Below, piece by piece: positions 1 to 64,000 of a DNA stretch of 64,000 bases. Source of the stretch: an uncultured Candidatus Saccharibacteria bacterium (lineage in GTDB: Bacteria; Patescibacteriota; Minisyncoccia; UBA6257; Colwellbacteraceae). The number at the start of each line of letters is the position of its first letter. Positions within the stretch are counted from its first letter, which is position 1. Where the stretch lies: the NCBI GenBank assembly GCA_964360065.1, contig CAYHTW010000001.1:86289-150288 (forward strand). Reading direction: 5' to 3'. Under the pieces are notes generated by a model. The model did no database searches, had not been told where the DNA came from, and was given only the letters and a program-made list of their open reading frames with translations. The translations under genes were made by a program, and so were the position numbers.

Positions 1-737
1 GGCAAAACATCCGCTTCGGACTTTTAGCCATTAAAAATATCGGCTCTCACATTACTGACGTGATAGTAAGCGAAAGAATGAGGGGCGGACCATATGAGGG
101 CTTGGCGGATTTCGTGACCAGAATACACGACAGAGATCTGAATAAAAAATCTATGGAGGCTCTCATTAAAAGCGGGGCTATGGACTCCTTCGGCATTGAG
201 CGGGCCGCGGCGCTAAGCAGCCTCGAAGACATCCTTCGAACTGGTAACGGCATAAAAAAACAAAGCGTTTCAACGCAGACTGGCCTTTTTGGTTCTATGA
301 CCCCGATACAGATAAAATTACGGACAGATGTTCCCCCAGTCTCAAAAGCAGAACGCCTTGGCTGGGAGAAAGAACTCTTAGGACTTTATGTGACCGAGCA
401 TCCGTTGCGGGAATTCTTTGATAAGCTGGCTAAAGACGGCAAAAGAGTTACTCACATCAAAGAGGCTTATAAAATAATTAACGATGGTAAACCCATTTTA
501 ACCTACGGGGTAATCGTCTCTCTAAGCAATAAAGTGACCAAAGACGGCAAACCAATGTGCTTTGCCAAAATAGAGGATCTGACTGATAATATAGAAGTTC
601 TCATTTTTGAAGATATTCTTAAAAAGAATCTTGAAGTTTGGAAAGAAGGCAACGCCATTGCGATAACCGGCCGTATCTCCAGGAGGAACGGAGAACCTAA
701 AATCCTATGCAACGAAGCGAAAAAACTAATTCTTTAG
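1..737 (+). CDS. dnaE: DNA polymerase III alpha subunit, C-terminal fragment (gene starts upstream of window)
   Basis: Frame is open from window edge (QNIRFGLLAIKNIGSHITD... HhH-like region) through an OB-fold C-terminal region typical of DnaE; stop at 737. Confidence 0.8.
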   Translation, partial: QNIRFGLLAIKNIGSHITDVIVSERMRGGPYEGLADFVTRIHDRDLNKKSMEALIKSGAMDSFGIERAAALSSLEDILRTGNGIKKQSVSTQTGLFGSMTPIQIKLRTDVPPVSKAERLGWEKELLGLYVTEHPLREFFDKLAKDGKRVTHIKEAYKIINDGKPILTYGVIVSLSNKVTKDGKPMCFAKIEDLTDNIEVLIFEDILKKNLEVWKEGNAIAITGRISRRNGEPKILCNEAKKLIL

Positions 738-2509
738 ACGCCCAAAGACATTCCCTTGCCCATATTTTAGCGGCGGTGGTTTTGGAAAAGTTTCCTGCCG
801 CCAAATTTGGTATCGGCCCGACTATAGACAATGGCTTCTATTACGATTTCCAGCTTCCTAAAAACCTCGCCCCCGAAGACTTAAAAGACCTAGAGAAAGA
901 GATGAGACGGCTCGTCAGAATGAATCTGACTTTTACCGGTAAAAAAGTTACTCCCGTAGCCGCCAAGAAGGCTTTTTCTAAACAGCCTTTTAAGCTGGAC
1001 CTAATAAAAGAATTTGTTAATCCGCCAGCTGGCGGAAAAAAACAACCACTCACCGTCTATGACACGATTGATAAAAGAACCGGCAAAGTTTATTTCTCCG
1101 ACCTTTGCAAAGGAGGGCATGTCAAAAGTACCTCGGAAATAAACGCTGATGCTTTCAGGCTTACTAAGGTTGCCGGAGCTTATTGGAGAGGAGACGAAAA
1201 AAATCCCCAGCTGCAGAGAATCTACGGCATAGCCTTTCATCAAGAGCAGGAACTTAAAGATTACCAGGAGATGCTCCGCTTAGCTGAAGCAAGCGACCAC
1301 AGAAACCTAGCCGATAAATTGCAGCTGTTTATGGTTGACGAAGGCATTGGGCGAGGCCTCCCTCTTTGGCTGCCCAACGCCTTCACGACCAGGAAGGTTC
1401 TGGAAGACTATATATATGAGCTGGAGAGACGATCCGGCTACAAGCACGTCTTAACTCCACATCTAGCCAAAGAAGATCTCTATAAGACCTCCGGACACTT
1501 AGCTCACTATAAGAACGATATGTATGCTCCGCTTGAGATTGACGGCACTAAATATTATTTGAGGCCGATGAATTGTCCCCACCACCACAGCATCTATAAA
1601 TATTCCAAAAGAAGTTATCGTGAACTGCCTTTGCGTATTGCCGAATTCGGAACGGTATATCGCTACGAAAGAAGCGGCACTTTAAGCGGGCTTGTAAGAG
1701 TCAGGGGGTTTACGCAAAATGACGCGCATATTTATACCGATGAAGAAAGATTGGAGAGCGAGATAGTCGGAGTTTTGAAGCTGCACAAGAAAGTTTATGA
1801 AGATATGGGCATTAGCGACTATTGGTACAGATTGTCACTCCCAGACTTTAAGAACAATAAAGAAAAGTATGGTGACGTAAAAAACAAGGCCATGTGGGAA
1901 AAGGGTTCGGCTGTTTTGAGAAAGGCGCTGAAGGAGACCGGCCACAAATTCGTGGAAGCTCCCGGAGAGGCGACTTTCTACGGACCGAAAATTGATATCC
2001 AAATAAAAGATATTTACGGCAAAGAGGAAAGCATCGCTACAATACAAGTTGATTACTACTCTGCTGGTAAATTTAATCTGAACTACATTAGTAAAGATGG
2101 TAAAGAAAAGTCTGTCATTATTGTTCACCGGGCGATATTCGGATCATTTGATAGGTTCTTCGCTTTCCTTATAGAAAAGACCTCTGGCAACCTCCCGGTC
2201 TGGCTCGCGCCAATACAAGTAAAGATCTTAGCGGTAAGCGATAAACATTCGGAGTACGCTGAAAGTATTAATAAGAAACTAATGGAGGCAGGACTCCGAA
2301 GCGAAGTGGCGCCAAGCGATGAAACTTTGGGCAAGAGAATCCGCCAGGCTGAAATGCAAAGAATTCCCTATATAGCGGTTGTGGGTGATGAAGAAGTAAA
2401 AGCTGGCACAATGAGTATACGAGTACGAGGAGGGGGCACTGGAGGGCAAGTTACGCCAGAGAGCCTCATTGAAACTATCCGCAAGCAATCAGATAAGCTC
2501 TCTTCTTAA
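707..2509 (+). CDS. thrS: Threonyl-tRNA synthetase (no N-terminal TGS domain)
   Basis: HSLAHIL editing-domain motif, RDHRKL-like 'SDHRNLADKLQLF', class II motifs (MNCPHH, FRYERSGT), anticodon-binding C-terminus. Confidence 0.9.
   Translation: MQRSEKTNSLDAQRHSLAHILAAVVLEKFPAAKFGIGPTIDNGFYYDFQLPKNLAPEDLKDLEKEMRRLVRMNLTFTGKKVTPVAAKKAFSKQPFKLDLIKEFVNPPAGGKKQPLTVYDTIDKRTGKVYFSDLCKGGHVKSTSEINADAFRLTKVAGAYWRGDEKNPQLQRIYGIAFHQEQELKDYQEMLRLAEASDHRNLADKLQLFMVDEGIGRGLPLWLPNAFTTRKVLEDYIYELERRSGYKHVLTPHLAKEDLYKTSGHLAHYKNDMYAPLEIDGTKYYLRPMNCPHHHSIYKYSKRSYRELPLRIAEFGTVYRYERSGTLSGLVRVRGFTQNDAHIYTDEERLESEIVGVLKLHKKVYEDMGISDYWYRLSLPDFKNNKEKYGDVKNKAMWEKGSAVLRKALKETGHKFVEAPGEATFYGPKIDIQIKDIYGKEESIATIQVDYYSAGKFNLNYISKDGKEKSVIIVHRAIFGSFDRFFAFLIEKTSGNLPVWLAPIQVKILAVSDKHSEYAESINKKLMEAGLRSEVAPSDETLGKRIRQAEMQRIPYIAVVGDEEVKAGTMSIRVRGGGTGGQVTPESLIETIRKQSDKLSS
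1020..1037. repeat. GC palindrome family copy ATCCGCCAGCTGGCGGAA inside thrS (encodes PPAGG in frame)
   Basis: Exact CCGCCAGCTGGCGG core within coding sequence. Confidence 0.8.
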
Positions 2510-2515
2510 TCATCC

Positions 2516-3430
2516 ATGGAGAAGTTTAAAGTAATAGCCGTGGTAGGGCCGACCTCCAGCGGCAAAAGCGATCTGGCTGTGGAATTAGCCAGGCGTTTTA
2601 ATGGTGAAGTGATCTCGGCTGACTCCAGGCAGGTATATAAGGGTTTAAATATCGGCAGCGGCAAGATCACAATAAGCGAGATGAAAGGCGTGCCTCATTA
2701 TCTGCTAGATGTTTCTTCTCCGAAAGCTCCGCCGGCTGGCGGATTCACCGTATCTAAATACAAAGCATTGGCTGCGAAAGCCATCAATAAAATTATCAAA
2801 AAGCGTAAAGTACCGATTATCTGCGGCGGCACTGGGCTTTACGTTGATACTGTTCTTTATAACTGGCCGATACCAGAGGTTAAAGCTGATACGAAGCTGA
2901 GAGCCAAACTCCATTTGCAGAGCGCCGAGAAATTATTTAAGACATTGCAGAAACTGGATCCGAATAGAGCTAAAAATATTGATAGATTCAATAAGCTAAG
3001 ACTGGTGAGAGCCTTGGAAATAATAAAAACTACGGGCTCTCCTGTCCCCTACTTCCAACTCTTTGATTTAAATGCGTCGCCATACGAGATACTTAAAATA
3101 GGATTAAGGCCTAAAACTAAACTACTTAAAGAGAAAATAAGAAATCGGCTTCTGAAAATGATTAAGGCCGGAATGGTCAGAGAAGTTAGAAATTTAAAAA
3201 AGAATGGAGTGAATTCCAAAAGACTGGAAAGTTTCGGTTTGGAGTACAGATATGTTAATAGATATCTGGAGGGCCGGATTAGTAAAAACGAGATGGTGGA
3301 AGAACTAACAAGCCAGATAAATCATTATGCCAAGCGGCAAATGACCTGGTTCAAGAGAGATAAAAATACTATTTGGTTAGATGCTCCAGGAGCATCTTTT
3401 TCAAAAGTTCGGGATTTCCTCTCCCCTTAA
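2516..3430 (+). CDS. miaA: tRNA dimethylallyltransferase
   Basis: P-loop GPTSSGKS, ISADSRQVYKGLNIGSGK, GGTGLY motifs. Confidence 0.9.
   Translation: MEKFKVIAVVGPTSSGKSDLAVELARRFNGEVISADSRQVYKGLNIGSGKITISEMKGVPHYLLDVSSPKAPPAGGFTVSKYKALAAKAINKIIKKRKVPIICGGTGLYVDTVLYNWPIPEVKADTKLRAKLHLQSAEKLFKTLQKLDPNRAKNIDRFNKLRLVRALEIIKTTGSPVPYFQLFDLNASPYEILKIGLRPKTKLLKEKIRNRLLKMIKAGMVREVRNLKKNGVNSKRLESFGLEYRYVNRYLEGRISKNEMVEELTSQINHYAKRQMTWFKRDKNTIWLDAPGASFSKVRDFLSP
2727..2744. repeat. GC palindrome family copy CTCCGCCGGCTGGCGGAT inside miaA (encodes PPAGG in frame)
   Basis: CCGCCGGCTGGCGG core; the corresponding MiaA region looks about 4 aa longer than E. coli MiaA as I recall it. Confidence 0.8.
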
Positions 3431-4826
3431 GCTCACTCATCGCTTTACCTATTAAGAACTGAAGAGAAACCTCTTTGCCTTTTCTATAGTCCTCTACAGC
3501 CTTGGAATTGGCTTCAATGATCCTAACAATCGTCTCCCGTAGAGTTCCCTCGTCATGAATTTGTGTTAATCCCCTTTTTTCAATGATATCTGATGGGTCA
3601 CCTCCAGTACTAAACATTTCCGCAAGCACTATTTTAGCTGCAGATGAAGAAGTTGACCCTTCAAAGACTATTGTTATAAATTCTGCAAAGTTCCCTGGCT
3701 TAATCATATCCGCTAACGGTCCTCGTTTAGCGTTAGGTTGGGCAAATAAATATTGAATATCACCCATTAAATAATTTGCAGTCATTTTCATCATCCTAAG
3801 ATGTTCATCTCCTTTTTTAGGCAGATTTTTATCTTCAACCAAAATGTCCAATTCAGAAATAGCTTCTTCAAAATATTTAGCAAATTTTCTATCTGAAACT
3901 AAAACTTCTACGTCTTGTGCTGGCAAACCATATTCGGAGACAAACCTCTTCCTTTTCTCGGCTGGCAATTCCGGTATCTCAATCTGAAGATTCTGTATGA
4001 CATCTGCCGGAATCGTGACAGGCGGCAGATCCGGTTCGGGAATATATCTGTAGTCGTGGGCGTTCTCTTTGGTTCTTTGTGAAAAAGTTTCCATCTTAAC
4101 ATCGTCCCACCCTCTGGTTTCTTGTTTAACTTTTTCGCCAGCCTCTAAAACTTTGACCTGCCTAGTCACTTCATAAGCAATGGCGTTTTTGACAGCGCTG
4201 AAGGAATTGATATTTTTAAGTTCCACTTTATCTCCTAGCTTATCGGTTTTAGAAACAGAAATGTTAGGCTCAACTCTCATTTGGCCTTTTTCCATATCGG
4301 CGTCGGAAACTCCCAAGTAACGCAGGATGAGCTGTAACTCTTTGGCGAAAGCAAAGGCTTCGTCAGCCGACTCAATATCCGGGTCAGTGACAAGCTCCAT
4401 TAAAGGAATGCCCGCTCTATTATAATCAACATAAGAAGATTTGCCGTCTTGCCCGTGCAGCAAACGGGCTGTGTCTTCTTCCAAATGAATCCTAGTCAGT
4501 TTAACGCCGTTTAAAGAGCCTCCTACAACCAGTGGTTCGTCGTATTGGGAAATCTGATAACCTTTAGGCAAGTCAGGGTAGAAGTAATTCTTCCTATCAA
4601 ACTTGGAAGGGTTGCCTATCTTGCTTCCTAAAGCCAAACCGACTTTAACGACGGCTTCAACTGCTTTCTTATTAATGGTCGGCAAAACACCCGGATGAGC
4701 CAAGCAGATGGGGCAAATATTCAAATTGGGGATCTTTTCGTCCGGATCGTTCTTGCAGGAACAAAACATCTTAGACTCCGTCTTAAGTTCCGCGTGTATT
4801 TCTAGTCCTATAATAGTTTTATACAT
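3369..4826 (-). CDS. gatB: Asp-tRNA(Asn)/Glu-tRNA(Gln) amidotransferase subunit B
   Basis: N-terminal IGLEIHAEL...KMFCSC motif, full-length GatB-like 485 aa. Confidence 0.9.
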   Translation of the reverse strand: MYKTIIGLEIHAELKTESKMFCSCKNDPDEKIPNLNICPICLAHPGVLPTINKKAVEAVVKVGLALGSKIGNPSKFDRKNYFYPDLPKGYQISQYDEPLVVGGSLNGVKLTRIHLEEDTARLLHGQDGKSSYVDYNRAGIPLMELVTDPDIESADEAFAFAKELQLILRYLGVSDADMEKGQMRVEPNISVSKTDKLGDKVELKNINSFSAVKNAIAYEVTRQVKVLEAGEKVKQETRGWDDVKMETFSQRTKENAHDYRYIPEPDLPPVTIPADVIQNLQIEIPELPAEKRKRFVSEYGLPAQDVEVLVSDRKFAKYFEEAISELDILVEDKNLPKKGDEHLRMMKMTANYLMGDIQYLFAQPNAKRGPLADMIKPGNFAEFITIVFEGSTSSSAAKIVLAEMFSTGGDPSDIIEKRGLTQIHDEGTLRETIVRIIEANSKAVEDYRKGKEVSLQFLIGKAMSELKGRGNPELLKKMLLEHLTK

Positions 4827-4850
4827 TATTACAATTATAAACTTTATTCC

Positions 4851-4882
4851 GGAAACAAAAAACGGGGCTTCCTATCCCCGTT
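4851..4882 (-). terminator. Rho-independent terminator candidate downstream of rplK (GC stem aacgggg/ccccgtt followed by T-run on minus strand)
   Basis: Hairpin AACGGGG-N8-CCCCGTT then TTTTGTTTCC when read on minus strand. Confidence 0.5.
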
Positions 4883-5013
4883 CCTACAATAGGACTTACA
4901 TAAACAGATGCAGTTCTAGGAGCACGAGTAAAATGGAACGAAATGTACTGATATAAGTACATTGAGCGAGATTTTACGCGGTGCGACAACGAAATGCGCT
5001 GTTTGTGTAAGTC

Positions 5014-5439
5014 CTAACTTACATCAATGCCCATACTGCGGGCGGTACCGGCGATAATCTTCTCGGCTGCTGCGGCGTCGTAGGCGTTCAAATCAACCAT
5101 TTTACGCTCAGCAATTTTCTTAACATCAGCTCGACTCACTTTACCTACCTTAGTTTTATTAGGTACGCCTGAGCCTTTCTCCACCCCAGCGGCTTTTCTT
5201 AGTAAATCCGAAGCTGGAGGAGTCTTCAATTTAAAAGTGAAAGACCTGTCCTCAAAGATGGTAATCTCGGCCGGGACGATGTCGTTACCCATTTCTTTAG
5301 TAGCTTCATTAAACTGCCTGCAGAATTCCTGGATATTCACACCCTGGGGGCCTAGGGCTGTACCAATCGGAGGAGCTGGATTAGCTTTGGTGGCCTCAAT
5401 TTGGATCTTTATTATTGTTTTTACTTTCTTAGCTGCCAT
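5014..5439 (-). CDS. rplK: 50S ribosomal protein L11
   Basis: Near-canonical L11 sequence ([28 protein letters not shown]). Confidence 0.95.
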
Positions 5440-5455
5440 AGGACTATTATTATAT

Positions 5456-6010
5456 TTAATTTTTTTTGATTTGCAATGAGTCCAGCTCCACGGCAGTATC
5501 CCGGCCGAAAACCGGCACTAAAACCTTAACTCTGCCTCTCGACTCATCAACTTCTGAAATCTTACCATCATAATCCTTGAATGGCCCGTCAGTTATTCGA
5601 ACCATCTCACCAATTCTGAAATCAACTTTAAATTTAGGCTCATCTCCGCTCATCCTGGCCTTCAAAGATTCTACCTCTTCATAAGACAAAGGCGTGGGGC
5701 TTGTGCTGTCAGATCCCACGAAACCAGTAACACGAGGAGTGTTGCGAACCACGTACCAGGAATCGGGCTCCATAATCATTTCCACTAAAACATAACCAGG
5801 ATAGATTTTCTCTTCTGTGGTAGTTCTCTTACCAGCTTTAATCTTAATACTCTTCTCTTTAGGAACGATGATGTTAAAAATTTTGTCGTTCATCGCCAAT
5901 GACTCAACCCTTTGCTTTAAGTAACGAGAAACGGCGTCTTCGTAACCGGCGTACGTGTGAACCGCGTACCAGCGTCTTAAATCAGTTTTTTCTTCTTTGA
6001 CGGCTTTCAT
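5456..6010 (-). CDS. nusG: Transcription termination/antitermination factor NusG
   Basis: [14 protein letters not shown]-domain start, C-terminal KOW ([22 protein letters not shown]). Confidence 0.9.
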
Positions 6011-6011
6011 A

Positions 6012-6200
6012 TTAAATCTTCAAGACTCTCTCCAGGATAGTAATAAATATATAGTCCAAAGCTCCCAAAAAGGCCGCCACAAAAATGGAAATAGCAATCA
6101 CAACTATAACCATTTTAGTGGCTTCTTTTCTGGTGGGCCAGTTGATACGTTTAAATTCCTCCTGGGACTCGGCTAAAAAGAGCCTGATTCGGGTAAACAT
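6012..6200 (-). CDS. secE: Preprotein translocase subunit SecE
   Basis: 62-aa single-TM protein with INWPTRKE motif, immediately upstream of nusG as in the conserved secE-nusG-rplK cluster. Confidence 0.8.
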   Translation of the reverse strand: MFTRIRLFLAESQEEFKRINWPTRKEATKMVIVVIAISIFVAAFLGALDYIFITILERVLKI

Positions 6201-6227
6201 TATTTATGTAGAATAGTAAAAAATCGC

Positions 6228-8201
6228 CTATAAATCAAGGTTGGCGACTTGATGGCCCTTACTCATGATGAAGTGCTTCCTAGGCATCACTTCCGAACCC
6301 ATCAAAATATCAAAGAGTTTGTCGGCTTCGTGGGCATCTTCTACCGTGATTTGTTTCAGAAGACGGGTAGCCGGATCCATAGTAGTTTCCCAGAGTTGAC
6401 CCGGGTTCATCTCTCCCAAACCCTTGTAACGCTGGATATTAACATTGGCTGCTTTTCCGCCCGAGGCGCCTGCCTGTCCGGTAGGCAGGGATCCGCCTTT
6501 GGCGGAGAATTCTTTGAGGACTACGTCCTTCTCTACATCATCAAAAGCATATTTCACGGTCTTACCGGCGGATAACCTGTAGAGAGGAGGAGTAGCTATA
6601 TAGAGATACCCCGCTTCTATGATTTTAGGGAAATGGCGATAGAAAAGACTTAGCAGCAATGTGCGGATGTGAGCTCCATCAACGTCGGCATCGGTCATAA
6701 TTATAATCTTGTGATAGCGAATTTTAGCAAGATCAAACCCTTCGGCGATAGCTGTACCTAAAGCGATAACCAGGGACCTGATTTCTTTGTTGGCCAAAAT
6801 TTTATCGACCCTCGCTTTTTCCACATTCAAAATCTTGCCTCTTAAAGGCAGAATAGCTTGGAACCTTCTGTCTCTTCCTTGCTTGGCGCTGCCTCCGGCC
6901 GAATCCCCTTCAACTAGGAAGAGCTCCCCTTCTTCGGCTTTTCTGGTTTGGCAGTCGGAAAGTTTTCCAGGTAAAGCCAAACCCTCCAAAATACCTTTCC
7001 TTAAAATAGTTTCCTTGGCGGCTTTAGCGGCAGCGCGTGCTTTAGCGGCCAAAAGAGATTTGCCGACAATGGAACGGGCATCATTAGGGTGAGTTTCTAA
7101 GTATGACTTCAGGGCATCGGCTACTACGGTTTCTACAGCGCTTCTGGCTTCCGTATTACCTAACCTCGCTTTAGTCTGGCCTTCAAACTGCGGGTCGCGG
7201 ATTTTGACTGATATTATAGCGGCCAGGCCCTCTCGCACGTCGTCCCCCGTCAGATTATCTTCTTTTTCTTTAATATAACCTTCTTTCCTGCCATAGTCGT
7301 TTAGAACTCTAGTCAGAGCCGTACGGAAACCGGTTAAGTGCATACCGCCGTCGGTGGTATAAATGTTATTGGCGAAGGACATCTCTTTAATCTCCATGCC
7401 TTCGTTGTAAGAGAAGGCTACTTCCACGCCAACTCCTTCATATTCTTTTTCAACATAGAAAATGTCGTTTTGGATTAGCTTATCTCCACCATCATTCAAG
7501 TAATCCAAGAAGGACTTGATGCCTCCATCAAATTTAAAAGCGTGATAGAAAAGAGCTTCGTCGCGCTCATCTATAAGAACAATACGCACTCCCTTAGTAA
7601 GATAGGCTTGATCTCGGAGATAATCCAAAATCTTTTTTCTCTCAAACTCGGTCTTGGGGAAAATACTTTTATCAGGCAAAAAAGTTACCTTGGTGCCGGT
7701 ACGGTATCCCTTGCCCTCTTCTTTAACTTTTCCCTGGGGGACGCCTCTTTTATATTCTTGGGCATAAAGTTTACCATCACGGGTTACTTCAACCCTAAGC
7801 CAGTCTGACAAGGCATTAACCACTGAAACGCCTACGCCGTGCAAACCTCCAGAAACTTTATAAGCTTCTCCTCCGAATTTTCCTCCGGCATGCAAAACCG
7901 TCATAACAGTTTCCAAAGTAGATTTTTTGGTCTGCTTATGAGCTTCAATCGGTATACCCCTGCCGTTATCCAAAACGCTCAAGAGATTGTCTTTCAGGAT
8001 CCTGACTTCAATGTCATCAGCAAAGCCAGCCGTCGCTTCATCAATGGCGTTATTAACAACTTCCCAAACGAGATGGTGCAAGCCAGCCACATCAGTCGTT
8101 CCAACGTACATACCTGGTCTCTTGCGGACAGGGTCTAAGCCCTCAAGAACTTGAATGTCTGCGGCCGTATATGAGGTTGGTTTTTTGTCTTCTTTAGCCA
8201 T
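6228..8201 (-). CDS. gyrB: DNA gyrase subunit B (type IIA topoisomerase ATPase subunit)
   Basis: GHKL ATPase N-terminus (LEGLDPVRKRPGMYVGTTD), TOPRIM (EGDSAGG), 657 aa; GyrB vs ParE cannot be separated without phylogeny. Confidence 0.85.
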   Translation of the reverse strand: MAKEDKKPTSYTAADIQVLEGLDPVRKRPGMYVGTTDVAGLHHLVWEVVNNAIDEATAGFADDIEVRILKDNLLSVLDNGRGIPIEAHKQTKKSTLETVMTVLHAGGKFGGEAYKVSGGLHGVGVSVVNALSDWLRVEVTRDGKLYAQEYKRGVPQGKVKEEGKGYRTGTKVTFLPDKSIFPKTEFERKKILDYLRDQAYLTKGVRIVLIDERDEALFYHAFKFDGGIKSFLDYLNDGGDKLIQNDIFYVEKEYEGVGVEVAFSYNEGMEIKEMSFANNIYTTDGGMHLTGFRTALTRVLNDYGRKEGYIKEKEDNLTGDDVREGLAAIISVKIRDPQFEGQTKARLGNTEARSAVETVVADALKSYLETHPNDARSIVGKSLLAAKARAAAKAAKETILRKGILEGLALPGKLSDCQTRKAEEGELFLVEGDSAGGSAKQGRDRRFQAILPLRGKILNVEKARVDKILANKEIRSLVIALGTAIAEGFDLAKIRYHKIIIMTDADVDGAHIRTLLLSLFYRHFPKIIEAGYLYIATPPLYRLSAGKTVKYAFDDVEKDVVLKEFSAKGGSLPTGQAGASGGKAANVNIQRYKGLGEMNPGQLWETTMDPATRLLKQITVEDAHEADKLFDILMGSEVMPRKHFIMSKGHQVANLDL

Positions 8202-8424
8202 AATTATAAAATAAAACGCCCAAGTTTTAGGCCATTAAATTATAACTCAAATAGCCCTTGAAAACAAGTGCAAAGAAAGCCAAAAAACTCAGTATTAATG
8301 GGGATTAATTAACTAATAACGGCTTCTAGGGTAGAGACTAAAGAATCTTCGGTTTTTTTCTATTTCTCGATCCACTTCGGCATCCGTTAAAATGCCGGAA
8401 TCAGAGCGAAAAACTATACAGAAA

Positions 8425-9564
8425 TCACCTTAATCGGGCCTTAAATTGAGAGGCTGTTTGCCTGTAAATTTCGTCCTGAATGGCATCAACTTCCTCGCTT
8501 TTAAGAGTTCTATCTGTGCTTCTATATACGATACGATAGGTATAGCTGGATGTATCTGAACCAAATTTTTCTGGATCCTCATACTTATCAATCTGCTCAA
8601 CTTCTTCCACAATATTTCCACCAATATCACGAATAAGATCAAAATAATTATTAGGCACAAAATCATTACTTACGACGAAAGAGATGTCTCGCGTGATCGG
8701 CGGATACTTTGAAACTTCTTTATAAATATTCCCAAGCTTAAGTTGTTTTTTGACGCGCTCGTCTTCGGACCACAGTAATCTGATATCCGGCAATTCCATA
8801 CTAACGATAGCTAGTCTCTCCAACCCGAAGCCAAATGCCCAGCCAGTGTAGTTTGAGGAATCCACACCTAGCTTTTCTAAAACACTCCCTTTTACTACCC
8901 CGCTGCCAAGAACTTCAACCCAACTGCCATTCTTATCTACCTCCATTTCAATACTTGGGTGCGTATAAGGAAAAGTATCTTCGTTGAAGCGATATTTAAC
9001 GTCCCCACCAAACACCGCTTGAGCAATCTTCAGTAAAATATTTTTTAGGTCGTCAACCGTGATGGTCTTTTGGTCTTTAGGGATAAGATAATAACCATCC
9101 ATCTGATGAAACACATTCATGTGATGCCGGTCAATTTCATCCTTGCGGTATACCTTACCGTATGTCAGTACCCCAAGCGGTACGTTTTGCCGTACTTTTT
9201 CCTTAGCATGTTCAGAAATTAGATAGTAGTACCAGGATATTGTAGTGTGAGGGCGTAATATATATTCTTTATCCACGTAATAAGTATCTGAAGTGCTCCT
9301 CGCTGGATGGTCAGCCGGAAAATTAAACAAATCAAAGCTCTGTGCCGCCGGCACGATTTCCGGAACTTGGACAACGTCGAAGCTCTTAAAATCTGGTAGA
9401 TTAATGATTCGCTCGGCCAACTCATAGATTGGACTGCCAGGTGTCCTAGAGAGATCTGGCATTTTCAAAAAACGCTTCATTCGGTCAGCTTCAACGTCGC
9501 TCCTACTCTCTAGTAAAGACGTGATGCTCTTTTGCTCTTTTTCTGAATCTATTTTTATATCCAT
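8425..9564 (-). CDS. pheS: Phenylalanyl-tRNA synthetase alpha subunit
   Basis: Class II core motifs (FPYTHPSIEMEV, GFGLERLAIV). Confidence 0.85.
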   Translation of the reverse strand: MDIKIDSEKEQKSITSLLESRSDVEADRMKRFLKMPDLSRTPGSPIYELAERIINLPDFKSFDVVQVPEIVPAAQSFDLFNFPADHPARSTSDTYYVDKEYILRPHTTISWYYYLISEHAKEKVRQNVPLGVLTYGKVYRKDEIDRHHMNVFHQMDGYYLIPKDQKTITVDDLKNILLKIAQAVFGGDVKYRFNEDTFPYTHPSIEMEVDKNGSWVEVLGSGVVKGSVLEKLGVDSSNYTGWAFGFGLERLAIVSMELPDIRLLWSEDERVKKQLKLGNIYKEVSKYPPITRDISFVVSNDFVPNNYFDLIRDIGGNIVEEVEQIDKYEDPEKFGSDTSSYTYRIVYRSTDRTLKSEEVDAIQDEIYRQTASQFKARLR

Positions 9565-9634
9565 GACTTCAATGATAATGGTTTAAATTAGCTTTGACAA
9601 ATCACGTTTTAAGACCTAATATGGGCAATACTAT

Positions 9635-9705
9635 AGCGGGTTGGAGGAACGGTACCTCGAAAGCCTCATAAGCTTTAGGAGCGGGTTCAATTCCCGCACC
9701 CGCAA
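9635..9705 (+). tRNA. tRNA-Met/Ile2 (anticodon CAU), 71 nt, CCA not encoded
   Basis: Manual cloverleaf: acceptor AGCGGGT/ACCCGCA (A1·A72 mismatch), D stem GAGG/CCTC, anticodon arm AAAGC-CTCATAA-GCTTT, T arm GCGGG-TTCAATT-CCCGC. Confidence 0.75.
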
Positions 9706-9759
9706 CATATATTCGCTAGAATTATCTTCATCTAAGCCCGCTGCGCTCGTCCGGCGACT

Positions 9760-9777
9760 CTCCGCCAGCTGGCGGAT
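9760..9777. repeat. GC palindrome family copy: CTCCGCCAGCTGGCGGAT (intergenic)
   Basis: Exact 14-bp palindrome CCGCCAGCTGGCGG with conserved flanks; same motif at 1020, 2727, 31624, 53659. Confidence 0.8.
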
Positions 9778-9783
9778 TAGTCC

Positions 9784-9826
9784 TCGTTGCGAACCGTTCG
9801 TAGCTACGAACGGGCCATGCTTCGCA
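9784..9826. repeat. Nested perfect palindromes GTTGCGAA-[CCGTTCGTAG|CTACGAACGG]-..-TTCGCAAC
   Basis: 20-bp perfect palindrome inside an 8-bp inverted repeat; likely bidirectional terminator or structured RNA downstream of ligA and tRNA-Met. Confidence 0.5.
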
Positions 9827-9918
9827 ACTGCGGAGGCTTTAGAAAAGATAATTCTCGCTCACTTACCTAACTACTCCGTGGGTTTCGAATAAAAAGAAAT
9901 ATTCCTCACTAACCTAAA

Positions 9919-12345
<2,427 letters not shown>

Positions 12346-12353
<8 letters not shown>

Positions 12354-12903
12354 TGATATCTGATTCGCTTACTCTGGCACTGACCGTTGTTTGTAGATTA
12401 ACGTCTATGTTTCGCGGACCCGCAATGGAAATAACCAGAGTGACGCGGGGTGAGAACTGGTCCGAAGCATCAACGCCTGTAACTATCACCTTAAATCTCT
12501 TCACCTTCACTTCCGGAGCCGTGATGGCACTCCATGTACTGCCTCCGTCTTTGGACAGTAAAAGGCATCCGACGGCACCAACAGCCTGACCACAGGCGAC
12601 ACTATCACTATTCTCCAGTTTATAGAGAACTACTTCATTTTTATAGTTAACAAACCACAGAACATCAGCGGTGGACTGCTGGAAACTGTAGCCGGTACGA
12701 ATTTCTCTGCCGATTTGCTCTATCGCTTGAGTGGCGTTGTTATTGGCGGCGGAGAGTTCTGTAATAATCCTCTGCATTCTAAGAGTTTCGAGGAATGTGC
12801 CGGTTGCCACTCCAATCAAAATCAGGAACATAGACATAGCCACCATCAGCTCAATTACAGTGAATCCAGCGCTATTTTTCATATTTACATTCATCATCTC
12901 CAA
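12346..12903 (-). CDS. Type IV minor pilin / pseudopilin (prepilin-type N-terminal methylation domain)
   Basis: GFTVIELMVAMSMFLIL class III signal. Confidence 0.7.
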
Positions 12904-13445
12904 TTATAAAAATGGTCTTCCAGATTAATTTCGAATTTAGCCCCAGCGCTGATTTTATAAGTAACTACTGAATTAACCTGTATCTCGTCTTCGGGAGCGT
13001 TCGTAATAGTTACAACGCGCCTATAAACACTCTGGTTGCCAGTATCGGTATCGTAGCTATAAAGACCGGTAGCCGGATCGTAGAAAAGATATTTATTCTC
13101 GCTACCGTTGACTAGGGTCGTGCTGTTGTATTGGATGCCGTAATACTTTGCCTCGGTAACCGCAAAACCGTAATTCCAAGCCCTACCGTTAATGAGGTTA
13201 GCGTCAAGAATGTTCTTTGTGACTTCTATGCCTTCGGCAGCCAGGTTGATAGCCACATACTCCTGGGCGGCTGTGTGATACATGTTAAGAGATCTGGAAA
13301 TAAGCACGAAAATGCCAAGCAAACCCACTACCATAATGCTGGTGGCGACAGTAGCCTCTATAATCAGCTGGCCCGCCTTGCTGCGAGACAGGTCCTTTTT
13401 ATTTTGTTGAGATTTTGCCTGCATTATCAATTTTAACCAAAACAT
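12894..13445 (-). CDS. Type IV minor pilin-like protein (atypical prepilin signal KAGQLIIEATVA)
   Basis: G-Q-L-I-I-E motif with Glu5 followed by hydrophobic helix. Confidence 0.55.
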   Translation of the reverse strand: MFWLKLIMQAKSQQNKKDLSRSKAGQLIIEATVATSIMVVGLLGIFVLISRSLNMYHTAAQEYVAINLAAEGIEVTKNILDANLINGRAWNYGFAVTEAKYYGIQYNSTTLVNGSENKYLFYDPATGLYSYDTDTGNQSVYRRVVTITNAPEDEIQVNSVVTYKISAGAKFEINLEDHFYNWR

Positions 13446-13995
13446 TTAAACTTTTATCTTTACTCTGCAAAGTCACCTTAGCTGACTGCAAAGACGGATC
13501 GGCGTTAGCGTTAACGAATACAGTTGGATCAGGCGGAACAAATAAAACGTCAGTTAAAGTAGTGTCGTCGCCAAACTGAACAGTGGTGTCTGGGACAGAG
13601 AAAACATCCAGTGTGCTGGTCAGCTTAACGTCGTCTTTGTCGTCATATACATAGCGGCGCGCAGGGTCATCTGCGGAACAATCAACTGCCGAGTCTCTAA
13701 AGATGAACACTTGTCCGACTCCCCTATTAACATGCACTCCATAACCGCAAATCTTAGATGCGGCAGGATCCGTAGGCAAATCCTTTTCATCAATGAGATT
13801 TTCATCAACAAAAGTAGCCACGCTTAAAGATTTAGCCCTAGAGATAAGATTAATGACTTTGGCCTGACTGCTTATTAAAAGTAGCTGCCGGCCAGACTCT
13901 CTAGCATAACCTATGAGTATCGCGGAAAGCACCAAAGTAATGCTCATCACGACGAGCATCTCTATAAGGCTAAATCCACCCCTAGGTTTCAACAT
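13399..13995 (-). CDS. Type IV minor pilin / pseudopilin (GspH/FimT-like)
   Basis: GGFSLIEMLVVMSITLVL prepilin signal. Confidence 0.7.
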   Translation of the reverse strand: MLKPRGGFSLIEMLVVMSITLVLSAILIGYARESGRQLLLISSQAKVINLISRAKSLSVATFVDENLIDEKDLPTDPAASKICGYGVHVNRGVGQVFIFRDSAVDCSADDPARRYVYDDKDDVKLTSTLDVFSVPDTTVQFGDDTTLTDVLFVPPDPTVFVNANADPSLQSAKVTLQSKDKSLNVLVKIDNAGKISTK

Positions 13996-14022
13996 AATCT
14001 TACTTAATTATAAGCTAAGAGG

Positions 14023-14907
14023 TTAGAAGTTTAACAGACCGAAGAAATCAAAATAACCTCGCATCAACTCATGCCCGAACAGATATATAAGAACCGTGGC
14101 CAGGGCCATAAATGGTCCGAAGGGTATAAAATCTTTCATAGTCTTAAGGCGCAACCCGATAAGAACAAGGCTGAATAAAGCTCCTATAATAAAAGAAGAG
14201 ACAAGGGCCAGAGCTGCATCCGGATAACCCATAAAGAATCCTATGGCCCCGGCAAGCTTTACATCCCCCAGGCCTATCCCCCTGCCACGCGACAATAAAA
14301 ACAACCCTCCGAATAAAACTAGGCCGAACAGGGCCCCGGAGAGATGGTTCCAAGGGAGGTTGGTACTACCTGGGAAGATGAGAGCGTAGTTCCCCAATAA
14401 TGACCACCCCCCTACCTCCGAAGATATTGATGCAGGATAGAAATATTGCGCGGTGATGAGGAGAAGTCCGGAGATAACAATAAAGATATTCACTCCATCC
14501 GGTATTAATCTCTCACGGAAATCTATAACAGACATTACTAACAGAGAGAAAAGAACTCCAGACCAGATAATCATCATTAAATACGGCAAGAGAGAAATAT
14601 CATAGATAGAATAGAATTTGAAGAAAACCAGAATAAATATGAGACCTCCCAAGAATTCTACGAGAGGATATTGAATAGTGAGCTTAACTCCGCAGGAACG
14701 GCACTTTCCACGCTGAATAAGAAAACTGAAGATGGGGATCAGTTCATACCAATTTAAGGTTTTACGGCAATGCGGACATCGAGAACGGCCCATAGCATTC
14801 TTCAGAATGGCATCGTGAACCGAATCATACCGAAGTATGAGTACATTAAGAAAACTTCCGAAAGACGTTCCCGCGATAAAGAGAAAAAAATAAATTAATG
14901 GAGACAC
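14023..14907 (-). CDS. pilD: Prepilin peptidase (A24 family)
   Basis: N-terminal Zn-binding CPHCRK..CRSCG, multi-TM A24 peptidase core. Confidence 0.9.
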   Translation of the reverse strand: MSPLIYFFLFIAGTSFGSFLNVLILRYDSVHDAILKNAMGRSRCPHCRKTLNWYELIPIFSFLIQRGKCRSCGVKLTIQYPLVEFLGGLIFILVFFKFYSIYDISLLPYLMMIIWSGVLFSLLVMSVIDFRERLIPDGVNIFIVISGLLLITAQYFYPASISSEVGGWSLLGNYALIFPGSTNLPWNHLSGALFGLVLFGGLFLLSRGRGIGLGDVKLAGAIGFFMGYPDAALALVSSFIIGALFSLVLIGLRLKTMKDFIPFGPFMALATVLIYLFGHELMRGYFDFFGLLNF

Positions 14908-14920
14908 TGGTATCTATAAT

Positions 14921-15385
14921 TTAGGAATGGATACAGTACTGTCGAGCAGTTTTATCACAAGTGCTGCCAAATTCGCTGCCTGTGTAGCTTTCTTTCAAGA
15001 TGCTCTTGCTGTCGGTTTGTAACTTGGTGCCTAAAACATAGTTAGATCCGTCGGTCCAGTAAGAATATATAGCGCCGGGAACAGGGTCTTCGGGGAAACG
15101 GCTAGGATCAACGATGCCAGCCAAGGCCGTTTCTAATTGAGTCCAAGTGAGGGAAGAAGCAGAAGAACAATCGGCGTTGCCTGGGTAGCGATCGCACCTG
15201 CTGAAATAAATCTCCAGATAGCCTTGGACATTCTTTAAGTCTCCGACACGGCGAGTGTCATTGGCGGTTTGTCTGGAGCTGTTCAAGGCCGCAAAGGCGA
15301 GTCCCGACATAAGTGCGATGATTGACAAAGAAATGAGCAACTCAATAAGCGTAAACCCAGATCTTTTGTTGTTTATATTTTTCAT
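14921..15385 (-). CDS. Type IV pilin (likely major pilin), 4 Cys
   Basis: SGFTLIELLISLSIIAL prepilin signal; 154 aa with two Cys pairs; located between pilC and pilD. Confidence 0.8.
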   Translation of the reverse strand: MKNINNKRSGFTLIELLISLSIIALMSGLAFAALNSSRQTANDTRRVGDLKNVQGYLEIYFSRCDRYPGNADCSSASSLTWTQLETALAGIVDPSRFPEDPVPGAIYSYWTDGSNYVLGTKLQTDSKSILKESYTGSEFGSTCDKTARQYCIHS

Positions 15386-15399
15386 GTTTATTTTTTGTT

Positions 15400-16608
15400 T
15401 TAAAAAGATTGAGCGAGGTTATAAATCGGAACTAGTATCGAAGCGAAGAGCCCACCTACCAAGACACCTATAACCAGCATCAACGCAGGCTGTATTAATT
15501 CTACCAAATTACCCAACAAGCTATCAACCTCTCTTGTGTAGAATGATGAGATACGGCCCAAAAGCTCTTCCAAACGTCCCGTGGACTCTCCGATAGCTAT
15601 CATTTGAGACACTAGTGGCGGGAAAAACTCTTCGTTTTTGCTAAGAGACTGCGATAAAAGTTCACCACGTCTTACGTCTTCGGCAACTTGGCGTAAAAGA
15701 TCCCGGTAGATGGTGCTACCCACCGTGACGCTGGATATTTCAAGGGTTTGCGAGATTGGAATGCCGCCTTTAATAAGAATACTTACAGACTCGGCAAAAC
15801 GAGCCACATAAAGCTGTTTTAATATCTTGCCGAAGATTGGCGTCCTCAAAGTTATTTCGTCTATGATACCCCTGCCTTCGGGAGTCCTGAAGTAATCAGC
15901 TATTAACACGAAGCTTCCTAAAAGAACTAGGATAATGGCCCACCACCAGGCGGCAATGAACTTACCTAAAACGAGAATCACTTTAGTGTAGGTTGGGATA
16001 TCAACGCCCGCTTCTAGGAAAATTGGTTCTATCTGAGGCAAAACTACCGCTGCCATAACACCCACCACAACCAAGAAAAGTAGTATAACTACCGCCGGAT
16101 AAATCAGGGCATTTTTAACTTTACTGGTAATAGCTACTTCTTTTTCCGTATAGTCAGCCAGGTAATTAGTGGCTTCCTCCATACGACCCGTAATTTCAGC
16201 TGAACGGATCAAGTTTACGTAGAAAGGAGAAAAAATGTTGCCGTATTTTTCCAATGATTGTGAAAGAGAAAGTCCTGCATCAACGTCGGAAATTATCTCA
16301 AAGACGGTGTTTTTAAGAATCGGGTGCTTAGTCTGCTTTTCCAGTGTCCGCAGAGATTCCGAAAGCGGAATCTTGGCCGAAAGCAGAGTAGCAAATTGCC
16401 TAGTGAAGACCATTAGGTCTTTGCCGCTGACTCTTTCCAGAAAACCAAAAAGTCCCTCATACCAGGCTTTTTTCTCGCTGTACTGGAGTGTGAGAATAAA
16501 AAGATCGTGAGAAGACAAGGTATTCACGGCCGCCTCGCGGGTAGGCGCCTCTATAAAACCAACCTGCAACTCCCCTTCTTTGGTTCTGGCTTTGTATTGA
16601 AGTTTCAT
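15400..16608 (-). CDS. pilC: Type IV pilus assembly platform protein PilC (GspF family)
   Basis: Two T2SS-F repeats, 3 TM segments, 402 aa. Confidence 0.9.
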   Translation of the reverse strand: MKLQYKARTKEGELQVGFIEAPTREAAVNTLSSHDLFILTLQYSEKKAWYEGLFGFLERVSGKDLMVFTRQFATLLSAKIPLSESLRTLEKQTKHPILKNTVFEIISDVDAGLSLSQSLEKYGNIFSPFYVNLIRSAEITGRMEEATNYLADYTEKEVAITSKVKNALIYPAVVILLFLVVVGVMAAVVLPQIEPIFLEAGVDIPTYTKVILVLGKFIAAWWWAIILVLLGSFVLIADYFRTPEGRGIIDEITLRTPIFGKILKQLYVARFAESVSILIKGGIPISQTLEISSVTVGSTIYRDLLRQVAEDVRRGELLSQSLSKNEEFFPPLVSQMIAIGESTGRLEELLGRISSFYTREVDSLLGNLVELIQPALMLVIGVLVGGLFASILVPIYNLAQSF

Positions 16609-16615
16609 GCCAGTA

Positions 16616-17686
16616 TTAAACTCTTTCCAGAAGAATTCTTAATTCGCTTGGATTGACCGAGTAGAGCTCGGCATTTTCCAAAGAAATTTCCTTCCTTCTG
16701 ACGAGTTCAGCCAAAGACCGGTTTAGAGTCGTCATACCTTCCTGCAAACTGGTCTCAATAACCAAGTCTATCTGATAAGTCTTTCTTTCCCTGATAAGGT
16801 TTCTGATGGCGGAATTAACAAACATAACTTCACAGACTGGTACTCTACCTCCTTCAATACGAGGCACCAACCTCTGAGATACGATAGCTACAAGAGTTGC
16901 CGCCAGTTGGGAAGTAATCTGCCCCTGCTGATCAGCGGGGAAAGAGTCAATGATACGGTCTATGGTTTGAGCGGCTGAATTAGTGTGCAACGTCGAGAAA
17001 ACTAAGTGACCTGTTTCGGAAGCGGTCATAGCGGTAGCAATGGATTCTGAGTCTCTCATTTCACCGATCATAATGACGTCGGGGTCCTGACGGAGCAGAG
17101 ATCGGAGAGAGCGGTGGAAGCTCGGGCTATCTGTTCTAATTTCTCTCTGGGAAACGATAGACCTGTCCTGGACGAATAAATATTCTATGGGGTCTTCAAT
17201 GGTGATAATGTGGTCAGTACGTTTATGGTTAACCTCATCAAGTAAAGCAGCCAAAGTGGTTGATTTGCCGTTTCCCGCCGGGCCCACCACCAAAACGAAA
17301 CCTTGGTTAAGTTTAGTCAGTTCGTGAAGTATCGGAGGCAAATTAAGTTCTTCAACAGTTTTAATTTCGCCAGCGATCAAGCGCAAAGCGGCAGCCATAA
17401 AACCTCTCTGGAAAAAGACATTAGCGCGAAACCTGGCTTTATCTTCGTAAGCATACGAGAAGTCAACGTCCCCGTACTTTATCATCTTATCTTTCTGCTC
17501 TGGAGTCAGAAGCGCCAATATTAACCCTTGGGTATCTTCTGGAGTAAGGATATTTTCTTTTTGTAGGGCAACTAAGATCCCGTCAATTCGAAGAGTCGGA
17601 CGGCGACCGACCGCCAAGTGCAAGTCAGAGGCGTTTTGTCTCGCTGTAGTGAGGAGTAGTTCGTTTAATTTTTCCTTGTAATCCAT
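16616..17686 (-). CDS. pilT: Twitching motility/retraction ATPase PilT
   Basis: ASDLHL motif, Walker A GPAGNGKST, 356 aa without GspII N-domain. Confidence 0.9.
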   Translation of the reverse strand: MDYKEKLNELLLTTARQNASDLHLAVGRRPTLRIDGILVALQKENILTPEDTQGLILALLTPEQKDKMIKYGDVDFSYAYEDKARFRANVFFQRGFMAAALRLIAGEIKTVEELNLPPILHELTKLNQGFVLVVGPAGNGKSTTLAALLDEVNHKRTDHIITIEDPIEYLFVQDRSIVSQREIRTDSPSFHRSLRSLLRQDPDVIMIGEMRDSESIATAMTASETGHLVFSTLHTNSAAQTIDRIIDSFPADQQGQITSQLAATLVAIVSQRLVPRIEGGRVPVCEVMFVNSAIRNLIRERKTYQIDLVIETSLQEGMTTLNRSLAELVRRKEISLENAELYSVNPSELRILLERV

Positions 17687-17743
17687 ATTGGTTTTAATTA
17701 TAGCTTATCTTATCGAGACTTAGCCATTTGTCGGCCATTCTTA

Positions 17744-19492
17744 CTAATTGTTATCGCTCGCAGCACTCTCTCTTATTACTTCTTCCATGGAAACAATACC
17801 GCCCAAGGCTTTAATAATACCGTCCTGACGCATAGTGAGCATACCTTGCCTCTTGGCCTCGTCTCTAATCTTGCCTTCCACCGGAGAGCTATTAATAATA
17901 TTCTCCAACTCTCTGGTCATACTGAAAACCTCAAAGAGCGCGATTCTGCCGATGGCTCCTTTATTCTTACAAACGGGACAGCCCGGAGCATGATAAATTT
18001 GATAGGGCTCTTTGTATTTTATCCTGGCACGGTCTTCGGGGTTGATGCCGGCAATTTCGTCTTTAATAATTTTAGCAATGTCGGGAGGAGCAGCTTCGGC
18101 CTTCTTGCAGTTATCACAAAGACGGCGCACCAGTCTTTGAGAAAGCATCACGTTAAGGGTTGATGGCAAAAGGAACGGCTCAACTCCCATATCAACCAAA
18201 CGCGGGATAACACCAACGGCGTTGTTGGTGTGGAGAGTGGAAAGAACAATCTGACCCGTAAGGGCGGCTTGCACGGCGAGTTTAGCGGTATCGGTGTCAC
18301 GGATTTCACCAACCATAATAATGTCAGGGTCTTGACGCACGATTTGTCTTAAGCCGGAAACAAAGTCGTAACCGATTTCCGGGTGAACCTGAGACTGGTT
18401 CAAGCCTTCCACGAAATATTCCACCGGGTCTTCCAGGGACAAAACATTGACGTCTTCTTTATTAAGCTGGGTTAAGAGTGCGTATAAAGTCGTGGTCTTA
18501 CCGCTGCCGGTAGGGCCGGTGACCAAAATCATACCGTAAGGACGTTTGACGGCCGCCATCACCAAATCGGCTGCCCTGCCCGTAAGTCCCAAGTTACCGA
18601 CTCCCTTCAAACCAACGGTAGGGTCCAAAACACGGATAGCGACTTTCTCGCCAACTGGGGTAGGAAAAGTAGAAACACGGAAATCTATGTCGCGCCCGAA
18701 GACAACGGTTCTGAATCTGCCGTCCTGCGGGACTCTGGTCTCATCGATTTTCAGATTGGAAAGTATTTTAATCCTGGATATGATCGGCTGATGTATCTCC
18801 AATGGGAAAGAAGTTACTTCCTGGAGGGCGCCATCTATTCTGAACCTGACTCTCACTCTCGTGCGCTGTGGCTCTATGTGGATGTCGGATGCCCCTTCTT
18901 CTATAGCTGAGCGGAGTGTGGAGGCTACGATTTTAATAATCGGGGCTTCATCGGAGATGGAACCGCCTTCATCTACCGAGACTATCTTCTGGCCGAAGGA
19001 TAATCCGCTGCCGGGCTTGATATTCAAAGACTTGATAGCCTGCTGCACCTCGGACTTGTAAGGAGAGTATTTTCTAATTACTAGTTCAAAATCAGCCGGA
19101 GTGATGATGTAAACGCCAAGACTCAATTTATTTTGCTTAGCGATAAAACGTAGCGCTTCCTGGGCACGGACATCGGTGGGGTGAAGCATACCGGCGACAA
19201 GCATTTTGTCGTCACGGCTCAACGGGACAAAGCCATAGGTCGTGGCGGTTTCCAAGGGTATAACTTTAATAAGTTCTTCCGTTATCTCGTCAGGTTTAAT
19301 TTTTTTATAAGGAATACCTAAAATTTCCGATTTAGTTTTGGCTACGGAAACTTCGTCCAGCAGGTGCCTAGTGTAGAGAATGTCTTCAACTGATTTCCCT
19401 GTTTGCCCAGACTCCAAAATAAGTTTTTGACCCAGCTCCTCCGAGAGGAGAGTTTTTTTAATAAGAGCTTCTATAAGTTGCCTATCGTTCAT
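17744..19492 (-). CDS. pilB: Type IV pilus assembly ATPase PilB (GspE family)
   Basis: N-terminal GspII domain, Walker A GPTGSGKTTTLYA, tetracysteine motif CDNC..CPVC. Confidence 0.9.
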   Translation of the reverse strand: MNDRQLIEALIKKTLLSEELGQKLILESGQTGKSVEDILYTRHLLDEVSVAKTKSEILGIPYKKIKPDEITEELIKVIPLETATTYGFVPLSRDDKMLVAGMLHPTDVRAQEALRFIAKQNKLSLGVYIITPADFELVIRKYSPYKSEVQQAIKSLNIKPGSGLSFGQKIVSVDEGGSISDEAPIIKIVASTLRSAIEEGASDIHIEPQRTRVRVRFRIDGALQEVTSFPLEIHQPIISRIKILSNLKIDETRVPQDGRFRTVVFGRDIDFRVSTFPTPVGEKVAIRVLDPTVGLKGVGNLGLTGRAADLVMAAVKRPYGMILVTGPTGSGKTTTLYALLTQLNKEDVNVLSLEDPVEYFVEGLNQSQVHPEIGYDFVSGLRQIVRQDPDIIMVGEIRDTDTAKLAVQAALTGQIVLSTLHTNNAVGVIPRLVDMGVEPFLLPSTLNVMLSQRLVRRLCDNCKKAEAAPPDIAKIIKDEIAGINPEDRARIKYKEPYQIYHAPGCPVCKNKGAIGRIALFEVFSMTRELENIINSSPVEGKIRDEAKRQGMLTMRQDGIIKALGGIVSMEEVIRESAASDNN

Positions 19493-19782
19493 CAGAACGG
19501 AGTGTATGGATTCTGACGACCGTAGAGGGTAGATGTAGGCGGGCCCACCAGTTGTTTCAGGGATTTATACACTGGTGAATCGGTAACATTAGAAACATCA
19601 AAGCTAATTTTGGAAACTTGCGCTACTGATTGCATTTCGGTAGACACAATTGCCTTTTCAATTCCCGGAGGTGACTTAAAAACGAAATACGTGCCGAGGC
19701 CAAGTACGGCCATCACTATCACTACTACGATTGTAATGAAGAGCGGGCTGTTATTTTTTTCTTGTTCAATTAGTATGGCCAT
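19492..19782 (-). CDS. Small membrane protein of unknown function within pilus operon
   Basis: Single TM helix; start overlaps pilB stop (ATGA); between pilO and pilB. Confidence 0.4.
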   Translation of the reverse strand: MAILIEQEKNNSPLFITIVVVIVMAVLGLGTYFVFKSPPGIEKAIVSTEMQSVAQVSKISFDVSNVTDSPVYKSLKQLVGPPTSTLYGRQNPYTPF

Positions 19783-19788
19783 AATTTT

Positions 19789-20349
19789 TTATTGGTAATA
19801 TGTATCTATTATCAAACTATAGTTTAGCGCGGTTTTGCCCGCGGCTCCTCCTACATCAACACTTAAGGAGCTAACATCCATGAGTCTGATATTGGTTTCT
19901 AACCCTTCCAAATAGCCTTTCACGTTCCTGTAGTCACCGGTGAATTTAACCGTGATTCTTACGATACCCACGGGCTTAATAAGAGAATCCTTAGGAACGG
20001 CTTTGATGGGCGGGTACTGTAGCGACAAACCGGTAATAGTCATGTTATTAAGCCCAGCTATGCCCTGGATTTGCTGCACAATAGATGGCACCTCTTCTTG
20101 GATTGGCAGAACCGTAGAGATGCTGTTCTGGATATCGGTCAGGCTTTGATACTGTCCCAAAAGTTTATTAACCGCGTTGATAGCATCTCTCTGATCGTTC
20201 AAAAGATTTTCATCGGCCAGCTGCTTATCTTTCAGGGTCTGTATATCGGAATAGGTCGGCACCACAAAGTTGGAGTAAACAACCACCGCTCCGATAAGAA
20301 GTCCGATGCTCCCCAAAATACTTATTAACCTATAAGTTGATGATTTCAT
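19789..20349 (-). CDS. pilO: Type IV pilus assembly protein PilO-like
   Basis: N-terminal TM, coiled-coil, position after pilN. Confidence 0.6.
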   Translation of the reverse strand: MKSSTYRLISILGSIGLLIGAVVVYSNFVVPTYSDIQTLKDKQLADENLLNDQRDAINAVNKLLGQYQSLTDIQNSISTVLPIQEEVPSIVQQIQGIAGLNNMTITGLSLQYPPIKAVPKDSLIKPVGIVRITVKFTGDYRNVKGYLEGLETNIRLMDVSSLSVDVGGAAGKTALNYSLIIDTYYQ

Positions 20350-20875
20350 TTTTGAAAGTAATTCTTAACGTGAATTTAACAGTTTTATCGGTAGCGGAAG
20401 AGTCGTCCAGTACAACTCTCTCTACCCAAGGCGAATTTTCATATAACGCCAGCTGTCCGGCCAAAACCTCATAAGAAGAAGCGTAGCCTTGAATCTTAAG
20501 AGTCTCGTCGGGGATGGTGAAATTAGTAGAAGTGTAAACGACTTTTTGGTCGGTAGCTGCTTCTATGAGAGGCAAAAGCTTGGAAGAAAGAACGTGCTTG
20601 GCAAGCATTCCCTTTAAGTTAGAAATCTGGGAGTAAAATTCAACGAAGTTACTTTGCTCGTCTGGAGAGATCTGAGTCGAAAGACTTTTTAACTCGTCTT
20701 CTGTTTTGATAATCTGTCCTTCTACATAAGGCTTATAGCCAAAAAGAAGTCCTAGGTAAGCAACGATGGAACATGCAAAAAGCAGGGAAAAAAGTATGAA
20801 CATACGCCACGGCCAGCCCACCGAGACGTGGTCTTTCAGAAATCTGTCGTTAGCTGTTTCTGTGTATTGAGCCAT
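20330..20875 (-). CDS. pilN: Type IV pilus assembly protein PilN-like
   Basis: Single TM bitopic protein directly after pilM. Confidence 0.6.
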   Translation of the reverse strand: MAQYTETANDRFLKDHVSVGWPWRMFILFSLLFACSIVAYLGLLFGYKPYVEGQIIKTEDELKSLSTQISPDEQSNFVEFYSQISNLKGMLAKHVLSSKLLPLIEAATDQKVVYTSTNFTIPDETLKIQGYASSYEVLAGQLALYENSPWVERVVLDDSSATDKTVKFTLRITFKNEIINL

Positions 20876-20876
20876 T

Positions 20877-21968
20877 TTACATAAATTGCCTGATGCCCAA
20901 GCCCAAGGCTACGGAGAAAGGCGGACCTATTTCCTTAATAAGCGGCGCCACTTCAGGCGGATAGGTGATTTTAGCGAAAGGATCGGCTTTGACTGCCGGA
21001 ATACCGAACTGGTCGGAAACATATTTCTCCAAACCAAGCAGGTTAGCTCCCCCGCCGGACAAGATAATGCGCTCTATCTTGCTCTTATAGTTCTTTTCGT
21101 AAGTATCTTTGGCCCTTTTCGCCTCTCCAAGTATAACATCCAATAGAGGCATCATTAAAGTGGAGAGTTCGTATTCACCACCCGTTCCCAAAAGTCCTTT
21201 CTGTTTTTTGAGTTCTTCGGCGCGTTTGATGTTGATGCCAAGGCTAGACGAAACAGCTTGAGTCAGAGATCCGCCTCCCCAATCTGTTTGCACGCTGTAT
21301 TTCAAAAGGCCTTTTTCGGCCACAAGCAGAGCCGTAGAGCGCGAACCGATATCAACTATCAAGGTGGTGGTGGGGTCGCCTGCTGTTAATACTCTTGCTA
21401 AACTTACGCCTTCTATTTCCAGGGCCTTCAAATTTAATCCGGCTGATTTAAAAATACGCTGGTACTTTCTGACTTGTTCGTTGGGCACCGAAACAAGGAA
21501 TACTTGCTGATGTTTAATCCCCTTCTCGTCTTCGTACTCGCCAACGGGAAGCCAATCAATGCTTACTTCCGAAATCGGCAACGGCACGAAAGCTTTTGCC
21601 TGGTATTCCATCGCCTGGGCAGTTTCTTGTGGAGACATGACGGGTACGTCCAGTAGCGCCGTGAAAGCGGAAAAAGTCGGCAGAGAAGCTATCACATCCG
21701 TTGTTTTTATTTTTAGATTTCTAAGCAGTTGGTTCATCAGCTCACCCGTTTCCTTGTCCAGCATTTTCAGGGTTGAGGTCTGGATAGCGTTATTAAGGCG
21801 CTCCAAGTGGCCGTAGGATTCCAAAACACCGTAGTTCCTAAGCGTGGGGTGTCCACCGCTTTCGGTCAGCTCAACAATCTTAATAGAAGTAGTGCCGATA
21901 TCCACACCTAAGTAAGTCTTCTTGCCCATGAGAGATCCAAGAGAACCGAAAGATTTCAAAAAATTCAT
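20877..21968 (-). CDS. pilM: Type IV pilus assembly protein PilM (actin-like ATPase fold)
   Basis: GVDIGTTSIKIVEL N-terminal actin-fold motif. Confidence 0.85.
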   Translation of the reverse strand: MNFLKSFGSLGSLMGKKTYLGVDIGTTSIKIVELTESGGHPTLRNYGVLESYGHLERLNNAIQTSTLKMLDKETGELMNQLLRNLKIKTTDVIASLPTFSAFTALLDVPVMSPQETAQAMEYQAKAFVPLPISEVSIDWLPVGEYEDEKGIKHQQVFLVSVPNEQVRKYQRIFKSAGLNLKALEIEGVSLARVLTAGDPTTTLIVDIGSRSTALLVAEKGLLKYSVQTDWGGGSLTQAVSSSLGINIKRAEELKKQKGLLGTGGEYELSTLMMPLLDVILGEAKRAKDTYEKNYKSKIERIILSGGGANLLGLEKYVSDQFGIPAVKADPFAKITYPPEVAPLIKEIGPPFSVALGLGIRQFM

Positions 21969-21983
21969 CTTAGTTATATTATA

Positions 21984-22053
21984 CCAGGTAGTAGAAATTC
22001 GGCTAATTTATATTTGTCGCAAAAAGCGACCAGCCGAATTTTCACTACCTGGT
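21984..22053. promoter_or_regulatory. Long imperfect palindrome in divergent pilM/comFC promoter region (candidate operator)
   Basis: ACCAGGTAGTAGAAATTCGGCT ... AGCCGAATTTTCACTACCTGGT, with a small central hairpin GTCGC-AAAAA-GCGAC. Confidence 0.45.
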
Positions 22054-22064
22054 TATATCTTAAA

Positions 22065-22745
22065 ATGAGCATCTTGAGAAAAAGTTGGGCTTTCGCGCTG
22101 GACATCTTCTTCCCTCCCCTCTGCCTAAATTGCCAAAACTATCTGGAGGAAAACGAAAAACCAGACTTGGTCTGCCGTGAATGTTTAGAGAAGATTGAGT
22201 TGAATAAGATCCTATTTCATCCTAATAATATTTCTGGTATTAACTTTTCACTGGCTGCTGCCGCTTCTTACAATGATAAAACCGTTAAGGAGCTAATCCA
22301 CCATCTCAAATACAATGGGCTAACGGGAGCGACTAAACCTCTGGGAGAGTTTATCTTGAAGTACTTAACCGACATTAACCTAAATAGGGCAGACTGGATT
22401 TTAGTTCCTATCCCCCTTCATTCATCAAAATACAGAAAGCGAGGCTTTAATCAGGCGGAGCTCATAATTGAAGAAGTAAACAAGAAGTTGAGGTTACAGA
22501 TTATTACCAAGGCACTAAAAAGAGTTAGAGAAACCGACCCGCAGATAACTTTTTCCGGAACGAAAAGGGAAGAAAATGTTAAAAATTGTTTCGGCCCAGG
22601 AGAAGAAATAAACCTGGTAAGAGATAAAAAAGTTATTTTAGTTGATGATGTCTACACTTCCGGCGCCACAATGAAAGAAGCGATAAAAGTTTTACGTAGG
22701 AATGGAGTTAAAGAAGTTATGGGGTTGGTAGTGGCGAAGGCGTAA
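22065..22745 (+). CDS. comFC: Competence protein ComFC (phosphoribosyltransferase-domain protein)
   Basis: N-terminal Cys cluster (CLNC..CREC), C-terminal PRTase motif VILVDDVYTSGAT; start taken at MSILRK rather than ORF-track 22014. Confidence 0.8.
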   Translation: MSILRKSWAFALDIFFPPLCLNCQNYLEENEKPDLVCRECLEKIELNKILFHPNNISGINFSLAAAASYNDKTVKELIHHLKYNGLTGATKPLGEFILKYLTDINLNRADWILVPIPLHSSKYRKRGFNQAELIIEEVNKKLRLQIITKALKRVRETDPQITFSGTKREENVKNCFGPGEEINLVRDKKVILVDDVYTSGATMKEAIKVLRRNGVKEVMGLVVAKA

Positions 22746-22810
22746 AATAGAATTTTAAAAAAAGTGTACTTAATTTATGGAAGGATAATTTCTCCCTAAC
22801 GTAGATTAAT

Positions 22811-23476
22811 CTAACTTTTAGATTTTTCTGCTTTCAGTCTCTGCCTCAACTTTTTCTCCTTTTTGTAGACTTCAATAACTCCTTTAATCACTATCTGTTT
22901 TAATGGTTCATAGTCTCTATATTTATCTGCCCTACAAAGGGCTTCTAGGTATTTTTCTTTCATATCTCCCTCATATTTAACTTGGGATGGCTTGATGCCA
23001 TATCTCTGTAAGACAAGATTGGTCAGTAAACGAGCAGTTCTTCCATTACCTTGAGAAAAAGGATGTATTGAAACGAATTTATGTTGCGCCCAAACAGCTA
23101 ATTCTATAACATCTGACCACCATTTCTTATACTTAGTACTTTTAAAAGAGCTAAACCTAGGGCGAAGCTGTATTAAGGAACTTCTGTAATCGAAATCTCT
23201 CCAGAAGTTATAAATTTCTTCGTTCACTTTACTTCCCTCAGGAGGTTGAACGCACCTTAACTTTCGGACACCTTGGCCAGTTACTCTGAACTTACCAGCG
23301 ATTTGTGGTTCAGAATCCTTAAGGATCTCTGCGTGTATAGACCTTATGGTGTTAAGAGTTATTTTCTGCCGACTATCAGCTATACTTTTCACTAAGCCAA
23401 TAGCTCTCCAGAGACCAGCTACCTCTTTATCATCAAGTTCTCTTTTAGTTTTAGGACGAGAGAACTTCTTTGCCAT
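22811..23476 (-). CDS. Fic/Doc family protein (Fido domain)
   Basis: HPFSQGNGRTARLL matches Fic motif HxFx(D/E)GNGRxxR except Q at the acidic position. Confidence 0.85.
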   Translation of the reverse strand: MAKKFSRPKTKRELDDKEVAGLWRAIGLVKSIADSRQKITLNTIRSIHAEILKDSEPQIAGKFRVTGQGVRKLRCVQPPEGSKVNEEIYNFWRDFDYRSSLIQLRPRFSSFKSTKYKKWWSDVIELAVWAQHKFVSIHPFSQGNGRTARLLTNLVLQRYGIKPSQVKYEGDMKEKYLEALCRADKYRDYEPLKQIVIKGVIEVYKKEKKLRQRLKAEKSKS

Positions 23477-23690
23477 ACAAAGCTTTCTCTATCTGTTCAT
23501 TAGTTAGCTTGGTTCCTTCTATTTTAGAAGAATAGTAAAGATGCCCAATCGCAATATCTTGGTTAAATCTGGCCTGCTCTAAAGCAGATAGAGATGGTAA
23601 TTTACCAACCTCACACTCAAGATTAATGAGATGCTCTATCAAGGCCTCATTAGGGGAAACCTTATTTTTTGAAACCATTTTTTTCTTCAT
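23451..23690 (-). CDS. Small ORF carrying Fic inhibitory-helix motif (SSKIEG = [ST]xxxE[GN]); antitoxin-like, or frameshifted N-terminus of the Fic gene
   Basis: Overlaps Fic ORF start by 26 bp in a different frame; motif matches class I Fic antitoxins. Confidence 0.5.
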   Translation of the reverse strand: MKKKMVSKNKVSPNEALIEHLINLECEVGKLPSLSALEQARFNQDIAIGHLYYSSKIEGTKLTNEQIEKALYGKEVLSS

Positions 23691-23854
23691 TTTCGAGGTC
23701 TTTTAAAGAGTTCATAGAACAATCGCTTGTTCTTGCTACAGTAACTATAGCGACTTAGCTTGCTATTGTAAAGTCTAGTAAATAGGCAAAAATAAAGCTC
23801 CTAATCCTCCCGCTTTTTTGAGAACCGACTTTTTAGCTCATCCAAAAAGGTAGA

Positions 23855-23972
23855 AAAGTTATTCTGGTTGATGACGTCTATACCTCGGGCGCCACGATGA
23901 GAGAAGCGGTAAAAGTTTTAAGGAAGAATGGAGTTAAAGAAGTTATGGGGTTGGTAGTGGCGAAGGTTTGAG
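23855..23972 (+). pseudogene. Duplicated 3' fragment of comFC (encodes ..KVILVDDVYTSGATMREAVKVLRKNGVKEVMGLVVAKV*), in-frame stop upstream
   Basis: About 118 bp direct repeat of 22627-22745; last 45 bp identical, upstream part about 88% identical. Confidence 0.7.
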
Positions 23973-23977
23973 AAAGA

Positions 23978-24676
23978 TTACTCAATATTGTCTGACTTTT
24001 GAAGATTATGCTTCATACAAAGCAAACGAACATTTTTTGAAGACAAACTAGTCCCTCCTCTAGAAAATGGTAGGTCGTGGTCAAAGTGAAGATTCTTAGT
24101 CTCTCCACACTTAACACATTTGCCCTCATCTCTTTTCCAGACCTCTCTCTTAACTTCAGATGGGATTAACCGCGTGTACTCAATATGAACTTTTCTTGAG
24201 TCAAGATTTTCTTGCCGATCCGACAATCTTAAGATGAAACGAAATACATTTCGTTTACCATCGTGGACAATTTTGTAATCAATAAGATCAAAATATCCTT
24301 TCAAAGACCATACTCCAGGGAAAATTTTCTCATATACTTTAACTGGCTCTGCTGCATCAGTATTTTCTTTATAACTTTTAGCCGCCTTAATAAAATATCC
24401 ATTCTGAGTTAATTGTCCGCTAGGTAATTTATCTGGCTGGTCTTCTACTTTAGGGTTGTGATTATAAGCCCTCCTAGAAACATCGTGACCCTCGTACTCA
24501 ATAGTTAACCCATCTTCGTGAACTTTATCCTGATAGGGCGCGTTAGATCTCTGAGACATTAATATTACAGAGTAAGCCGGGTTCATTCTAAAGTTCATAC
24601 CACGCTGTAAAGTCTGAACATTCTCAGCGTCACACATTTCTCTATAACTTAATATATCGTTCTGAATTTTATTCAT
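23978..24676 (-). CDS. SRA-like domain fused to HNH endonuclease (candidate modification-dependent type IV restriction enzyme)
   Basis: N-terminal SRA-like motifs (AYSVILMSQ.., EDGLTIEYEGHD, QLTQNGYF, EPVKVY); C-terminal HNH (CVKCGETKNLHFDHDLPFSRGG..N..LLC..HN). Confidence 0.65.
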   Translation of the reverse strand: MNKIQNDILSYREMCDAENVQTLQRGMNFRMNPAYSVILMSQRSNAPYQDKVHEDGLTIEYEGHDVSRRAYNHNPKVEDQPDKLPSGQLTQNGYFIKAAKSYKENTDAAEPVKVYEKIFPGVWSLKGYFDLIDYKIVHDGKRNVFRFILRLSDRQENLDSRKVHIEYTRLIPSEVKREVWKRDEGKCVKCGETKNLHFDHDLPFSRGGTSLSSKNVRLLCMKHNLQKSDNIE

Positions 24677-24691
24677 AAGTTAAAGTATTTA

Positions 24692-27001
24692 TTATTCACT
24701 ACCAGATTCAAGAACTTCTTGGACGACACCTTGTACGCTGTCTCCCTCCTCGGGCGTGATTGGCATGTGACTTTTGTTTGTGCTCTTCGGCAATAGAATT
24801 CTACGCCCATCTTTTTTGTCATACATCTTTATCGTTACATTATCGCCAAGTAGAGCGACAACCCTATTACCTGTGTCTGCCTTTAGTTGCTGGCGGCATA
24901 AAACAAGATCACCATCATTTATACCTGCTAGATTCATTGAGTCACCTTCAGCCCTAAGTACGAAATACTCGAAACCTGGCTTGATTTTCGTTTTCTCTAC
25001 TGAAATGTATTCCTCAATGTTTTCCTGTCCTAATAAAGGATTGCCGCAAGGAGCAGACCCAACGAGTGGTATACGAAGCATATTCAAAGTAATGGGAGAA
25101 AAGACCGGTGCAACAAATTTTTGATAACTCTCCCCCGTTTCAATTCTACTTTTGAAAAACTTTTCTGTCTCTTTATCTACAAAATACACATAGCACCCCT
25201 TCATTCCACGAGTAAGAAGAACGCGATAAGTATTTTTAAGAAGATCAACAAGTTTTTCTCCAGAGCGCTTCACGACACTATCTGCGGATTTTTCTCGTAA
25301 CGCAATCCATGTCTGATTTTCAAAGTTGTAAACAAGATCCGGACCGATAATGACTCCGACATAGTCAAATTCAAATCCTTGAATCGTATAAATACTGCCT
25401 ATCTGATTCACTCCATTTGGATCATTCGGCCACAGCGAGGCCGGCGGAATCCCTGGGGCGAGTTTATAACCGTCTTTGCCTTCCCAGGGCATTTGAAAAT
25501 TGCCGATTTTAACGTCATTTACTAGCGTCCCGTCTGGATTAGGGTTGCTCCATGGCCAGCAAAAACCTGAGACAAGCCGCGCAGAACCTTGTTTCTCATC
25601 GCTTTTTTGTTTTATCTTTACATATAGTTCTTGAGGAGAATCTACAATTTGAAAATCAAACTCTTCTTTCTGGTCCCAAATGACGTTCGCTGTACGTTTG
25701 ATGCCGAGTGTATTATTTACCCAGTTCACAAATGCATCTGACCCGCTACACCGAAATTGCGCTTCTAACTCATAATTATAAACCTCACATCCCAACTTTA
25801 TAGCGGTATCTTTGATAAATTCCGCGGACCCCGTTTCATTAGGACGAACGTTTTGATTGTCATCAATAAAAAACACCCCAATTTTTGATGCCTTTATAAG
25901 CTCCTCAATTTGAGGGGTGTCTGATCGCATTTCTTTTTTTGTAAACCGGTTATTACTCGTCTCTCTTATTCGATGAGCTTCATCAGCAATAAGAACATCT
26001 AGAATATTCTTCTTAGAATTCATATAACTATTAAAATACTTAAATTGAACAGCTCCGCGAACACCAATCTTTTTCCTTAACGTCTCGGTAAATGCTTTCG
26101 ACCCCGTAGCATAGTTAGTGTCATATCCTGCACGCAGCAAATCCGCCATCAGATTAATAGCAATCACCGATTTTCCAGTGCCAGGACCACCACTAATAAT
26201 TACAACTGACTTTTTGTCTTTACCAAGCCCTTGTTTAACAAGGGAAATAACCTTGTCATATACAATAAGCTGTTCATCGAGAAGCACATACTCACTCCTA
26301 TTTTTTATCATCATACTCACATGGTCCATGAGTTTTTTACTCACTTTGTATTCCGTTTTCTCCACTCGTTCGAGTATTGGCAACCCACCTCCCGCTGAAA
26401 GTCTGTCTTTAAGGTATTCACTAAAAATATCTACACCATCCGCGCAAAAAATTGGATTATTTTTTATTTTTTCTGTAAATTTCATTGCTAGAAGCTCATC
26501 ATCCTTTGTAGGAGAATAATTATGAAGATAAGAAGCTGCGTCTAATTTGATAGAGCCTTCACCGTCAAATGCTGGGTGAAGATCTTGTAAATACATCTTA
26601 TATTGCCCGACTTGAACGGATGGATGAAGAACTTCTCTCTTCGCTCCTCCGACCCATGTAGCTACTTCATTCTCTCCATCTGATGCCTCACACTTCTCCC
26701 ATTGTTTAAGCTCAATAATAACTGCCCTATCACTTCCTGATTGATCTCTGCCAGTTATCATACAATCGAGACGCTTGGATGTTTGAGGAAGTTGATATTC
26801 AAGAATCACTCCGTGATCATCCAACCCCGAGTAATCGAACACTTGGGAGACAGCACGAAGAGAATTTCTCCACGACTGCACCTCGTTTGGGGAAGGATAA
26901 TACCTAAAGTACTGGAAGAAAGATTCTCTAAGTTTGTCTCCTATTTCGTTATGAACGGTGTCGTTTAAAAACTGAACGGATGAGCCCGAATAGAGTCTCA
27001 T
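24692..27001 (-). CDS. Three-domain protein: PD-(D/E)xK nuclease + DUF2075-type P-loop ATPase/helicase (Nhi-like) + C-terminal LexA-type S24 autopeptidase domain
   Basis: N-term LDCMITG..AVIIELKQW (D..ExK); Walker A GGPGTGKS, Walker B LIADEAHR; C-term IPLVGSAPCGNPLLG..FVLRAEGDSM..VTIKMY aligns to LexA CTD including cleavage-site region and Ser/Lys dyad. Confidence 0.75.
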   Translation of the reverse strand: MRLYSGSSVQFLNDTVHNEIGDKLRESFFQYFRYYPSPNEVQSWRNSLRAVSQVFDYSGLDDHGVILEYQLPQTSKRLDCMITGRDQSGSDRAVIIELKQWEKCEASDGENEVATWVGGAKREVLHPSVQVGQYKMYLQDLHPAFDGEGSIKLDAASYLHNYSPTKDDELLAMKFTEKIKNNPIFCADGVDIFSEYLKDRLSAGGGLPILERVEKTEYKVSKKLMDHVSMMIKNRSEYVLLDEQLIVYDKVISLVKQGLGKDKKSVVIISGGPGTGKSVIAINLMADLLRAGYDTNYATGSKAFTETLRKKIGVRGAVQFKYFNSYMNSKKNILDVLIADEAHRIRETSNNRFTKKEMRSDTPQIEELIKASKIGVFFIDDNQNVRPNETGSAEFIKDTAIKLGCEVYNYELEAQFRCSGSDAFVNWVNNTLGIKRTANVIWDQKEEFDFQIVDSPQELYVKIKQKSDEKQGSARLVSGFCWPWSNPNPDGTLVNDVKIGNFQMPWEGKDGYKLAPGIPPASLWPNDPNGVNQIGSIYTIQGFEFDYVGVIIGPDLVYNFENQTWIALREKSADSVVKRSGEKLVDLLKNTYRVLLTRGMKGCYVYFVDKETEKFFKSRIETGESYQKFVAPVFSPITLNMLRIPLVGSAPCGNPLLGQENIEEYISVEKTKIKPGFEYFVLRAEGDSMNLAGINDGDLVLCRQQLKADTGNRVVALLGDNVTIKMYDKKDGRRILLPKSTNKSHMPITPEEGDSVQGVVQEVLESGSE

Positions 27002-27003
27002 AA

Positions 27004-27351
27004 TTAGAGTTTATTATATTTCGTATGTTTCCCTTTGGCTTTTTCAACTGGATACTTATCTTCATTCTTTTTAATTTTTTTATCCAGCGCATCCAAGACA
27101 TTAATATCCAAGTCGTGACTCATAAGTAAAACCCAATACAAAACATCCGCTAGTTCTTCTCCAATTTCATCTTTATGGGTCCTAACATACTCTTCTATCT
27201 CCTCCTTACTCTTCCATTGGAAATGTTCCATTACTTCTCCAGCTTCGAGCACTAGTGACAACGCAACATCCTTAGGATTATGGAATTGTTTCCAATCCCG
27301 CGCATCTCGGAAAGCAATTATTCTTTTAAGTAGATCATTAATTTTTGGCAT
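27004..27351 (-). CDS. MazG-like nucleoside triphosphate pyrophosphohydrolase (small all-alpha NTP-PPase)
   Basis: EAGEVMEHFQWK ... EEIGEELADVLYWVL MazG signature; stop 3 bp before the start of the 769-aa gene (operon). Confidence 0.75.
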   Translation of the reverse strand: MPKINDLLKRIIAFRDARDWKQFHNPKDVALSLVLEAGEVMEHFQWKSKEEIEEYVRTHKDEIGEELADVLYWVLLMSHDLDINVLDALDKKIKKNEDKYPVEKAKGKHTKYNKL

Positions 27352-27438
27352 TTAATTGAACTAATTATGCCCCACTAAATAAGAATAGAGAAGGCTTAGT
27401 CCTAATATAGAGGCAGCTTTAGTGTTTTTGTATTGGAT

Positions 27439-27963
27439 CTAGCCAAGATCCGTGAATCCGAGAGCTTCAAAAAGCTCAATAATAACTCTTTCTCCGCCAA
27501 CTTGCGTATGTATATTTGCGATGCCAAAGTGATCACAGACATTCGGTATTTTATCTTTCAAACGATTAGCTTGTAGAGGAAGCTGATGTGGTTTTTCACA
27601 AGTCACAATAACTGACACTTCCAATAAAGCGTCCGCAATAAGATATGGATCTGCTTGTTCATATTCGCTATCAGGATCTATAATCTTTGGAAAAGCTATA
27701 ACAACTTCAGCAGCTTTACTTTCCACGATAGTACCGGAAACTTTTACAATTTTCTTTTTTATGCTTTTAATCCAATTATGAGTGAAATCGTCTTTTCTAC
27801 TGAGTTCATTGTAAACTTTATCAAGAACAAATAACTTTCCTTCCTCTGCCGCACGCTCAATCTTTTCCCATACTTTCGGGAAGAGGTGGATAGGATAAGT
27901 CTTGCTGATTTGAAGCATCGCACTCGTATCGAGAGAGTATTTTTTACTTTCTGTTTGGCTCAT
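27439..27963 (-). CDS. DUF4411-like PIN-fold protein (partner of ImmA/IrrE peptidase)
   Basis: 174 aa, N-terminal YSLDTS acidic start typical of PIN-like folds; 4-bp overlap with upstream HTH-peptidase gene. Confidence 0.5.
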   Translation of the reverse strand: MSQTESKKYSLDTSAMLQISKTYPIHLFPKVWEKIERAAEEGKLFVLDKVYNELSRKDDFTHNWIKSIKKKIVKVSGTIVESKAAEVVIAFPKIIDPDSEYEQADPYLIADALLEVSVIVTCEKPHQLPLQANRLKDKIPNVCDHFGIANIHTQVGGERVIIELFEALGFTDLG

Positions 27964-29198
27964 TGTTGATGAGATGGAGGCTTTATTTGCGCATAGTGCT
28001 GATTTGTTTTATCGATAACTTTCTCTAAACCAGCAAGTTTAACGTTAAGAAAAGTCACTAGCTCGTTGGTGGATATGACTCCTTTTGCGGCAGCGGCGAA
28101 AGCTTTCTGACTTAAGTCGTAACTACTACTTTTAACTATGTCTCGGTAGTAGTCGGGAACAAATTTTTGTCCTTTTTCTTCCGCTTTTTTCCTTTTTCTT
28201 AGTTCTTCTCGCTCATACCATTTCTGCAACTCTACCCTCTTCATTTCATACTCTCTTTCGGACATATAGCCATGATTAACAAATTTTCTATAAATCACTT
28301 CACCACTGACCTTATATAGGTAAACAAGATTAGTTACTAATCTATCATCTTTAGTAACAAGATATTTTTTGACATATTCATTACCCAAAAAATCTTCGTT
28401 CGGTACTAAGAAAGATCCAGCAAATTCATTTGCTTTTATTTCAATTAACTTATGAGCAAGCTTTTCTCCTTTAGAAAATACTAAAGAATCTATGTCTTTT
28501 TGTGACAAAAGTAAGTGATAAAACTCATGAAATAGAGTAAAAATCCTTCCTCGAATAGCATCCCCCGCATTTAGAACGATAACCGGAGGAAGGCTGTCTT
28601 CTCTTAAGCAAAATCCCCTAATCTCTTGTTTGGGAAATGGAAGCTGAAAAACAGGTATTCCGCTGCCTTCAATAATATCAATCCATCTATTAAAGGCGAA
28701 TCCTTCACTCTTCCATCCCTTTTGTTCTTCAATGCTTATATTAAGATATTTTCTAAACTCGCCTGCTAGTTCGGTTGGATTGGAATTAAAACTTATTGGT
28801 TTTAACTTAACAAACTCGCTCTTTGTGACTTCGAGAAGATAGGCATAAAACTTCCTATTCCTTTGAGCTTTCCTGATAGCTAATCTAACCTTTGGGGAGA
28901 GTGTCTCGACATTGACGCTATCGAGGGTTCTAAAATCCCTTGGGATAGGATTTATGGTTGGTGGGTTATTAAGAAAAAAGAAGCTTAACGTCCTCTTTTC
29001 TGTTTTAGCTAGCTTCTTAAGATCACTGATTTTTACTTCTGAATCTACGTCTTCCCATTTTCTAAGTTCTTCGATATCAATTTTGGATTTCTCACTCACG
29101 GCTTCGATAGAAAGACCAATAGACTCTCTGGCCCATTTCATGATGGCTTTCTTTACTACAATTTTATTTTTTGGTTTTTCTTTTTTGAGACTTATCAT
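27960..29198 (-). CDS. HTH (XRE-type) + ImmA/IrrE family zinc metallopeptidase
   Basis: N-terminal HTH, HExxH motif FTLFHEFYHLLL. Confidence 0.8.
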   Translation of the reverse strand: MISLKKEKPKNKIVVKKAIMKWARESIGLSIEAVSEKSKIDIEELRKWEDVDSEVKISDLKKLAKTEKRTLSFFFLNNPPTINPIPRDFRTLDSVNVETLSPKVRLAIRKAQRNRKFYAYLLEVTKSEFVKLKPISFNSNPTELAGEFRKYLNISIEEQKGWKSEGFAFNRWIDIIEGSGIPVFQLPFPKQEIRGFCLREDSLPPVIVLNAGDAIRGRIFTLFHEFYHLLLSQKDIDSLVFSKGEKLAHKLIEIKANEFAGSFLVPNEDFLGNEYVKKYLVTKDDRLVTNLVYLYKVSGEVIYRKFVNHGYMSEREYEMKRVELQKWYEREELRKRKKAEEKGQKFVPDYYRDIVKSSSYDLSQKAFAAAAKGVISTNELVTFLNVKLAGLEKVIDKTNQHYAQIKPPSHQQ

Positions 29199-29252
29199 AA
29201 ATTATTTCCAAAAAGAATTAATTAAAACTCTTAAATGCTCTCATTTTTGCAT

Positions 29253-29342
29253 TGGCGGAAGCGGGAGGATTTGAACCTCCGATACCCTTTCGGGTATACC
29301 ACATTTCGAGTGTGGCGCCTTCAACCACTCAGCCACGCTTCC
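29253..29342 (-). tRNA. tRNA-Ser (anticodon CGA), 90 nt, CCA encoded
   Basis: Manual fold: GGAAGCG acceptor, anticodon arm CCACA-CTCGAAA-TGTGG, long variable arm, T arm GGAGG-TTCAAAT-CCTCC, 3' CGCTTCC-G-CCA. Confidence 0.9.
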
Positions 29343-29371
29343 TTATTCTATTGTAATGGACTCCTTCAACC

Positions 29372-29407
29372 CCTGCCTGCCGGCAGGCAGGACTCAGCCA
29401 CGCTTCC
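29372..29407. repeat. 20-bp perfect palindrome CCTGCCTGCCGGCAGGCAGG followed by a 17-bp duplicate of the tRNA-Ser 5' end (ACTCAGCCACGCTTCCT)
   Basis: Second copy of the tRNA 5' acceptor/D-arm segment located about 50 bp upstream of the tRNA. Confidence 0.6.
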
Positions 29408-29476
29408 TTTTGGGTTTGTTAGAGCTTAGCCCGAAGGCTGGATAATCTCAAGATTAGCAATAAGGTGTCTGAATAA

Positions 29477-29515
29477 TTTCAGTATACTATAGTACTGATC
29501 AGCACTATAGTATAC
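29477..29515. repeat. Near-perfect 18-bp inverted repeat CAGTATACTATAGTACTG-atc-AGCACTATAGTATACTG
   Basis: Located between the dsbB stop and tRNA-Ser; possible terminator or protein binding site. Confidence 0.5.
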
Positions 29516-29526
29516 TGGTTGTAATT

Positions 29527-30072
29527 TTAAGAGTGAGAGCGATTATAGATCTTCTGAAGATATAGAAAACCGATAAGCAGAGCAAAGGCTGTCAGCGACA
29601 TCACGGGAATAGTTACATAACCGAATTCATTGATGTAATTTTTAAGACACAAAGAAATAGCTTCCGAGTTCGCATCACAGTCAAAGAGTGGTGTGCCGCC
29701 GTAGTAGATATAGTTGTGGTAAAAGGCAAAAGCTGCCCCAAGCCAAGCGAGTGGAATGGCATAATCAACGATTTTTCTATCCCCCTTCCACCAAGCTAAA
29801 CCTAGAAGCACTACTTGCGGATATATAAATATCCTTTGGAACCAGCAGAGATCGCAGGCGGCGTATCCTGCGTAATAAGAATAAAAAAGTGAAGTTACGG
29901 TCGCGCCGAGAGCAACAAAGAAAGCGAACTTGATTCCGTGCTTGCCGAAGAAATCTACGACTGCATCATTAGGCTGCTTGAGAAAAAAATAATAAATAAC
30001 TCCCGTAACAATGAAAACATCGCTAAGGACGATTAGAGAGGCGAAAAACTTATTAATTAGAATCAGAAACAT
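29527..30072 (-). CDS. dsbB: Disulfide bond formation protein B (DsbB/BdbC-like)
   Basis: CDLCWFQR motif, 4 TM helices. Confidence 0.75.
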   Translation of the reverse strand: MFLILINKFFASLIVLSDVFIVTGVIYYFFLKQPNDAVVDFFGKHGIKFAFFVALGATVTSLFYSYYAGYAACDLCWFQRIFIYPQVVLLGLAWWKGDRKIVDYAIPLAWLGAAFAFYHNYIYYGGTPLFDCDANSEAISLCLKNYINEFGYVTIPVMSLTAFALLIGFLYLQKIYNRSHS

Positions 30073-30461
30073 TAAGGTTGTTTAGGCATTTCGCATCCGG
30101 TCTTCTCGGCCAAGTATTGTGGCGTTTTCTCGCCCGTTTCTATGCTTCCATCGGGATAAACCCAAGTTGGGTAACTTTTAACTCCTTTTTCAACGCACAG
30201 AGCTACTTGGGAGTTGCCGTCTGGGGTAGAACATTCCACGTAGGGCAGTAGCTTAGCCGAAGAGCCGAAAGCCGCTTTTTGAGTCTGACAATGAGGACAC
30301 CAGAAGGCGCCATAAAAAATTGTTCCGCTGTCTTTAATACATTGGGCCAGAGGGTCTAACGGTCCCGGACCTCTCTCCCTATTTAATAGATAGATTGTGC
30401 TGCCGAGGATGACGAACCCTACCAAAGAAACTATTATTACTTGTCTAGTTTTTGATTCCAC
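30072..30461 (-). CDS. Thioredoxin-fold thiol-disulfide oxidoreductase (DsbA/BdbA-like), membrane anchored
   Basis: FWCPHCQ CxxC motif after N-terminal TM. Confidence 0.7.
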   Translation of the reverse strand: MESKTRQVIIVSLVGFVILGSTIYLLNRERGPGPLDPLAQCIKDSGTIFYGAFWCPHCQTQKAAFGSSAKLLPYVECSTPDGNSQVALCVEKGVKSYPTWVYPDGSIETGEKTPQYLAEKTGCEMPKQP

Positions 30462-30502
30462 AGAGATATATTACAAACCCGCCGCTTAAATTACAAACTC
30501 CA

Positions 30503-31066
30503 CTAAACCCTGTTTTTAACTTCGGCTAGCTGACCCAAACTTAAATAGCGGTAAGCGTATATAGCGAATTCCGCGCTCCCTACCAAGATGCCCACGTAGA
30601 AGAAATCCCCCAAAAGCGAGTTGCCGAAGAAAGGTAGAGCCATTATGTACGAGGTCATTAATCCCCCGAAGTTATGGGCATACATACCGGAGAAGGCCCA
30701 AACGGCAAAGTTAGTAGCGAGATAAAAGATAACTGAACCGGAAAAAGTTCCTACCGCAACCGTAAAAAAGTTTTTATTACGGCTAACCAGAACACCAATG
30801 AAGGCGTACATAAGGAAGCTGCCGTAAACCACAGCCATAACTTTAATGTCGTAGAAACCGATAAAATAGTCTGTGGCAAACATTGCTCCCAAAGGCAGCA
30901 GAAGTTGCCATTTCTTTTTGGCATATAATCCGGAGGTGATAGCGAGCGCCCCCATCGGGACAAAATTAGCAGGGTGTGGCAAAAGCCTGATGAGGCTCGC
31001 CATCACTGTAATCAATATTAAAACTAAATTAATATTCTTATTGTTCATTAGAGAATTTCCACTCAA
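30503..31066 (-). CDS. Integral membrane protein (possible ECF-transporter S-component-like)
   Basis: About 6 TM helices; adjacent to DUF4430 protein. Confidence 0.35.
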   Translation of the reverse strand: MSGNSLMNNKNINLVLILITVMASLIRLLPHPANFVPMGALAITSGLYAKKKWQLLLPLGAMFATDYFIGFYDIKVMAVVYGSFLMYAFIGVLVSRNKNFFTVAVGTFSGSVIFYLATNFAVWAFSGMYAHNFGGLMTSYIMALPFFGNSLLGDFFYVGILVGSAEFAIYAYRYLSLGQLAEVKNRV

Positions 31067-31481
31067 TCACGTCACCTGATTTAATTTCATAAGAAGAAGC
31101 TCCCTCATTTGAATACTTGCCGTTTACAAAAAACTGCCAATATTTTCCGCCGGTACCATTTTTTGAGCTGCCGATAGACTCCACCAAAACCCCCATACCA
31201 GGGTATTCTTTAAATTTCATTTCTATCCCCTCCCTAGCAGTGGCAATTTTTAAAGCATCAAAAAGATTAGTCCCTGCAACAAAGTTTTCCTGCAAAGATT
31301 TCTGGCCGGAACTTAAGTTAAGAAGAAGGGTGAATGTATTGGATGAAGGAGTAGTGGTACCAATAACGGATGGGTTATTGGTACTGACTGGAGCGATAGT
31401 CGGGTTTTGGTAGTAGTAGCCGGCAAACGCCAAAAGACCGACCACGAGAACCGAGAGAATTGATATTATTTTTTTATTCAT
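31038..31481 (-). CDS. DUF4430-like secreted/lipid-anchored protein
   Basis: N-terminal TM/signal, C-terminal GKYWQFFVNG beta-grasp-like motif. Confidence 0.5.
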   Translation of the reverse strand: MNKKIISILSVLVVGLLAFAGYYYQNPTIAPVSTNNPSVIGTTTPSSNTFTLLLNLSSGQKSLQENFVAGTNLFDALKIATAREGIEMKFKEYPGMGVLVESIGSSKNGTGGKYWQFFVNGKYSNEGASSYEIKSGDVIEWKFSNEQ

Positions 31482-31565
31482 TTGTTTTTATTTATCTTGA
31501 CCTTTTGTACACTGTAGCTCGCCCGGTTACTCATCAAAGTGAGTAACGAATCAAATAGACAAAAA

Positions 31566-31586
31566 TACCCGCCTCGAGGCGGGATA
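31566..31586. repeat. GC palindrome family variant TACCCGCCTCGAGGCGGGATA
   Basis: 16-bp perfect palindrome CCCGCCTCGAGGCGGG, same CCGCC..GGCGG architecture. Confidence 0.65.
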
Positions 31587-31623
31587 AAATACAACTTTAA
31601 AATAAAGTGGCCCTTGCTCGAGG

Positions 31624-31641
31624 TCCCGCCAGTTGGCGGAT
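31624..31641. repeat. GC palindrome family copy TCCCGCCAGTTGGCGGAT
   Basis: One mismatch from CCGCCAGCTGGCGG. Confidence 0.75.
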
Positions 31642-32003
31642 AAATTGATGCAGGGTTGGCCATCGGACTTACCATCTTACAAACCAGGAAACTTGTCCTG
31701 AGCTTGTCGAAGGAACACCGTAACGGCATTGTGTGGGATTCAAACCCATCGTTGGCAGCAAGGCAAAAAATGAAAATCTATTTTCATTTGAGCCACGCAA
31801 ACCAACGACATGAAGCTTTAGCTTCATACTTCCCCAACCGAGGTTCTATACAATCGGCTGCATTTATCTTTTTGAAGATCTGGAATCCGTCAACCGACGG
31901 AACAGAATACTGTCCTCAATTTAGTTTGAAAGGGCCTTGCCGGTCAAATGACCTGTGGATAGGCTACAATCAAAACAGAATCAAAAAGAGGGCACTTTTG
32001 GGG

Positions 32004-32369
32004 CTACCCTCTTTTGTTTACTATATCTCTCAATACTTCTGCGCCAATCATGGCTCCTACCAGATCTACTCCCAGATCATTTAATGCTTCGGCATGGCTG
32101 ACGTACAGATTCTCGTACCCGAGTATCATTTGGCCGATTTCCCAGCTTATTCCTATAAGCATTACAGGAAGAATGATATCTAAGTAAGATACTCGAAGTT
32201 TGTATGTCTTTAGGACAACATACGTTCCAAGCGCTAATCCCAAGCTCACAGTAAAGTGGGCCAGGATGTCGAAACCCGGAAGAATATGCCAAACGCCAAG
32301 GAGTTTACCGGCATAAGCAATGAAAGGCAGAAGGATACAAACTACAGCCAGCAAAGTTAATTTGCGCAT
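32004..32369 (-). CDS. Small integral membrane protein, unknown function
   Basis: 3-4 TM helices, 121 aa. Confidence 0.5.
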   Translation of the reverse strand: MRKLTLLAVVCILLPFIAYAGKLLGVWHILPGFDILAHFTVSLGLALGTYVVLKTYKLRVSYLDIILPVMLIGISWEIGQMILGYENLYVSHAEALNDLGVDLVGAMIGAEVLRDIVNKRG

Positions 32370-32445
32370 AGTATTTATATGGTTAATTATTAATGAGCAG
32401 GCCTACACTACCAACTTTTAAGACTTGTGTCAATGAAAGAAAATG

Positions 32446-32478
32446 AAAAAGAGGGCCCCATATGGCTAAGCCCTCTTT
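32446..32478 (-). terminator. Hairpin AGAGGGC-N13-GCCCTCT followed by T-run on minus strand
   Basis: Seen in sequence; about 290 bp downstream of ddl stop. Confidence 0.4.
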
Positions 32479-32762
32479 GCGCGGGTAAGTAATTTGTAAT
32501 GTACCAAGTGGTGAGTATTAGATGACGTCAGCGAGCTTTGAGTACTGGATACGCAATCCCTCAAAGGACCATTCTCCAGGAAGCTCAGGATACGCCGCAC
32601 AACTACCGAAGTAATTGAGCTATTCTCCTTATACCTTCAGTCACATGTAAGCGTCGAACTTACAATAACACCGCACCACTTGAGACACTATAAATCGTTA
32701 ATAAAAGAACAATTAACTATACTGGTATGATACCATATATTTGGCTATTTGTCAAGACCAGG

Positions 32763-33848
32763 CTAGTCAATGAAAGAAGTCTTAAGCTTCTTCTCTTTAG
32801 CGAACCTCTGGAGGGCCAGCTGTATTAATTTATCAATAAGCTCGGCATAACTTATGCCGCTAGCTTCCCAAAGCTTGGGATACATACTGATGGAGGTGAA
32901 GCCCGGGATGGTATTAATTTCGTTCGCATAAACTTCTCCGTTCTCTTTCAGGAATAAATCAACCCGTCCCATCCCCTCACAGCAAAGCGCCTTAAAAGTT
33001 TTAACGGCCAGTTCCTGGACGTGCTTAACGGTTTCAGGCGGGAGATCGGCGGGGATTTTTAGTTCCGCCCCGTTTTCATCCAAGTACTTAGCTTCATAAG
33101 AATAGAAATCATGAGACGTTATAATTTCACCAGGGATAGAGGCTGTCGGGTTATCGTTTCCCAAAACAGAACATTCTATTTCCCTGCCCTTAATAAATTC
33201 CTCCAGCAGTATCTTGGTGTCGTATTGAAAAGCCAAGGCAACCGCCTCATCAAACTCTTCTCTGCTTCTTACCTTACTGATGCCAACCGAAGAGCCGAGA
33301 TTGGCCGGCTTAATGAATAGGGGCAGCCCGAGCTCCCTAACGGCAGTATCAAAATCCGCTTTATCACCGTCCTTTAAGACTACGAACTTTGAGATCGGAA
33401 TCCCCGCATCACGCAGAAGGCGCTTCATAACATCTTTATCCATACCCACCGCCGAGCCCAGGACTCCCGCTCCCACGAAAGGAATATCGGCTAGCTTGAG
33501 GAGACCCTGAACGGTGCCGTCTTCGCCGAAAGGGCCGTGGAGGATCGGGAAAGCTACATCAATAGTTTGGCTAACCTCTTTATTATCCAATGGCGCAATT
33601 TCGCCGCCACTCTCCGGAGCCATAGAAACTACCTCACGCTTATCCTCGCTCTTTATAGACTCCCCGCTCTCCAGAGCTAACCTAGAAGAATCTCCCAGAA
33701 GCCATTGCCCTTTCTTACTAACACCTATTAGAACTGGCTCGTATTTATTTTTGTCCAGAGCCTGATAAACATTTTTAGCGGACCGCAAAGAGACTTCGTG
33801 TTCCGCCGATTTGCCTCCAAAAATTATGCCTACTCTGATTTTTTTCAT
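32763..33848 (-). CDS. ddl: D-alanine--D-alanine ligase
   Basis: ATP-grasp; VGIIFGGKSAEHEVSL N-terminus. Confidence 0.9.
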   Translation of the reverse strand: MKKIRVGIIFGGKSAEHEVSLRSAKNVYQALDKNKYEPVLIGVSKKGQWLLGDSSRLALESGESIKSEDKREVVSMAPESGGEIAPLDNKEVSQTIDVAFPILHGPFGEDGTVQGLLKLADIPFVGAGVLGSAVGMDKDVMKRLLRDAGIPISKFVVLKDGDKADFDTAVRELGLPLFIKPANLGSSVGISKVRSREEFDEAVALAFQYDTKILLEEFIKGREIECSVLGNDNPTASIPGEIITSHDFYSYEAKYLDENGAELKIPADLPPETVKHVQELAVKTFKALCCEGMGRVDLFLKENGEVYANEINTIPGFTSISMYPKLWEASGISYAELIDKLIQLALQRFAKEKKLKTSFID

Positions 33849-33915
33849 GTGGGCTCGCAGTCTTTATACGATACAGCCGGAACCGATTTTCGGCAAAACC
33901 AGAAGCGTTCCAGAC

Positions 33916-34713
33916 CTAAAGGGTCCTGATAATTTCGGAGGGATTAGCGCCTTCGACTCTCTCTACAATCTTCTCCATAATTTCCACGGCTCGCAGTGGG
34001 TATTTACCTATAGCAGTTTCTTCGGATAGCATAACTGCATCCGAGCTCATCAGGATGGCATAGGCCACATCAGTTACCTCTGCGCGGGTTGGATTTTCGT
34101 TATCAACCATAGAATAAAGCATCTGCGTGGCTGTGATAACCGGTTTTCCCGCCTGCTTGCACTTACTAATGATATCTTTCTCTATGAAAGGAATATCTTC
34201 CAGAGGCACCGCCAGCCCCAAGTCGCCGCGCGCTATCATAACCGCATCGGCAACGACGAGTATGGTATCAAAATTACTGACTGCTTCGGCTCGTTCAATC
34301 TTAGCTATAACAGGAATGCCGGCTCCGCGTTTAGCAATCTCGGATTTAAGCAGAGTTACGTCTTCAGCCGAACCAATATAAGACTGGGCTACGTAATCAA
34401 CTTTTTGACTGATACCGAAATCCAAATCGGCCAAGTCTTTAGCCGTTACAACCACCGACTGACCGGCATCAAACCCGTGCCCGCTTCCGGTAGACATTCT
34501 TGGGCCGGACAAATCCTGAATGATAGGGATTCTCTTGCCGAATAAAACGGCAGCTTCTCTAATATTTTTAATATAATCGGCGTGAGACTTGTAATCCCCG
34601 TGAGAAAAATTAAGTCTCGCCACATCCATACCAGCAGCAATAAGTTTAAGAAGCATATCCTTATCCCCGCTCGCGGGGCCTATAGTAGCGACTATTTGAG
34701 AACGTGACAACAT
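33916..34713 (-). CDS. pyk: Pyruvate kinase, minimal form (barrel only; lid B-domain and C-terminal domain absent)
   Basis: IVATIGPAS, ARLNFSHG, MIARGDLG motifs; only 265 aa. Confidence 0.7.
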   Translation of the reverse strand: MLSRSQIVATIGPASGDKDMLLKLIAAGMDVARLNFSHGDYKSHADYIKNIREAAVLFGKRIPIIQDLSGPRMSTGSGHGFDAGQSVVVTAKDLADLDFGISQKVDYVAQSYIGSAEDVTLLKSEIAKRGAGIPVIAKIERAEAVSNFDTILVVADAVMIARGDLGLAVPLEDIPFIEKDIISKCKQAGKPVITATQMLYSMVDNENPTRAEVTDVAYAILMSSDAVMLSEETAIGKYPLRAVEIMEKIVERVEGANPSEIIRTL

Positions 34714-34715
34714 TT

Positions 34716-35930
34716 TTATTTAGTTATATCCAGTAGGCGTTTGTACTTGATAACTCGTTCGGGTCGCCGAAGGGCTCCCGCTTTAAGACCGAAACAACCG
34801 AAAGCATAAACCAAGTCTGCAATGAAACTATCTTCTGTCTCGCCACTTCGGTGGCTTACTATGCAATCCAGGCCATTATCCCTAGCCTCCTTCATAGTAG
34901 CAAGAGTTTCCGTCAGTGTACCTATTTGATTAGGTTTTATAATTATAGCGTCTATGGCGTTTTGAGCCACAGCTTCGGCCAACTTTTTACTATTAGTAAC
35001 AGTTAGGTCGTCGCCGACAATTTTCGCTTCCAATACACTTTTTAAATCGGCGAAATCCTTGAAAGAGCCTTCAAAGAAAGGATCTTCAATAGATAAGAAG
35101 TTGAACTCCTTATCCAAAGCGATAAATATATCTCTTAATTCTTTAGCTGAATAAGTTTTGCCTCCCACCAGATATGAGCCATTTTTATAAAAAGATGAGG
35201 CCGCCACATCCGTAGCCAATCGGACCAGGCCATCACATTTAGAAGCAACAACCGCCTGCCTTAGTAAATCAAATGGCTTTTTATAGTCATTCTCGGGAAT
35301 TATATATCCCCCTTCGTCTCCCATACTGGAGCCCGCGCTATCACCATATTCGTTGGTTATAATGATTCCTAAAGCGGTTTCTACATTCCAGGCAATCTCC
35401 AGAGCCTCGCCGATTGAATCTGCTTGAGGCACGATGATATGTTCCTGAAAAGAGAGTGGAGAAGCGGCATGTTTACCGCCGTTAATGTAATTAAAGTAAA
35501 GGTACGGAGTCTGGCGCGACGGCTTGATGTCGGAAAGCGTACGGAGATATTCAAATAATTCTCTGCCCTCGGCAGAAGCGGAGGCCTTAGCGGCGGCGAT
35601 GCTAACGCCAACCATAGCGTTGCCTCCCAATCTCGACTTATCGCCGGTTCCGTCCAGCGCTATCATAGTTTCATCTATCTTCTTTTGTTCCGTCACCTCT
35701 ACACCCAGAAGAGAGGGTTTGATGATTTTTTCTATATTCTCTATGGCACGACTCATGTGACCATCACTATCTCTCAACTCGCTGGCTTCGGCCGAACCAG
35801 TAGAAGCACCCGAAGGAACCTGAAATGTTCCGGTAGCAACTCCGGCATAAACCACTACTTCGAGAGTCGGCCGGCCACGTGAATCAAGTATTTCCCTGGA
35901 TTTTATATTAGTGATTTTACTCATGCTCAT
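34716..35930 (-). CDS. eno: Enolase
   Basis: SREILDSRGRPTLEV and rest of canonical enolase. Confidence 0.95.
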   Translation of the reverse strand: MSMSKITNIKSREILDSRGRPTLEVVVYAGVATGTFQVPSGASTGSAEASELRDSDGHMSRAIENIEKIIKPSLLGVEVTEQKKIDETMIALDGTGDKSRLGGNAMVGVSIAAAKASASAEGRELFEYLRTLSDIKPSRQTPYLYFNYINGGKHAASPLSFQEHIIVPQADSIGEALEIAWNVETALGIIITNEYGDSAGSSMGDEGGYIIPENDYKKPFDLLRQAVVASKCDGLVRLATDVAASSFYKNGSYLVGGKTYSAKELRDIFIALDKEFNFLSIEDPFFEGSFKDFADLKSVLEAKIVGDDLTVTNSKKLAEAVAQNAIDAIIIKPNQIGTLTETLATMKEARDNGLDCIVSHRSGETEDSFIADLVYAFGCFGLKAGALRRPERVIKYKRLLDITK

Positions 35931-37182
35931 TTAATAAAATGTATAAATCCGAGACATTGGCGCCGGTAGGACCGGTAAAAATAAGGTCTCCAGTAGCCTC
36001 AAAAACTTCATACGCCCGGAAGTTTTCAAGATAACTCTCTAAATTAAGGTTTAACTCCCGAGATTTATCAATAGTTCTCTTGTCGGCTATGACACCGGCA
36101 GCGTCACTGTTATCTATACCATCAGAAGCTAAAGATAAAAGAACATGTCCCGGCTTAAGATATTTAAGCGCTTCCAGGGCCAGCATCTGACAACGACCGC
36201 CTGTGCCGCCATTTTTAGTGATTTTAAATCTTGTTTCTCCGCCGGCTAAAATAACCGTTCCGGGCTTAGCGAGAGTAATCAATCTTTCAATTAATTTCTT
36301 GGGCGGATCGTAGACGGCGTCACCCAATATTTTTACTTTGAAGCCAAAACTTTCTGCAACTTCGCTCATAGCCTTCAAAGCGGTAGCATTAGAAATCATT
36401 TTAACGTTGTGAACTTTATCAAAAATGCTCTTATTTTTTAGTGTCTCATTAAGCACATAACCTGTAAGGCCGTAACTGTCTAATATTTTTTGGGCGTCGG
36501 CAACAGTGCTAAAGTCGTAATAAGTCGGCCCAGAAGCAACTTCCTCAAAAGCTCCGCCAGGCACATCGCAGAAAATCAGGCCTATAACAGTAGCCGGATG
36601 CAAAATAGCCGCTAGCCCTCCGCCTTTAACTTGGGACATATGTTTTCTCACGATATTCATTTCCAAAATATTCATACCCACTCTTTCGGAATCTTTATAT
36701 AAATTCACTCCCTGTCGGCATTCTAAGAACGGCCAACATAAAAGAGCGGAACCTCCACCAGAGACTACAACAAGAACTAAGTCTTCCTCGGTACTCTCCT
36801 GCGCAAGTTTAACCAAACTATTACTCGCGGTTATATTTTTTTCCGATGGAAGAGGATGATCTCCCTGTTCCACTCTAACTATCTGACTGGCTTCTGGATG
36901 CGTATCAATGGCTATACCGCCGGAAATCCTGTCGCCTAAGATATCTTCTATAGCTTTAACGGCCTTAGAGGAAGCTTTTCCGAAACCGAGCAATTTAATA
37001 TTTTTATAAGAGGAGAGATTGTATTTTTTGCCATCCACAATCAATGAACCATTTTCATATTTAAGCCTGGAGCGCACAATGCTGTCGGTATTAATAGCTT
37101 CTAGAGCGGCCTCGGCAATGGAAAGTATTTTATAGCGAGAAGGAGTTGAATTTAGAGCGTTATAATTTTGAATCCACTTCAT
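35917..37182 (-). CDS. Glycerate 2-kinase (MOFRL family)
   Basis: DUF4147/MOFRL architecture, VVSGGGSALL motif. Confidence 0.8.
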   Translation of the reverse strand: MKWIQNYNALNSTPSRYKILSIAEAALEAINTDSIVRSRLKYENGSLIVDGKKYNLSSYKNIKLLGFGKASSKAVKAIEDILGDRISGGIAIDTHPEASQIVRVEQGDHPLPSEKNITASNSLVKLAQESTEEDLVLVVVSGGGSALLCWPFLECRQGVNLYKDSERVGMNILEMNIVRKHMSQVKGGGLAAILHPATVIGLIFCDVPGGAFEEVASGPTYYDFSTVADAQKILDSYGLTGYVLNETLKNKSIFDKVHNVKMISNATALKAMSEVAESFGFKVKILGDAVYDPPKKLIERLITLAKPGTVILAGGETRFKITKNGGTGGRCQMLALEALKYLKPGHVLLSLASDGIDNSDAAGVIADKRTIDKSRELNLNLESYLENFRAYEVFEATGDLIFTGPTGANVSDLYILLNEHE

Positions 37183-37184
37183 AA

Positions 37185-38180
37185 TTAGACAATGTTAGCA
37201 GGATTACCTTTCTGGAAGTCCAAAATATTCTTCGCGGTAATTGACAATATTTCCCCGTAGGCTTCCTTAGAAAAGAAAGCGATGTGCGGCGTTACTACCA
37301 CGTTGGGCATATCTATAAGAATATGGTCACGGATAACCGACTTTAAATCCTGGATAGATTCACCCCCCCTCACCAGAGCCATTTCATCTTTGAGCATTCT
37401 TTCTCCTTCCAATACATCCAGTCCCGCTCCGCCTATAGTACCATCTTTGAGAGCCTCCAAGAGCGCTGATGTATCTACCAGCTCGCCTCTCGCAGTATTA
37501 ATCAGAACAACGCCTCTTTTCATCTTGGATAATTCGTTCTTACCCAAGAAATAATGCGTTTCCTCCGAGTAAGGAAGATGCAGAGTCACGATGTCGGACT
37601 CGGAGAGTAGATTTTCCAGAGGGACGTAAGCTGAACTTTCCGATTCACAATTCTTACTGGGAAAGGCATCGAACATCAAGACTTTCATCCCAAACCCCTT
37701 GGCTATTCCAATAACGGAGCGACCTATGCTGCCCGTACCGATAACCCCCAGAGTCTTACCGAAAAGACTAAACCCCTCCAAAGCTTTTATCCTAAAATCC
37801 ACGTCTTCTTTTACCTGGTGAACGGCTTCAAATATTTTTCGTGAAACGGTGAGCATTAAAGCGAAGGTGAATTCCGCCACCGTATGGACTCCGTATTTGG
37901 GGACATTACTCACCACAATCCCCTTACTCCTAGCGTAATCTACATCAATATTATCCGTTCCGGTTGAACGCGCGGCGATAAGGTGAAGCTTGGGCAATAA
38001 ATCTATGTGTTCTTGGCGCATAGCCGACGATACAAAAACAGAAACAATATCCGCGTCTTTATGCTTATTAAGTTCCTCCTTAGAAAGAGGTTCGGTTACA
38101 AAAATGATTTCGTCTTCCGGAAGGGCCGGAATAAAGAAATCCTGGCATTCCTGATCGGCGTCAAAAAACAGAACCTTCAT
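37185..38180 (-). CDS. D-isomer-specific 2-hydroxyacid dehydrogenase (glycerate dehydrogenase/hydroxypyruvate reductase-like)
   Basis: NAD-binding GxGxxG (GVIGTGSIG), catalytic-domain motifs. Confidence 0.85.
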   Translation of the reverse strand: MKVLFFDADQECQDFFIPALPEDEIIFVTEPLSKEELNKHKDADIVSVFVSSAMRQEHIDLLPKLHLIAARSTGTDNIDVDYARSKGIVVSNVPKYGVHTVAEFTFALMLTVSRKIFEAVHQVKEDVDFRIKALEGFSLFGKTLGVIGTGSIGRSVIGIAKGFGMKVLMFDAFPSKNCESESSAYVPLENLLSESDIVTLHLPYSEETHYFLGKNELSKMKRGVVLINTARGELVDTSALLEALKDGTIGGAGLDVLEGERMLKDEMALVRGGESIQDLKSVIRDHILIDMPNVVVTPHIAFFSKEAYGEILSITAKNILDFQKGNPANIV

Positions 38181-38226
38181 AATTTCATATTATAGGACTA
38201 TTTACGCTTATTGTAACAGATTCTGT

Positions 38227-38251
38227 CTGGTGAACCTAGGGAGAAACGAAC
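38227..38251. repeat. Degenerate duplicate of tRNA-Ala(UGC) 3' end (CTGGTGAACCTAGGGAGAAACGAAC vs tRNA CTTGGTGGACCTAGGGAGAATCGAAC)
   Basis: 22/24 identity to the tRNA 3' acceptor/T-arm, about 130 bp downstream in direct orientation. Confidence 0.6.
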
Positions 38252-38382
38252 AACTCGTCCGCTCTAGGCGGACTACATTTTAAAACCCATCGGTTTTAAT
38301 ATTTCCGCTACGGGAAAATTCCAGTTTTCCCGACCCCTTTCCCAGTTTGATTCTCCCACGATATTTTGAGAAAAATGGTGCT

Positions 38383-38456
38383 TGGTGGACCTAGGGAGAA
38401 TCGAACTCCCCCCTCCTCGTTGCAAACGAGGCGTTCTACCACTGAACTATAGGCCC
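38383..38456 (-). tRNA. tRNA-Ala (anticodon UGC), 74 nt incl. CCA
   Basis: Manual fold; G3·U70 alanine identity pair, anticodon loop TTTGCAA. Confidence 0.9.
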
Positions 38457-38495
38457 GGAGCGAACATTTATAACTCCCACTAGAGATTATGGGAA

Positions 38496-38969
38496 TTAAA
38501 CCACAACATCAAGTTTTGAATTCCAGAGTATAGCTTCTATCGCTCTGCTCCCCGAAGATTTTGCTTTGCGGAATTTCCAATTGTGGATAGCAGGGTAGCC
38601 ATACTTTGAATCATTACTAATGGCTTTATTACTGCCCACATAGAAACCGATGTGGCGATGCAGCGCCTCTTTCCCCGAACTGGCCGGACTCCAGATTATA
38701 ACAGCGCCGGGTTTAGGCTTGGAAATCTCCCGCCAACCGGATATTTTCAATTCACGTTCTACCCTATCCACGGTCAAATGCGGTGCGTCTATAAGGTCAA
38801 AGAGATTCAGGACAACAGAGACAAACCAAGCACAAGACAGCTCGCCGTTTTCGGTAATATCCATTTTCTTGCTGCCGTTAAGAACATAAAAATTCCTGAA
38901 AGACTTTGAGCCAACGCTATTTTTGACGACAGCCAGATATGTGTCTTTTATAAGCGACTTAATAGCCAT
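38496..38969 (-). CDS. Hypothetical protein with possible papain-like (NlpC/P60 or transglutaminase-like) Cys/His pattern
   Basis: LSCAWFVSVV (Cys at helix start) and HRHIGFYVG (His) spacing; weak. Confidence 0.3.
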   Translation of the reverse strand: MAIKSLIKDTYLAVVKNSVGSKSFRNFYVLNGSKKMDITENGELSCAWFVSVVLNLFDLIDAPHLTVDRVERELKISGWREISKPKPGAVIIWSPASSGKEALHRHIGFYVGSNKAISNDSKYGYPAIHNWKFRKAKSSGSRAIEAILWNSKLDVVV

Positions 38970-39036
38970 ATTATTTATATAGATTTATTTACCCTCTTCT
39001 TTTATTTTTTTCTTTCATCGCTTATTATTTTAATCT

Positions 39037-39693
39037 TTATTTAGTACTTTTAAAACTTAGCTTGCTGGCGCCTTCCCTTAAAACTTTTAACTTCCCTTTC
39101 TTCAAAGAAACAAGAGTTGATGGTTTAGAGATAACCTTACCGCCATCAAGGTACAAAGCCCTTTTACCGAAATATTTTTTAGCCTCGGAGATTAATCTGG
39201 CCGGTTCATGCCCTTCCAAATTAGCACTGGGCGCAACCAGGGGGCCAGTTTGAACCAAGAGATTCCTTAGCCACCTCGGCCGTGGCAGACGGAAAGCAAT
39301 TGTATTTGTGCCGCGGTGCAGATAATCAATATCTACGGAGCAATTTAAAACAACACTCACCTTGCCCGGCCAAATATTGTTAAGGATTTTTTCTTCTTTA
39401 ATGGCGAGCTTAACTCCGAAGAGATTAAGATCGTCCAGAGAACTTATAAGAACTACCATCGGTTTGCCTGGACTTCTGCGGCGTAACTTATAAATACGCT
39501 CTACGGTTTTAAGTGAAAGTGCCTGGCCAACTATTCCGTAGATAGTATCGGTCTGCATTACAACAACTCTGCCATTTTTAAGGGCCCTCTTTAAGGCATT
39601 AACTGTTCTTTTTTTAACTAACGAGTTCACGCTCAATATTATAATTAAATCACAAGTTCCCTTTTCTAATCTTGTCGCGCACTCGTTCAACAT
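39037..39693 (-). CDS. tsaC: L-threonylcarbamoyladenylate synthase (TsaC/YrdC/Sua5 family)
   Basis: TDTIYGI, PSAN motifs. Confidence 0.8.
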   Translation of the reverse strand: MLNECATRLEKGTCDLIIILSVNSLVKKRTVNALKRALKNGRVVVMQTDTIYGIVGQALSLKTVERIYKLRRRSPGKPMVVLISSLDDLNLFGVKLAIKEEKILNNIWPGKVSVVLNCSVDIDYLHRGTNTIAFRLPRPRWLRNLLVQTGPLVAPSANLEGHEPARLISEAKKYFGKRALYLDGGKVISKPSTLVSLKKGKLKVLREGASKLSFKSTK

Positions 39694-40795
39694 AAGAATT
39701 GAATAAATACAGGTTATGAATAGTTAAAAGTTTCATCCCCGTTATTTCTTTAGCCCTTATAAGGTGCGCCAGATAACTTCTGGTGTAAGTTTCACAGACC
39801 GAGCAATCACATTTCTTATCCAGCGCTTTCAGGTCTTTTAAGAAAATAGCTTTGTTCATATCCAATTTGCCGGTTGAAGTGAAAGCCATTCCACGCCTCC
39901 CATAATGGGTTGGCACGGTACAGTCAAAAGTATCAATCCCCAATTTTACAATCCGCTCAATATCTTCCAAATAACCGATCCCTAAGAGGTGCCTTGGTTT
40001 AGATTCGTCTAAAACTTTTGTGACCCAGCCGACAATACTGCTCATCTCTTCTTTCGTTTTGCCCAAATCTCCGCCTATGCCGAAACCAGAGAAACCAAGT
40101 GAATTAATATAGTTGGAAGCGACTTCCCGTAAATCTTTGAAACTAGAACCCTGAACAATACCGTAAAGAGCCTGTTTTGATTTAGTGGGATGTGCTTCTA
40201 AACAAATTTTAGCCCAAGCGTGCGTACGGGAAAGAGATTTCTCGGCATACTTGTAACTCACTAACGGCGCGGTACATTCGTCAAAGGCGAATATAATGTC
40301 CGCTCCAAGATAGTGCTGTATTTTCATGGATTCCTTGGGGCCAAGAAAAGCTTTGTCGCCGTTAGGCAACCTAAAAGTCGCTCCTTCATCGTTAATGATG
40401 ACATGGTTGGGATTCTCGCCGTGGTTAATGGGCTCCGCCACGCGGCCAGGGAAATATTTTAAAAGCTTACCTACCTGTAAATCTTTGCCGAAACCAAAGC
40501 TGAAAACCTGGAAGCCGCCGGAGTCTGTCATTAGGGGGTTAGGCCAATTCATAAACTTATGCAGGCCGCCGTTTTTAGCTACGATTTTCTCTCCCGGTTT
40601 TTGGTGGAGGTGATAGGTGTTGGCTATAAGAATCTGAGTTTTAGTTTGCAGGACTTCATCTGCCGAGAGAGTCTTAACTACCCCTTGAGTGGCAACTCCC
40701 ACAATAGCAGGAGTAAGTACTTCTCCGTGAGGAGTTTTGAGTATTCCAAGCCTAGCACGGCTTTTCTTTGATTTTTTGATAACTTTAAACTCCAT
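39650..40795 (-). CDS. tgt: Queuine tRNA-ribosyltransferase
   Basis: GEVLTPAIVGVATQGVVK, Zn site CxCxxC...H. Confidence 0.9.
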   Translation of the reverse strand: MEFKVIKKSKKSRARLGILKTPHGEVLTPAIVGVATQGVVKTLSADEVLQTKTQILIANTYHLHQKPGEKIVAKNGGLHKFMNWPNPLMTDSGGFQVFSFGFGKDLQVGKLLKYFPGRVAEPINHGENPNHVIINDEGATFRLPNGDKAFLGPKESMKIQHYLGADIIFAFDECTAPLVSYKYAEKSLSRTHAWAKICLEAHPTKSKQALYGIVQGSSFKDLREVASNYINSLGFSGFGIGGDLGKTKEEMSSIVGWVTKVLDESKPRHLLGIGYLEDIERIVKLGIDTFDCTVPTHYGRRGMAFTSTGKLDMNKAIFLKDLKALDKKCDCSVCETYTRSYLAHLIRAKEITGMKLLTIHNLYLFNSYVERVRDKIRKGNL

Positions 40796-40802
40796 TCAAT
40801 TA

Positions 40803-41498
40803 TTAAAAGCGAGTTAGTATGTACGAAGCGATTATAGCGGCGGTTTCGGCGCGGAAAGTGAGCTTGCCAAGACTCACAATGCTAAACCCATTATTTCTTG
40901 CCAAAGACAGTTCCCTCTCGGTCCAGCCTCCTTCAGGTCCGATGAAAGCTGTAATCTCCACATTCAAAGAAGCTTCTTTGAGTACCTCCCCCGACGAATC
41001 AAATAGAAAGCTACTGCCCACACTAGAGACATTTGCTACCGCCTCTTCAAAAGACATAGGTTCTAAAATAACCGGTACAATACCTCTTCCGGACTGCTCG
41101 GCAGCTTCTTTAGCAATTTTCTCCAAACGTTCTTTGTTGAGGCCCAGCTTAATTGTCCGCTCGCTGATAACGGGGACAATTGTTTTAATGCCGATCTCGG
41201 TGGCCTTTTGCACAACAAGCTCAAAGTTTTCTTTCTTTAAAACAGAACAATAAAGAGTAACTGAGTTCTTTGGTTCATTGTCGTTCTCCTGAACCTTAGT
41301 TGCCTTCAAGATAATAGAAGATTTACTAATTCCCGTTATTTCGGCCAGCATCTCATGCCCTAGGCCGTCTCCGACTACTATTTTCTCACCAAGCTTCAGA
41401 CGGAGGACATTTTTAATCTGCCCGACAACTTCCTGGTCAATAATTTCCAAGTCATCGGTCATTAAATCGCTAGAAATTATAAATCTGTGGGTTTTCAT
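40803..41498 (-). CDS. rsmE: 16S rRNA (uracil1498-N3)-methyltransferase
   Basis: RsmE N-terminal PUA-like + SPOUT C-terminus. Confidence 0.75.
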   Translation of the reverse strand: MKTHRFIISSDLMTDDLEIIDQEVVGQIKNVLRLKLGEKIVVGDGLGHEMLAEITGISKSSIILKATKVQENDNEPKNSVTLYCSVLKKENFELVVQKATEIGIKTIVPVISERTIKLGLNKERLEKIAKEAAEQSGRGIVPVILEPMSFEEAVANVSSVGSSFLFDSSGEVLKEASLNVEITAFIGPEGGWTERELSLARNNGFSIVSLGKLTFRAETAAIIASYILTRF

Positions 41499-41499
41499 T

Positions 41500-42480
41500 T
41501 TAATAAAATATAGTTGTAGTTAAGTGGTGCTGTTCACTCATTTCTATTCTCTTGCTTTCATTCCATAATAGCCAATCTATTTCAAAAGATTTTAATCTAA
41601 CTCCTCTGGCTTTTAGTTCTTCATTGATATATTCAACTGCCCAGACGGTAGCGCTCCTTATCTCCACTTCTTCGTTGCTGCCAGGTTTGAGTTCTGTTCT
41701 GAGTTTTATCTTTTCCGCAAGCTTCGGAGAGTATTCCATAACTTTCCAGTGATTTAATATCTGTGGCAATTTGTAGTCCGGGAAAGCGGTTAAATAATCC
41801 AAGTCATCAAAATAACCTACACCCACTCCTTTAATGATGCCATAAATATCTCCTACCAATATTTGAGCTCGCTTCCACAAATAGATCTTTCTACCCCCGT
41901 AAGTTGCTTCATCGTTAAAATAAGGTAATTCAGCGGCTATTTTCGGGACTAATTTAGCCGCCTTGTGTCCACCGGATAGAATAAATCTTTCGGAGTTCCC
42001 GCTGTAATTCTCTACCAAGAACCTACTCACGGCATAAACAATCTCCAAGCGTTTCTTAAGAAGTTGCAAGATTCCTTCACCTTGAAAGATGGCGGAAAAT
42101 TCTTCAAAACTTATTTTGGAGAGATAGTTAAAGTTGGCTTTCTTGGGTTCGTTCTCAAAAAACTTTTTTAATGACATTGATAGCGCGAAGTAACCGCGGT
42201 AAATCTCTCCTCTATAGTCTACGTTCCACTTATTGCCTTCATCAGGGGCCCAGAAACAAAAGTTTAGACTGTCCAGTAAAATAACGTAGTCAGTAAGCCG
42301 CCTAGTGTCGTTACTTTCCAGGTGATGCTCGGCATCCCAAGCTGGAGCCGAAACGTGAGATTTACTCCACTCTTCAACCAACCTCGCCACCTCTTTTCTG
42401 TTGACTGTGACGCTTTTTGATTTTTCCACTACGGCTAGCGTTGAAGCAAGAACCGGATTTTTATCTTCCGTCCCCCTCAT
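41500..42480 (-). CDS. Queuosine salvage protein (DUF2419 / Qng1-like)
   Basis: LDSLNFCFWAPDEG motif typical of DUF2419; adjacent to tgt. Confidence 0.7.
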   Translation of the reverse strand: MRGTEDKNPVLASTLAVVEKSKSVTVNRKEVARLVEEWSKSHVSAPAWDAEHHLESNDTRRLTDYVILLDSLNFCFWAPDEGNKWNVDYRGEIYRGYFALSMSLKKFFENEPKKANFNYLSKISFEEFSAIFQGEGILQLLKKRLEIVYAVSRFLVENYSGNSERFILSGGHKAAKLVPKIAAELPYFNDEATYGGRKIYLWKRAQILVGDIYGIIKGVGVGYFDDLDYLTAFPDYKLPQILNHWKVMEYSPKLAEKIKLRTELKPGSNEEVEIRSATVWAVEYINEELKARGVRLKSFEIDWLLWNESKRIEMSEQHHLTTTIFY

Positions 42481-42806
42481 TACTTTATTTTAGCTCCAGG
42501 TAAGACATTTTTATCAGGCTCTAGTAAGATTGGTCCTGATTCGTCGTCAGCTGCTAAAAGCATCCCCTGACTTTCTAAACCTAAGAGAGATTTAGGTTCA
42601 AGATTAACCACCACTATAATCTCCAGACCTACCATTATTTCGGGGTCATAAACTTTACCGATACCGGCTATTATCTGCCTCTCGCCCATCTCCGGACCTA
42701 TGTCTACTTTCAATTTAAGTAGTTTATCTGAACCTTCAACACGCTCGGCAGAAAGAACCTTGCCAACCCGCATATCCACGTTTTGAAATTCAGGATAAGA
42801 TATCAT
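42480..42806 (-). CDS. tRNA-binding protein (CsaA/Trbp111, EMAP-II-like OB fold)
   Basis: DMRVGKVLSAERVEGSDKLLKLKVDIGPE..RQIIAGI. Confidence 0.8.
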   Translation of the reverse strand: MISYPEFQNVDMRVGKVLSAERVEGSDKLLKLKVDIGPEMGERQIIAGIGKVYDPEIMVGLEIIVVVNLEPKSLLGLESQGMLLAADDESGPILLEPDKNVLPGAKIK

Positions 42807-42854
42807 TGCCTACCTATTATACAACTAACTAATATTTCTATAAAAACTAAGCTT

Positions 42855-43259
42855 CTAAACGGCTTCAGAAGTGACTCCGTCAAAGTGGTCGTGCTCCTCG
42901 TCCTCTACCGCATCGGCTTTTGTGACGTGTATTGTGCCATCAATATGATTAGGTGGAGAATAAACCGTATAAATCTTCATCGGCTCGGTGCCAGTATTAA
43001 TCACGTTGTGCTTGGTTCCCTGTGGGACAACTATCGCCCAGCCGTCGCTAATCGGATGCCGAACTCCGTTTAAGACGGTTTTGCCACTGCCTCCTTCTAT
43101 TCTGATAAATTGGTCTAATTGATGAATCTCTTCTCCAATCTCCTCTCCTGGAGCCAGACTCATTAAAACCAGCTGGCTGTTTTTGGCGGTGTAGAGAACT
43201 TTCCTGAAATTAGCGTTCTCTAGGGTCTCGGCCTCTATATTAACTACATAACCTTTCAT
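42855..43259 (-). CDS. Cupin domain protein
   Basis: Cupin motifs G(x)5HxH-like (EEIHQLDQ) and GxxxxPxGxxH (PQGTKHNVIN). Confidence 0.6.
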   Translation of the reverse strand: MKGYVVNIEAETLENANFRKVLYTAKNSQLVLMSLAPGEEIGEEIHQLDQFIRIEGGSGKTVLNGVRHPISDGWAIVVPQGTKHNVINTGTEPMKIYTVYSPPNHIDGTIHVTKADAVEDEEHDHFDGVTSEAV

Positions 43260-43477
43260 ATTTTTATTTCAAATATTTTATTCCTAGATCTAGCTCCTTT
43301 AATTAGTTTAATAACTCCCCGTGTGATTTTAAAGTGGTGTGCCAATGCTTTGAGTACTGCCTTAGTCGCCAGGCCTCGTTCCGGCTTCTCTTTCACGTGG
43401 ACATCAAAACTATCCTCTGACTTTATTACTATTCTCTCTTTCTTGGAGTTAGGATGGGTTTTAACTTTGATGTGCAT
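43256..43477 (-). CDS. DUF167 (YggU-like) protein
   Basis: 73-aa; ..HVKEKPERGLATKAVLK.. pattern. Confidence 0.55.
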   Translation of the reverse strand: MHIKVKTHPNSKKERIVIKSEDSFDVHVKEKPERGLATKAVLKALAHHFKITRGVIKLIKGARSRNKIFEIKI

Positions 43478-43530
43478 TTAATTCTCGTAAGATGACCGAA
43501 CTAAACTTCTACCACTATCATCTTTTTTAA

Positions 43531-43749
43531 TTATAGCTTTTCGATTTCTTTTAAGTCTTTATCGGGAAGGTATAAAATCAACAACCCGACTATAATACCT
43601 CCCACAGCAGTCCAGATGTGACTGCCCTCGAAAAACCAAATATCCAGGCCGTCCAATACGTACCAAATCCCCCGCCAAATCAAAACCAAACTTATAACAA
43701 TGAAAATGTTTTTAGCAAAGTAACGTATGGTTATCTTACTTTTTGGCAT
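43531..43749 (-). CDS. Small 2-TM membrane protein
   Basis: Hydrophobicity only. Confidence 0.35.
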   Translation of the reverse strand: MPKSKITIRYFAKNIFIVISLVLIWRGIWYVLDGLDIWFFEGSHIWTAVGGIIVGLLILYLPDKDLKEIEKL

Positions 43750-43780
43750 AATGTTTCGTTAATTATACCAGATACGTAAC

Positions 43781-44353
43781 TTATGTTTCCAATATTGCGT
43801 TCAAGGCAGATTCCAGTTTTTCTACACCGTCATCGGCAGTGAAATGCCCCATATTACGCTCAACAATAATTTCAGCGTTAAATCTTTTCCTTAAGAGCTC
43901 TATATTTTCGCCATGTACGTGTGGGTCGTTGTCCGAAAAGATAGCCGTTATTTTGGGAGTGTGTTTAATAACATCCACTTCTTTAATCGAAGTATTAATC
44001 CATGGTGCAGCCACTTGCTGTTCCTCGTCGCTTTCTAAGTTAGACAAGGTAAGCCACGGCGCGATAAGCACCACGCCGCCGACTTTTACTTCCGGCTGTA
44101 ATCTCTCCAAATATCTCAAAATAGTTTGGCAACCGATAGAATGCCCTACGAGTATCGTATCTTTGTTCGGCACCCCGATTACTTCCTCAAGTTTAGAAAC
44201 CCAAGCTTCAATCTCCGGCTTTTCAGAGTTGGTCATTTCCGGCACAACAACCTCAAAGTCCTTCTTCTCTAATTCTGACTTCAGCCACTTATATAAAGGC
44301 TCGTGAGGAGTGCCTCCCCAACTGTGAATTATAAAAACTCTTTTTTGATTCAT
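43781..44353 (-). CDS. Alpha/beta hydrolase (RBBP9/YdeN-like serine hydrolase)
   Basis: GHSIGC nucleophile elbow; start moved to MNQKRVFIIHSWGG to avoid overlap. Confidence 0.6.
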   Translation of the reverse strand: MNQKRVFIIHSWGGTPHEPLYKWLKSELEKKDFEVVVPEMTNSEKPEIEAWVSKLEEVIGVPNKDTILVGHSIGCQTILRYLERLQPEVKVGGVVLIAPWLTLSNLESDEEQQVAAPWINTSIKEVDVIKHTPKITAIFSDNDPHVHGENIELLRKRFNAEIIVERNMGHFTADDGVEKLESALNAILET

Positions 44354-44360
44354 AAATTTA

Positions 44361-44756
44361 TCATCGCGAAATTTTGCTTCTTCTAACTTCCGTTTGGCGT
44401 ACCTGGGCTTCACTCATCCCGAAATGATGGGCTATTTCATGCCAAACGGTATTTTTAACTATCTCTTTTAAATCTTTTTCGTCCCGCGCTTCTGCCTCAA
44501 TCGATTTTTTAAAAATCGTGATTTTATCTGGAAGCACCGCGCTGTAGTTCGCCCCCCGCTCTAACCGCGACACGCCTTCGTATAAACCGAGTAATGTCCA
44601 TTTCTCGTGAATATTCAACTCCTTTTTTTGGACAGACGTCGGTTCGTCTTCAACAACAATAATCACATTATCTAACTTACGCAAAAACTTTTCCGGAATC
44701 GCGTTTATTCCTTCTCCAACAATTTTTTCAAATTCTTCCCTTTTTAACCTTCGCAT
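44361..44756 (-). CDS. Minimal MMP-like zinc metallopeptidase (COG3824-like)
   Basis: HEIAHHFG HExxH motif in about 130-aa protein. Confidence 0.6.
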   Translation of the reverse strand: MRRLKREEFEKIVGEGINAIPEKFLRKLDNVIIVVEDEPTSVQKKELNIHEKWTLLGLYEGVSRLERGANYSAVLPDKITIFKKSIEAEARDEKDLKEIVKNTVWHEIAHHFGMSEAQVRQTEVRRSKISR

Positions 44757-44875
44757 AAACTTGCCTATCTAATTTTTTATTGGCTAATTTTAGCTGACAA
44801 GGCTCTCCCAAAACTTTAATCCCTCTTTAACCGTCTTCTGGTTAACCTTATGGCGACTTACTTTTCATTGTTATC

Positions 44876-45076
44876 CTACTCCAGGCCCTCCTTAATCTCT
44901 TCAAATTTATTTTTAATACCCTTAAGTTTTGTTTTTAAGTCTTTGATTATTTCTGCTCCCTGCTTAACCTTCTCCAAACCTTCTTCCAGATCTATCTCTT
45001 CTTGTTTTTCAAACCACTCGGCAATGGATTCCAACTTGCTTAAAGATTCGCTTACTTTTTTATCGTTTTCTTTCAT
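44876..45076 (-). CDS. xseB: Exodeoxyribonuclease VII small subunit
   Basis: 66-aa helical protein, LEESLKKLE-type pattern, next to xseA. Confidence 0.75.
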   Translation of the reverse strand: MKENDKKVSESLSKLESIAEWFEKQEEIDLEEGLEKVKQGAEIIKDLKTKLKGIKNKFEEIKEGLE

Positions 45077-45098
45077 GTTTATTATTTTACCCCCACAC

Positions 45099-45359
45099 CT
45101 AATCGATTTTAAGACTTTTAGTAATTCTTCGTTTTAGTTGATTTAAAGCGTTAGCTCGCAATTTTAAATTATGTTCTCTGTGTCTGGCGTCCTCTTCCGA
45201 CTTATATGCCTCGCAATACACAAGCTCAAAAGGCGAACGATATTTTGTTGAACGACTTAATCCTTTGTTGTGTTCTAAAAGTCTTCTTTTCAAATTATTA
45301 GTGGAGCCGATATACAACTCTTTATCTACTTTACTCCTAATAATATAAACACAGAACAT
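45099..45359 (-). CDS. GIY-YIG nuclease family protein (YhbQ/UPF0213-like, 86 aa)
   Basis: VYIIRS..LYIGSTNNLKRRLLEHNKG GIY-YIG motif. Confidence 0.8.
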   Translation of the reverse strand: MFCVYIIRSKVDKELYIGSTNNLKRRLLEHNKGLSRSTKYRSPFELVYCEAYKSEEDARHREHNLKLRANALNQLKRRITKSLKID

Positions 45360-45383
45360 TAATTAAATCGATTAGGTGTGGGG
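45100..45383. mobile_element. GIY-YIG cassette bounded by perfect 20-bp terminal inverted repeats (CCCCCACACCTAATCGATTT / AAATCGATTAGGTGTGGGGG)
   Basis: IRs at 45100-45119 and 45364-45383; inserted exactly between xseA stop and xseB start; IRs supply the last codons of xseA (NPHT*) and of the GIY-YIG ORF (KID*). Confidence 0.55.
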
Positions 45384-46856
45384 GTTAATTTTCTTTATTT
45401 CCGACTCTACTTCTCCTTTATATAGCCTAGTTTTCAACTTCTCCCCTACTTTGAGGCCAGAGGTGTCTCTGACCACTTTACCAGAATTGTCGGTCACGAT
45501 GCTATACCCAAGCTTCAGATTTCTTTCCGGGCTCACTCCTTCCAGGTATTTACCGACATTCTCTACGCTCTTTAGAGCTGCCTCCAAAGCGCTTTCGTAT
45601 GAGTCTATAATAGACGATTTAAGGTTCTCAAACTTAACGAAGGCTCTTTCAAAGTAGCTTGTCATCTTGGACAGCGAAGAACCGACAAAGTTGTCGGCAG
45701 AACGAATACAGCCTTCGTAACGGTTAAAAATTGTCACCTCAAGTGAAGGCAGGCGAACAGTCAGTTTATCCCAAGAGGCATTTACTCTAATAGCAGCTCC
45801 TGTAGGAGTTGAGGGGGCGTCGTCTCCGACGAGACTTGAGATAGGAACGTCCTTGTGGTGGCCTATGGCGCAAATAGTGGGCACCCTAGAGGCAAATATG
45901 GCTTTAGCAACCAGTTCGTTATTAAAGGCTTGCAGGTCTTCTAGGCTTCCGCCGCCACGCATTACCACCATCACATCAAGTTTCATTCTTTCGGCGTTGC
46001 TGTTAAACCAAGAGAGAGCTTCGCAGATATCGTCCACCGCTCTGACTCCCTCCACTCTGACGTCTTTGAGGAAAACCTCAAAGCCAAGTTCTCTGAGGTT
46101 GTTTTTAAAATCCTCTATGACTGCTCCCTGGCGTGAGGTAACTACACCAATTCTTTTAATAAACTCGGGTAATTCTCTTTTTCTGGTGAATAAGCCTTCC
46201 TTTTCCAGCTTGGCCTTCAGGAGTTCGTAAGCTTTTTTAAGAGACCCTTCGCCGGTTAGCTCAAGAGTTTGAATGGTAAAACTAAACTTACTGGTCCTTT
46301 CTATAACTTTCGGGAAGCCTCCTACTTTAACTTTCATCCCCTCTTCCAGCTCCAAACCAAGGCTATCGTAGGTATAAAGCCTCATATAGCACTCCATTAT
46401 CCCTTCACCGCTTTCATCTTTTAAAGTTATATAAACTCCGGTGGTGTGTAATTTAATTGTCACTATTTCTCCGCAAACAGAAACATTCTGAGAATAAAGA
46501 ATGCTATTTACCTTGCTCAAAAATTCTCTGACCGAAAAAATAACTTCGCCCGTTTCGGTGAACTGTGTATTTTTCTCTTCTTCTTTTTTGAACGCCCAAC
46601 TCGATTCACCTTTAGTGATGGCTAAAATAGCCGGACCAAGCTCTTTGAGCTTCTTAGGGCCGATTCCTTTTATGCCTTCTAATTCTTTTAAAGTCTGCGG
46701 CATAGACTCGGCAATGAAATCTATTGTTTTATTCTGGAGAATTTTAAATCTCTCCTGGCCTGTCTTTTGCGCCAAGTCGTTTCTTAGGTCGGTGAGCCGT
46801 CTTATCGCCAACCAATTTTTATTTCTAAAGCTTTCAGCGAAGGGCAGAGTATCCAT
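45372..46856 (-). CDS. xseA: Exodeoxyribonuclease VII large subunit with about 100-aa N-terminal HhH extension
   Basis: OB fold + GVVTSRQGAVIEDF catalytic core; extra N-terminal LKELEGIKGIGPKKLKELGP HhH. Confidence 0.85.
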   Translation of the reverse strand: MDTLPFAESFRNKNWLAIRRLTDLRNDLAQKTGQERFKILQNKTIDFIAESMPQTLKELEGIKGIGPKKLKELGPAILAITKGESSWAFKKEEEKNTQFTETGEVIFSVREFLSKVNSILYSQNVSVCGEIVTIKLHTTGVYITLKDESGEGIMECYMRLYTYDSLGLELEEGMKVKVGGFPKVIERTSKFSFTIQTLELTGEGSLKKAYELLKAKLEKEGLFTRKRELPEFIKRIGVVTSRQGAVIEDFKNNLRELGFEVFLKDVRVEGVRAVDDICEALSWFNSNAERMKLDVMVVMRGGGSLEDLQAFNNELVAKAIFASRVPTICAIGHHKDVPISSLVGDDAPSTPTGAAIRVNASWDKLTVRLPSLEVTIFNRYEGCIRSADNFVGSSLSKMTSYFERAFVKFENLKSSIIDSYESALEAALKSVENVGKYLEGVSPERNLKLGYSIVTDNSGKVVRDTSGLKVGEKLKTRLYKGEVESEIKKINPHT

Positions 46857-46914
46857 TTAAATCCCAGATTTTATTAGGGCCAAGATCATTTTTAAAGGAT
46901 TTTTCATATTTTTG

Positions 46915-46985
46915 TGGACCTACGGGGAATCGAACCCCGACCTCTTCCATGCCATGGAAGCGTAATACCATTTTACTATAGGCCC
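46915..46985 (-). tRNA. tRNA-Ala (anticodon GGC), 71 nt, CCA not encoded
   Basis: Manual fold; G3·U70, anticodon loop ATGGCAT. Confidence 0.85.
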
Positions 46986-47192
46986 GGAACGAAGAGCTTG
47001 AATCATTTTACCCCGCACAACAACCGCGATAGAGCTAACCCTATTTCTCATAATCGCAGTGTCGTGATTATATTCTACCAATAGTAGACAATCAACCTCC
47101 TAAGTCTAGTGTTAGCTCAAAATCGTAATCGCAGTTATGTGACGGGGCATGCTTGAAAAACACAGTAAATCAAGGCATTATAAGGTAATTAA

Positions 47193-47282
47193 GGTGAGGT
47201 GGCCGAGTGGTTTAAGGCGGCAGTCTTGAAAACTGCTATATCAGAAATGGTATCGTGAGTTCGAATCTCACCCTCACCGCCA
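47193..47282 (+). tRNA. tRNA-Ser (anticodon UGA), 90 nt, CCA encoded
   Basis: Manual fold; anticodon arm GCAGT-CTTGAAA-ACTGC, long variable arm. Confidence 0.9.
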
Positions 47283-47288
47283 GCAGTA

Positions 47289-48272
47289 GTGACTATGCAG
47301 CAAAACTTTTGGAGAAAATTGAAAAAGCCAATTATGGCTATAGCGCCGATGGCTAATGTCACCGACGCTGCCTTTAGGAAGCTTTTTGCCAAATACGGCA
47401 AGCCTGATGTCTTTTGGACAGAGTTTGTTTCCGTTGAAGGGCTTTTGTCCAGGGGGAAAGACCGCTTATTGGTGGACTTTTGGTACAGCGAAGAAGAACA
47501 CCCGATAGTGGCTCAGATATTTGGAGCCAAGCCGGAACAGTTTGAAAAAGTGGCCGGAATGATAAAAGACTTGGGCTTTGACGGCATTGATATCAATATG
47601 GGCTGCCCCGATAAGGACATTGAAAAATCCGGGGGCGGAGCTGCCCTAGTTAAAAACCCCGAACTGGCTGGAGAAATTATCAGAGCTACGAAACGAGGGG
47701 CTGGAGGACTGCCTGTATCTGTAAAAACCAGAATTGGTTATGCGAAAAATGAAATTAACGAATGGCTCCCTGCCCTACTCCAGGAAGACCTAGATGCTTT
47801 AACGGTGCATCTGCGCACTCGGAATGAAATGTCCGACGTTCCGGCACATTGGGAACTAGCACTCGAAATAAAAGCCCTGCGGGATAAGTATGCGCCTGAG
47901 ACAATTCTGCTCGGCAACGGTGATGTTAGTACACTCGATGAGGCCAAAGTCAGAGTAAAAGAATCTGGTTTTGACGGAGTAATGATTGGCAGAGGCATCT
48001 TCGGCAACCCGTGGTTATTTGCCGACCATATCCTCTCTCTGCAAGAACGGCTTGAGACGATGTGCGAGCATACCAAGTTATTTCAAGAAACATTTAAAAG
48101 TGACAAGGATAGAGAAAACGGCGGCCTGAAGAATTTTGACGTTATGAAGAAACACTTCAAGGCCTATGTAACTGGATTCCATAGTGCTAAAGAACTACGC
48201 ATACTATTAATGGAAGCTAAGAACGCCAGCGAAGTTAGGAAAATCACAGAAGAATTTCTCAAAAACCAGTAG
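47289..48272 (+). CDS. dus: tRNA-dihydrouridine synthase
   Basis: IAPMANVTD, INMGCP motifs; TIM barrel + helical domain. Confidence 0.85.
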   Translation: MTMQQNFWRKLKKPIMAIAPMANVTDAAFRKLFAKYGKPDVFWTEFVSVEGLLSRGKDRLLVDFWYSEEEHPIVAQIFGAKPEQFEKVAGMIKDLGFDGIDINMGCPDKDIEKSGGGAALVKNPELAGEIIRATKRGAGGLPVSVKTRIGYAKNEINEWLPALLQEDLDALTVHLRTRNEMSDVPAHWELALEIKALRDKYAPETILLGNGDVSTLDEAKVRVKESGFDGVMIGRGIFGNPWLFADHILSLQERLETMCEHTKLFQETFKSDKDRENGGLKNFDVMKKHFKAYVTGFHSAKELRILLMEAKNASEVRKITEEFLKNQ

Positions 48273-48346
48273 TAATAAACACAGTAACAAAAAACACCCG
48301 CCTTAGGCGGATGTCTCTGGTTTATTCTGAACTCGTGAAGGCGTAC

Positions 48347-50548
48347 TTAGACCATAAGTCTCTTCACGGCGATGGCTATCAAAAGGATGAGCAATGCGAT
48401 GAGAAAAATAGTTAACCCGCTGCCCCAGCCAAAAGCTCCAAAGATGGAAGCGAGGAGGCTAGAACCGCCAACGTTGACATCCAAAGAAGCGAACAACGGA
48501 GTCATAGTGGCGCCGGTAGAATTTGAGTAGTTCAAGGTGCCTGTAGTAGTCACTTTGGTAACTTTGGAAGTATCGACGTCTTTAGACAAGTGGGCGTTCA
48601 GCTTCACTATTTGAATACTGTTGGCCACAATGTTGCCAAGGCTGTAAGTAATGGTATTGCCGCTCTTGTTAAAGACTGATGCAACAGAGCTGTCAAAAAC
48701 TAACGACGAGGCTAAGTTAATCTGGAGACTAGCTTTGTTGATGTCGGTTAAAGCATTAATCTCGGCTGTGATCACAACTGTGTCTCCGGAGTTCAGGGTG
48801 GATTTATCGGCAGTCAGAGTCAATTTAGCCAAACCATTGCCAACGGAAGCAACTTGCACAACCCTTTCAACAATAGTTTGGGTGTTCGTGGTAGAACGGT
48901 TGGCAACGGTTCTTACTAATCCGGACAGGGCCAGGTTCAATTGAGAAAGAGAATTAGATAAACCGCTCAAATCCTGGTTATTAGTAACGACAGTGGTGTT
49001 AGTAACGTTGCCTTGAGTGGTAAAGCTCAAGATGGAACCGTAAGTAATACCGTAACTATTTTGAGCCACTGCTCTGTAGTAGTAAGTGGTGTTTGATGAA
49101 AGGTTGAACACGCTCGCGGAAAAACTATTGGAAGAGTTGCCGGAACCGATGGAAGAACTTGAAGTTGCAAAACCAAAAGATTGAGTAGCCCCGTATTCAA
49201 ACCAAGCGGTTGTCGAAGAATTGTTCGGGTTTATGGAACTATACAATGTAGCGCTCGATGTAGAAACGCCGGAAGAAGAACTTGTGTTCACCAATGGCGC
49301 GCCCCCAAAAACTTGCTGACTTTGAGTTGTAAAGCTCAAAGTCGTTCCCTGGTTTGTACCTAAATTATTTTGCGCAATTGCTCGATAATAATAAGTAGTG
49401 TTTTGATATAAGTTCGTCACGCTGGAACTAAAATTATTAAACACGGTGCCAGAACCGATATTTTGTCTTGAAGTAGAAGAACCGAATGACTGGGTAGTCC
49501 CATATTCAAACCAACCTTCAGTAGAAACGCCCGTGGGATTTACAGACCCAGACAAAGTAGCGCTTGTCGTAGAAACTCCAGACGTAGCTTCTGTGCGAGC
49601 GACGGGAGCTCCACCCTGCTGCTGTTGTTCCGCGACAGTCGTGAAACTTAAGATAGAGCCCCTTACTGTCCCGTAAGAGTTTTGTGCAACTGCCCTGTAG
49701 TAATAAGTTGTATTAGAAGAAAGGCTGGAAGCTGTTGCAGAAAAACTTGTTTGAGAAGTCCCGCCGCCGATAGCAGAAGTAGAAGTAGTTGACCCCAACG
49801 ACTGCGTCTGCCCGTACTCAAACCAGGCGGTTGTAGATGAACTATTGGGGTTCACAGAACCATTCAATGTCACGTTAGATTGGATTAAATTAGTGTAAGA
49901 CGCTGTCGCTATGTAAGGAGCAGAGCCGGAATTGATATTGTTAGTCCCAACTTGAACTCGAATAAGCATATATCCGGAGCCTCCAGCTGGAACGTTACCA
50001 ATGTTAACACCATTAAAAGAGTTCACAACTTCATCTCCAGTCTGACCGGACGGAATACTGGTCCAAACTGAGCTAGAACCGGTGTACCACTTTGCAGAAC
50101 CGTTGATGTAAGTTAACGACTGGCTGCCGATGCCATTCAGAGTAACTGATGTGTTGCCGTTAATCTGACTGGTTCTGTCGCTCGTCACATAACCAGTGAC
50201 GAACAAAGAACCACTAGAAATGGATGTAGGCAGATTTATCTTCAACCTAGTGTTGGTAGCGGTAGCGTCCCCTGTGTTGTGGTAAAAGACGAGAAAGTTC
50301 AAAACATCCCCAGCGTTTACATTAGCACTGTTACTCCAAGCGGAGTTGGTATACGGGCTAGTGGTGGCGTTAACGACTTGTAGTGTCGACCTGTCGCCTG
50401 AGGCTGTATTGAATTGGGCAGCGGCCAAAACCGTAGGGGCTAAGCTAAGCAAAACAGCCGCTCCAAAAGCGATAGCAGAAAACTTATTAATTAAATTCAT
50501 TTTCATTTTATTTATATTTGTTTCTTGTGACTTTTTATCTTCGCTCAC
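48347..50548 (-). CDS. Large Ser/Thr-rich surface protein with signal peptide, three tandem about 96-aa Fn3-like repeats and C-terminal hydrophobic anchor
   Basis: Signal peptide; repeats WFEYG.TQSFG...TTYYYRA.AQN..G...SFTT x3; C-terminal TM LTIFLIALLILLIAIAV. Confidence 0.6.
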   Translation of the reverse strand: MSEDKKSQETNINKMKMNLINKFSAIAFGAAVLLSLAPTVLAAAQFNTASGDRSTLQVVNATTSPYTNSAWSNSANVNAGDVLNFLVFYHNTGDATATNTRLKINLPTSISSGSLFVTGYVTSDRTSQINGNTSVTLNGIGSQSLTYINGSAKWYTGSSSVWTSIPSGQTGDEVVNSFNGVNIGNVPAGGSGYMLIRVQVGTNNINSGSAPYIATASYTNLIQSNVTLNGSVNPNSSSTTAWFEYGQTQSLGSTTSTSAIGGGTSQTSFSATASSLSSNTTYYYRAVAQNSYGTVRGSILSFTTVAEQQQQGGAPVARTEATSGVSTTSATLSGSVNPTGVSTEGWFEYGTTQSFGSSTSRQNIGSGTVFNNFSSSVTNLYQNTTYYYRAIAQNNLGTNQGTTLSFTTQSQQVFGGAPLVNTSSSSGVSTSSATLYSSINPNNSSTTAWFEYGATQSFGFATSSSSIGSGNSSNSFSASVFNLSSNTTYYYRAVAQNSYGITYGSILSFTTQGNVTNTTVVTNNQDLSGLSNSLSQLNLALSGLVRTVANRSTTNTQTIVERVVQVASVGNGLAKLTLTADKSTLNSGDTVVITAEINALTDINKASLQINLASSLVFDSSVASVFNKSGNTITYSLGNIVANSIQIVKLNAHLSKDVDTSKVTKVTTTGTLNYSNSTGATMTPLFASLDVNVGGSSLLASIFGAFGWGSGLTIFLIALLILLIAIAVKRLMV
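49006..49876. repeat. Three tandem about 290-bp coding repeats within the surface-protein gene
   Basis: Protein-level triple repeat maps to this span. Confidence 0.5.
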
Positions 50549-50662
50549 ATTTAAAACTTCTATTTACCCTCCAAGCTATCAAGAAACGATAAAAGTCTTA
50601 AAGATGAGGGCAAACTTGTGCTTGCCCTATCTCTCGTAGGTTAACCTGAGTCATAAATCCGT

Positions 50663-51058
50663 CTAATAAGACGGGTAAGGCTGAGGTCCTATCCCTGAAG
50701 TTGATCCTCCATTGTCGCTGTATGGAACTCCACCAACGGAACCGGAGCCATAAGTCGTACCTGTCTGAGGCGTTGGGTTGCTGTAAGGCGGATGCCCAAT
50801 GTAAGACGGGTTTGGTTGTGGCTGTGGTACAGGTGTAGGCTTCGGTTTCGGCTTTGGCGTTATGACCGCCGCGTGATACTCCCTGCACTTGCAGAGACAG
50901 TCTTGGCTGTAAGACTGAACGACATCAGGCGTTGGCGAGTTAGTGTAGTTATAAAACCACCTATCTACCCCAAAAAGCATAAAAGCGAAGAATACGAGAA
51001 TGATACCTATGCAGGTCATCGTGACGATCTTGCGACCGCCAATTTTAATGTTTTCCAT
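50663..51058 (-). CDS. Small membrane-anchored Pro-rich protein (PKPKPKPTPVPQPQP)
   Basis: TM helix then low-complexity Pro-rich tail. Confidence 0.4.
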   Translation of the reverse strand: MENIKIGGRKIVTMTCIGIILVFFAFMLFGVDRWFYNYTNSPTPDVVQSYSQDCLCKCREYHAAVITPKPKPKPTPVPQPQPNPSYIGHPPYSNPTPQTGTTYGSGSVGGVPYSDNGGSTSGIGPQPYPSY

Positions 51059-51227
51059 AAGAATACATTAAGTGACCTACCTCAAGTACTCCCCGAAATA
51101 GGCCCCATTAATCGAATAAACTAATAAATTCGACCTAAACTAAAATCGGGCCACTTTCAGACGTACCTGATCCGATTTAAAGAACGGGCTGAATATACCA
51201 TATCTTAGCTTTTTTGTCAATATGAGC

Positions 51228-53753
51228 CTAGACAACTAGGTTAATAAGCCTATTAAGAACGAACACTATTTTAGTTATGTTTTTACCTCTGATGTACCTC
51301 TCTACGCTCTGGTCTTTTAGGGCTAAGGCAATCGCTTCTTTTTCTGTTAAGCCAGCGGAAGCCCTGACCTTAGCCCGAAACTTGCCGTTAACTTGTATCA
51401 CTAAATCAAAGTGATCTTCCTTAAACAATTTCTCGTTATATTCTGGCCACTTTTCTTTATGAATAGTTTTTTTGTTTTTTAGCTGACTCCAGAGTTCTTC
51501 GGTGATGTGAGGGGCAAAAGGAGCTAAGAGTTTCAAGAAAGATTCAAATTGCTTTTTAGTAATGGCTCCGGAACGCTTTTCAAAATCATTCAAGAGAATC
51601 ATCAGGGTTGAAATGGCAGTGTTATAACTAAGAGACTCAAGGTCGTCCCCTACTTTTTTAATAGTCTTGTTAACCAGTACATCAAGCTTAGCTTCGGCCT
51701 TAGGGGCGAATTTCTTAGTCTGGCCGATTACCCAGACTCTTTCAAGGAACCTGGTAATACCTTTAACGCCGCTGTCGCTAAAGTCTCCCCCATCTTCAAA
51801 TGGACCAAGAAACATCAAATACATTCTTAAAGCATCAGCGCCAAAGTTTTTAATGTACTCGTCTGGATTAACCACGTTACCCTTTGATTTGGACATTTTA
51901 CTTCCGCCTTTGATGATAAGGCCGTGGGCCCTGAACTTATGGAAAGGTTCCTCAAAATTAGTCAGTTTCATATCTTTAAAAAACATTGCCAAGAAACGAA
52001 CGTAAAGTAAATGTAAGACGGCGTGTTCCGCTCCACCGATGTACATATTCACTGGCAGCCATTTTTTTATTAACGCCTTATCAACGATGAATTTTTGATT
52101 TTTGCCGCCCAATTTTATTGAACGAGCCTCGCCCTTTCGGGGCGGGATTTTTGATTTTTGATTTCCGAGGATAAGGTATCCGAGGTAATACCAAGCAGAA
52201 TCCAGGAAGGTGTCTGATACGTCTGTCTCACGTTTCCCCCAGCTTTTACACTTAGGGCACCTGACTTTGTAGAAAGACTCAACTGAGGCTAATGGAGACT
52301 GATCTGTACCGGTGGGCCTGAAGTTTTTCACATAAGGCAGTTTAACCGGCAAATTCTTTTCGGGCACAATATACCAGCCCGGCATATCTTCCCTTTCGCC
52401 AAAACCCCTGCCCGCACAGGCTTTACAGAAGATCATCGGTATGGGCGGACCCCAATATCTCTGCCTGGAGATAAGCCAATCCCTTAATCTATACTGTGTC
52501 TGTTTTTTAGCGCCAATTTGTTTTACTATCGCGTCTTTAGCATGGTCCGAAAACATCCCATTAAACTTATGGGAATTAATCAAATGTCCGGTGCCGATAT
52601 AAGCCCGCTCATGTTCATTACAAGCTTCGTTATGCTCTTTGGGACAGACAACAACGCGTATGGGAAGCTTAAACTTATGAGCGAACTCAAAATCTCTCTC
52701 ATCGTGAGCAGGTACTGCCATAATAGCTCCTGTGCCAACATTACCCAAAACATAGTCTGATATCCAGACTGGAATTTTTTCTCTGCTCCCGGGATTCACC
52801 GCTGAAACGCCAGAAAAAATCCCCGTCTTTTCGGTTGTATTTTCTCTTTTGGCGGATGACCTGCGCGCTAGAGCACCAGCGACATACTTTTTAACTTTTT
52901 TGTCCGCCTGCCAGCCAATATCAAGCCATAGCTTCGCGCGCTCGGGAGAGATAACCATAAATGTGGCACCGAATATGGTATCGGGGCGCGTAGTGAATAT
53001 TTCTAGCGAATGTTTATCATTCTTCTGCACAGGAATATCAATCAGCGGGAACGTAATTAAAGCGCCTTCCGAACGTCCTATCCAGTTTCTCTGGGCTATT
53101 TTTACTTTTTCAGACCAATCAATTTTATCCAAATTATTAAGCAATCTTTCCGAGTAATCGGTGATCTTGAAAAACCATTGTTCCAAGTCTCTATTGATAA
53201 CTTCGGTACTACAGCGTTCGCACTTGCTGTTAATAACCTGCTCGTCGGCCAATACGGTTTTGCACGATGGGCACCAATTAACCGGAGACTTCTTGCGGTA
53301 AGCCAAACCGCGCTTGAACATTTGAGTGAAGATCCACTGTGTCCACTTATAGTAAGCCGGGTCATAAGTAGCCAGGGCCTCTTTCCAAGCAAACCCGTTG
53401 CCAATAAGTTGGAGCTGACGGTAAAAATTCTTTTGGGAAATCTTAGCTTGTTCGGCTGGGTGACGACCAATTTTAATAGCATAGTTTTCGGAGTGTATTC
53501 CGAAGCCGTCCAAACCGATTGGTTCAAAGACATCGTTACCCTGCATTCGCTTGAAGCGACCATAAATATCCGTACCTGTAAAAGCATACATATTGCCAAC
53601 ATGTAGCCCCTCAGCCGAAGGGTACGGAAACATCATTAGATTATAGAAGGGTTTTTTGCTCCGCCGGCTGGCGGATTTCCAGTCCGGCTCATAGGTTTTT
53701 TCGGCAAGCCATATTTTCTGCCACTTCTTTTCTATCTTAGAAAAAGGATACAT
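51228..53753 (-). CDS. leuS: Leucyl-tRNA synthetase
   Basis: HVGN (HIGH-like), KMSKS, editing CP1 domain; 841 aa. Confidence 0.9.
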   Translation of the reverse strand: MYPFSKIEKKWQKIWLAEKTYEPDWKSASRRSKKPFYNLMMFPYPSAEGLHVGNMYAFTGTDIYGRFKRMQGNDVFEPIGLDGFGIHSENYAIKIGRHPAEQAKISQKNFYRQLQLIGNGFAWKEALATYDPAYYKWTQWIFTQMFKRGLAYRKKSPVNWCPSCKTVLADEQVINSKCERCSTEVINRDLEQWFFKITDYSERLLNNLDKIDWSEKVKIAQRNWIGRSEGALITFPLIDIPVQKNDKHSLEIFTTRPDTIFGATFMVISPERAKLWLDIGWQADKKVKKYVAGALARRSSAKRENTTEKTGIFSGVSAVNPGSREKIPVWISDYVLGNVGTGAIMAVPAHDERDFEFAHKFKLPIRVVVCPKEHNEACNEHERAYIGTGHLINSHKFNGMFSDHAKDAIVKQIGAKKQTQYRLRDWLISRQRYWGPPIPMIFCKACAGRGFGEREDMPGWYIVPEKNLPVKLPYVKNFRPTGTDQSPLASVESFYKVRCPKCKSWGKRETDVSDTFLDSAWYYLGYLILGNQKSKIPPRKGEARSIKLGGKNQKFIVDKALIKKWLPVNMYIGGAEHAVLHLLYVRFLAMFFKDMKLTNFEEPFHKFRAHGLIIKGGSKMSKSKGNVVNPDEYIKNFGADALRMYLMFLGPFEDGGDFSDSGVKGITRFLERVWVIGQTKKFAPKAEAKLDVLVNKTIKKVGDDLESLSYNTAISTLMILLNDFEKRSGAITKKQFESFLKLLAPFAPHITEELWSQLKNKKTIHKEKWPEYNEKLFKEDHFDLVIQVNGKFRAKVRASAGLTEKEAIALALKDQSVERYIRGKNITKIVFVLNRLINLVV
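52090..52172. repeat. In-frame hairpin element inside leuS: TIRs CCGCCC/GGGCGG with internal stem-loop, flanked by tandem GATTTTT heptamers
   Basis: gaatttttgatttttg|CCGCCCaattttattgaacgagcctcgccctttcgGGGCGG|gatttttgatttttgatttcc; corresponds to about 20 extra aa (..NQKSKIPPRKGEARSIKLGGKNQKF..) relative to E. coli LeuRS as I recall it. Confidence 0.55.
53659..53676. repeat. GC palindrome family copy CTCCGCCGGCTGGCGGAT inside leuS N-terminus (encodes SASRR)
   Basis: CCGCCGGCTGGCGG core. Confidence 0.8.
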
Positions 53754-53906
53754 AAAACAATGTTACAGTTTTTGATTTCTAATTGCTAATTGCTCTAATC
53801 GGCTTAATCAAATATAAAATGAAACCGAGGTTAGATTTTGATACTAATCAATTACTTTTATTTTCCATATCACAAAGCGTCGTTCCAAACTTTACACCAT
53901 GAAATC

Positions 53907-54749
53907 TTACATATTAATCTTCAATATTTTTTTGGCGTTGGCGGTGGTTTTTTCCGCTACCGTCTCCGAGGAAAGTTCTAATATTTTTGCTATGGCTCCG
54001 GCTGTATGAACCAGGTACGATGGTTCATTGCGCTTACCCCTGAAAGGAGTCGGCGTCACATAGGGCGCGTCTGTCTCCAGAACAATTTTATCCAAGCCGA
54101 TTTTCTTGATTGATGCGTCGTAGTCTCTTGTAAATGTCGTGACTCCCCCAAAAGAAAAATAAAATCCAAGGTCCATCAATTCGGCGGCGTCCTCCGGAGT
54201 GCCGCTGAAGAAATGAATAATGCCGGGACTGTCGTTAAGTTTGTTTTTATTTTTAACAATACAATCTATTAAATCCCTGAAAGCATTACGGCAGTGAATC
54301 ATCAGGGGTTTCCGGAGCTCAAAGCTCAGATTTATCTGAGCCTCAAAGACTTCCAGCTGTTTATCACGGGTAGCTTCCTCCAGGCGGTAGTAATCCAAAC
54401 CACACTCACCTACCGCCAGGACCTTAGGGTCGCCCCCTAGTTTTTTATAAAAATCATAGTCAAAAAGTTCCCCACGGCTCGTAAAGTCTTTAGCGGCAAC
54501 TCCTTCACCTAACTCCTTGCTGTCGTGGTAAAACTTTTCGGTATGAATGGGATGCAGACCGATTGTGGCGTAAACGCCTTCTTTATAAAGATTCGCTACT
54601 TCTACGGCTTTAGAAGATGTGTCTTGTTGGGTGCCTACATTAACAAGCCAGATGCCGGACTTGAGAGACCTATCAATAACTTCAGCTATATCCGAGTCAT
54701 AGGCGGCGAACTGAACGTGAGTGTGAACGTCTATTAGTTTAGGCTTCAT
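53907..54749 (-). CDS. tatD: TatD family metal-dependent DNase/hydrolase
   Basis: LIDVHTHV motif; start moved to MKPKLIDVHTH to avoid overlap with metG. Confidence 0.8.
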   Translation of the reverse strand: MKPKLIDVHTHVQFAAYDSDIAEVIDRSLKSGIWLVNVGTQQDTSSKAVEVANLYKEGVYATIGLHPIHTEKFYHDSKELGEGVAAKDFTSRGELFDYDFYKKLGGDPKVLAVGECGLDYYRLEEATRDKQLEVFEAQINLSFELRKPLMIHCRNAFRDLIDCIVKNKNKLNDSPGIIHFFSGTPEDAAELMDLGFYFSFGGVTTFTRDYDASIKKIGLDKIVLETDAPYVTPTPFRGKRNEPSYLVHTAGAIAKILELSSETVAEKTTANAKKILKINM

Positions 54750-54772
54750 TAATTTAAGTTTTTTAGACCATA

Positions 54773-56233
54773 CTAGTCTCTGCGAAGGAATAAGGGTTTT
54801 TCCGGGATAGCGTTGCGACTGACCAGATCTTTTATCTTTTCTGAAGTCTCTGGTAAAAAAAGTTCCAAAATAATGGCAATTCTCCATAGGCCCTCAACCA
54901 ACGTGGCTACAACTTTTTTAGCCTCGGCAACATTGTCCTTAACAAGACGAAAAGGTTTTTTTACTCCGATATAAGCGTCCAGATTCTGGATTTCTGACCA
55001 AACCTCATCCAAAGCTCTGTTGTAATCATATTTTTCGAGATGGTCAAAAATGGAAGCAGCCCACTCGCTCTCTAGTATCTCTTCGCGATTAGCGAGATTA
55101 GCAGCGACACCGTAGTCGGAGGACATTTTCATAATACGACTGACTAAATTGCCTAAGCCATTAGCCAGATTAGCGTTGTAAGCTTCCTTGAACTTAGCAA
55201 CGGTGAACTCACTATCTTCAAAAGGATGGATGTGACGGAGTAAAAAGTAACGCAGGGCATCCGTACTGTACTGCTCCACAACTTCATATGGGTCAATGAC
55301 ACTACCAAGGCTCTTAGACATTTTTATGCCACCATCACCGATTACGAAGCCATGAATGATAATCTGCTTAGAGGGTTGAAGTCCTGCCGAGAACAACATC
55401 GCCTGCCACATAACAACTTGCTGTCTCACTTGGTCTTTACCCGCGAACTGAATTACAGGCCAATATCTAGTGAACTTCTCCATATCTTTCGGCCAGCCGA
55501 TAGCAGAAATGTAATTAATAAGTGCGTCGAACCAGACGTACATAACGTGAGCGTCGTCCTCCGGCACAGATATACCCCATGGCATTTTGTCCTTCAGGCG
55601 AGAGATACTGAAATCGTGTAGCCCATCACGCTCTATAAGAGATTTCATTTCGTTAAGCCTAAGGCTTGGCACTACAAAATCAGGACGGTCGGTGTAGAGT
55701 TTAACCAAGTCGTCCTGATATTTGGAAAGTTTAAAAAAATAATTCTCTTCTTCTCTGTTCTCTACTTCCATTTTGGGATGAATCGGACACTTACCGTCAA
55801 TCAATTCCGAATCGGTTTTTTCCAGCTCACAGCCAACGCAATATCTTATTTTGTAGAACTTCTTATAAATGTCGCCTTTCTTTAAGCAAATTCTCCAGAA
55901 CTCCCTGGCAGCTTCTTTGTGGTCGGGGTCGGTAGTGCGGGTAAAAAGATCATAGGAAAAATTGAGTATCTTTTTTAAGGCATCAAAAGTAGCCGCATAT
56001 TCGTCAGCGTAAGCCTGGGGGTCTTGGCCTGCTTCTTGTGCTTTCTTATAAATCTTTTGGCCATGTTCGTCTGTACCAAAGTTTAATATGACGTCGTACC
56101 CCTGAAGTCGCTTATACCTAGCCACCACATCGGCCTGCACAAACTCCAGGGCATGCCCGACATGCGGACGGTCATTAACATACGGCAAGGTCGTCGTCAG
56201 GTAATAGCTCTTTTTAGCGAAGTTGTGATTCAT
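54773..56233 (-). CDS. metG: Methionyl-tRNA synthetase (catalytic core without C-terminal tRNA-binding domain)
   Basis: HVGH (HIGH), KMSKS, Zn knuckle CVGC..C..H. Confidence 0.9.
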   Translation of the reverse strand: MNHNFAKKSYYLTTTLPYVNDRPHVGHALEFVQADVVARYKRLQGYDVILNFGTDEHGQKIYKKAQEAGQDPQAYADEYAATFDALKKILNFSYDLFTRTTDPDHKEAAREFWRICLKKGDIYKKFYKIRYCVGCELEKTDSELIDGKCPIHPKMEVENREEENYFFKLSKYQDDLVKLYTDRPDFVVPSLRLNEMKSLIERDGLHDFSISRLKDKMPWGISVPEDDAHVMYVWFDALINYISAIGWPKDMEKFTRYWPVIQFAGKDQVRQQVVMWQAMLFSAGLQPSKQIIIHGFVIGDGGIKMSKSLGSVIDPYEVVEQYSTDALRYFLLRHIHPFEDSEFTVAKFKEAYNANLANGLGNLVSRIMKMSSDYGVAANLANREEILESEWAASIFDHLEKYDYNRALDEVWSEIQNLDAYIGVKKPFRLVKDNVAEAKKVVATLVEGLWRIAIILELFLPETSEKIKDLVSRNAIPEKPLFLRRD

Positions 56234-56251
56234 ATAGATGATGGTCGCAGA

Positions 56252-57274
56252 CTAGGCGTCTAAGTGGCGGCGGTTCATTTCTTTTTGAGCCACCCAGTCG
56301 TCAACCACTTCACTCGCTACCACCACAGCAGGGACAGCCAAGATCAAACCCACGAAACCAGCCAATTCTACTCCCCCCAAAAGAGCGATAAGGATAACCA
56401 CCGGGTGAACGTCTATGGCCTTCTTCATCATAGTAGGAACTAGAACATGATTTTCCAGTTGTTGAATAACTAAGAATAGAAGCAGTACATAGACACCAGT
56501 AGTAGTTGATTGAGAAAGTCCAACAACAACAGCGACACCGCCCGCAAAGATTGGCCCTACAATCGGAACGAGCTCAAAGATGGCGGCGAATATTCCAAGA
56601 ATTACGGCGTATTTAACTCCGAGTAACCAAAGTCCGGTGAAAACCATAAAACCTACTACGAAAGAAAGAATTAGTTGAGCTTGAAACCAATGGCCGATTT
56701 TTTTCTTGGAACGATAGTAAATACTTAGAACTTTATCTTCCAGGTCTTCTGGAAAAACAGCGCGGATAAATCTGCCCACGCCATCACGGCTAAGCGTGAG
56801 GTAGAAAGCAATTACAAGCGTTGCAAGCAGAGAGGTTATCCCACCGAGCAAACGACCCATTATTCCCAAGAAAGAAGTACTCCCGGCGAAAAGCGCATTG
56901 GATACACTTTCCAGATTACTGTTAATAATATCTGTAAGCTGCTGGGGGATGCCCAAGTTTAAAATCTGACCTACTACGCCGTCTAAATTATTAAAAATCC
57001 CACGAAGCTCAAATAAAGCTATAGGAACAATTGTGTAGATTAGAATGGCAATAGAGAGTAAAAATGCGAGGAAAACAAGAATTGTCCCCAACAATCTGGG
57101 AATACGCCAGCTCTCCAGCTTGATGACCAGGGAGTCAAGCGCTGAAGAGATAAAGATGGCTAGAAAGAGTACTGTAATCGCGTTCAGAGCAAAGTAAAAA
57201 AGGACAGCGAGAGATAACATAAGCAGCACCCTCCACAGAGTGGCCCAAGATATTTCCACGATCAAACGGTTCAT
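56252..57274 (-). CDS. AI-2E family transporter (PerM/UPF0118)
   Basis: 8 TM topology, 340 aa. Confidence 0.75.
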   Translation of the reverse strand: MNRLIVEISWATLWRVLLMLSLAVLFYFALNAITVLFLAIFISSALDSLVIKLESWRIPRLLGTILVFLAFLLSIAILIYTIVPIALFELRGIFNNLDGVVGQILNLGIPQQLTDIINSNLESVSNALFAGSTSFLGIMGRLLGGITSLLATLVIAFYLTLSRDGVGRFIRAVFPEDLEDKVLSIYYRSKKKIGHWFQAQLILSFVVGFMVFTGLWLLGVKYAVILGIFAAIFELVPIVGPIFAGGVAVVVGLSQSTTTGVYVLLLFLVIQQLENHVLVPTMMKKAIDVHPVVILIALLGGVELAGFVGLILAVPAVVVASEVVDDWVAQKEMNRRHLDA

Positions 57275-57283
57275 GGCTTTATA

Positions 57284-58555
57284 TTAATCCAAAGTAAGCA
57301 GTCTCCGCAATGGTTCTTCGTCCTTAACAGGACCAAGGAGAGCTAGGTTTAGACTTGAGGTCTTGAAGATGTCTCTCGCCAAACTCTTGATCTCTTCGGC
57401 TGTAACAGCCCTCAGCTTCTGCTCCAACTCCTTAGGGGAGAGAATGTTGCCTGTCATAATTTCTTCGCCACCATAAAAACGGGAGATGTCATCTGATGTT
57501 TCCAGGCCTATCACCATATTGCCCACCAGATGGTTCTTGGCTATTTCCAGCTCTTCTTTCGAAACTAAGTTGTCCCGCAAGTCCTTAAACTCTTTGATGA
57601 TAGTTGCCAAAACTATTTCCAGCTTGTCATTAGCCACTCCGGCGGAGGTCGAGAAATAACCGTGGTCAAGCGACAACTGGCTCTCCGAGTGAACATAATA
57701 AGCGGCGCCTAGTTCTTCCCTAACTTTTACAAATAGTCGCGAACTCATCCCGCCTCCCAAAAGATCGGAGAGAACCCCTAAAGCGAAACGTCTGCCGTCA
57801 AAAAGACTGAAAGCCCTGACTCCCAGAATTAAATGAGTTTGGTCCGATTCTTTAGAATGGACCAAAATAGCCGGAGAGGATTGGGACTCGACCGTAACTG
57901 GCTTAGAGGATTTGCATCCGAGATTAACTCCAGAAAAAAGAGTTTTAACTTTTTGTATAGTGCTTACCTCTCCAAAATTGCCGGCTACGATGACTAGAGT
58001 ATGAGAAGCGACATAACGGGAATCGCGGTATTTAATAAAATCTTCTTTCTTGACACGGTTCACGACATCTTTCTCTCCAGCGATATCCCAACCTGCAGGC
58101 TGGTCGCCATAAATTAGTTTAGTGAAAACCGAATGAACTTTATGCATCGGTATATCTTCATACATATTAATCTCTTCAATAATCACTCCCCTTTCTTTAT
58201 CTATTTCATTGGGGTCAAAAACCGGATTCAAATACAAGTCGGAAACTATATCCAAAATCTTATCCAGGTGTTCGGCTTCGGCTTTGGCGTAATACCCGGT
58301 AACTTCGGTACTGGTAAAGGCATTGTAAGCTGCTCCGATACCATCCAGCTCCCTGCTAATATCAATCGCTTTGGGTCTTTTTAAAGTTCCTTTAAAACAC
58401 ATATGTTCCAGAAAGTGAGACAAACCGTTAATGTCTTTAGTTTCGTATTCCGAACCGGCCTCAACTAGAACCGAAACTGTGGTAGTTAAAGTCCCCGGCA
58501 TAGGAACGGTCAGAATCCTTAAGCCGTTCTCCAGAGTCGTTTTATTGAATTGCAT
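57284..58555 (-). CDS. M16 family zinc peptidase (insulinase-like)
   Basis: HFLEH inverted zinc motif. Confidence 0.8.
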   Translation of the reverse strand: MQFNKTTLENGLRILTVPMPGTLTTTVSVLVEAGSEYETKDINGLSHFLEHMCFKGTLKRPKAIDISRELDGIGAAYNAFTSTEVTGYYAKAEAEHLDKILDIVSDLYLNPVFDPNEIDKERGVIIEEINMYEDIPMHKVHSVFTKLIYGDQPAGWDIAGEKDVVNRVKKEDFIKYRDSRYVASHTLVIVAGNFGEVSTIQKVKTLFSGVNLGCKSSKPVTVESQSSPAILVHSKESDQTHLILGVRAFSLFDGRRFALGVLSDLLGGGMSSRLFVKVREELGAAYYVHSESQLSLDHGYFSTSAGVANDKLEIVLATIIKEFKDLRDNLVSKEELEIAKNHLVGNMVIGLETSDDISRFYGGEEIMTGNILSPKELEQKLRAVTAEEIKSLARDIFKTSSLNLALLGPVKDEEPLRRLLTLD

Positions 58556-59822
58556 TTTTTAGATAAGCTGAGAGATCTTTAATCTCTATTCTCTCTTGCT
58601 TCATTGTGTCGCGGTCGCGGACAGTGACCATTTTATCTTCCAAGGTTTCAAAGTCAACAGTAACGCAGTAAGGCGTACCAATCTCATCCTGACTGTAGTA
58701 ACGCTTGCCGACATTACCTCTGTCATCCCAAGCGGCAGAAAATTCTTTCTTCAGACTCTCATAAATTTCTTTGGCTTTGGCAACAAGTTCCGGCTTGTTC
58801 CTTAAAAGAGGAAAGACCGCCACTTTATAGGGAGCAAGTTTTGGTTTTAATTTTAAAACTACCCTGCCCCCTTCTTCTTCGTAAGCGTCACAAAGTACCG
58901 CCAAAACAGAACGATCTACTCCCCAAGTCGGTTCTATAGCGTGAGGATAGAATGCCTCGCCGCTTTCATTATCTTTATACGGAGCTTCTTTAAAGTGATT
59001 TTTCAGGTCAAAGTCGGTACGGTAAGCGAGGCCGTAAAGCTCTTTCCTGCCGAAAGGATAATCGTATTCAAAGTCTATGGTTTTTTTGGAATAATGAGCG
59101 CGTTCACCATCCGGAATGTCCAGTTCGTGAACACTACTTTCCTTCAGGCCCAACTCATCAGTTATCCAAGCCCACATTTCTTTTCTCCAATGCTCAAATG
59201 AATTCCCCCAATCAGCTTCTTTAATAAAGTATTCTATCTCCATCTGCTCAAACTCCCTGGTACGGAAAATAAAGTTGCCTGGTGTTATTTCGTTCCTGAA
59301 AGCTTTGCCGATTTGGGCAATACCAAAAGGAAGAGTTTTTCTGGAAGTATCCAGAACATTTTTAAAATCAACGAACATGGCCTGGGCAGTTTCGGGACGG
59401 AAGTAAACAGTGTTAGCCTCCTCCTCGGCGGGACCTAGGTATGTCTTCAACATCAAATTAAATTGCCTGGCTTCCGTCCAGTCTTTCTTGCCGCACTGCG
59501 GACAAGTTTCATTATTCAGTTGATCTGTGCGAAAACGTGAGTGGCAACTCCTACACTCAACCAAGGGATCCGAGAAATTAGACAAATGGCCGCTAGCCTC
59601 CCAAACCTTTGGATTCATTATCAAAGCGGCATCAATACCCACCATATCTTCCCTCTGGTGGACAAAACGCTCCCACCAAAGAGCCTTAATGTTATTCTTG
59701 AGCTCAACACCCAGCGGGCCGTAGTCCCAGGAGTTGGCCAACCCGCCATAAATCTCACTGCCTGGAAAAATGAAACCACGGCGTTTACATAAGGAAATTA
59801 TCTTATCAATAGAATCAACCAT
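58542..59822 (-). CDS. glyQS: Glycyl-tRNA synthetase (alpha2 dimeric type)
   Basis: IYGGLANSWDYGPLG motif, class II core, C-terminal anticodon-binding domain. Confidence 0.9.
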   Translation of the reverse strand: MVDSIDKIISLCKRRGFIFPGSEIYGGLANSWDYGPLGVELKNNIKALWWERFVHQREDMVGIDAALIMNPKVWEASGHLSNFSDPLVECRSCHSRFRTDQLNNETCPQCGKKDWTEARQFNLMLKTYLGPAEEEANTVYFRPETAQAMFVDFKNVLDTSRKTLPFGIAQIGKAFRNEITPGNFIFRTREFEQMEIEYFIKEADWGNSFEHWRKEMWAWITDELGLKESSVHELDIPDGERAHYSKKTIDFEYDYPFGRKELYGLAYRTDFDLKNHFKEAPYKDNESGEAFYPHAIEPTWGVDRSVLAVLCDAYEEEGGRVVLKLKPKLAPYKVAVFPLLRNKPELVAKAKEIYESLKKEFSAAWDDRGNVGKRYYSQDEIGTPYCVTVDFETLEDKMVTVRDRDTMKQERIEIKDLSAYLKNAIQ

Positions 59823-59827
59823 AAAAG

Positions 59828-61519
59828 TTATTGTACAACTCTCCCCTGATTTTCGGAAACGGTTTTATCTGAAGGCAATCTGGTGTCCACGCCCACTCCA
59901 GTTACAGAAATCGGCTGACCGGTAAAATCATCTATAGCTTTAACATGAATTTGTCCGATGATGGGCATATATAATCCTACTTTATCGGTAGTCGGGCGAA
60001 CCTCTACCTGGAATATGGCTTCTGGCGGTTTGCCGGTAATACCGGAGGTAGCAACAAGATTTTGTATTTTCCAGATAATCTGACCGCCATCCGCAGCAAT
60101 TTGAGGTTGGTCGGTGGTATTACTCTTCACCACGCTCGTGAAAACAACTCCATCCTGCAAAGGAACCACGACTTCAACATTACTCACATCAGACGAGTAA
60201 TTGGTGAGAGCCAAATGTATTGTAAATTGAGTAGAACCCCCAACCTTAGGCGGCCAAGGACCCTTGTTTACTATTCCCGCATCGGCGTCGCGGAATAAGC
60301 CAATGGCCTGCACAGTAATTTTCCCAGCTACTTTAGTTTCTATAGAGGCAAGGTTAACCGTGCTCGTCGCATCAACTAAATGAGGCACGGTTGGAGACTG
60401 AATGTTGGCTTCCGCTTTAAGGGTGAAGTTTTTATCGTTAAGTTTTTTAATCGGGTAATTAGACTTAACCTTAAGGGATAGTTGAGTTGTTTTTTCTTCG
60501 CCTGGATTAAGAATCTGCAAGTCTGGGACTGATGCGGCGGTCCATGTAACAGTCCTGTTAAAAGAGCTGAAGCTGCCTCCAATACTATTGATGGAAGAAA
60601 AATCAAACATCACACCGGTAAGTTTAGTAGAGAGCTGAATGTTCTGTAACGGTACGTCTGTATTGTTTTTGTAAACCAGGGAATAATTTAAAGTATCACC
60701 AGGATTAGCTATGTAATTATCTGAATTATTTAGGGAGATCCTTAATGAGATTGGTGAGGGAGAAACTGTAACAGTCGAGAATCTTTCCGCAATCACATAA
60801 TCCTGACCAATCAAAGTAACTACCACCTGAACTTTGATATCAAAAGTGGAATTGTCCGGCAGACTCACCTTACCCTTGGCATTTAGCTTGCCTGAAACGT
60901 CGGTGACTTCTGTAATCTGTTCCGAAGTTTTAGAAAACTGTGATGGATAAATAACTTTAAGGGATAACTTTTCGGCGCTCCCCGCGTTACCTCCTTTATA
61001 ATCTCCAGTTATCTCAAACTGCTCACCCGAGAAAACTGTAGCCGGAACGACTAAATTCAAATCAGCTTTTAGCGGAGTTACATCAAGCTCATAACTCTCA
61101 CTCTTCTTGAAGCGGGCGGAAATAGCCCTTGGCACATAAGTCATAGTGGCTGTGACAACGAGCTTATGGTTATCGGTAGGCACGGCCATAATCCTGAAAG
61201 TCTCCTGATGAAATCCACTCTCTGCGATGGCGCCCGTGTCTTTATTTAATATTTTTTTATTGTCAGCCTCGTTAACCGCAACCAAACCATCGGGAAGTTC
61301 CAAATCCAAGCTGGAACTACTTAAAGAGTTGCCAGAATCGTTCATAAAACTGACCTTAAGATCGAAAGATTCACCGATTACAATGTCAGCGGGAGAAGTA
61401 ATTTGAATACTTATACCTCCTGCGGCAACATAGCTCCAAGCATAGAAGCTAACTATAGCCAGGAGAGCTACAACAGCTAAGGCGATTGCAATCCTTCTTC
61501 TAGATTGAAAAAACTTCAT
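59828..61519 (-). CDS. Large membrane-anchored extracellular protein with repeated beta-rich domains
   Basis: N-terminal TM, Ser/Thr/Asn-rich, 563 aa. Confidence 0.45.
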   Translation of the reverse strand: MKFFQSRRRIAIALAVVALLAIVSFYAWSYVAAGGISIQITSPADIVIGESFDLKVSFMNDSGNSLSSSSLDLELPDGLVAVNEADNKKILNKDTGAIAESGFHQETFRIMAVPTDNHKLVVTATMTYVPRAISARFKKSESYELDVTPLKADLNLVVPATVFSGEQFEITGDYKGGNAGSAEKLSLKVIYPSQFSKTSEQITEVTDVSGKLNAKGKVSLPDNSTFDIKVQVVVTLIGQDYVIAERFSTVTVSPSPISLRISLNNSDNYIANPGDTLNYSLVYKNNTDVPLQNIQLSTKLTGVMFDFSSINSIGGSFSSFNRTVTWTAASVPDLQILNPGEEKTTQLSLKVKSNYPIKKLNDKNFTLKAEANIQSPTVPHLVDATSTVNLASIETKVAGKITVQAIGLFRDADAGIVNKGPWPPKVGGSTQFTIHLALTNYSSDVSNVEVVVPLQDGVVFTSVVKSNTTDQPQIAADGGQIIWKIQNLVATSGITGKPPEAIFQVEVRPTTDKVGLYMPIIGQIHVKAIDDFTGQPISVTGVGVDTRLPSDKTVSENQGRVVQ

Positions 61520-62030
61520 CTTCTTTGAGACGCGAATCGTTCAAGCAACGATTGCATAAGAACATTATATCCCGCGGCACGAAATAGGCAATCTTAACGC
61601 TGCCACAATTATCACAAATAGCATTCTTAGCATCGTAGCCCATAATGGAAATTATTCTCTTGTAGGTGTCCTTATCAATTGTCCCTCTGATGGCAGCCCG
61701 TTCCAATTCGTGCCAGAGATGAAGATCCGGCATACCGATGGGTGCCATCTGGCGGATGAAATCCAGGAATTTGAGAAACTCTTGGCTAGCCTTGGATGGC
61801 AATGAAAGAGCATCTACCACCTGCTTGGTGTCACCCCCCATTTCCACAATCCTCACATTAGCCAACCTACCAGGGATGAGATGGCCAGAAAGTTTTGAAG
61901 TAAGCTTCCTTAGGCTTTTAGCCTTGGCGCTAACTCTGCCAAGCTCCTTGGTATATAAGGTCAGTGTGCCGTCTATGTCTCCCCTAGGAGTTCGACCTAA
62001 AACCAGGGCCTTTGTATAGTATTCAACCAT
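61500..62030 (-). CDS. recO: DNA repair protein RecO (short form with C-terminal Zn finger)
   Basis: N-terminal OB fold; C-terminal CDNCG...CNRC. Confidence 0.6.
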   Translation of the reverse strand: MVEYYTKALVLGRTPRGDIDGTLTLYTKELGRVSAKAKSLRKLTSKLSGHLIPGRLANVRIVEMGGDTKQVVDALSLPSKASQEFLKFLDFIRQMAPIGMPDLHLWHELERAAIRGTIDKDTYKRIISIMGYDAKNAICDNCGSVKIAYFVPRDIMFLCNRCLNDSRLKEDEVFSI

Positions 62031-62139
62031 AACTAAGCTTAATTATAGCCTAAAAGGCCCAAATACGAGTTAGATCTAGTGGGGTTTGGCATTGATTGAC
62101 TTTTGGGTCTAACTGGGGTAAGATGTAGTGGTAATGAGG

Positions 62140-62164
62140 CTCCCTTAATCGGGAGGTTTTTATT
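62140..62164 (+). promoter_or_regulatory. Plus-strand intrinsic-terminator-like hairpin (CTCCC-ttaatc-GGGAG + TTTTTATT) within the 5' leader of the 3D-domain gene; possible attenuator/riboswitch expression platform
   Basis: No upstream plus-strand gene to terminate. Confidence 0.35.
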
Positions 62165-62171
62165 ACACGAA

Positions 62172-62615
62172 ATGAGTAAATATATAGCTTTAGCGGCTCT
62201 TTTCGTTGGTCTGGGAACATTAAAAATAGGAGTGATTGAAGGGGCGGTCGACAACTATACCCATGACCTGAGCTATCCATATACGGAAGGCTCGGCCTTG
62301 GTAAGCCAAAACCCCATCACCTCTACTCTCAAGTCTGTGGACGTTTTCGTGACCGCCTATTCTAGCCGAGTCGAGGAAACGGACTCAACACCTTTCATTA
62401 CTGCATCCGGCAGTACAGTGAGGTCGGGAGTGGTAGCTGCCAACTGGCTGCCTTTCGAGACTAAAATAAGAATCCCCGAATTATTTGGAGAAAAAGTCTT
62501 CACAGTTGAGGATAGAATGCACAGGAGAAACGCCGAGAAAATGGATATCTGGTTCCCGACCACCGAAGAAGCCCTGCGATTCGGCACGCAAGTGACCCGA
62601 GTCGAAATTTTATAA
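62172..62615 (+). CDS. 3D (MltA/RpfB-like) domain cell-wall-binding protein
   Basis: C-terminal DIWFPTTEEALRFG 3D-domain signature; start set at MSKYIALAAL. Confidence 0.7.
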   Translation: MSKYIALAALFVGLGTLKIGVIEGAVDNYTHDLSYPYTEGSALVSQNPITSTLKSVDVFVTAYSSRVEETDSTPFITASGSTVRSGVVAANWLPFETKIRIPELFGEKVFTVEDRMHRRNAEKMDIWFPTTEEALRFGTQVTRVEIL

Positions 62616-62688
62616 AGCGACAATAAACCCGATCTCTCGATCGGGTTTTTGTTTTCTTTAATTATCTCACTAAACCAAGCTTGTAAAT

Positions 62689-63891
62689 TTACTGAACAGC
62701 CAGATTGGCTCTTACTCTGCCCCAGCCATAATCTTTATCTTTTCCAGACCTGCCTAAATCTTTAGCGGTACTAAAGAGTTTACTTTCAACCTGACTCTGT
62801 GTATATGCGGGATGAGCATATTTCATAAGAGCTACCACGCCGGTAACCATAGGTGTCGCCATACTTGTACCGCTCCAACTAGCATAGAGGTTCCCCAAAA
62901 CGCTGGAGTAAATACTAACTCCAGGAGCGGTAATATCCAAAGCGCTACCCCTGCCGGAAAAACTGGCAACTTTATCACTGCTATTAACGGCGCCTACGGT
63001 AGTTGAATAACTGACGCAGCCTGGGATAGAAACGCCTCGGCTGCCGCTGTTGCCGGCGGCAACAATCACAATCACATTTTTCTGAATCGCATACTTAATC
63101 GCGTTAGTTAAGTCTGGTAAAACTCCGTCGCAGAAACCCTTATAAATGTAAGGCGCTCCTGTGCCCAGGCTTAAGCTAATAGCATCAGCGTTAAAATCAT
63201 CACTAGTCCCGTAAACACTGTCTAGCCCATTCACTGCCCAATAAATAGCAGCCACAACATCACTGAAGTAACCGGAACCTGTACTATCAAGCACCTTGCC
63301 CGCTATAACTCCCGCATCTGGCGCTACACCTTTAGCGTTGGGGTCAACTCCGTCAGCAGTAATGATTCCTGCCACATGGCTGCCGTGACCTTGATCATCC
63401 ATCGGATCGTTATCGTTATTCACAAAGTCCTTCCCTCCTAAATAGCTGGAACTTAATTCGGGGTGAAGGTAGTTGTACCCCGTGTCCAGCACTACCACTT
63501 TTCTGCCACTGCCGGTGTTACCGGAGGTCTGAACAATACCGGCTCCAATCTGCTTATTGGCGCTGGCACTCATTACGCCAGGTTGAAGACCCCTCAAAAC
63601 GCCGGCTTCTTCATCGTCTAAAGCGAATACCCTTACATCCTCGGCAAGAGATAGAGATTCGGCTACACCCTGCGAACAGCGAAGGGCTTTTAAAGTCTTT
63701 GCGTCTCTTACAACTTTACAACCAGAAGAAACTGCCTTACTTACCTCCTCTTCTGTGTGAGCAATAACTCTTTTATGAGTATCGCCCTTATCAACGGCTA
63801 CTTTGGCACTCACCGTTCCTACAAGAGCGAAAACCGTAATCAATGCAACTACAATGACCGAATATTTCCTAAAATTCATAATTTTTACCAT
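62689..63891 (-). CDS. Subtilisin-like serine protease (S8 family), secreted
   Basis: Catalytic triad motifs VVVLDTGY, HGSHVAGII, GTSMATP; signal peptide. Confidence 0.85.
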   Translation of the reverse strand: MVKIMNFRKYSVIVVALITVFALVGTVSAKVAVDKGDTHKRVIAHTEEEVSKAVSSGCKVVRDAKTLKALRCSQGVAESLSLAEDVRVFALDDEEAGVLRGLQPGVMSASANKQIGAGIVQTSGNTGSGRKVVVLDTGYNYLHPELSSSYLGGKDFVNNDNDPMDDQGHGSHVAGIITADGVDPNAKGVAPDAGVIAGKVLDSTGSGYFSDVVAAIYWAVNGLDSVYGTSDDFNADAISLSLGTGAPYIYKGFCDGVLPDLTNAIKYAIQKNVIVIVAAGNSGSRGVSIPGCVSYSTTVGAVNSSDKVASFSGRGSALDITAPGVSIYSSVLGNLYASWSGTSMATPMVTGVVALMKYAHPAYTQSQVESKLFSTAKDLGRSGKDKDYGWGRVRANLAVQ

Positions 63892-64000
63892 AAATATTTT
63901 ATGATTTTTTTATTAAGTTTTTATGATTTAAGTCTAATATATGGATAATAGTCTGTCAAAGCTCCACGGGACTCCTTAGAATGAGGTGATGACACGGCAA

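Follow-up and report, generated by a model that had tools for sequence, protein, structure and literature searches.

A miniature REP-like palindrome, probably a selfish hairpin module, repeatedly gained in a Patescibacteria lineage

RPE-1 elements of Rickettsia are about 100-150 bp long and add 30-50 aa to a protein. In REPIN/RAYT systems, hairpin repeats are thought to be mobilized by the nuclease or transposase whose gene they flank. REP-like palindromes of the GTAG and CGTC types occur inside genes, tRNA-synthetase genes included, and the CGTC-tagged class, to which Rickettsia RPE-4/6 and Neisseria dRS3 belong, has no known dedicated transposase (Di Nocera et al. 2013, PMC3733652). In yeast mitochondria, GC clusters have inserted in frame in var1 (PMC8811140), and T4 SegB is a free-standing GIY-YIG homing endonuclease in a tRNA gene cluster (PMC2330249). 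The original prediction considered a small palindromic element inserting in frame to be new; the small in-frame element stands, but these precedents, REP-like palindromes in genes and var1 GC clusters, make such insertion less unprecedented than was held (PMC3733652, PMC8811140).

A palindrome family in the 64-kb window

The window, the whole 64-kb stretch of DNA analyzed here, comes from the genome of a groundwater ultra-small bacterium. The core CCGCC-N4-GGCGG occurs in it six times (at 1022, 2729, 9762, 31569, 31626, and 53661) versus 0.02 times expected from shuffles, at most one being found in any shuffle; the claimed excess over chance was thus borne out. Half-sites alone showed no enrichment in the window, so that the excess is limited to the full palindrome. 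Four 16-mers match TCCGCC-RGCT-GGCGGA exactly (at 1021 in thrS, 2728 in miaA, 9761 in a non-coding hairpin, and 53660 in leuS), a density of about 1 per 16 kb. Three of the four are intragenic, and the 16-mer contains no stop codon in any of the six frames. The palindromes are as follows (strand is given where assigned).

1021..1036, exact 16-mer TCCGCCAGCTGGCGGA in thrS (707-2509, plus strand), read as (N)PPAGG
2728..2743, 16-mer variant TCCGCCGGCTGGCGGA in miaA (2516-3430, plus strand), read as (A)PPAGG
6456..6491, second old 15-nt gyrB variant (TCCGCCCGAGGCG..GA), interrupted, in parts 6456-6468 and 6490-6491
6469-6489, 21-nt palindrome of another family, CCTGCCTGTCCGGTAGGCAGG, window-specific, splitting the preceding variant
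6492..6506, older 15-nt variant TCCGCCTTTGGCGGA in gyrB (6228-8201, minus strand), read as SAKGG
9761..9776, exact 16-mer at a hairpin apex in a conserved structured element (9707-9862) 3' of tRNA-Met
29372..29391, second-family palindrome of 20 nt, CCTGCCTGCCGGCAGGCAGG, in a truncated tRNA-Ser duplicate (D-loop)
31568..31583, minus strand, CCCGCCTCGAGGCGGG (CCCGCC-TCGA-GGCGGG), hairpin then T-run on the minus strand
31625..31640, diverged copy CCCGCCAGTTGGCGGA with C at position 1 and an AGTT loop, in a 520-bp non-coding hairpin-rich region
31886..31901, variant TCCGTCAACCGACGGA, one change per arm with pairing kept
38258..38272, 15-nt variant TCCGCTCTAGGCGGA, directly after a partial copy of a tRNA-Ala 3' end
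48297..48311, minus strand, CCCGCCTTAGGCGGA, between convergent genes, T-run after the hairpin on the minus strand
53660..53675, 16-mer variant in leuS (51228-53753, minus strand), read as SASRR

The members at 38258 and 31886 are additions to the earlier list, and a gyrB "half-site" placed at 6483 is in fact the complete variant at 6492-6506. The copy at 31625 was rightly included, albeit in a diverged form whose AGTT loop is also present in Bacteroidota copies. At 52846 in leuS, TTGGCGGAT is a half-site as described, but its membership in the family is unsupported. The CTCGAG-centered copy at 31568 had been counted as a member; judged by its sequence it is probably an ordinary intrinsic terminator outside the family, and the palindrome at 48297 looks like another, making the set in the window heterogeneous. 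Two of the palindromes adjoin or interrupt tRNA-derived sequence: the real gene behind the partial tRNA-Ala copy (24 nt, 38228-38251) is at 38383-38456, and the second-family palindrome at 29372 is a clean insertion in a duplicate upstream of the real tRNA-Ser gene (29253-29342, minus strand).

Gains in genes and in a structured RNA element

Comparison with syntenic relatives shows the palindromes in thrS, miaA, leuS, and the RNA loop to be lineage-specific insertions. With gyrB, four essential genes have taken up the palindrome in frame. The predicted reading frames (PPAGG in thrS and miaA, SASRR in leuS) are correct, and DNA-level empty sites support in-frame insertion at all three genes, with further backing from an older gyrB event and the RNA hairpin loop. 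ThrRS genes of relatives at 91% amino acid identity are without the palindrome: in L126 and L129 the stretch GTT AAA GAC AAA corresponds to GTT AAT CCG CCA GCT GGC GGA AAA in the window (net +15 nt). The miaA site in relatives (71-81% identity) reads SPK-ST-FTV (AAA TCA ACT TTC), against which the window has a net +12 nt; the prediction of about 4 extra aa in MiaA is correct. This copy is common to L129, P0001, and P0002/P0003, where it has decayed (PLAGG, PPTGG). In an AlphaFold model the MiaA insert is coil and falls within the lowest-pLDDT block of the protein. Independent recurrences were seen at MiaA site A (P0037, P0070) and site B (P0031, P0037, P0085). At leuS, the sequence AAA AAA GCC AAA AAA of L189, the closest homologue (84% identity), compares with AAA TCC GCC AGC CGG CGG AGC AAA AAA in the window (net +12 nt), and the LeuRS gene of L190 (75% identity) contains the same 16-mer two codons away, an independent recurrence in the same permissive loop.

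The element at 9707-9862 has a fold z-score of -5.4, and an Rfam search with it returned no family. It is kept in relatives without the 16-mer, as GACTC-GCTGGC-TTAGTC in L126, GCTTGC in L128, and GCTTAC in L129; the window has gained 10 nt. Set against the relatives compared, the copies in thrS, leuS, and the RNA loop are confined to the window. The gyrB 15-mers, found in the window, L126, and L128, are older: the variant at 6492 is common to L126, L127, and L128, L128 gyrB shows a mismatch, and L129 GyrB is missing the whole 17-aa stretch. The interrupted variant has an uninterrupted counterpart, TCCGCCCGAGGCAGA, in L126, and the second-family palindrome within it adds LPTGQAG to GyrB.

In each event a patch of 1-11 nt was replaced by a 15-16-mer, and in structured nucleic acids the landing place is a hairpin apex. 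The net gain varies among events (+10, +12, or +15 nt), a variation not directly expected of a fixed cut-and-paste element, and no clear target duplication, transposition intermediate, or conserved target sequence was found at the sites compared. The module has been gained repeatedly, at different times, in this Patescibacteria lineage. Because only in-frame events survive, stops are absent, and the frame giving PPAGG, a flexible loop peptide, is strongly favored, the copies in proteins are translated as small surface-loop insertions, which then decay neutrally.

Spread among phyla and competing explanations

The palindrome is not particular to the source genome. Its core is met again in Patescibacteria, Bacteroidota, Elusimicrobia, and other phyla, in low-GC genomes that include cultured Bacteroidota. 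The following figures describe a sample, the matches listed from a genome collection. Among these, the perfect palindrome outnumbers its two one-off variants combined by 65 to 19 at low-GC loci, as against 24 to 24 at high-GC loci, and 22 of 28 low-GC coding copies are in the PPAGG frame (p about 1e-6), as copies in CPR genes almost always are. By a loose test, 15 of the 85 low-GC copies listed have CGTC tags on their flanks, about 13 of them in convincing apex positions; the window has no CGTC REP. In Bacteroidota the core, with freely varying loops, is found in tandem non-coding hairpin arrays and at REP apexes, and in L012, L044, L093, L100, and L111 it replaces the loop of truncated tRNA copies.

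Vertical descent is insufficient to explain an identical 16-mer across phyla, and horizontal spread or a shared enzyme would be required. Occurring in many unrelated low-GC bacteria, the hairpin acts as a very small mobile element of REP type would. We think it fairly likely that the palindromes are copies of a selfish, REP-like hairpin module of miniature size, its GC-rich arms (TCCGCC/GGCGGA) 6 bp long and its loop 3-4 nt; "selfish" and "mobile" are suggested by the pattern of gains, and tolerance in protein loops is the best reading of the coding copies. A trans-acting activity would propagate the module, possibly by cleaving unpaired or looped DNA, after which repair would copy the hairpin from another locus. 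Small stand-alone GIY-YIG proteins appear the best candidates for this activity because their genes are flanked by hairpins elsewhere and one member is a mobile cassette in the window:

45089..45385, minus strand, 297-bp cassette with perfect 21-bp inverted repeats and an 86-aa stand-alone GIY-YIG gene (45099-45359)

The cassette lies between xseA and xseB, and empty sites in three relatives (L271-L273) indicate a fresh inverted-repeat-bounded insertion. Its repeats show no sequence relationship to the palindromes, and the nearest 16-mer is 8.3 kb from the gene; we infer its link to the palindromes and regard it as a candidate trans-acting nuclease. Among the matches listed, GIY-YIG is the most recurrent gene family neighboring copies, and 6 of 7 small GIY-YIG genes have a copy no more than 163 bp away (p about 1.6e-6). 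Reciprocally, 203 kb around 80 GIY-YIG genes contain 12 copies versus 0.004 expected, and CGTC-REP tags are concentrated at most 500 bp from such genes. This association, measured mostly in Bacteroidota, could arise simply because both reside in intergenic DNA rich in hairpins.

An unlikely alternative, though the one that survives best, is that the copies are repair or immunity scars, in which a nuclease (e.g., GIY-YIG) cuts and a templated or filler hairpin seals the break, destroying the cleavage site; copies would then mark past cleavage, not self-serving replication. The replacement of a few nucleotides without target duplication and the variable net gain suit this idea, as do palindrome-bearing truncated tRNA copies flanking GIY-YIG genes beside an intact tRNA (L044, L100, L012), an arrangement that recalls T4 SegB (PMC2330249). 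However, no sequence is common to the empty sites, and filler gives no reason for an identical 16-mer across unrelated phyla unless it was copied from a template, in which case the scar explanation merges with the selfish module.

We give little credence to excision footprints, the joined ends of a larger transposon with terminal inverted repeats beginning TCCGCCAG (termini TCCGCCAG...CTGGCGGA). The motif is palindromic, its most variable bases are central (AGCT, GGCT, AGCC, AGTT, 3-nt loops), bases flanking the sites are lost, and the GIY-YIG cassette indicates that inverted-repeat-bounded elements move in this lineage. Yet across about 600 kb of low-GC DNA no two solo half-sites were found to bracket a longer element, and solo halves are unstructured and at background level. 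The arms here are constant, whereas footprints usually differ in how much they retain, and the L044 and L100 GIY-YIG genes are flanked by complete palindromes, not half-sites.

Very improbable is a selected site for a chromosomal protein (parS-like, matS-like, or otherwise nucleoid or segregation related) or a bidirectional Chi-like signal. A 16-bp perfect palindrome with 4-5 copies in about 53 kb, tolerated in genes as parS is, would fit, and GCTGGCGG is one base off E. coli Chi (GCTGGTGG). However, relatives at 84-91% protein identity lack the sites, and older copies decay, as in miaA and L128 gyrB, both of which argue against a parS-like role. Moreover, the parS consensus is not matched, the window has no parB, and the varying loops, tandem arrays, and REP apexes of Bacteroidota are at odds with such a site. 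Finally, the suggested DNA-uptake sequence for type IV pilus and competence machinery, prompted by the pilus genes PilM/N/O and PilB/T/C and a ComF-like phosphoribosyltransferase gene in the window, has almost no probability, given the unenriched half-sites, a density far from about 1 per kb, copies missing in close relatives, and the same core in unrelated phyla.

Comparison with described systems

The proposed selfish module resembles several known elements in part. Like CGTC REPs, it is a short, dispersed, GC-rich stem-loop of several phyla (Bacteroidetes included), sometimes within genes, including those for tRNA synthetases, whose protein products remain functional, and in other genomes the 16-mer is physically at the apex of CGTC-tagged hairpins. 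The window copies differ in having no CGTC or GTAG tag, tail, or outer stem, in their size (15-16 nt with a 6-bp stem versus 20-40 bp with 8-9-bp stems), and in the intragenic position of most exact copies.

Yeast mitochondrial GC clusters and Neurospora PstI palindromes are likewise GC-rich palindromes invading an AT-richer genome; the loops of GC clusters mutate fastest, the clusters nest and merge, and PstI palindromes flank tRNA genes, as do several copies here (PMC8811140). GC clusters are organellar, longer (30-50 bp), and reported with terminal AG/TAG target duplications not seen here, and translation in one yeast skips over the inserts, whereas the frame of the window copies stays open (PMC8811140).

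Like the single-copy enzyme gene of REPIN/RAYT systems (REPtrons), the small GIY-YIG genes in Bacteroidota loci are flanked by hairpin repeats, except that the candidate enzyme is a GIY-YIG nuclease instead of an IS200-like tyrosine (HUH) transposase and the GTAG tag is absent. Like T4 SegB, stand-alone GIY-YIG genes are found beside tRNA genes, amid tRNA sequence that is rearranged or duplicated (L044, L100, L106, L117). Unlike SegB-type enzymes, these proteins are 77-102 aa, catalytic domain only, without a DNA-binding domain, and the window gene is bounded by inverted repeats that homing endonuclease genes do not have. Rickettsia RPEs are palindromic selfish DNA lying in frame in housekeeping genes, translated and tolerated at the protein surface, as the coding copies appear to be; the window inserts (12-15 nt net, +4-5 aa) are smaller than RPE-1, belong to another phylum, and have a core that crosses phyla.

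In-frame palindrome insertions in four genes

The window is part of a Patescibacteria (CPR) genome from groundwater, and identical MiaA-encoding contigs occur in several assemblies from Hainich well H52, in 0.1-0.2 µm filter fractions. The GC content of the window is about 43%, compared with 75% for the palindromic element. We observed six occurrences of the core CCGCC-N4-GGCGG, compared with an expectation of 0.02 from dinucleotide-preserving shuffles, which bears out the excess over chance claimed in the original prediction. Single arms, and 9-mers made up of one arm and the loop, occur at or near background counts; thus, the enriched unit is the whole palindrome. As single-stranded DNA, the 16-mer is predicted to form a hairpin with a 6-bp stem and a folding energy of about -6 to -7 kcal/mol, and direct reading shows that all six of its frames are open. 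Of the four exact copies, three are intragenic, as are the variants in gyrB.

Palindromes and similar sequences in the window
1021: exact TCCGCC-RGCT-GGCGGA, in thrS, read as PPAGG
2728: exact copy, in miaA, read as PPAGG
9761: exact copy, intergenic
53660: exact copy, in leuS, read as SASRR
31568: CCCGCCTCGAGGCGGG, T-run after it on the minus strand at a transcription-unit end (by eye)
48297: CCCGCCTTAGGCGGA, T-run after it on the minus strand at a transcription-unit end (by eye)
52846: TTGGCGGAT, half-site only

The three reading frames are as predicted, and the four exact copies stand; from the list originally proposed, 31568 probably drops out as terminator-like, and 52846 is only a half-site. 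The copies at 31568 and 48297 are probably ordinary terminators rather than family members, whereas none of the four exact 16-mers shows the hairpin-then-T-run pattern of an intrinsic terminator, being located inside genes or an RNA hairpin. Neither intergenic site matched an RNA family at gathering or permissive thresholds. The over-represented words GGCAGGGGT, TCTTCGGCAA, and GAGGTTGGT are ordinary coding words in the window, except for one copy that overlaps a palindrome of a second GC-rich family at 29372. We also noted a hairpin-rich, 520-bp noncoding stretch (31481-32004) that matches no RNA family and includes CCTGAGCTTGTCGAAGG (31697); similar strings occur in repeat-derived ORFs of many metagenomic genomes.

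Codon-level comparison with syntenic contigs of relatives (L126/L127, L128, and L129) and with orthologues from other CPR genomes supports the proposal that the palindrome was inserted in frame, as the orthologue alignments contain filled and empty alleles of thrS, miaA, leuS, and gyrB.

Empty and filled alleles
thrS: relatives (91% amino acid identity) GTT AAA GAC AAA, empty-allele sequence GTTAAAGACAAA; window GTT AAT CCG CCA GCT GGC GGA AAA; +15 nt
miaA: relatives AAA TCA ACT TTC; window AAA GCT CCG CCG GCT GGC GGA TTC; +12 nt
leuS: L189 (84% identical) AAA AAA GCC AAA AAA; window AAA TCC GCC AGC CGG CGG AGC AAA AAA; +12 nt

At the protein level, MiaA homologues at 71-81% identity read SPK-ST-FTV, compared with SPK-APPAGG-FTV in the window. 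Among the MiaA homologues, the insert is found only in the window and three near relatives, two of which carry decayed forms (PPTGG and PLAGG). AlphaFold models the window MiaA with a mean pLDDT of 91 and puts APPAGG in a coil that separates a strand from helix 79-95, in the lowest-confidence 10-residue block of the protein (69). MiaA proteins of distant CPR lineages have PPAGG-type inserts at two recurrent sites, a pattern that fits frequent insertion with only a few loops permissive enough to keep the insert. For LeuRS, 120 CPR sequences give the consensus EPDLKKAKKPFYNL, compared with DWKSASRRSKKPFYNL in the window, and in a second CPR species from Hainich (L190, 75% identity) the 16-mer recurs in this loop, two codons away. 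The gyrB gene contains two tandem 15-nt variants, TCC GCC AAA GGC GGA (SAKGG) and TCN GCC TCG GGC GGA (SASGG), that are common to the window, L126/L127, and L128; L129 is without them and the surrounding 17-amino-acid stretch. One of the two is interrupted in the window by a 21-nt palindrome of the second family, CCTGCCTGTCCGGTAGGCAGG. Based on the sharing patterns across these four genes, the lineage gained its inserts at several different times.

Three further observations concern the same genes. The miaA gene of L128 (10001-10972) contains a separate GC-rich hairpin insert of 63 nt, SARGPLRRSFSEASGPASDWN, which starts TCCGCCAGAGGC, as if a 15-mer itself had been invaded by another hairpin. 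The LeuRS N-terminal loop preceding PFYNLMMFPYPS is a hotspot at which many lineages of CPR carry short, unrelated inserts (alignment of P0121-P0240), including FDFTRGKP, TPRQARG, and GGRGSPR, which suggests that this permissive site also receives inserts from other hairpin families. Finally, the ThrRS of L128 (8160-9950) is only 59% identical to that of the window (707-2509), whereas the neighboring GyrB and MiaA are 94% and 80% identical, suggesting that thrS may have been replaced in one lineage.

The copy 3' of tRNA-Met and the pattern of insertion

The intergenic copy at 9761 lies in a structured element of approximately 150 nt (9707-9862), directly 3' of tRNA-Met, with a fold z score of -5.4 relative to shuffled sequences. 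This element has no Rfam match and may be an undescribed small RNA; four relatives retain it, and ten of its base pairs are maintained despite changes on both sides. The hairpin apex reads GACTC-GCTGGC-TTAGTC in relatives, or has GCTTGC or GCTTAC in the center, and reads GACTC-TCCGCCAGCTGGCGGA-TTAGTC in the window, a net gain of 10 nt; by this comparison, the intergenic copy is an insertion too, at a hairpin apex. At 8425-9564, we noted a 379-amino-acid single-chain PheRS-like protein (tRNA-synt_2d plus FDX-ACB) that resembles a monomeric PheRS of the mitochondrial type; the short form is also present in L128, whereas PheS and PheT are encoded separately at this locus in L126 and L129.

In all five empty/filled pairs, a short patch of 1-11 nt is swapped for the palindrome, with no recognizable target duplication and a variable net gain. 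We favor a miniature, REP-like selfish hairpin module as the source of these insertions. A repair or immunity scar is compatible with the data and would overlap this explanation if the scar were copied from a template. Alternatively, the copies could be excision footprints of a larger element with TCCGCCAG termini, a reading left unsupported by the solo half-sites in approximately 600 kb, among which there is no such parent transposon. A role as a parS-like or other binding site is contradicted on several counts: orthologous positions in relatives are without sites, the palindrome is unrelated to the TGTTNCACGTGAAACA parS consensus, older copies decay, and in other genomes loops vary freely and tandem noncoding arrays occur. 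A DNA uptake sequence, raised in the original prediction, is ruled out by density and by the absence of half-site enrichment, since DUS/USS are nonpalindromic 9-12-mers present about once per kb and enriched as single copies, whereas here there are 4-5 copies in 64 kb with half-sites at background.

The palindrome in other genomes

An exact-match scan of species-representative genomes returned at least 119 DNA stretches with the 16-mer, a sample rather than a census, and the motif is not private to the window genome. Among the matches listed, those in high-GC genomes fall within long ORFs, where the 16-mer is read as xR(Q/R)LA(E/D)x, with perfect palindromes and one-off variants in a 24:24 ratio. 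As this ratio is the chance expectation, these are coincidental coding words, and we rejected them as copies of the same element. In contrast, the ratio among the low-GC matches listed is 65:19. The low-GC hosts listed are Patescibacteria of many classes, Bacteroidota (including cultured Sphingobacterium, Terrimonas, Mucilaginibacter, and Longitalea), Elusimicrobia, Cloacimonadota, and low-GC Gammaproteobacteria. Viral contigs gave no decisive lead on a vector: high-GC ones have the 16-mer in the ordinary helix-coding frame (xRQLAE), and a few mid-GC phage contigs carry it as multicopy hairpins.

Of 28 low-GC coding copies among the matches listed, 22 are in the PPAGG frame (p ~1e-6). Because the 16-mer is free of stop codons in all six frames, this bias must reflect selection on the peptide, and Pro-Pro-Ala-Gly-Gly is the most loop-friendly reading of the 16-mer. 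A literature search returned nothing relevant for the exact 14-mers, PPAGG, or the peptide and DNA strings that translated hairpin repeats typically give.

Many low-GC noncoding copies cap a longer host hairpin, the outer stem of which varies between genomes. Among the matches listed, at least 5 of 8 flank pairs are complementary in 17/84 low-GC copies, compared with 1/48 in high-GC loci. In a loose flank test for the (C/T)GTC-AT... tag of CGTC-type REPs, 15/85 of the low-GC copies listed passed, with approximately 13 convincing apex positions. The window itself contains no CGTC-type hairpin; two regular-expression matches are intragenic and are not hairpins. Another recurrent context is a shortened duplicate tRNA gene beside the intact gene, in which the palindrome has taken the place of a loop or been inserted into one, and two tRNA fragments in the window follow this pattern.

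Palindromes in tRNA gene copies
tRNA-Cys copy (L012): palindrome in D-loop
tRNA-Asn copy (L100): palindrome in D-loop
tRNA-Lys copy (L093): palindrome-bearing
tRNA-Gly copy (Longitalea luteola, L111): palindrome in anticodon loop
tRNA-Met copy (L044): palindrome-bearing
Window 29343-29410: tRNA-Ser copy (first 27 nt) beside intact gene; 20-nt second-family palindrome cleanly in D-loop (29372-29391)
Window 38228-38272: tRNA-Ala copy (last 24 nt) beside intact gene, then TCCGCTCTAGGCGGA

At 22800-29200 is a defense-like cluster comprising Fic, an SLFN-like helicase with an S24 peptidase domain, a MazG-like protein, and an M78 peptidase with DUF4411.

A candidate GIY-YIG enzyme and comparison with known systems

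We clustered ORFs from 71 low-GC motif loci among the matches listed and found that the most recurrent neighbor family is a stand-alone GIY-YIG nuclease of 77-102 amino acids (Pfam PF01541). A profile search of 1.48 Mb identified eight GIY-YIG genes, seven of them in the ~0.5 Mb of motif-selected low-GC DNA, where six of the seven lie no more than 163 bp from a 16-mer (p ~1.6e-6). At two loci (L044 and L100), the gene sits between 16-mer-bearing tRNA fragments on both sides. A reciprocal test, which covers Bacteroidota rather than CPR, used 80 metagenome loci (203 kb, 38% GC) picked solely by similarity to one Bacteroidota GIY-YIG protein. TCCGCC-N4-GGCGGA occurs 12 times in nine of these loci, compared with 0.004 expected, and is their commonest GC-rich palindrome with a 6-bp stem; loops are freely variable. 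It usually takes the place of the CTTCG-type apex of a GAGAT(T/C)CCTCG...CTCGG(A/G)ATGACA hairpin.

On these JGI metagenome contigs (L191-L270), Bacteroidota GIY-YIG genes lie between CGTC-tagged REP hairpins on both sides, over approximately 500 bp. The density of CGTC-type tags is 0.2-0.57 per 100 bp per locus at 100-500 bp upstream and 0-400 bp downstream of the genes, only three tags fall within the first 100 bp upstream, and beyond 500 bp the density is at most 0.03 in most bins and never above 0.09. This arrangement is REPtron-like, which is notable because the CGTC class was reported without a dedicated transposase (PMC3733652).

The window contains one GIY-YIG gene.

GIY-YIG cassette in the window
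45089-45385: 297-bp cassette with perfect 21-bp inverted repeats ACCCCCACACCTAATCGATTT
45099-45359: 86-amino-acid GIY-YIG gene

The cassette sits precisely at the xseA-xseB junction and lengthens xseA by three codons (PHT). Since the xseA stop is followed directly by the xseB start in three relatives (91, 79, and 73% XseA identity), the cassette is a fresh insertion; the window GIY-YIG gene is a mobile cassette.

We considered whether small stand-alone GIY-YIG nucleases (77-102 amino acids) could mobilize GC-rich mini-hairpins, namely, CGTC-type REPs and the TCCGCC/GGCGGA module, as a REPtron-like system with the nuclease in the place of RAYT. In ultrasmall CPR bacteria, such a system would write loop insertions of 4-7 residues (PPAGG and others) into essential proteins, and it would also remodel tRNA gene neighborhoods. 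Because the window gene has no adjacent 16-mer within the window, the cassette repeats do not resemble the palindromes in sequence, and the association was measured mainly in Bacteroidota, a role for the enzyme is something we infer; that these nucleases are the missing mobilizing enzymes of cross-phylum mini-hairpins, including the CPR loop inserts and tRNA remodeling, seems to us rather unlikely, though worth considering.

Our reading would mean that streamlined ~1-Mb Patescibacteria genomes were recently invaded by a repeat small enough for essential genes, an invasion that would feed the lineage-specific protein insertions typical of CPR. PPAGG-type pentapeptides in CPR proteins could then be read as scars of DNA events rather than functional motifs, which bears on annotation, alignment, and phylogeny. 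The 16-mer also ties free-standing CPR gene inserts to CGTC REPs, a class without a known enzyme, for which the statistical association offers GIY-YIG nucleases as a concrete candidate, with one gene caught as a fresh cassette in the window.

Among known systems, GTAG-type REPs are extragenic, imperfect palindromes of 20-40 bp that carry a GTAG tetranucleotide on one side, and they accompany a RAYT gene flanked by repeats. In contrast, the flanks of all window copies are without GTAG, the element is 15-16 nt, and most exact copies lie in genes; Pfam calls for all window genes include no RAYT or IS200-like tyrosine (Y1) transposase. CGTC-tagged REPs (Di Nocera et al., PMC3733652) carry a (C/T)GTC tag and a short tail; their 8-9-bp stem begins with AT and bears a loop of 4-5 nt. 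Because the window is without a CGTC hairpin, yet copies in other genomes occupy REP apexes, the module is related to this class but not itself a member. Rickettsia RPEs similarly insert in frame into conserved genes and are absent from orthologues, as in thrS, miaA, leuS, and gyrB here; by their published description, they are set apart by a size of ~100-150 bp and long imperfect arms (PMC3733652), compared with a net 12-15 nt. Yeast mitochondrial GC clusters are likewise GC-rich palindromes in an AT-richer genome, polymorphic and inserted in frame in coding sequence (var1), with loops that mutate fastest and clusters that nest (PMC8811140); however, their terminal AG/TAG repeats are read as target duplication, which the window sites are without. 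The closest known elements are thus REP-like palindromes (intragenic GTAG/CGTC REPs and Rickettsia RPEs; PMC3733652) together with yeast mitochondrial GC clusters, from which the module differs in being only 15-16 nt, without tag, tail, or target duplication, in having a cross-phylum core, and in its preference for the PPAGG frame in CPR essential genes.

Follow-up and report, generated by a model that had tools for sequence, protein, structure and literature searches.

Campbell-type insertion-duplication through homologous recombination of circular DNA, the principle of insertion-duplication mutagenesis in naturally transformable bacteria, is known chiefly from laboratory use. Elements flanked by att sites may accrete in tandem where a gene ends, as ICESt1 and the CIMEs do at fda in Streptococcus thermophilus, and an insertion with long target duplication of restriction-modification (R-M) genes was reportedly described by Nobusato et al. 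in 2000. How defence and toxin-antitoxin (TA) genes move without an integrase or a transposase is an open mechanistic question. Using as criteria an R-M cargo, an insert of <20 kb without mobility genes and direct repeats of >30 bp that are single-copy in a related insert-free genome, Furuta, Abe & Kobayashi (2010, PMC2853133) described integrase-less defence-gene insertions flanked by direct target repeats of 46 to >400 bp (93-100% identical), some of which overlap gene 3′ ends; the cases stem mostly from naturally competent species, and their mechanism was left unexplained. In Dehalococcoides, ssrA-targeted genomic islands are reported to accrete in tandem in the same fashion (PMC3146451).

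In this work, we analyzed the comFC locus of uncultivated, reduced-genome groundwater Patescibacteria (CPR) in a 64-kb window, that is, the whole stretch of 64,000 nt under study, and in related genomes. The locus offers an unusually complete series of states (empty, one layer, two layers, alternative cargo), all at one place, the 3′ end of a still intact competence gene. A 1.2-kb Fic TA unit lies next to comFC in the window and a 3.5-kb island (island B, MazG-helicase-HNH) does so in the relative L036. As in long target duplications, both are small defence units (<20 kb) without a mobility gene, flanked by repeats of >30 bp (122-133 bp in the window, 50 bp in L036) that are single-copy in insert-free relatives, namely L036 for the repeat of the window and L001 and L002 for that of L036. 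Unlike in the published cases, the cargo is a Fic TA pair or MazG-helicase-HNH genes instead of R-M genes, the likeness being one of insertion mode and not of cargo class; the host belongs to the Patescibacteria; the copies are 87.7% identical (107/122), with codon-aware differences and the appearance of two alleles joined at a 41-nt block; and no fewer than two insertions have gone into this target end, which has given a tandem stack.

Results

The comFC 3′ end and its displaced copy

The target gene, which adjoins the pilM-N-O-B type IV pilus genes both in the window and in the relatives, encodes a protein that matches Pribosyltran (1.3e-9) and DZR_2 (6e-5) in Pfam and TIGR00201 comF with E=3.5e-28, under the trusted cutoff; an identical protein bears the NCBI name 'ComF family protein'. 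It can be aligned full-length to its relatives, with VILVDDVYTSGAT conserved, and has the features of the ComF/ComFC family, i.e. a C-terminal phosphoribosyltransferase-type domain with a PRPP-binding loop and an N-terminal Cys-rich zinc-ribbon.

A repeat search of positions 20000-27000 yielded a sole outstanding direct repeat, formed by the comFC 3′ end and a second copy at an offset of 1,226 bp (133 nt, 85% identical; Table 1), which BLAST aligned without gaps over the 122 nt mentioned above. A 37-nt piece of the repeat core occurs exactly twice in the window and was absent from 100 shuffles. A previous sequence-only reading of the window had reported this downstream recurrence, and pairwise alignment bears it out. 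Its finer description, with the terminal 45 bp identical and the remainder about 88% identical, has to be revised: the longest identical run is 41 nt and stops two codons short of the comFC stop, the copies disagree in the final 5 nt of the gene (GCG TAA in copy 1, GTT TGA in copy 2), and the 81 nt to the left of the block are 81.5% identical (66/81). The complete identity of the 41-nt block is non-random, the probability that none of the 15 mismatches in 122 nt falls in the last 41 nt being ~0.001 with uniform placement and also with sites weighted by their variability among relatives. The block is probably a crossover or homogenised zone.

The second copy, hereafter the relic, encodes ...KVILVDDVYTSGATMREAVKVLRKNGVKEVMGLVVAKV followed by a stop, in agreement with the translation given earlier. 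Stop codons lie directly upstream in its frame and it has no start codon, so that a second comF paralog was rejected; the case that the sequence-only reading had named against itself, a second copy within an intact paralog, did not arise. The terminus of the relic is of the ancestral type (TGA GAA...) found in every relative, whereas copy 1 has another stop codon and unrelated downstream DNA; judging from this alignment, the last two codons and the stop of comFC (GCG TAA) appear to come with the inserted DNA. A working comFC allele of the relic type, matching 23845-23925 in nucleotide sequence, would be expected to end in ...TMREAVKVLRKNGVKEVMGLVVAK(V). Changes specific to the relic comprise 5 synonymous and 3 conservative replacements, without indel or stop, where neutral decay would give ~78% replacements, and derived changes number 8 in the relic versus 9 in the functional copy. 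The divergence of the relic would therefore date from a time when it still belonged to a functional comFC. Differences are mostly synonymous or conservative in the two copies alike, which thus appear to be different alleles rather than one decayed in-situ duplicate. Pairwise identities in the left 81-nt part of the relic all range from 64 to 73 of 81 nt and give no phylogenetic resolution.

Table 1 Features between comFC and tRNA-Ser(CGA), in window coordinates
Feature	Position	Strand	Basis and remarks
comFC, ComF-family phosphoribosyltransferase-like competence gene, intact	22065..22745	+	Pfam Pribosyltran, DZR_2; TIGR00201
Direct repeat copy 1	22619..22751	+	Working comFC 3′ end plus 6 nt past stop; repeat search, BLAST
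41-nt identical block, copy 1	22700..22740	+	Alignment; L036 relic starts at same GAATGG
Left end of inserted unit	22746..22810	.	Sequence after comFC stop, unrelated to native comFC-tRNA spacer of relatives (alignment)
Fic-domain toxin gene (putative), 221 aa, motif HPFSQGNGRTAR	22811..23476	-	Pfam Fic 8e-14; PADLOC SoFic, PDC-S04
Partner (putative antitoxin) gene, 79 aa, overlaps Fic start	23451..23690	-	SSKIEG motif; gene pair conserved
Promoter-like site TTTACA-17-TATAGT	23744..23772	-	10/12 consensus matches only; upstream of antitoxin-Fic operon, inside inserted unit
13-nt exact copy of tRNA-Ser(CGA) T-arm/acceptor 3′ segment	23803..23815	+	Inside cassette, 30 nt ahead of comFC relic
Direct repeat copy 2	23845..23977	+	Displaced comFC 3′ relic, 40 codons plus TGA; collinear with intact L036 comFC 3′ end
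41-nt identical block, copy 2	23926..23966	+	Alignment
Older cassette (island B)	23978..27351	-	HNH nuclease, SLFN-type helicase/S24 peptidase, MazG-like; Pfam, PADLOC
HNH nuclease (island B)	23978-24676	-	
SLFN-type helicase fused to S24 peptidase (island B)	24692-27001	-	
MazG-like gene (island B)	27004-27351	-	
RosmerTA-like pair	27439..29198	-	DUF4411 protein 27439-27963; HTH + M78 peptidase RmrA-like protein 27960-29198; not in L036
tRNA-Ser(CGA), far boundary of variable region	29253..29342	-	30-120 nt past comFC stop in empty-site relatives

An assembly artefact was rejected on account of identical junctions in four ENA assemblies, one NCBI MAG and two Logan assemblies, and the window junctions recur in independent assemblies and samples (L004-L009). 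An attC-flanked integron gene cassette was rejected too, as the repeat lacks a fold beyond that of shuffled sequence: in a search for an attC-type hairpin, both strands of both copies folded no better than shuffled ones (z -1.2 to +0.4). One variant contig (L009, coverage 3x) contains seven SNPs in 22621-22658, one of which changes V to G within the invariant DDVYTSG motif; we treated them as low-coverage noise or micro-heterogeneity and left them out of account. A 1,256-nt Logan contig (L010) covers positions 22700-23955, i.e. 1,226 + 30 nt, which fits a circle or a tandem copy and equally a breakage of the k=31 graph at the 41-nt repeat in low-coverage data.

The Fic cassette

The cassette has a foreign base composition (36.4% GC versus 43-45% in the flanking core genes). 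As in class I Fic modules (VbhT/VbhA, FicT/FicA), its Fic protein is preceded by a small overlapping gene (26-nt overlap) whose 79-aa product carries at residue 54 the inhibitory-helix motif SSKIEG, i.e. (S/T)xxxE(G/N), which points to this partner being the antitoxin. The best NCBIfam match of the Fic protein is 'mobile mystery protein B', and the module thereby resembles the TIGRFAM 'mobile mystery protein A/B' pair. Unlike in class I modules, the active-site motif HPFSQGNGRTAR has Q at the D/E position of HxFx(D/E)GNGRxxR, where the closest homolog (L014) has the canonical E; unlike in these families, scores remain below the curated equivalog cut-offs, and the partner matched no Pfam, NCBIfam or PADLOC family. 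The pair is a putative class-I-type Fic toxin/antitoxin operon and has a promoter-like site of its own. When the cassette ends were compared by short-word BLAST with the comFC-tRNA junctions of the relatives, nothing rose above noise except a 13-nt match to tRNA-Ser; across the window and the loci retrieved, this 13-mer is otherwise confined to tRNA-Ser genes.

Empty, pre-insertion and alternative sites

In four lineages (L001, L002, L011, L012/13) the site is empty, with comFC directly beside tRNA-Ser(CGA), and in L003 a type I R-M system occupies this site. L036 has the pre-Fic arrangement, comFC-HNH-helicase/S24-MazG. Its positions 1431-2807 align without gaps with positions 23845-25221 of the window (90.4% identity), and therefore the intact comFC end of L036 runs directly into HNH and helicase where the window has relic, HNH and helicase. 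Island B of L036 is in turn bracketed by its own comFC-3′ repeat (1511-1560 / 4973-5022, 50 nt, 90% identical, longest shared run 17 nt), the distal relic of which (4973-5022) is contiguous with the native spacer and tRNA-Ser. The left edge of this relic is GAATGG, within 1-2 nt of the left edge of the 41-nt block in the window, and the right edges of the relics of window and L036 (n=2 events) lie just past the stop codon; the cores in L036 differ at 4/41 positions.

Taken together, the empty, pre-insertion and alternative-cargo sites in relatives identify the state of the window as an insertion. The sequence-only reading, which saw an insertion footprint in the comFC 3′ end with a replacement end, was right in this respect, given the pre-insertion L036, the empty comFC/tRNA-Ser junctions and the ancestral terminus in the displaced copy; the empty sites that it proposed to look for in related genomes exist in the four lineages named, and, as it had stated, the intervening 1.1 kb holds the Fic pair only; both genes are on the minus strand. 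It had overlooked that defence cassettes are stacked over 6.5 kb from comFC to tRNA-Ser and that the Fic unit is no more than the innermost of these layers, in the order comFC, Fic TA, relic, HNH-helicase/S24-MazG, RosmerTA-like pair, tRNA-Ser. From this comparison of sites, the comFC 3′ end is a recurrent landing site, with defence cassettes accumulated in series.

A scan of the genome contigs for further comFC-3′ relics gave distant ComF loci only (26-40% identity) and no second C-terminal fragment within 10 kb, and a metagenome scan with a degenerate core found three further loci only, all of them empty sites.

Modules at other loci and searches for a recombinase

The Fic-antitoxin gene pair is kept in five other contexts, including L014, L017, L019 and L040, the homologs in these four being at loci unrelated to comFC. 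In the closest of them (L014, 61% aa identity) direct repeats of ~107 nt, 87% identical and with a spacing of 1246, enclose the module and derive from the 3′ end and downstream region of a different gene; flanking repeats were absent in 2/5 contexts examined (L017, L040). The three-gene module HNH-helicase/S24-MazG is likewise present at unrelated loci in L037 and L039, and the helicase module has 64% aa identity to Bacillus and archaeal homologs. A search for a form of island B that carries an integrase took in these two close helicase homologs, and neither locus has a recombinase.

Domains of recombinases, integrases or transposases were absent by Pfam from the cassette, from the island and from the ~50 other window ORFs scanned, nearly all of them >=120 aa, so that the integrase which the sequence-only reading suggested looking for did not turn up among the ORFs scanned in these 64 kb; a recombinase may be encoded outside the window. 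The comFC core and the Fic protein had no match in IMG/VR viral contigs, where no phage-like attP was seen either, plasmid matches to the Fic protein were all at ~30% identity, and the literature, searched for integration into comFC, yielded nothing relevant.

Discussion

Our preferred reading, to which we assign a probability of roughly one half, is that the 1,226-bp unit was acquired by recombinase-less insertion-duplication, through a single reciprocal (Campbell-type) recombination with the resident comFC. The incoming unit would have consisted of the tail, the Fic toxin, the antitoxin, the promoter and ~81 nt of comFC-like sequence, and the comFC 3′ segment on this DNA would have undergone one reciprocal exchange with the resident gene, the exchange or its heteroduplex lying in the 41-nt block, the right end of which is two codons ahead of the stop. 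Such an event would yield an intact chimeric comFC completed by the cassette-borne GCG TAA and a displaced 3′ relic still adjoining the older downstream island, and would involve no dedicated integrase in cis. The agent would most likely be the host homologous-recombination machinery acting on DNA from related cells; besides comFC, these organisms have type IV pilus genes of the competence type, and natural transformation is putative for this lineage. The event would belong to the same class as the R-M gene insertions with long target duplication. The Fic insertion would then be one layer of a serial accretion at the hotspot. The circular or otherwise permuted intermediate, the enzyme and the order of events are parts of this scheme that we infer.

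The product predicted for a Campbell-type insertion is the one seen, with a homologous fragment on both sides of the insert and one copy that appears chimeric, and the divergence between the copies would correspond to that between donor and recipient alleles, with the exchange in the longest stretch of identity. Unlike in the laboratory procedure, a natural 1.2-kb circular or permuted donor was not observed here, and with 41 identical nt in a 122-nt stretch of 88% homology, the case is close to the minimum at which RecA exchange is efficient. Besides the lack of an observed circular or permuted intermediate, several findings count against this reading: the coincidence of the left edges of the L036 relic and of the window block is expected of a defined att site and is not predicted by homology-driven recombination, the 17-nt longest run in the L036 repeat is short for a RecA-dependent exchange unless the copies diverged later, and the Fic contexts of L017 and L040 are without flanking repeats. 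It is tempting to extend the scheme, in a speculation that we consider unlikely, to cassettes that are recombinase-free mobile units with a short 'portable homology arm' from the 3′ end of a conserved gene (comFC here, another gene in L014), taken up by the host competence machinery and inserted by RecA single-crossover insertion-duplication. An allele-mismatched relic would then be left behind at every hop, and defence genes would pile up at the target.

The coincident edges are better accommodated by site-specific integration through a trans-acting recombinase, an alternative that we regard as possible, if doubtful. The 41-60-nt comFC end would be the att site, the Fic and HNH-helicase-MazG units would be integrase-less, att-flanked (CIME-like) elements accreted in tandem, and the recombinase would reside elsewhere in the genome or on a helper element. 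Two different cargos are indeed bracketed by comFC-3′ repeats with a common left edge and a right edge just past the stop, the reading frame is restored in each case by final codons of the insert itself, a typical trait of elements with gene 3′ ends as targets, the 41-nt identity is non-random, and the neighbouring tRNA-Ser bears other footprints of recombination. The resemblance to ICESt1/CIME and the ssrA islands extends to the succession of insertions into the 3′ end of a single conserved gene, with a direct repeat of that end left by each, to the preservation of the gene by element-borne terminal codons, and to integrase-less units (CIMEs) that are att-flanked. In terms of what identifies an integrative element, the flanking repeat is single-copy at the unoccupied site and the core boundaries are the same in independent insertions (n=2 events), but no recombinase was found in the element, the array or nearby (64-kb ORFs scanned). 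In those arrays, by contrast, at least one unit carries a cognate tyrosine or serine recombinase. The repeat is confined there to the att core, whereas here one relic reaches 81 nt beyond it, as in-frame comFC homology for which there is no reason in an attP arm. Furthermore, the core was not found in viral contigs, the L036 cores are not identical, and the cargo modules are not faithful to this target in other genomes: homologs of the Fic and helicase modules sit at unrelated loci, and the closest Fic homolog is bracketed by long repeats of another target, which a comFC-specific integrase would not produce. The word 'site-specific' in the sequence-only reading could therefore not be upheld, in view of the missing recombinase among the scanned ORFs, the lack of a phage-like attP, the extra homology and the different target in L014.

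A gene replacement with one illegitimate junction (homology-facilitated illegitimate recombination) dispenses with a recombinase, none having been found, and we hold it to be improbable. DNA carrying pil...comFC(new)-Fic TA would have recombined homologously upstream and joined illegitimately within the resident comFC at codon ~186, and the final 122 nt of the resident gene would have stayed behind as a relic; that of L036 would have arisen independently in the same way, and the 41-nt identity would be due to later gene conversion. The relic, the tail and island B are collinear with and ~90% identical to L036, as against 78.8% for the 5′ part of comFC and 84% for pilM, and this is what such a replacement would leave, but the helicase module is so conserved across phyla that 90% identity says little on ancestry, and in its 81-nt left part the relic does not match L036 significantly better (70/81) than copy 1 matches L036 (67/81). 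The relics are of unequal length in the two events (122 versus 50 nt) and that of the window resembles a recently disabled working allele, both in keeping with illegitimate joining; the 41/41 identity (P ~0.001) and the position of the L036 relic edge within 1-2 nt of the block edge would each need a separate explanation.

As the two copies appear to be different alleles joined at a short identical block, the mechanism would be constrained to recombination with foreign DNA, as opposed to a staggered-cut duplication. An exact in-situ duplication of the target at insertion (by staggered breaks ~120 nt apart or by replication slippage), with long divergence or an allelic replacement upstream of the core thereafter, is thus very improbable, even though it answers formally to an 'insertion with long target duplication', could make the 41-nt block the remnant of a once fully identical repeat and finds repeats of similar length and divergence in L014, because the pattern of changes in the relic disfavours long neutral decay and the allelic replacement would be an extra event whose endpoint must coincide with the edge of the L036 repeat.

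If the insertion was homology-driven, natural competence would be linked to the assembly of defence islands in CPR bacteria, and if it was integrase-driven, the comFC 3′ end would be a new att site, with a trans-acting recombinase as the prediction. Portable homology arms, if real, would mean that defence islands of Patescibacteria are assembled in dependence on transformation and would supply a mechanism for the unexplained 'long target duplication' insertions known since 2000. For practical purposes, the comFC-tRNA-Ser interval can serve as a marker locus for strain-level variation of defence genes in these groundwater populations. At the far side of this interval, tRNA-Ser bears footprints of recombination of its own: relatives differ by an inversion of the gene, part of its 5′ end occurs in duplicate, a relic of its 3′ end is present in L001, and the Fic cassette carries the 13-nt 3′ fragment.

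Results

Duplication of the comFC 3' end around a Fic module

A repeat scan of the region singled out one direct repeat (Table), which BLAST aligns without gaps over 122 nt at 87.7% identity. The sequence-only reading had claimed that the comFC 3' end recurs here, and the repeat scan, BLAST and an ungapped comparison bear this out with small numerical corrections: the identical terminal stretch is present but measures 41 nt instead of 45, ending 2 codons short of the comFC stop, and the similarity to its left is about 82% (66/81 nt) rather than 88%. The last codons are GCG TAA in copy 1, the end of intact comFC, and GTT TGA in copy 2. A 37-nt piece of the identical core is found at two places in the window and in none of 100 shuffles, and a fold test found no hairpin folding of the repeat. 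Copy 2, which translates in the comFC frame as ...KGRKVILVDDVYTSGATMREAVKVLRKNGVKEVMGLVVAKV*, is a 40-codon relic; in-frame stop codons just upstream rule out that it belongs to a larger second comF paralog, a possibility that the same reading had raised. Independent assemblies of groundwater from Hainich well H52 show this structure too, as do the NCBI MAG GCA_038058395.1 and an unrelated run, SRR32696697. A replicate sample yielded a contig of 3x coverage (L009, equal to window 22581-23879) with 7 differences from the window, all within 22621-22658 in the left part of copy 1, and 1 differing position over the next 1.2 kb; by one of these changes the invariant DDVYTSG becomes DDGYTSG. A conversion patch, strain variation or an error may account for the differences.

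As proposed, only two genes, a putative Fic toxin/antitoxin pair, lie between the copies. The small gene product carries SSKIEG, an instance of (S/T)xxxE(G/N), the inhibitory motif known from antitoxins of class I Fic proteins (VbhA/FicA). A promoter-like consensus match (TTTACA-17-TATAGT) precedes the gene pair within the unit, whose GC content is 36.4% versus 43-45% in flanking core genes. Around Fic residue 138 the active-site motif reads HPFSQGNGRTAR, with Q where D/E is usual; in L014, the closest homolog, it is the canonical HPFPEGNGRMAR. Found in 2 samples, a Logan contig of 1,256 nt (L010) spans 22700-23955, that is, 1,226 + 30 nt (k-1), from the first base of core 1 to 30 nt into core 2; its length can fit a circle or tandem copy and, equally, graph simplification at the 41-nt repeat in low-coverage data.

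Features of the comFC region and of related loci
Feature	Locus	Position	Strand	Details
comFC (copy 1 at its 3' end)	window	22065-22745	+	
Direct repeat of comFC 3' end	window	22619-22751 / 23845-23977		offset 1,226 bp; 85% identity/133 nt
Longest identical run (core)	window	22700-22740 / 23926-23966		41 nt
Fic-domain gene	window	22811-23476	-	Pfam Fic 8e-14; PADLOC SoFic + PDC-S04; top NCBIfam match 'mobile mystery protein B'
79-aa gene overlapping Fic gene	window	23451-23690	-	SSKIEG
tRNA-Ser(CGA) match	window	23803-23815		13 nt, exact
HNH nuclease	window	downstream of relic	-	
SLFN-type helicase fused to S24 peptidase	window	24692-27001, downstream of relic	-	
MazG-like protein	window	downstream of relic	-	
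DUF4411 protein + HTH/M78 RmrA-like protein	window	downstream of relic	-	RosmerTA-like
tRNA-Ser(CGA)	window	29253-29342	-	
Direct repeat of tRNA-Ser 5' end	window	29327-29344 / 29392-29409		18 nt, exact
Second comFC-3' fragment	L036	4973-5022		90% identity to 1511-1560
HNH gene	L036	1563-2262		one in-frame stop (Q to *)
Self-complementary elements	L014	4679-4779 / 5203-5303		~100 nt, 96% identical
Repeats, first gene group	L019	375-516 / 2794-2936		143 nt, 82%
Repeats, second gene group	L019	3107-3151 / 5670-5714		45 nt, 96%
Direct repeat	L039	5354-5474 / 6104-6224		121 nt, 94% identical

Occupied and empty sites in relatives

The host is a Patescibacteria (CPR) bacterium, with type IV pilus genes (pilB...pilO-N-M) upstream of comFC. 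Relatives were taken from contigs of ComFC homologs with 75-83% identity. In two of them (L001, L002) tRNA-Ser(CGA) follows about 40-120 nt past the comFC stop, in L001 with DsbB next, as in the window; three (L011, L012, L013), found by a degenerate-core search of metagenomes, have an empty comFC junction; in L003 a type I R-M system starts 18 nt past the stop; and in L036 an HNH-helicase-MazG island is followed by a comFC-3' relic and tRNA-Ser. Since the contents differ among relatives, the entire 6.5-kb stretch 22746-29250 is a hotspot with variable content. Past the core the relatives all read (A/G)CT TGA GAATTA..., with GCG TGA GAAAAATTA... in L036; copy 2 continues as GTT TGA GAAAGATTA..., and copy 1 as GCG TAA AATAGAATTTT..., unrelated to the relatives' sequence. 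As copy 2 resembles the relatives at this point and copy 1 does not, the new comFC end came from the cassette and the old one is kept in the relic.

L036 is the decisive locus. Its positions 1431-2807 match window 23845-25221 at 90.4% identity without gaps, and its intact comFC end runs on into HNH and helicase, matching the continuation of the window relic; relative to it, the window has a 1,226-bp insertion and a 122-nt target duplication. The second comFC-3' fragment of L036 lies after MazG, abuts the native spacer and tRNA-Ser, and begins at GAATGG, where the identical block of the window also begins. The HNH-helicase-MazG island was therefore itself inserted into the comFC end, and the Fic unit would be a later layer over it. 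L036 is a k=31 Logan contig, in which a core repeat of at least 31 nt would have broken the assembly at that point; we accept it because no run of more than 17 identical nt is common to its two cores. Apart from one stop, its HNH gene is intact; it is either a recent pseudogene or carries a sequencing error.

Fic and helicase modules at other loci

Homologous two-gene Fic modules also occur in an Mrr/NYN neighbourhood (L014), beside a dehydrogenase (L017), beside a serine recombinase (L019) and between housekeeping genes (L040). In L014, the closest homolog (61% aa identity), direct repeats of 107 nt (87% identity, spacing 1,246 nt) enclose the module; they comprise the final codons and downstream region of a gene other than comFC. 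In L019 45-nt repeats enclose HTH-antitoxin-Fic, and no flanking repeats were found around the L017 and L040 modules. The MazG-helicase-HNH module likewise recurs (L037, L039) without comFC or a recombinase.

Several further observations concern these loci. The helicase/S24 protein is exceptionally well conserved, with 84-88% aa identity across several unrelated contigs and ~64% to Bacillus and archaeal homologs, and its gene moves as a fixed MazG-helicase-HNH trio (window, L037, L039). The contig with the repeat-flanked Fic module, L014, also holds two strongly self-complementary elements (DNA fold z = -4.6) enclosing a single 23S_rRNA_IVP-family gene, which resemble cassette boundaries of the attC or MITE kind. 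Upstream of the trio in L039, positions 4700-9600 hold small same-strand ORFs separated by recurring palindromic motifs of ~25-33 nt, with a direct repeat (Table), a layout that looks like a cassette array. The L019 contig, which carries a more distant Fic module, has two adjacent gene groups, each bracketed by direct repeats; the second 45-nt copy falls within a large serine recombinase gene, in its 3' part.

Discussion

No recombinase, integrase or transposase domain (Pfam) was found in the cassette, the island or about 50 other scanned window ORFs, almost all of them 120 aa or longer. Viral contigs gave no match to the core or to the Fic protein, and plasmid Fic proteins share only ~30% identity with that of the window. 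Because (i) no recombinase domain was found, (ii) the modules sit at unrelated loci and (iii) the L014 repeats derive from a different target, we favor target-independent insertion-duplication over a comFC-specific integrase, with a probability of about 0.5. A single reciprocal exchange would have joined a homologous segment on the incoming DNA to the chromosome.

Zero of the 15 mismatches over 122 nt fall in the last 41 nt (P ~0.001), and the mean pairwise difference among relatives is 13% in this block versus 15% elsewhere. The lack of mismatches marks the block as a crossover/conversion zone or a conserved att core. A defined att site at the comFC end, used by a trans-acting recombinase that may be encoded outside the 64-kb window, would fit the coincidence of core boundaries in two independent events. 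CIME/ICESt1 elements at fda are tandem accretions of att-flanked elements at a gene 3' end; the comFC locus resembles these and the ssrA islands of Dehalococcoides, but departs from such systems in recombinase gene (window ORFs scanned) and target fidelity, and we consider the att site unlikely. That the unit is a recombinase-free, competence-dependent cassette carrying a portable homology arm seems to us quite doubtful. A third possibility, less probable than the att site, is a gene replacement whose right-hand junction was illegitimate; later conversion would then have to account for the identical block.

Derived changes, polarised with six relatives as outgroups, comprise 4 synonymous and 5 replacement changes in the functional copy, and 5 synonymous and 3 conservative replacement changes, with no indels or stops, in the relic. 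As random mutation of the repeat sequence is expected to give 78% replacements, the relic differences probably arose within a working gene. This pattern suggests that the copies are two alleles and speaks against a duplicate decayed in place; the least probable course is that the target was duplicated exactly in situ and that divergence or allele replacement came later.

Insertion-duplication has the same formal pattern as the "insertion with long target duplication" of R-M genes, whose repeats measure 46 to over 400 bp, in some cases overlap gene 3' ends and come mostly from naturally competent species (PMC2853133). The insertion mode here is alike in all but two features: Fic TA and helicase modules make up the cargo in place of R-M genes, and the repeats are allele-mismatched whereas the published ones are near-identical. 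In our literature search, comFC did not turn up as a target of insertion. The locus is a clear multi-state example of a known insertion mode, in an uncultivated phylum.

Besides, the segment made up of tRNA-Ser(CGA) and ~40 nt of spacer upstream of it has opposite orientations in different relatives (window 29253-29460; L001 3007-3109; L002 10688-10775; L011-L013). It is convergent with comFC in the window and in L011-L013, and co-directional with it in L001, L002 and L036. In L001 and L002 the comFC stop is followed by a spacer, CTTGAGAATTAC...GTTAAGCTAC, possibly the tRNA promoter; in the window this spacer lies reversed beyond the tRNA (~29400-29455). Between the exact repeats of the tRNA-Ser 5' end lies a 47-nt insert that includes a GC-rich hairpin, CCTGCCTGCCGGCAGGCAGG. 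L002 shows a comparable partial duplication of the 5' end around another insert that also bears a hairpin; L001 and L036 have none. Within the Fic unit, 30 nt before the relic, the 13-nt match to the tRNA-Ser(CGA) T-arm/acceptor 3' segment, AATCCTCCCGCTT, occurs elsewhere in the window and fetched loci only in tRNA-Ser genes, and may be left from an earlier position of the cassette beside tRNA-Ser. In L001, an "empty" relative, a second tRNA-Ser 3'-end-like fragment (...TTCAATTCCCTCCCGCTTCCGCA..., ~3255-3285), ~170 nt downstream of tRNA-Ser, resembles an old footprint of att type at this tRNA.

Follow-up and report, generated by a model that had tools for sequence, protein, structure and literature searches.

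Introduction

Defence islands that lie beside tRNA and core genes consist of low-GC accessory genes set between core genes, and their toxin-antitoxin-like and restriction-like cargo varies among relatives. Several systems described from other bacteria resemble parts of the locus discussed here. Class I Fic toxin-antitoxin systems (VbhT/VbhA, FicT/FicA) combine the Fic core motif with a small overlapping upstream ORF carrying (S/T)xxxE(G/N), and the modification-dependent (type IV) restriction endonucleases TagI and ScoA3IV join an N-terminal SRA-like fold to a C-terminal HNH domain. Nhi (S. epidermidis SERP2475), described as a single-gene system, and "Nhi-like" proteins (Millman et al. 2022) have an architecture known from the literature, i.e., an N-terminal PD-(D/E)xK motif followed by a DUF2075 core with Walker A/B motifs. 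DUF2075 proteins have also been reported beside modification-dependent nucleases, and MazG is a predicted, unvalidated defence domain in the literature. In RosmerTA (RmrT/RmrA) and in HTH-DUF955 + DUF4411 modules, a gene for an HTH-Zn-peptidase (M78/COG2856) lies upstream of a small toxin-type gene and overlaps it; the DUF4411 family is classed as PIN-like, and its occurrence downstream of HTH-DUF955 fusions has been predicted to constitute a toxin-antitoxin system (Matelska et al. 2017, PMC5499597).

Here, we describe an island of approximately 6.5 kb with minus-strand cargo (22746-29252), located between the comFC stop and tRNA-Ser(CGA) in a window of 64,000 nucleotides (the whole stretch of DNA analysed) from a groundwater Paceibacterota/Patescibacteria genome. 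Few defence systems are recognised in the tiny genomes of Patescibacteria. With a probability of roughly 0.8, this interval is a mosaic of defence and toxin-antitoxin genes gained by lateral transfer, and the place where the type IV pilus-comFC block ends is a hotspot of recombination. It is a defence hotspot of the ordinary kind with one interesting sub-module, the MazG-like/DUF2075 pair. However, it differs from known integration-hotspot defence islands in that integrase and transposase are absent, the host belongs to the CPR (Patescibacteria), the adjoining tRNA is inverted, and cassettes are bracketed by intact, diverged comFC 3' ends, a feature which points to homology-anchored insertion. 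A variable hotspot adjoining DNA-uptake genes (type IV pilus, comFC) may indicate where and how Patescibacteria keep and swap defence genes, the exchange apparently proceeding without an integrase, via homology on a conserved gene end.

Composition and gene content of the island

The left core flank is comFC (22014..22745, plus strand), which encodes a ComF-family phosphoribosyltransferase (Pfam Pribosyltran, DZR_2); homologues named ComF comprise 222-226 aa, and the actual start codon probably lies at 22065. The right core flank is dsbB (29527..30072, minus strand; Pfam DsbB). According to the ORF list, the interval from the comFC stop to tRNA-Ser(CGA) contains seven intact genes, all on the minus strand, and their products could be identified at the domain or fold level.

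The base composition of the island is foreign. Its GC content is 0.377 compared with 0.437 in the remainder, approximately 5.8 SD under other 6.5-kb stretches of the window and the minimum among 230 sliding windows (6.5 kb, whole window), and its tetranucleotide distance is 0.246 vs. 0.119 ± 0.016 (approximately 8 SD). PADLOC models match the Fic protein (SoFic), the helicase (PDC-S41, AbiO, Nhi), and the peptidase (RmrA), and no island gene received a housekeeping assignment. Pfam and NCBIfam profile searches detected no integrase or transposase domain among the seven island proteins; a mobility gene of its own is the mark of an active element, not of a hotspot.

The preliminary description had listed the elements of this interval, called them non-housekeeping, and taken the whole for a fixed defence hotspot free of integrase and transposase rather than an active element, proposing comparisons of synteny, GC and k-mer skew, and defence models. 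Every element was recovered at its coordinates (ORFs, Pfam, PADLOC, tRNA search), and all three comparisons, together with the domain searches, agree with a hotspot of variable content. As a refinement, the island is not one unit but a mosaic, of which at least three modules were acquired separately.

The MazG-like/DUF2075 operon

In the preferred reading, the island comprises four modules. One of these would be an operon in which a MazG-like NTP pyrophosphohydrolase is paired with an Nhi-like PD-(D/E)xK nuclease/DUF2075 helicase bearing a LexA-type, self-cleaving S24 tail. The 769-aa helicase protein (24692..27001, minus strand; Pfam, PADLOC, NCBIfam) matches SLFN-g3_helicase/DUF2075 (PF09848) at 1e-89 and Peptidase_S24 at 2e-20 (Pfam). 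It has an N-terminal PD-(D/E)xK motif (E68, D79, E97-x-K99) that is at least 97% conserved in 120 homologues and predicts, at the motif level, a nuclease; its Walker A motif (G271-S278, GGPGTGKS) and residues D340 and E341 (DEAH) are also conserved. Within the S24 tail, the site C652-G653, Ser688 (GDSM), and Lys725 (VTIKMY) align with A84-G85, S119, and K156 of LexA. Among 77 fused homologues, conservation of the Ser-Lys dyad reaches 90% or more, and an AAAG-type site is present, with the commonest residue at each position occurring in 60-90% of sequences. The tail also matches positions 79-198 of the LexA model (NCBIfam) and LexA C-terminal-domain structures (approximately 1e-13).

The resemblance to Nhi is partial. 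The PADLOC Nhi, AbiO, and PDC-S41 matches cover only part of the protein: the Nhi match (2e-12) spans residues 236-417, corresponding to model positions 179-329 of 470 and thus not full-length, and both the Nhi and AbiO models match the P-loop region only. In contrast to Nhi, the 769-aa protein bears the additional LexA-type autoprotease tail, and its gene is translationally coupled to that of the 115-aa MazG-like protein (27004..27351, minus strand; Pfam MazG-like 3e-17), which lies 2 nt upstream.

This pairing is tightly conserved. The operon is abundant in metagenomes and often S24-fused. Among 68 informative metagenome loci, 53 have the MazG-like gene directly before the DUF2075 gene, on its upstream side and typically with a gap of 2 nt, and the same adjacency occurs on a Priestia plasmid. 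None of the 80 metagenome loci has comFC nearby, so the block occupies other sites in other genomes. No description of the operon was found in the searchable literature, nor was it represented among the PADLOC models queried. The operon may represent a new variant of the Nhi type, one equipped with a proteolytic trigger, and is concrete enough to be tested.

Like Nhi, the helicase protein would degrade phage DNA or replication intermediates, S24 self-cleavage might act as a damage- or ssDNA-sensing switch, and MazG would remove non-canonical or modified dNTPs. A wider proposal is tentative: the MazG-like and PD-(D/E)xK-DUF2075 proteins could constitute a widespread, unnamed two-gene anti-phage module of bacteria, archaea, and plasmids, in which many members possess an S24 self-cleaving switch that responds to RecA-ssDNA or phage replication and controls the nuclease-helicase. 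Such a module might cooperate with adjacent modification-dependent nucleases (SRA-HNH, HNH_2, GmrSD, McrB-N-like), with MazG destroying the modified dNTPs by which phages escape restriction.

The nuclease and toxin-antitoxin-like modules

The gene for a 232-aa protein with a putative SRA fold and an HNH domain (23978..24676, minus strand) lies 15 nt downstream of the helicase gene, in an apparent operon with it. Its product is a predicted modification-dependent (type IV-like) endonuclease, which would cut DNA with modified cytosines. The SRA label, a guess of the preliminary description, now receives some support from the putative N-terminal SRA-like (PUA-superfamily) fold of a medium-confidence predicted model (pLDDT 66); no sequence-level match to Pfam SAD_SRA or TagI was obtained. 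The HNH ββα-Me motif matches Pfam HNH and HNH_5 at E ~0.003, under the gathering cutoff, and all 31 homologues share C187, C190, H197, D199, H200, N215, C220, and N224. In the predicted order of domains and in size, the protein is similar to TagI and ScoA3IV, from which it differs in lacking the sequence-level match to TagI and in the association of its gene with a helicase gene.

The Fic-domain protein (221 aa; 22811..23476, minus strand) is a predicted toxin/effector (Pfam Fic 8e-14; PADLOC SoFic 8e-19, PDC-S04), with an additional NCBIfam match, under the model cutoff, to mobile mystery protein B. Its motif is H138-PFSQGNGRTAR; as read from the translation, HPFSQGNGRTAR has Q at position 5, the canonical D/E position of the class I Fic motif HxFx(D/E)GNGRxxR. 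A 79-aa ORF (23451..23690, minus strand) shares 26 nt with the start of the Fic gene and encodes a separate upstream protein, a predicted antitoxin whose S54-SKI-E58-G59 is, likewise from the translation, of the Fic-inhibitory type; this SxxxEG motif lends support to the earlier guess of an antitoxin-like ORF. The two would thus form a class-I-like Fic toxin with a small inhibitor protein. SoFic, in contrast, is one longer protein, the N-terminal region of which seems to be supplied here by the separate ORF.

At the other end of the island, the gene for a 412-aa HTH + M78 (ImmA/IrrE-type) peptidase (27960..29198, minus strand; Pfam Peptidase_M78 6.5e-15, HTH_3), a predicted antitoxin/regulator, lies just upstream of, and overlaps by 4 nt, the gene for a DUF4411 protein of the PIN-like nuclease family (27439..27963, minus strand; Pfam DUF4411 8e-27), a predicted toxin. 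The peptidase carries an HEFYH motif and matches PADLOC RmrA at 3e-20 over residues 19-335 as well as, under the cutoff, the NCBIfam spr1629 repressor/antitoxin model. The architecture would be RosmerTA-like, although its partner, the PIN-like DUF4411 protein, had no match at E ≤ 0.01 to any PADLOC model, RmrT included. Both pairs (Fic/79-aa and HTH-M78/DUF4411) might function in abortive infection or in stabilisation.

The same site in relatives and the comFC 3' repeats

The content of the site is variable among relatives with 78-83% identical ComFC (L012, L013, L014, and L015). In L012, comFC, tRNA-Ser(cga), and dsbB are adjacent and the site is cargo-free; L014 has a type I R-M system immediately 3' of the comFC stop; L013 carries small, unrelated HEPN-like and HTH ORFs beyond the tRNA; and L015 has only an SRA-HNH remnant, helicase-S24, and MazG. 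Right-hand neighbours also differ in more distant relatives with identical ComFC. In junction alignments, every cargo starts to diverge no more than a few nucleotides from the comFC stop. A single aquifer population is the source of every contig that carries the exact window proteins, and all of these contigs show the same island, so within-population variation is hinted at only by contig breaks, which fall exactly at the tRNA 3' end in two independent short-read assemblies.

The 3' end of comFC is present twice on the plus strand, as a 133-nt direct repeat of approximately 85-86% identity whose copies flank the Fic module. Copy 1 (22619..22751; repeat and translation) is the functional 3' end, and copy 2 (23845..23977) is a displaced one whose stop lies at 23969-23971; as in L015, this copy directly adjoins the SRA-HNH gene. 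The preliminary description correctly recognised a copy of the comFC 3' end but called it degenerate, whereas both repeats are intact reading frames, copy 2 reading 40 codons and a stop with six conservative replacements. The identity between the repeats (86%) is of the same order as that to comFC of other species (81-87%); the second is an intact, orthologue-like copy marking a recombination junction. Being intact yet diverged, the duplicates suggest that the Fic module came from another lineage. Positions 23845-25221 of the window correspond to 1431-2807 of L015 at 90%, and in L015 the helicase cassette is bracketed by 50-nt comFC 3' repeats of 90% identity.

It appears that cargo would enter at two points, i.e., exactly at the comFC stop codon and at the 3' end of the adjoining tRNA-Ser(CGA), of which L012 has an attR-like second copy. 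Gain and loss of cassettes might proceed through RecA-type homologous recombination, with the conserved 3' end of comFC as the anchor. Such events would amount to Campbell-type insertion of DNA imported from related strains and would require no integrase. Since an integrase is absent, comFC 3'-anchored recombination is the likeliest route, as we infer from the repeats; neither a circular intermediate nor a donor was observed, the tRNA-like remnant described below is only 20 nt long, and the order of events is not unique.

Alternative explanations

One alternative is that the island, which abuts the tRNA 3' end, is what remains of a single integrative element (a prophage or ICE), inserted at the 3' end of tRNA-Ser, from which the integrase and structural genes have since disappeared. 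A 20-mer like the tRNA-Ser 3' end is present at 23796..23815 (plus strand; 17/20 match, exact 13-mer AATCCTCCCGCTT), in the orientation of the relatives' tRNA and with 0.18 chance matches expected in the whole window. It is a possible att remnant, comparable to a second, attR-like copy of the tRNA 3' end in L012. In prophages and ICEs, HTH-ImmA/IrrE peptidases and S24 domains are typical regulatory components, and the resemblance of Fic to mobile mystery protein B points the same way. However, Pfam and NCBIfam searches found no integrase, relaxase, capsid, or tail domains in the island proteins, and close relatives of the helicase or peptidase were not found on viral contigs. The modules are, moreover, separable: L015 has only the helicase and MazG between its comFC repeats, L021 carries the MazG-to-Fic stretch at another chromosomal site, and two cassettes are bracketed by comFC 3' repeats rather than tRNA repeats. 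A decayed single element is thus improbable. Somewhat less improbable, but still unlikely, is a reading in which the Fic gene and its 79-aa neighbour derive from a single class-II Fic gene, disrupted by a frameshift, and do not form a toxin-antitoxin pair. The ORFs overlap in different frames, the smaller has weak PADLOC matches solely to the N-terminus of PDC-S04 Fic proteins, and the larger matches SoFic from model position 86 on. Against a pseudogene, L021 preserves the overlapping two-ORF layout with proteins just 42-48% identical, and a promoter-like site upstream of the 79-aa ORF gives a weak further indication.

The least probable explanation, and a very improbable one, is that the island genes serve housekeeping or repair rather than defence, MazG being a house-cleaning NTPase, DUF2075-S24 an SOS-linked repair helicase, and the low GC incidental. 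MazG family members do clean nucleotide pools, and the LexA/UmuD-like S24 tail provides a link to the DNA-damage response. However, the island genes are missing from the nearest empty-site relative, L012, their base composition is a strong outlier, and the distribution over phyla and plasmids is patchy, with 55-66% identity between distant phyla and with R-M systems, HNH nucleases, and GmrSD as neighbours. A mosaic defence and toxin-antitoxin island at a recombination hotspot remains the preferred reading.

Orientation of tRNA-Ser(CGA)

One feature of the right boundary was overlooked in the preliminary description. The tRNA-Ser(CGA) gene (29253..29342, minus strand), which in L012 adjoins dsbB, is inverted relative to three relatives (L012, L013, and L015): the tRNA and spacer of the window align, reversed, with their comFC-stop/spacer/tRNA segment. 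The right end of the inverted segment is marked by a partly duplicated tRNA 5' end and a spacer (29343..29470, minus strand; repeat search and alignment), the latter homologous to the relatives' comFC-stop/tRNA spacer (…CTTGAGATTATCC…).

Gene Content and Composition of the Island

Judged from its sequence, the interval between the comFC stop codon (22745) and the tRNA-Ser(CGA) gene (29253–29342, minus strand), which forms the right border of the island, is a mosaic assembled around repeats of the comFC 3′ end. It contains seven intact open reading frames (ORFs), all on the minus strand, and the domain assignments agree with the seven accessory genes listed in the preliminary description. As a hotspot of predicted defence and toxin-antitoxin functions, the island is an ordinary kind of feature, here in an under-studied phylum. 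What goes beyond the preliminary description is the mosaic structure around the comFC 3′ repeats, the inversion of the tRNA gene, and a conserved MazG-DUF2075(-S24) operon.

The compositional skew is pronounced. GC content is 37.7% in the island compared with 43.7% in the remainder of the window, i.e., approx. 5.8 SD below other 6.5-kb stretches and the lowest among 230 sliding windows, and the tetranucleotide distance is 0.246 vs. 0.119 ± 0.016. By these outlier values, the island is of foreign origin. One might regard it as a whole as a single decayed prophage or ICE, a reading that we rank low; Pfam and NCBIfam searches found no integrase or transposase domain in any of the seven proteins, as expected from the first inspection, and no relatives of the helicase or the peptidase were found in viral contigs by a scan sensitive to close relatives only. 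A second rival reading concerns the two ORFs nearest to comFC, namely, a Fic protein of 221 amino acids (22811–23476; Pfam 8e-14, PADLOC SoFic 8e-19) and a 79-aa partner (23451–23690) that matches no family and carries the motif S54-x3-E58-G59. The S-x3-E-G motif is of the type that inhibits Fic enzymes. That the pair is instead a Fic pseudogene split by a frameshift is also ranked low; a pair 42–48% identical to it is present at L021, a metagenome helicase locus at another chromosomal site. The only plausible promoter in a promoter/terminator scan, which gave fewer sites in the real than in shuffled sequence, lies upstream of the 79-aa ORF, and an Rfam search of the whole window returned tRNAs only.

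The next gene encodes a 232-aa protein (23978–24676) whose HNH nuclease domain is weak by sequence and in which Pfam, NCBIfam and a phmmer search of the PDB found no SRA domain. An SRA domain was indicated solely by fold comparison of a medium-confidence AlphaFold model built from 31 homologues (pLDDT 66), and the SRA-HNH label given from inspection is therefore tentatively backed at the fold level. It is followed by a 769-aa fusion of a nuclease, a DUF2075 helicase and an S24 peptidase (24692–27001; DUF2075/SLFN-g3 1e-89, Pfam Peptidase_S24 2e-20), a 115-aa MazG-like hydrolase (27004–27351; Pfam 3e-17), a 174-aa DUF4411 protein (27439–27963; Pfam 8e-27) and a 412-aa HTH-M78 peptidase (27960–29198), assigned by Pfam and matched, like the Fic protein by its own model, by a PADLOC model (RmrA, 3e-20). 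Members of the PIN-like DUF4411 family are the predicted toxins encoded downstream of HTH-DUF955 fusions (PMC5499597). This layout corresponds to the RosmerTA configuration.

The MazG-Helicase Operon

Homologues of the helicase are very numerous and conserved to an unusual degree: there are more than 7,900 matches, with 55–66% identity in Omnitrophota, Bacillus and archaea, and the family is found on plasmids too. Both Walker motifs (A and B) are nearly invariant, as are E68, D79 and E97-x-K99 in the N-terminal part. Residues 644–766 are matched by LexA models and structures, and the S24 tail is present in 77 of the best 120 homologues; in these 77, conservation of the Ser and of the Lys is 90% or higher, and the tail has an AAAG-type cleavage site (C652-G653, Ser688 and Lys725 in the window protein).

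Of 80 metagenome helicase loci, 68 had adequate upstream sequence, and in 53 of these a MazG-like gene lies directly upstream on the same strand, typically with a 2-nt gap or an overlap. Since comFC is nearby in none of the 80, the MazG-helicase block occupies different sites in other genomes. For example, at L021, where it adjoins an aminopeptidase gene, the order MazG, helicase-S24, SRA-HNH, small ORF and Fic is that of the window. On a Priestia aryabhattai plasmid (NZ_CP083270, 1542–4860), genes for DUF3578, which we take to be a McrB-N-like 5mC-reader domain, a nucleotide pyrophosphohydrolase and DUF2075 are consecutive and adjoined by a type I R-M system and a restriction endonuclease. 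Other neighbours are mixed, e.g., HNH_2 (12 ORFs), further HNH types, GmrSD and second DUF2075 genes. A second, upstream DUF2075 gene was seen at six metagenome loci, and a Hymenobacter canadensis plasmid (NZ_CP114769, 1904–5890) carries a tandem DUF2075 pair without a MazG gene, next to a DNA methyltransferase and a DUF4747 gene.

Nhi, an anti-phage enzyme that combines PD-(D/E)xK and DUF2075 in one gene, is thought to destroy phage replication intermediates; its N-terminal fragment is active, whereas the full-length protein is almost inactive (10.1101/776245). "Nhi-like" proteins have a common architecture with Nhi but lack sequence identity (10.1101/2022.05.11.491447). Modification-dependent nucleases with adjoining DUF2075 genes have been noted (PMC6765204), and MazG is a predicted, unvalidated defence domain (PMC13092281). 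DUF2075 and MazG together are not mentioned in the searchable literature, where a search for Nhi-like proteins with MazG gave noise only; the titles and abstracts of ten DUF2075 papers do not mention an S24 fusion. The MazG-DUF2075(-S24) operon is a tightly conserved unit of predicted function and appears to be undescribed.

The Island Site in Related Genomes

Exact matches to the ComFC and DsbB proteins came solely from one population in metagenomes of the Hainich aquifer (well H52), which places the window there, and each of these contigs carries the same island. A PilM genome scan found one species-level relative, the nearest reference, a Candidatus Paceibacterota MAG whose contig stops between pilM and comFC, before the island site. 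The site comparison comprises four informative contigs (L012–L015), found through ComFC homologues at 78–83% identity. In L012, the site is empty: comFC is followed after 37 nt by tRNA-Ser(cga) on the same strand and then by dsbB. In L013, small HEPN-like and HTH ORFs follow comFC and tRNA-Ser; in L014, a type I R-M system begins immediately at the comFC stop; and in L015, comFC is followed by a degraded SRA-HNH gene, a 758-aa helicase-S24 gene, MazG and tRNA-Ser. The pilus-comFC block is also retained in more distant relatives, but with varying right-hand neighbours, even between contigs with identical ComFC. Because cargo and right-hand neighbours differ across relatives, the comFC-to-tRNA interval is a variable hotspot, as the preliminary description proposed. 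The L015 SRA-HNH DNA (1990–2262) is approx. 90% identical to the window gene, yet the ORF called has only 90 aa, through either pseudogenization or assembly errors. The start of comFC in the window is probably 22065 rather than 22014, because homologues measure 222–226 aa; a 22-nt inverted repeat (91%) lies at 21983–22053, in the divergent pilM-comFC intergenic region.

In every genome, no more than a few nucleotides separate the comFC stop from the start of the cargo. The duplication of the comFC 3′ end is confirmed (22619–22751 vs. 23845–23977, 133 nt, 85% identity), but the second copy is not degenerate as first described: 40 codons and the stop are intact, with six conservative replacements. 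Window 23845–25221 matches L015 1431–2807 at 90%, and in both the second copy is joined to the SRA-HNH gene, which argues that the Fic module (approx. 22752–23844) is a later insertion into an L015-like layout. The two copies are as far apart (86%) as each is from the comFC ends of other species (81–87%), so that one of them probably arrived with foreign DNA; in a resident-vs.-incoming comparison, the two stand at roughly the same distance from the relatives. The L015 helicase cassette is likewise flanked by 50-nt comFC 3′ repeats (90% identity); around the L021 block, just one weak 30-nt AT-rich repeat pair was found. Given that no recombinase is present and that intact, diverged comFC-end duplicates flank the cassettes, the simplest route would be homologous (Campbell-type) recombination in which the comFC 3′ end anchors the incoming DNA, a route that we infer from repeats seen at the sequence level.

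The tRNA End and the Inversion

Four observations point to the tRNA-Ser 3′ end as a second entry point for cargo. L012 has a degenerate second tRNA-Ser 3′ end (TTCAATTCCCTCCCGCTTCCGCA, 3270–3300) approx. 190 nt downstream of the tRNA, which looks like an attR from a lost element; the L013 cargo is located at the tRNA 3′ end; a 20-nt remnant resembling this end lies at window 23796–23815; and contigs of two independent short-read assemblies from the same aquifer end exactly there. Such contig ends suggest a branch in the assembly graph and, hence, cargo variation in the population.

The tRNA strand in the window is opposite to that in L012, L013 and L015. When reversed, 29470–29253 aligns to the "comFC stop - spacer - tRNA" of the relatives from CTTGAGA onward. 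The inverted segment may comprise the spacer and tRNA alone or additionally the peptidase/DUF4411 pair, with putative breakpoints near 27370 and 29470. The tRNA-Ser 5′ end is partly duplicated at 29343–29409 (minus strand; exact 18-mer at 29327–29344 and 29392–29409), with a 47-nt insert between tRNA and duplicate that includes the palindrome CCTGCCTGCCGGCAGGCAGG; L013 has a comparable duplicate, in which the hairpin insert differs. A near-perfect palindrome (29480–29517; 19-nt arms, 95% complementary, no spacer), possibly a terminator or a site of recombination, is located where the inverted segment ends on the right, between that end and the dsbB stop.
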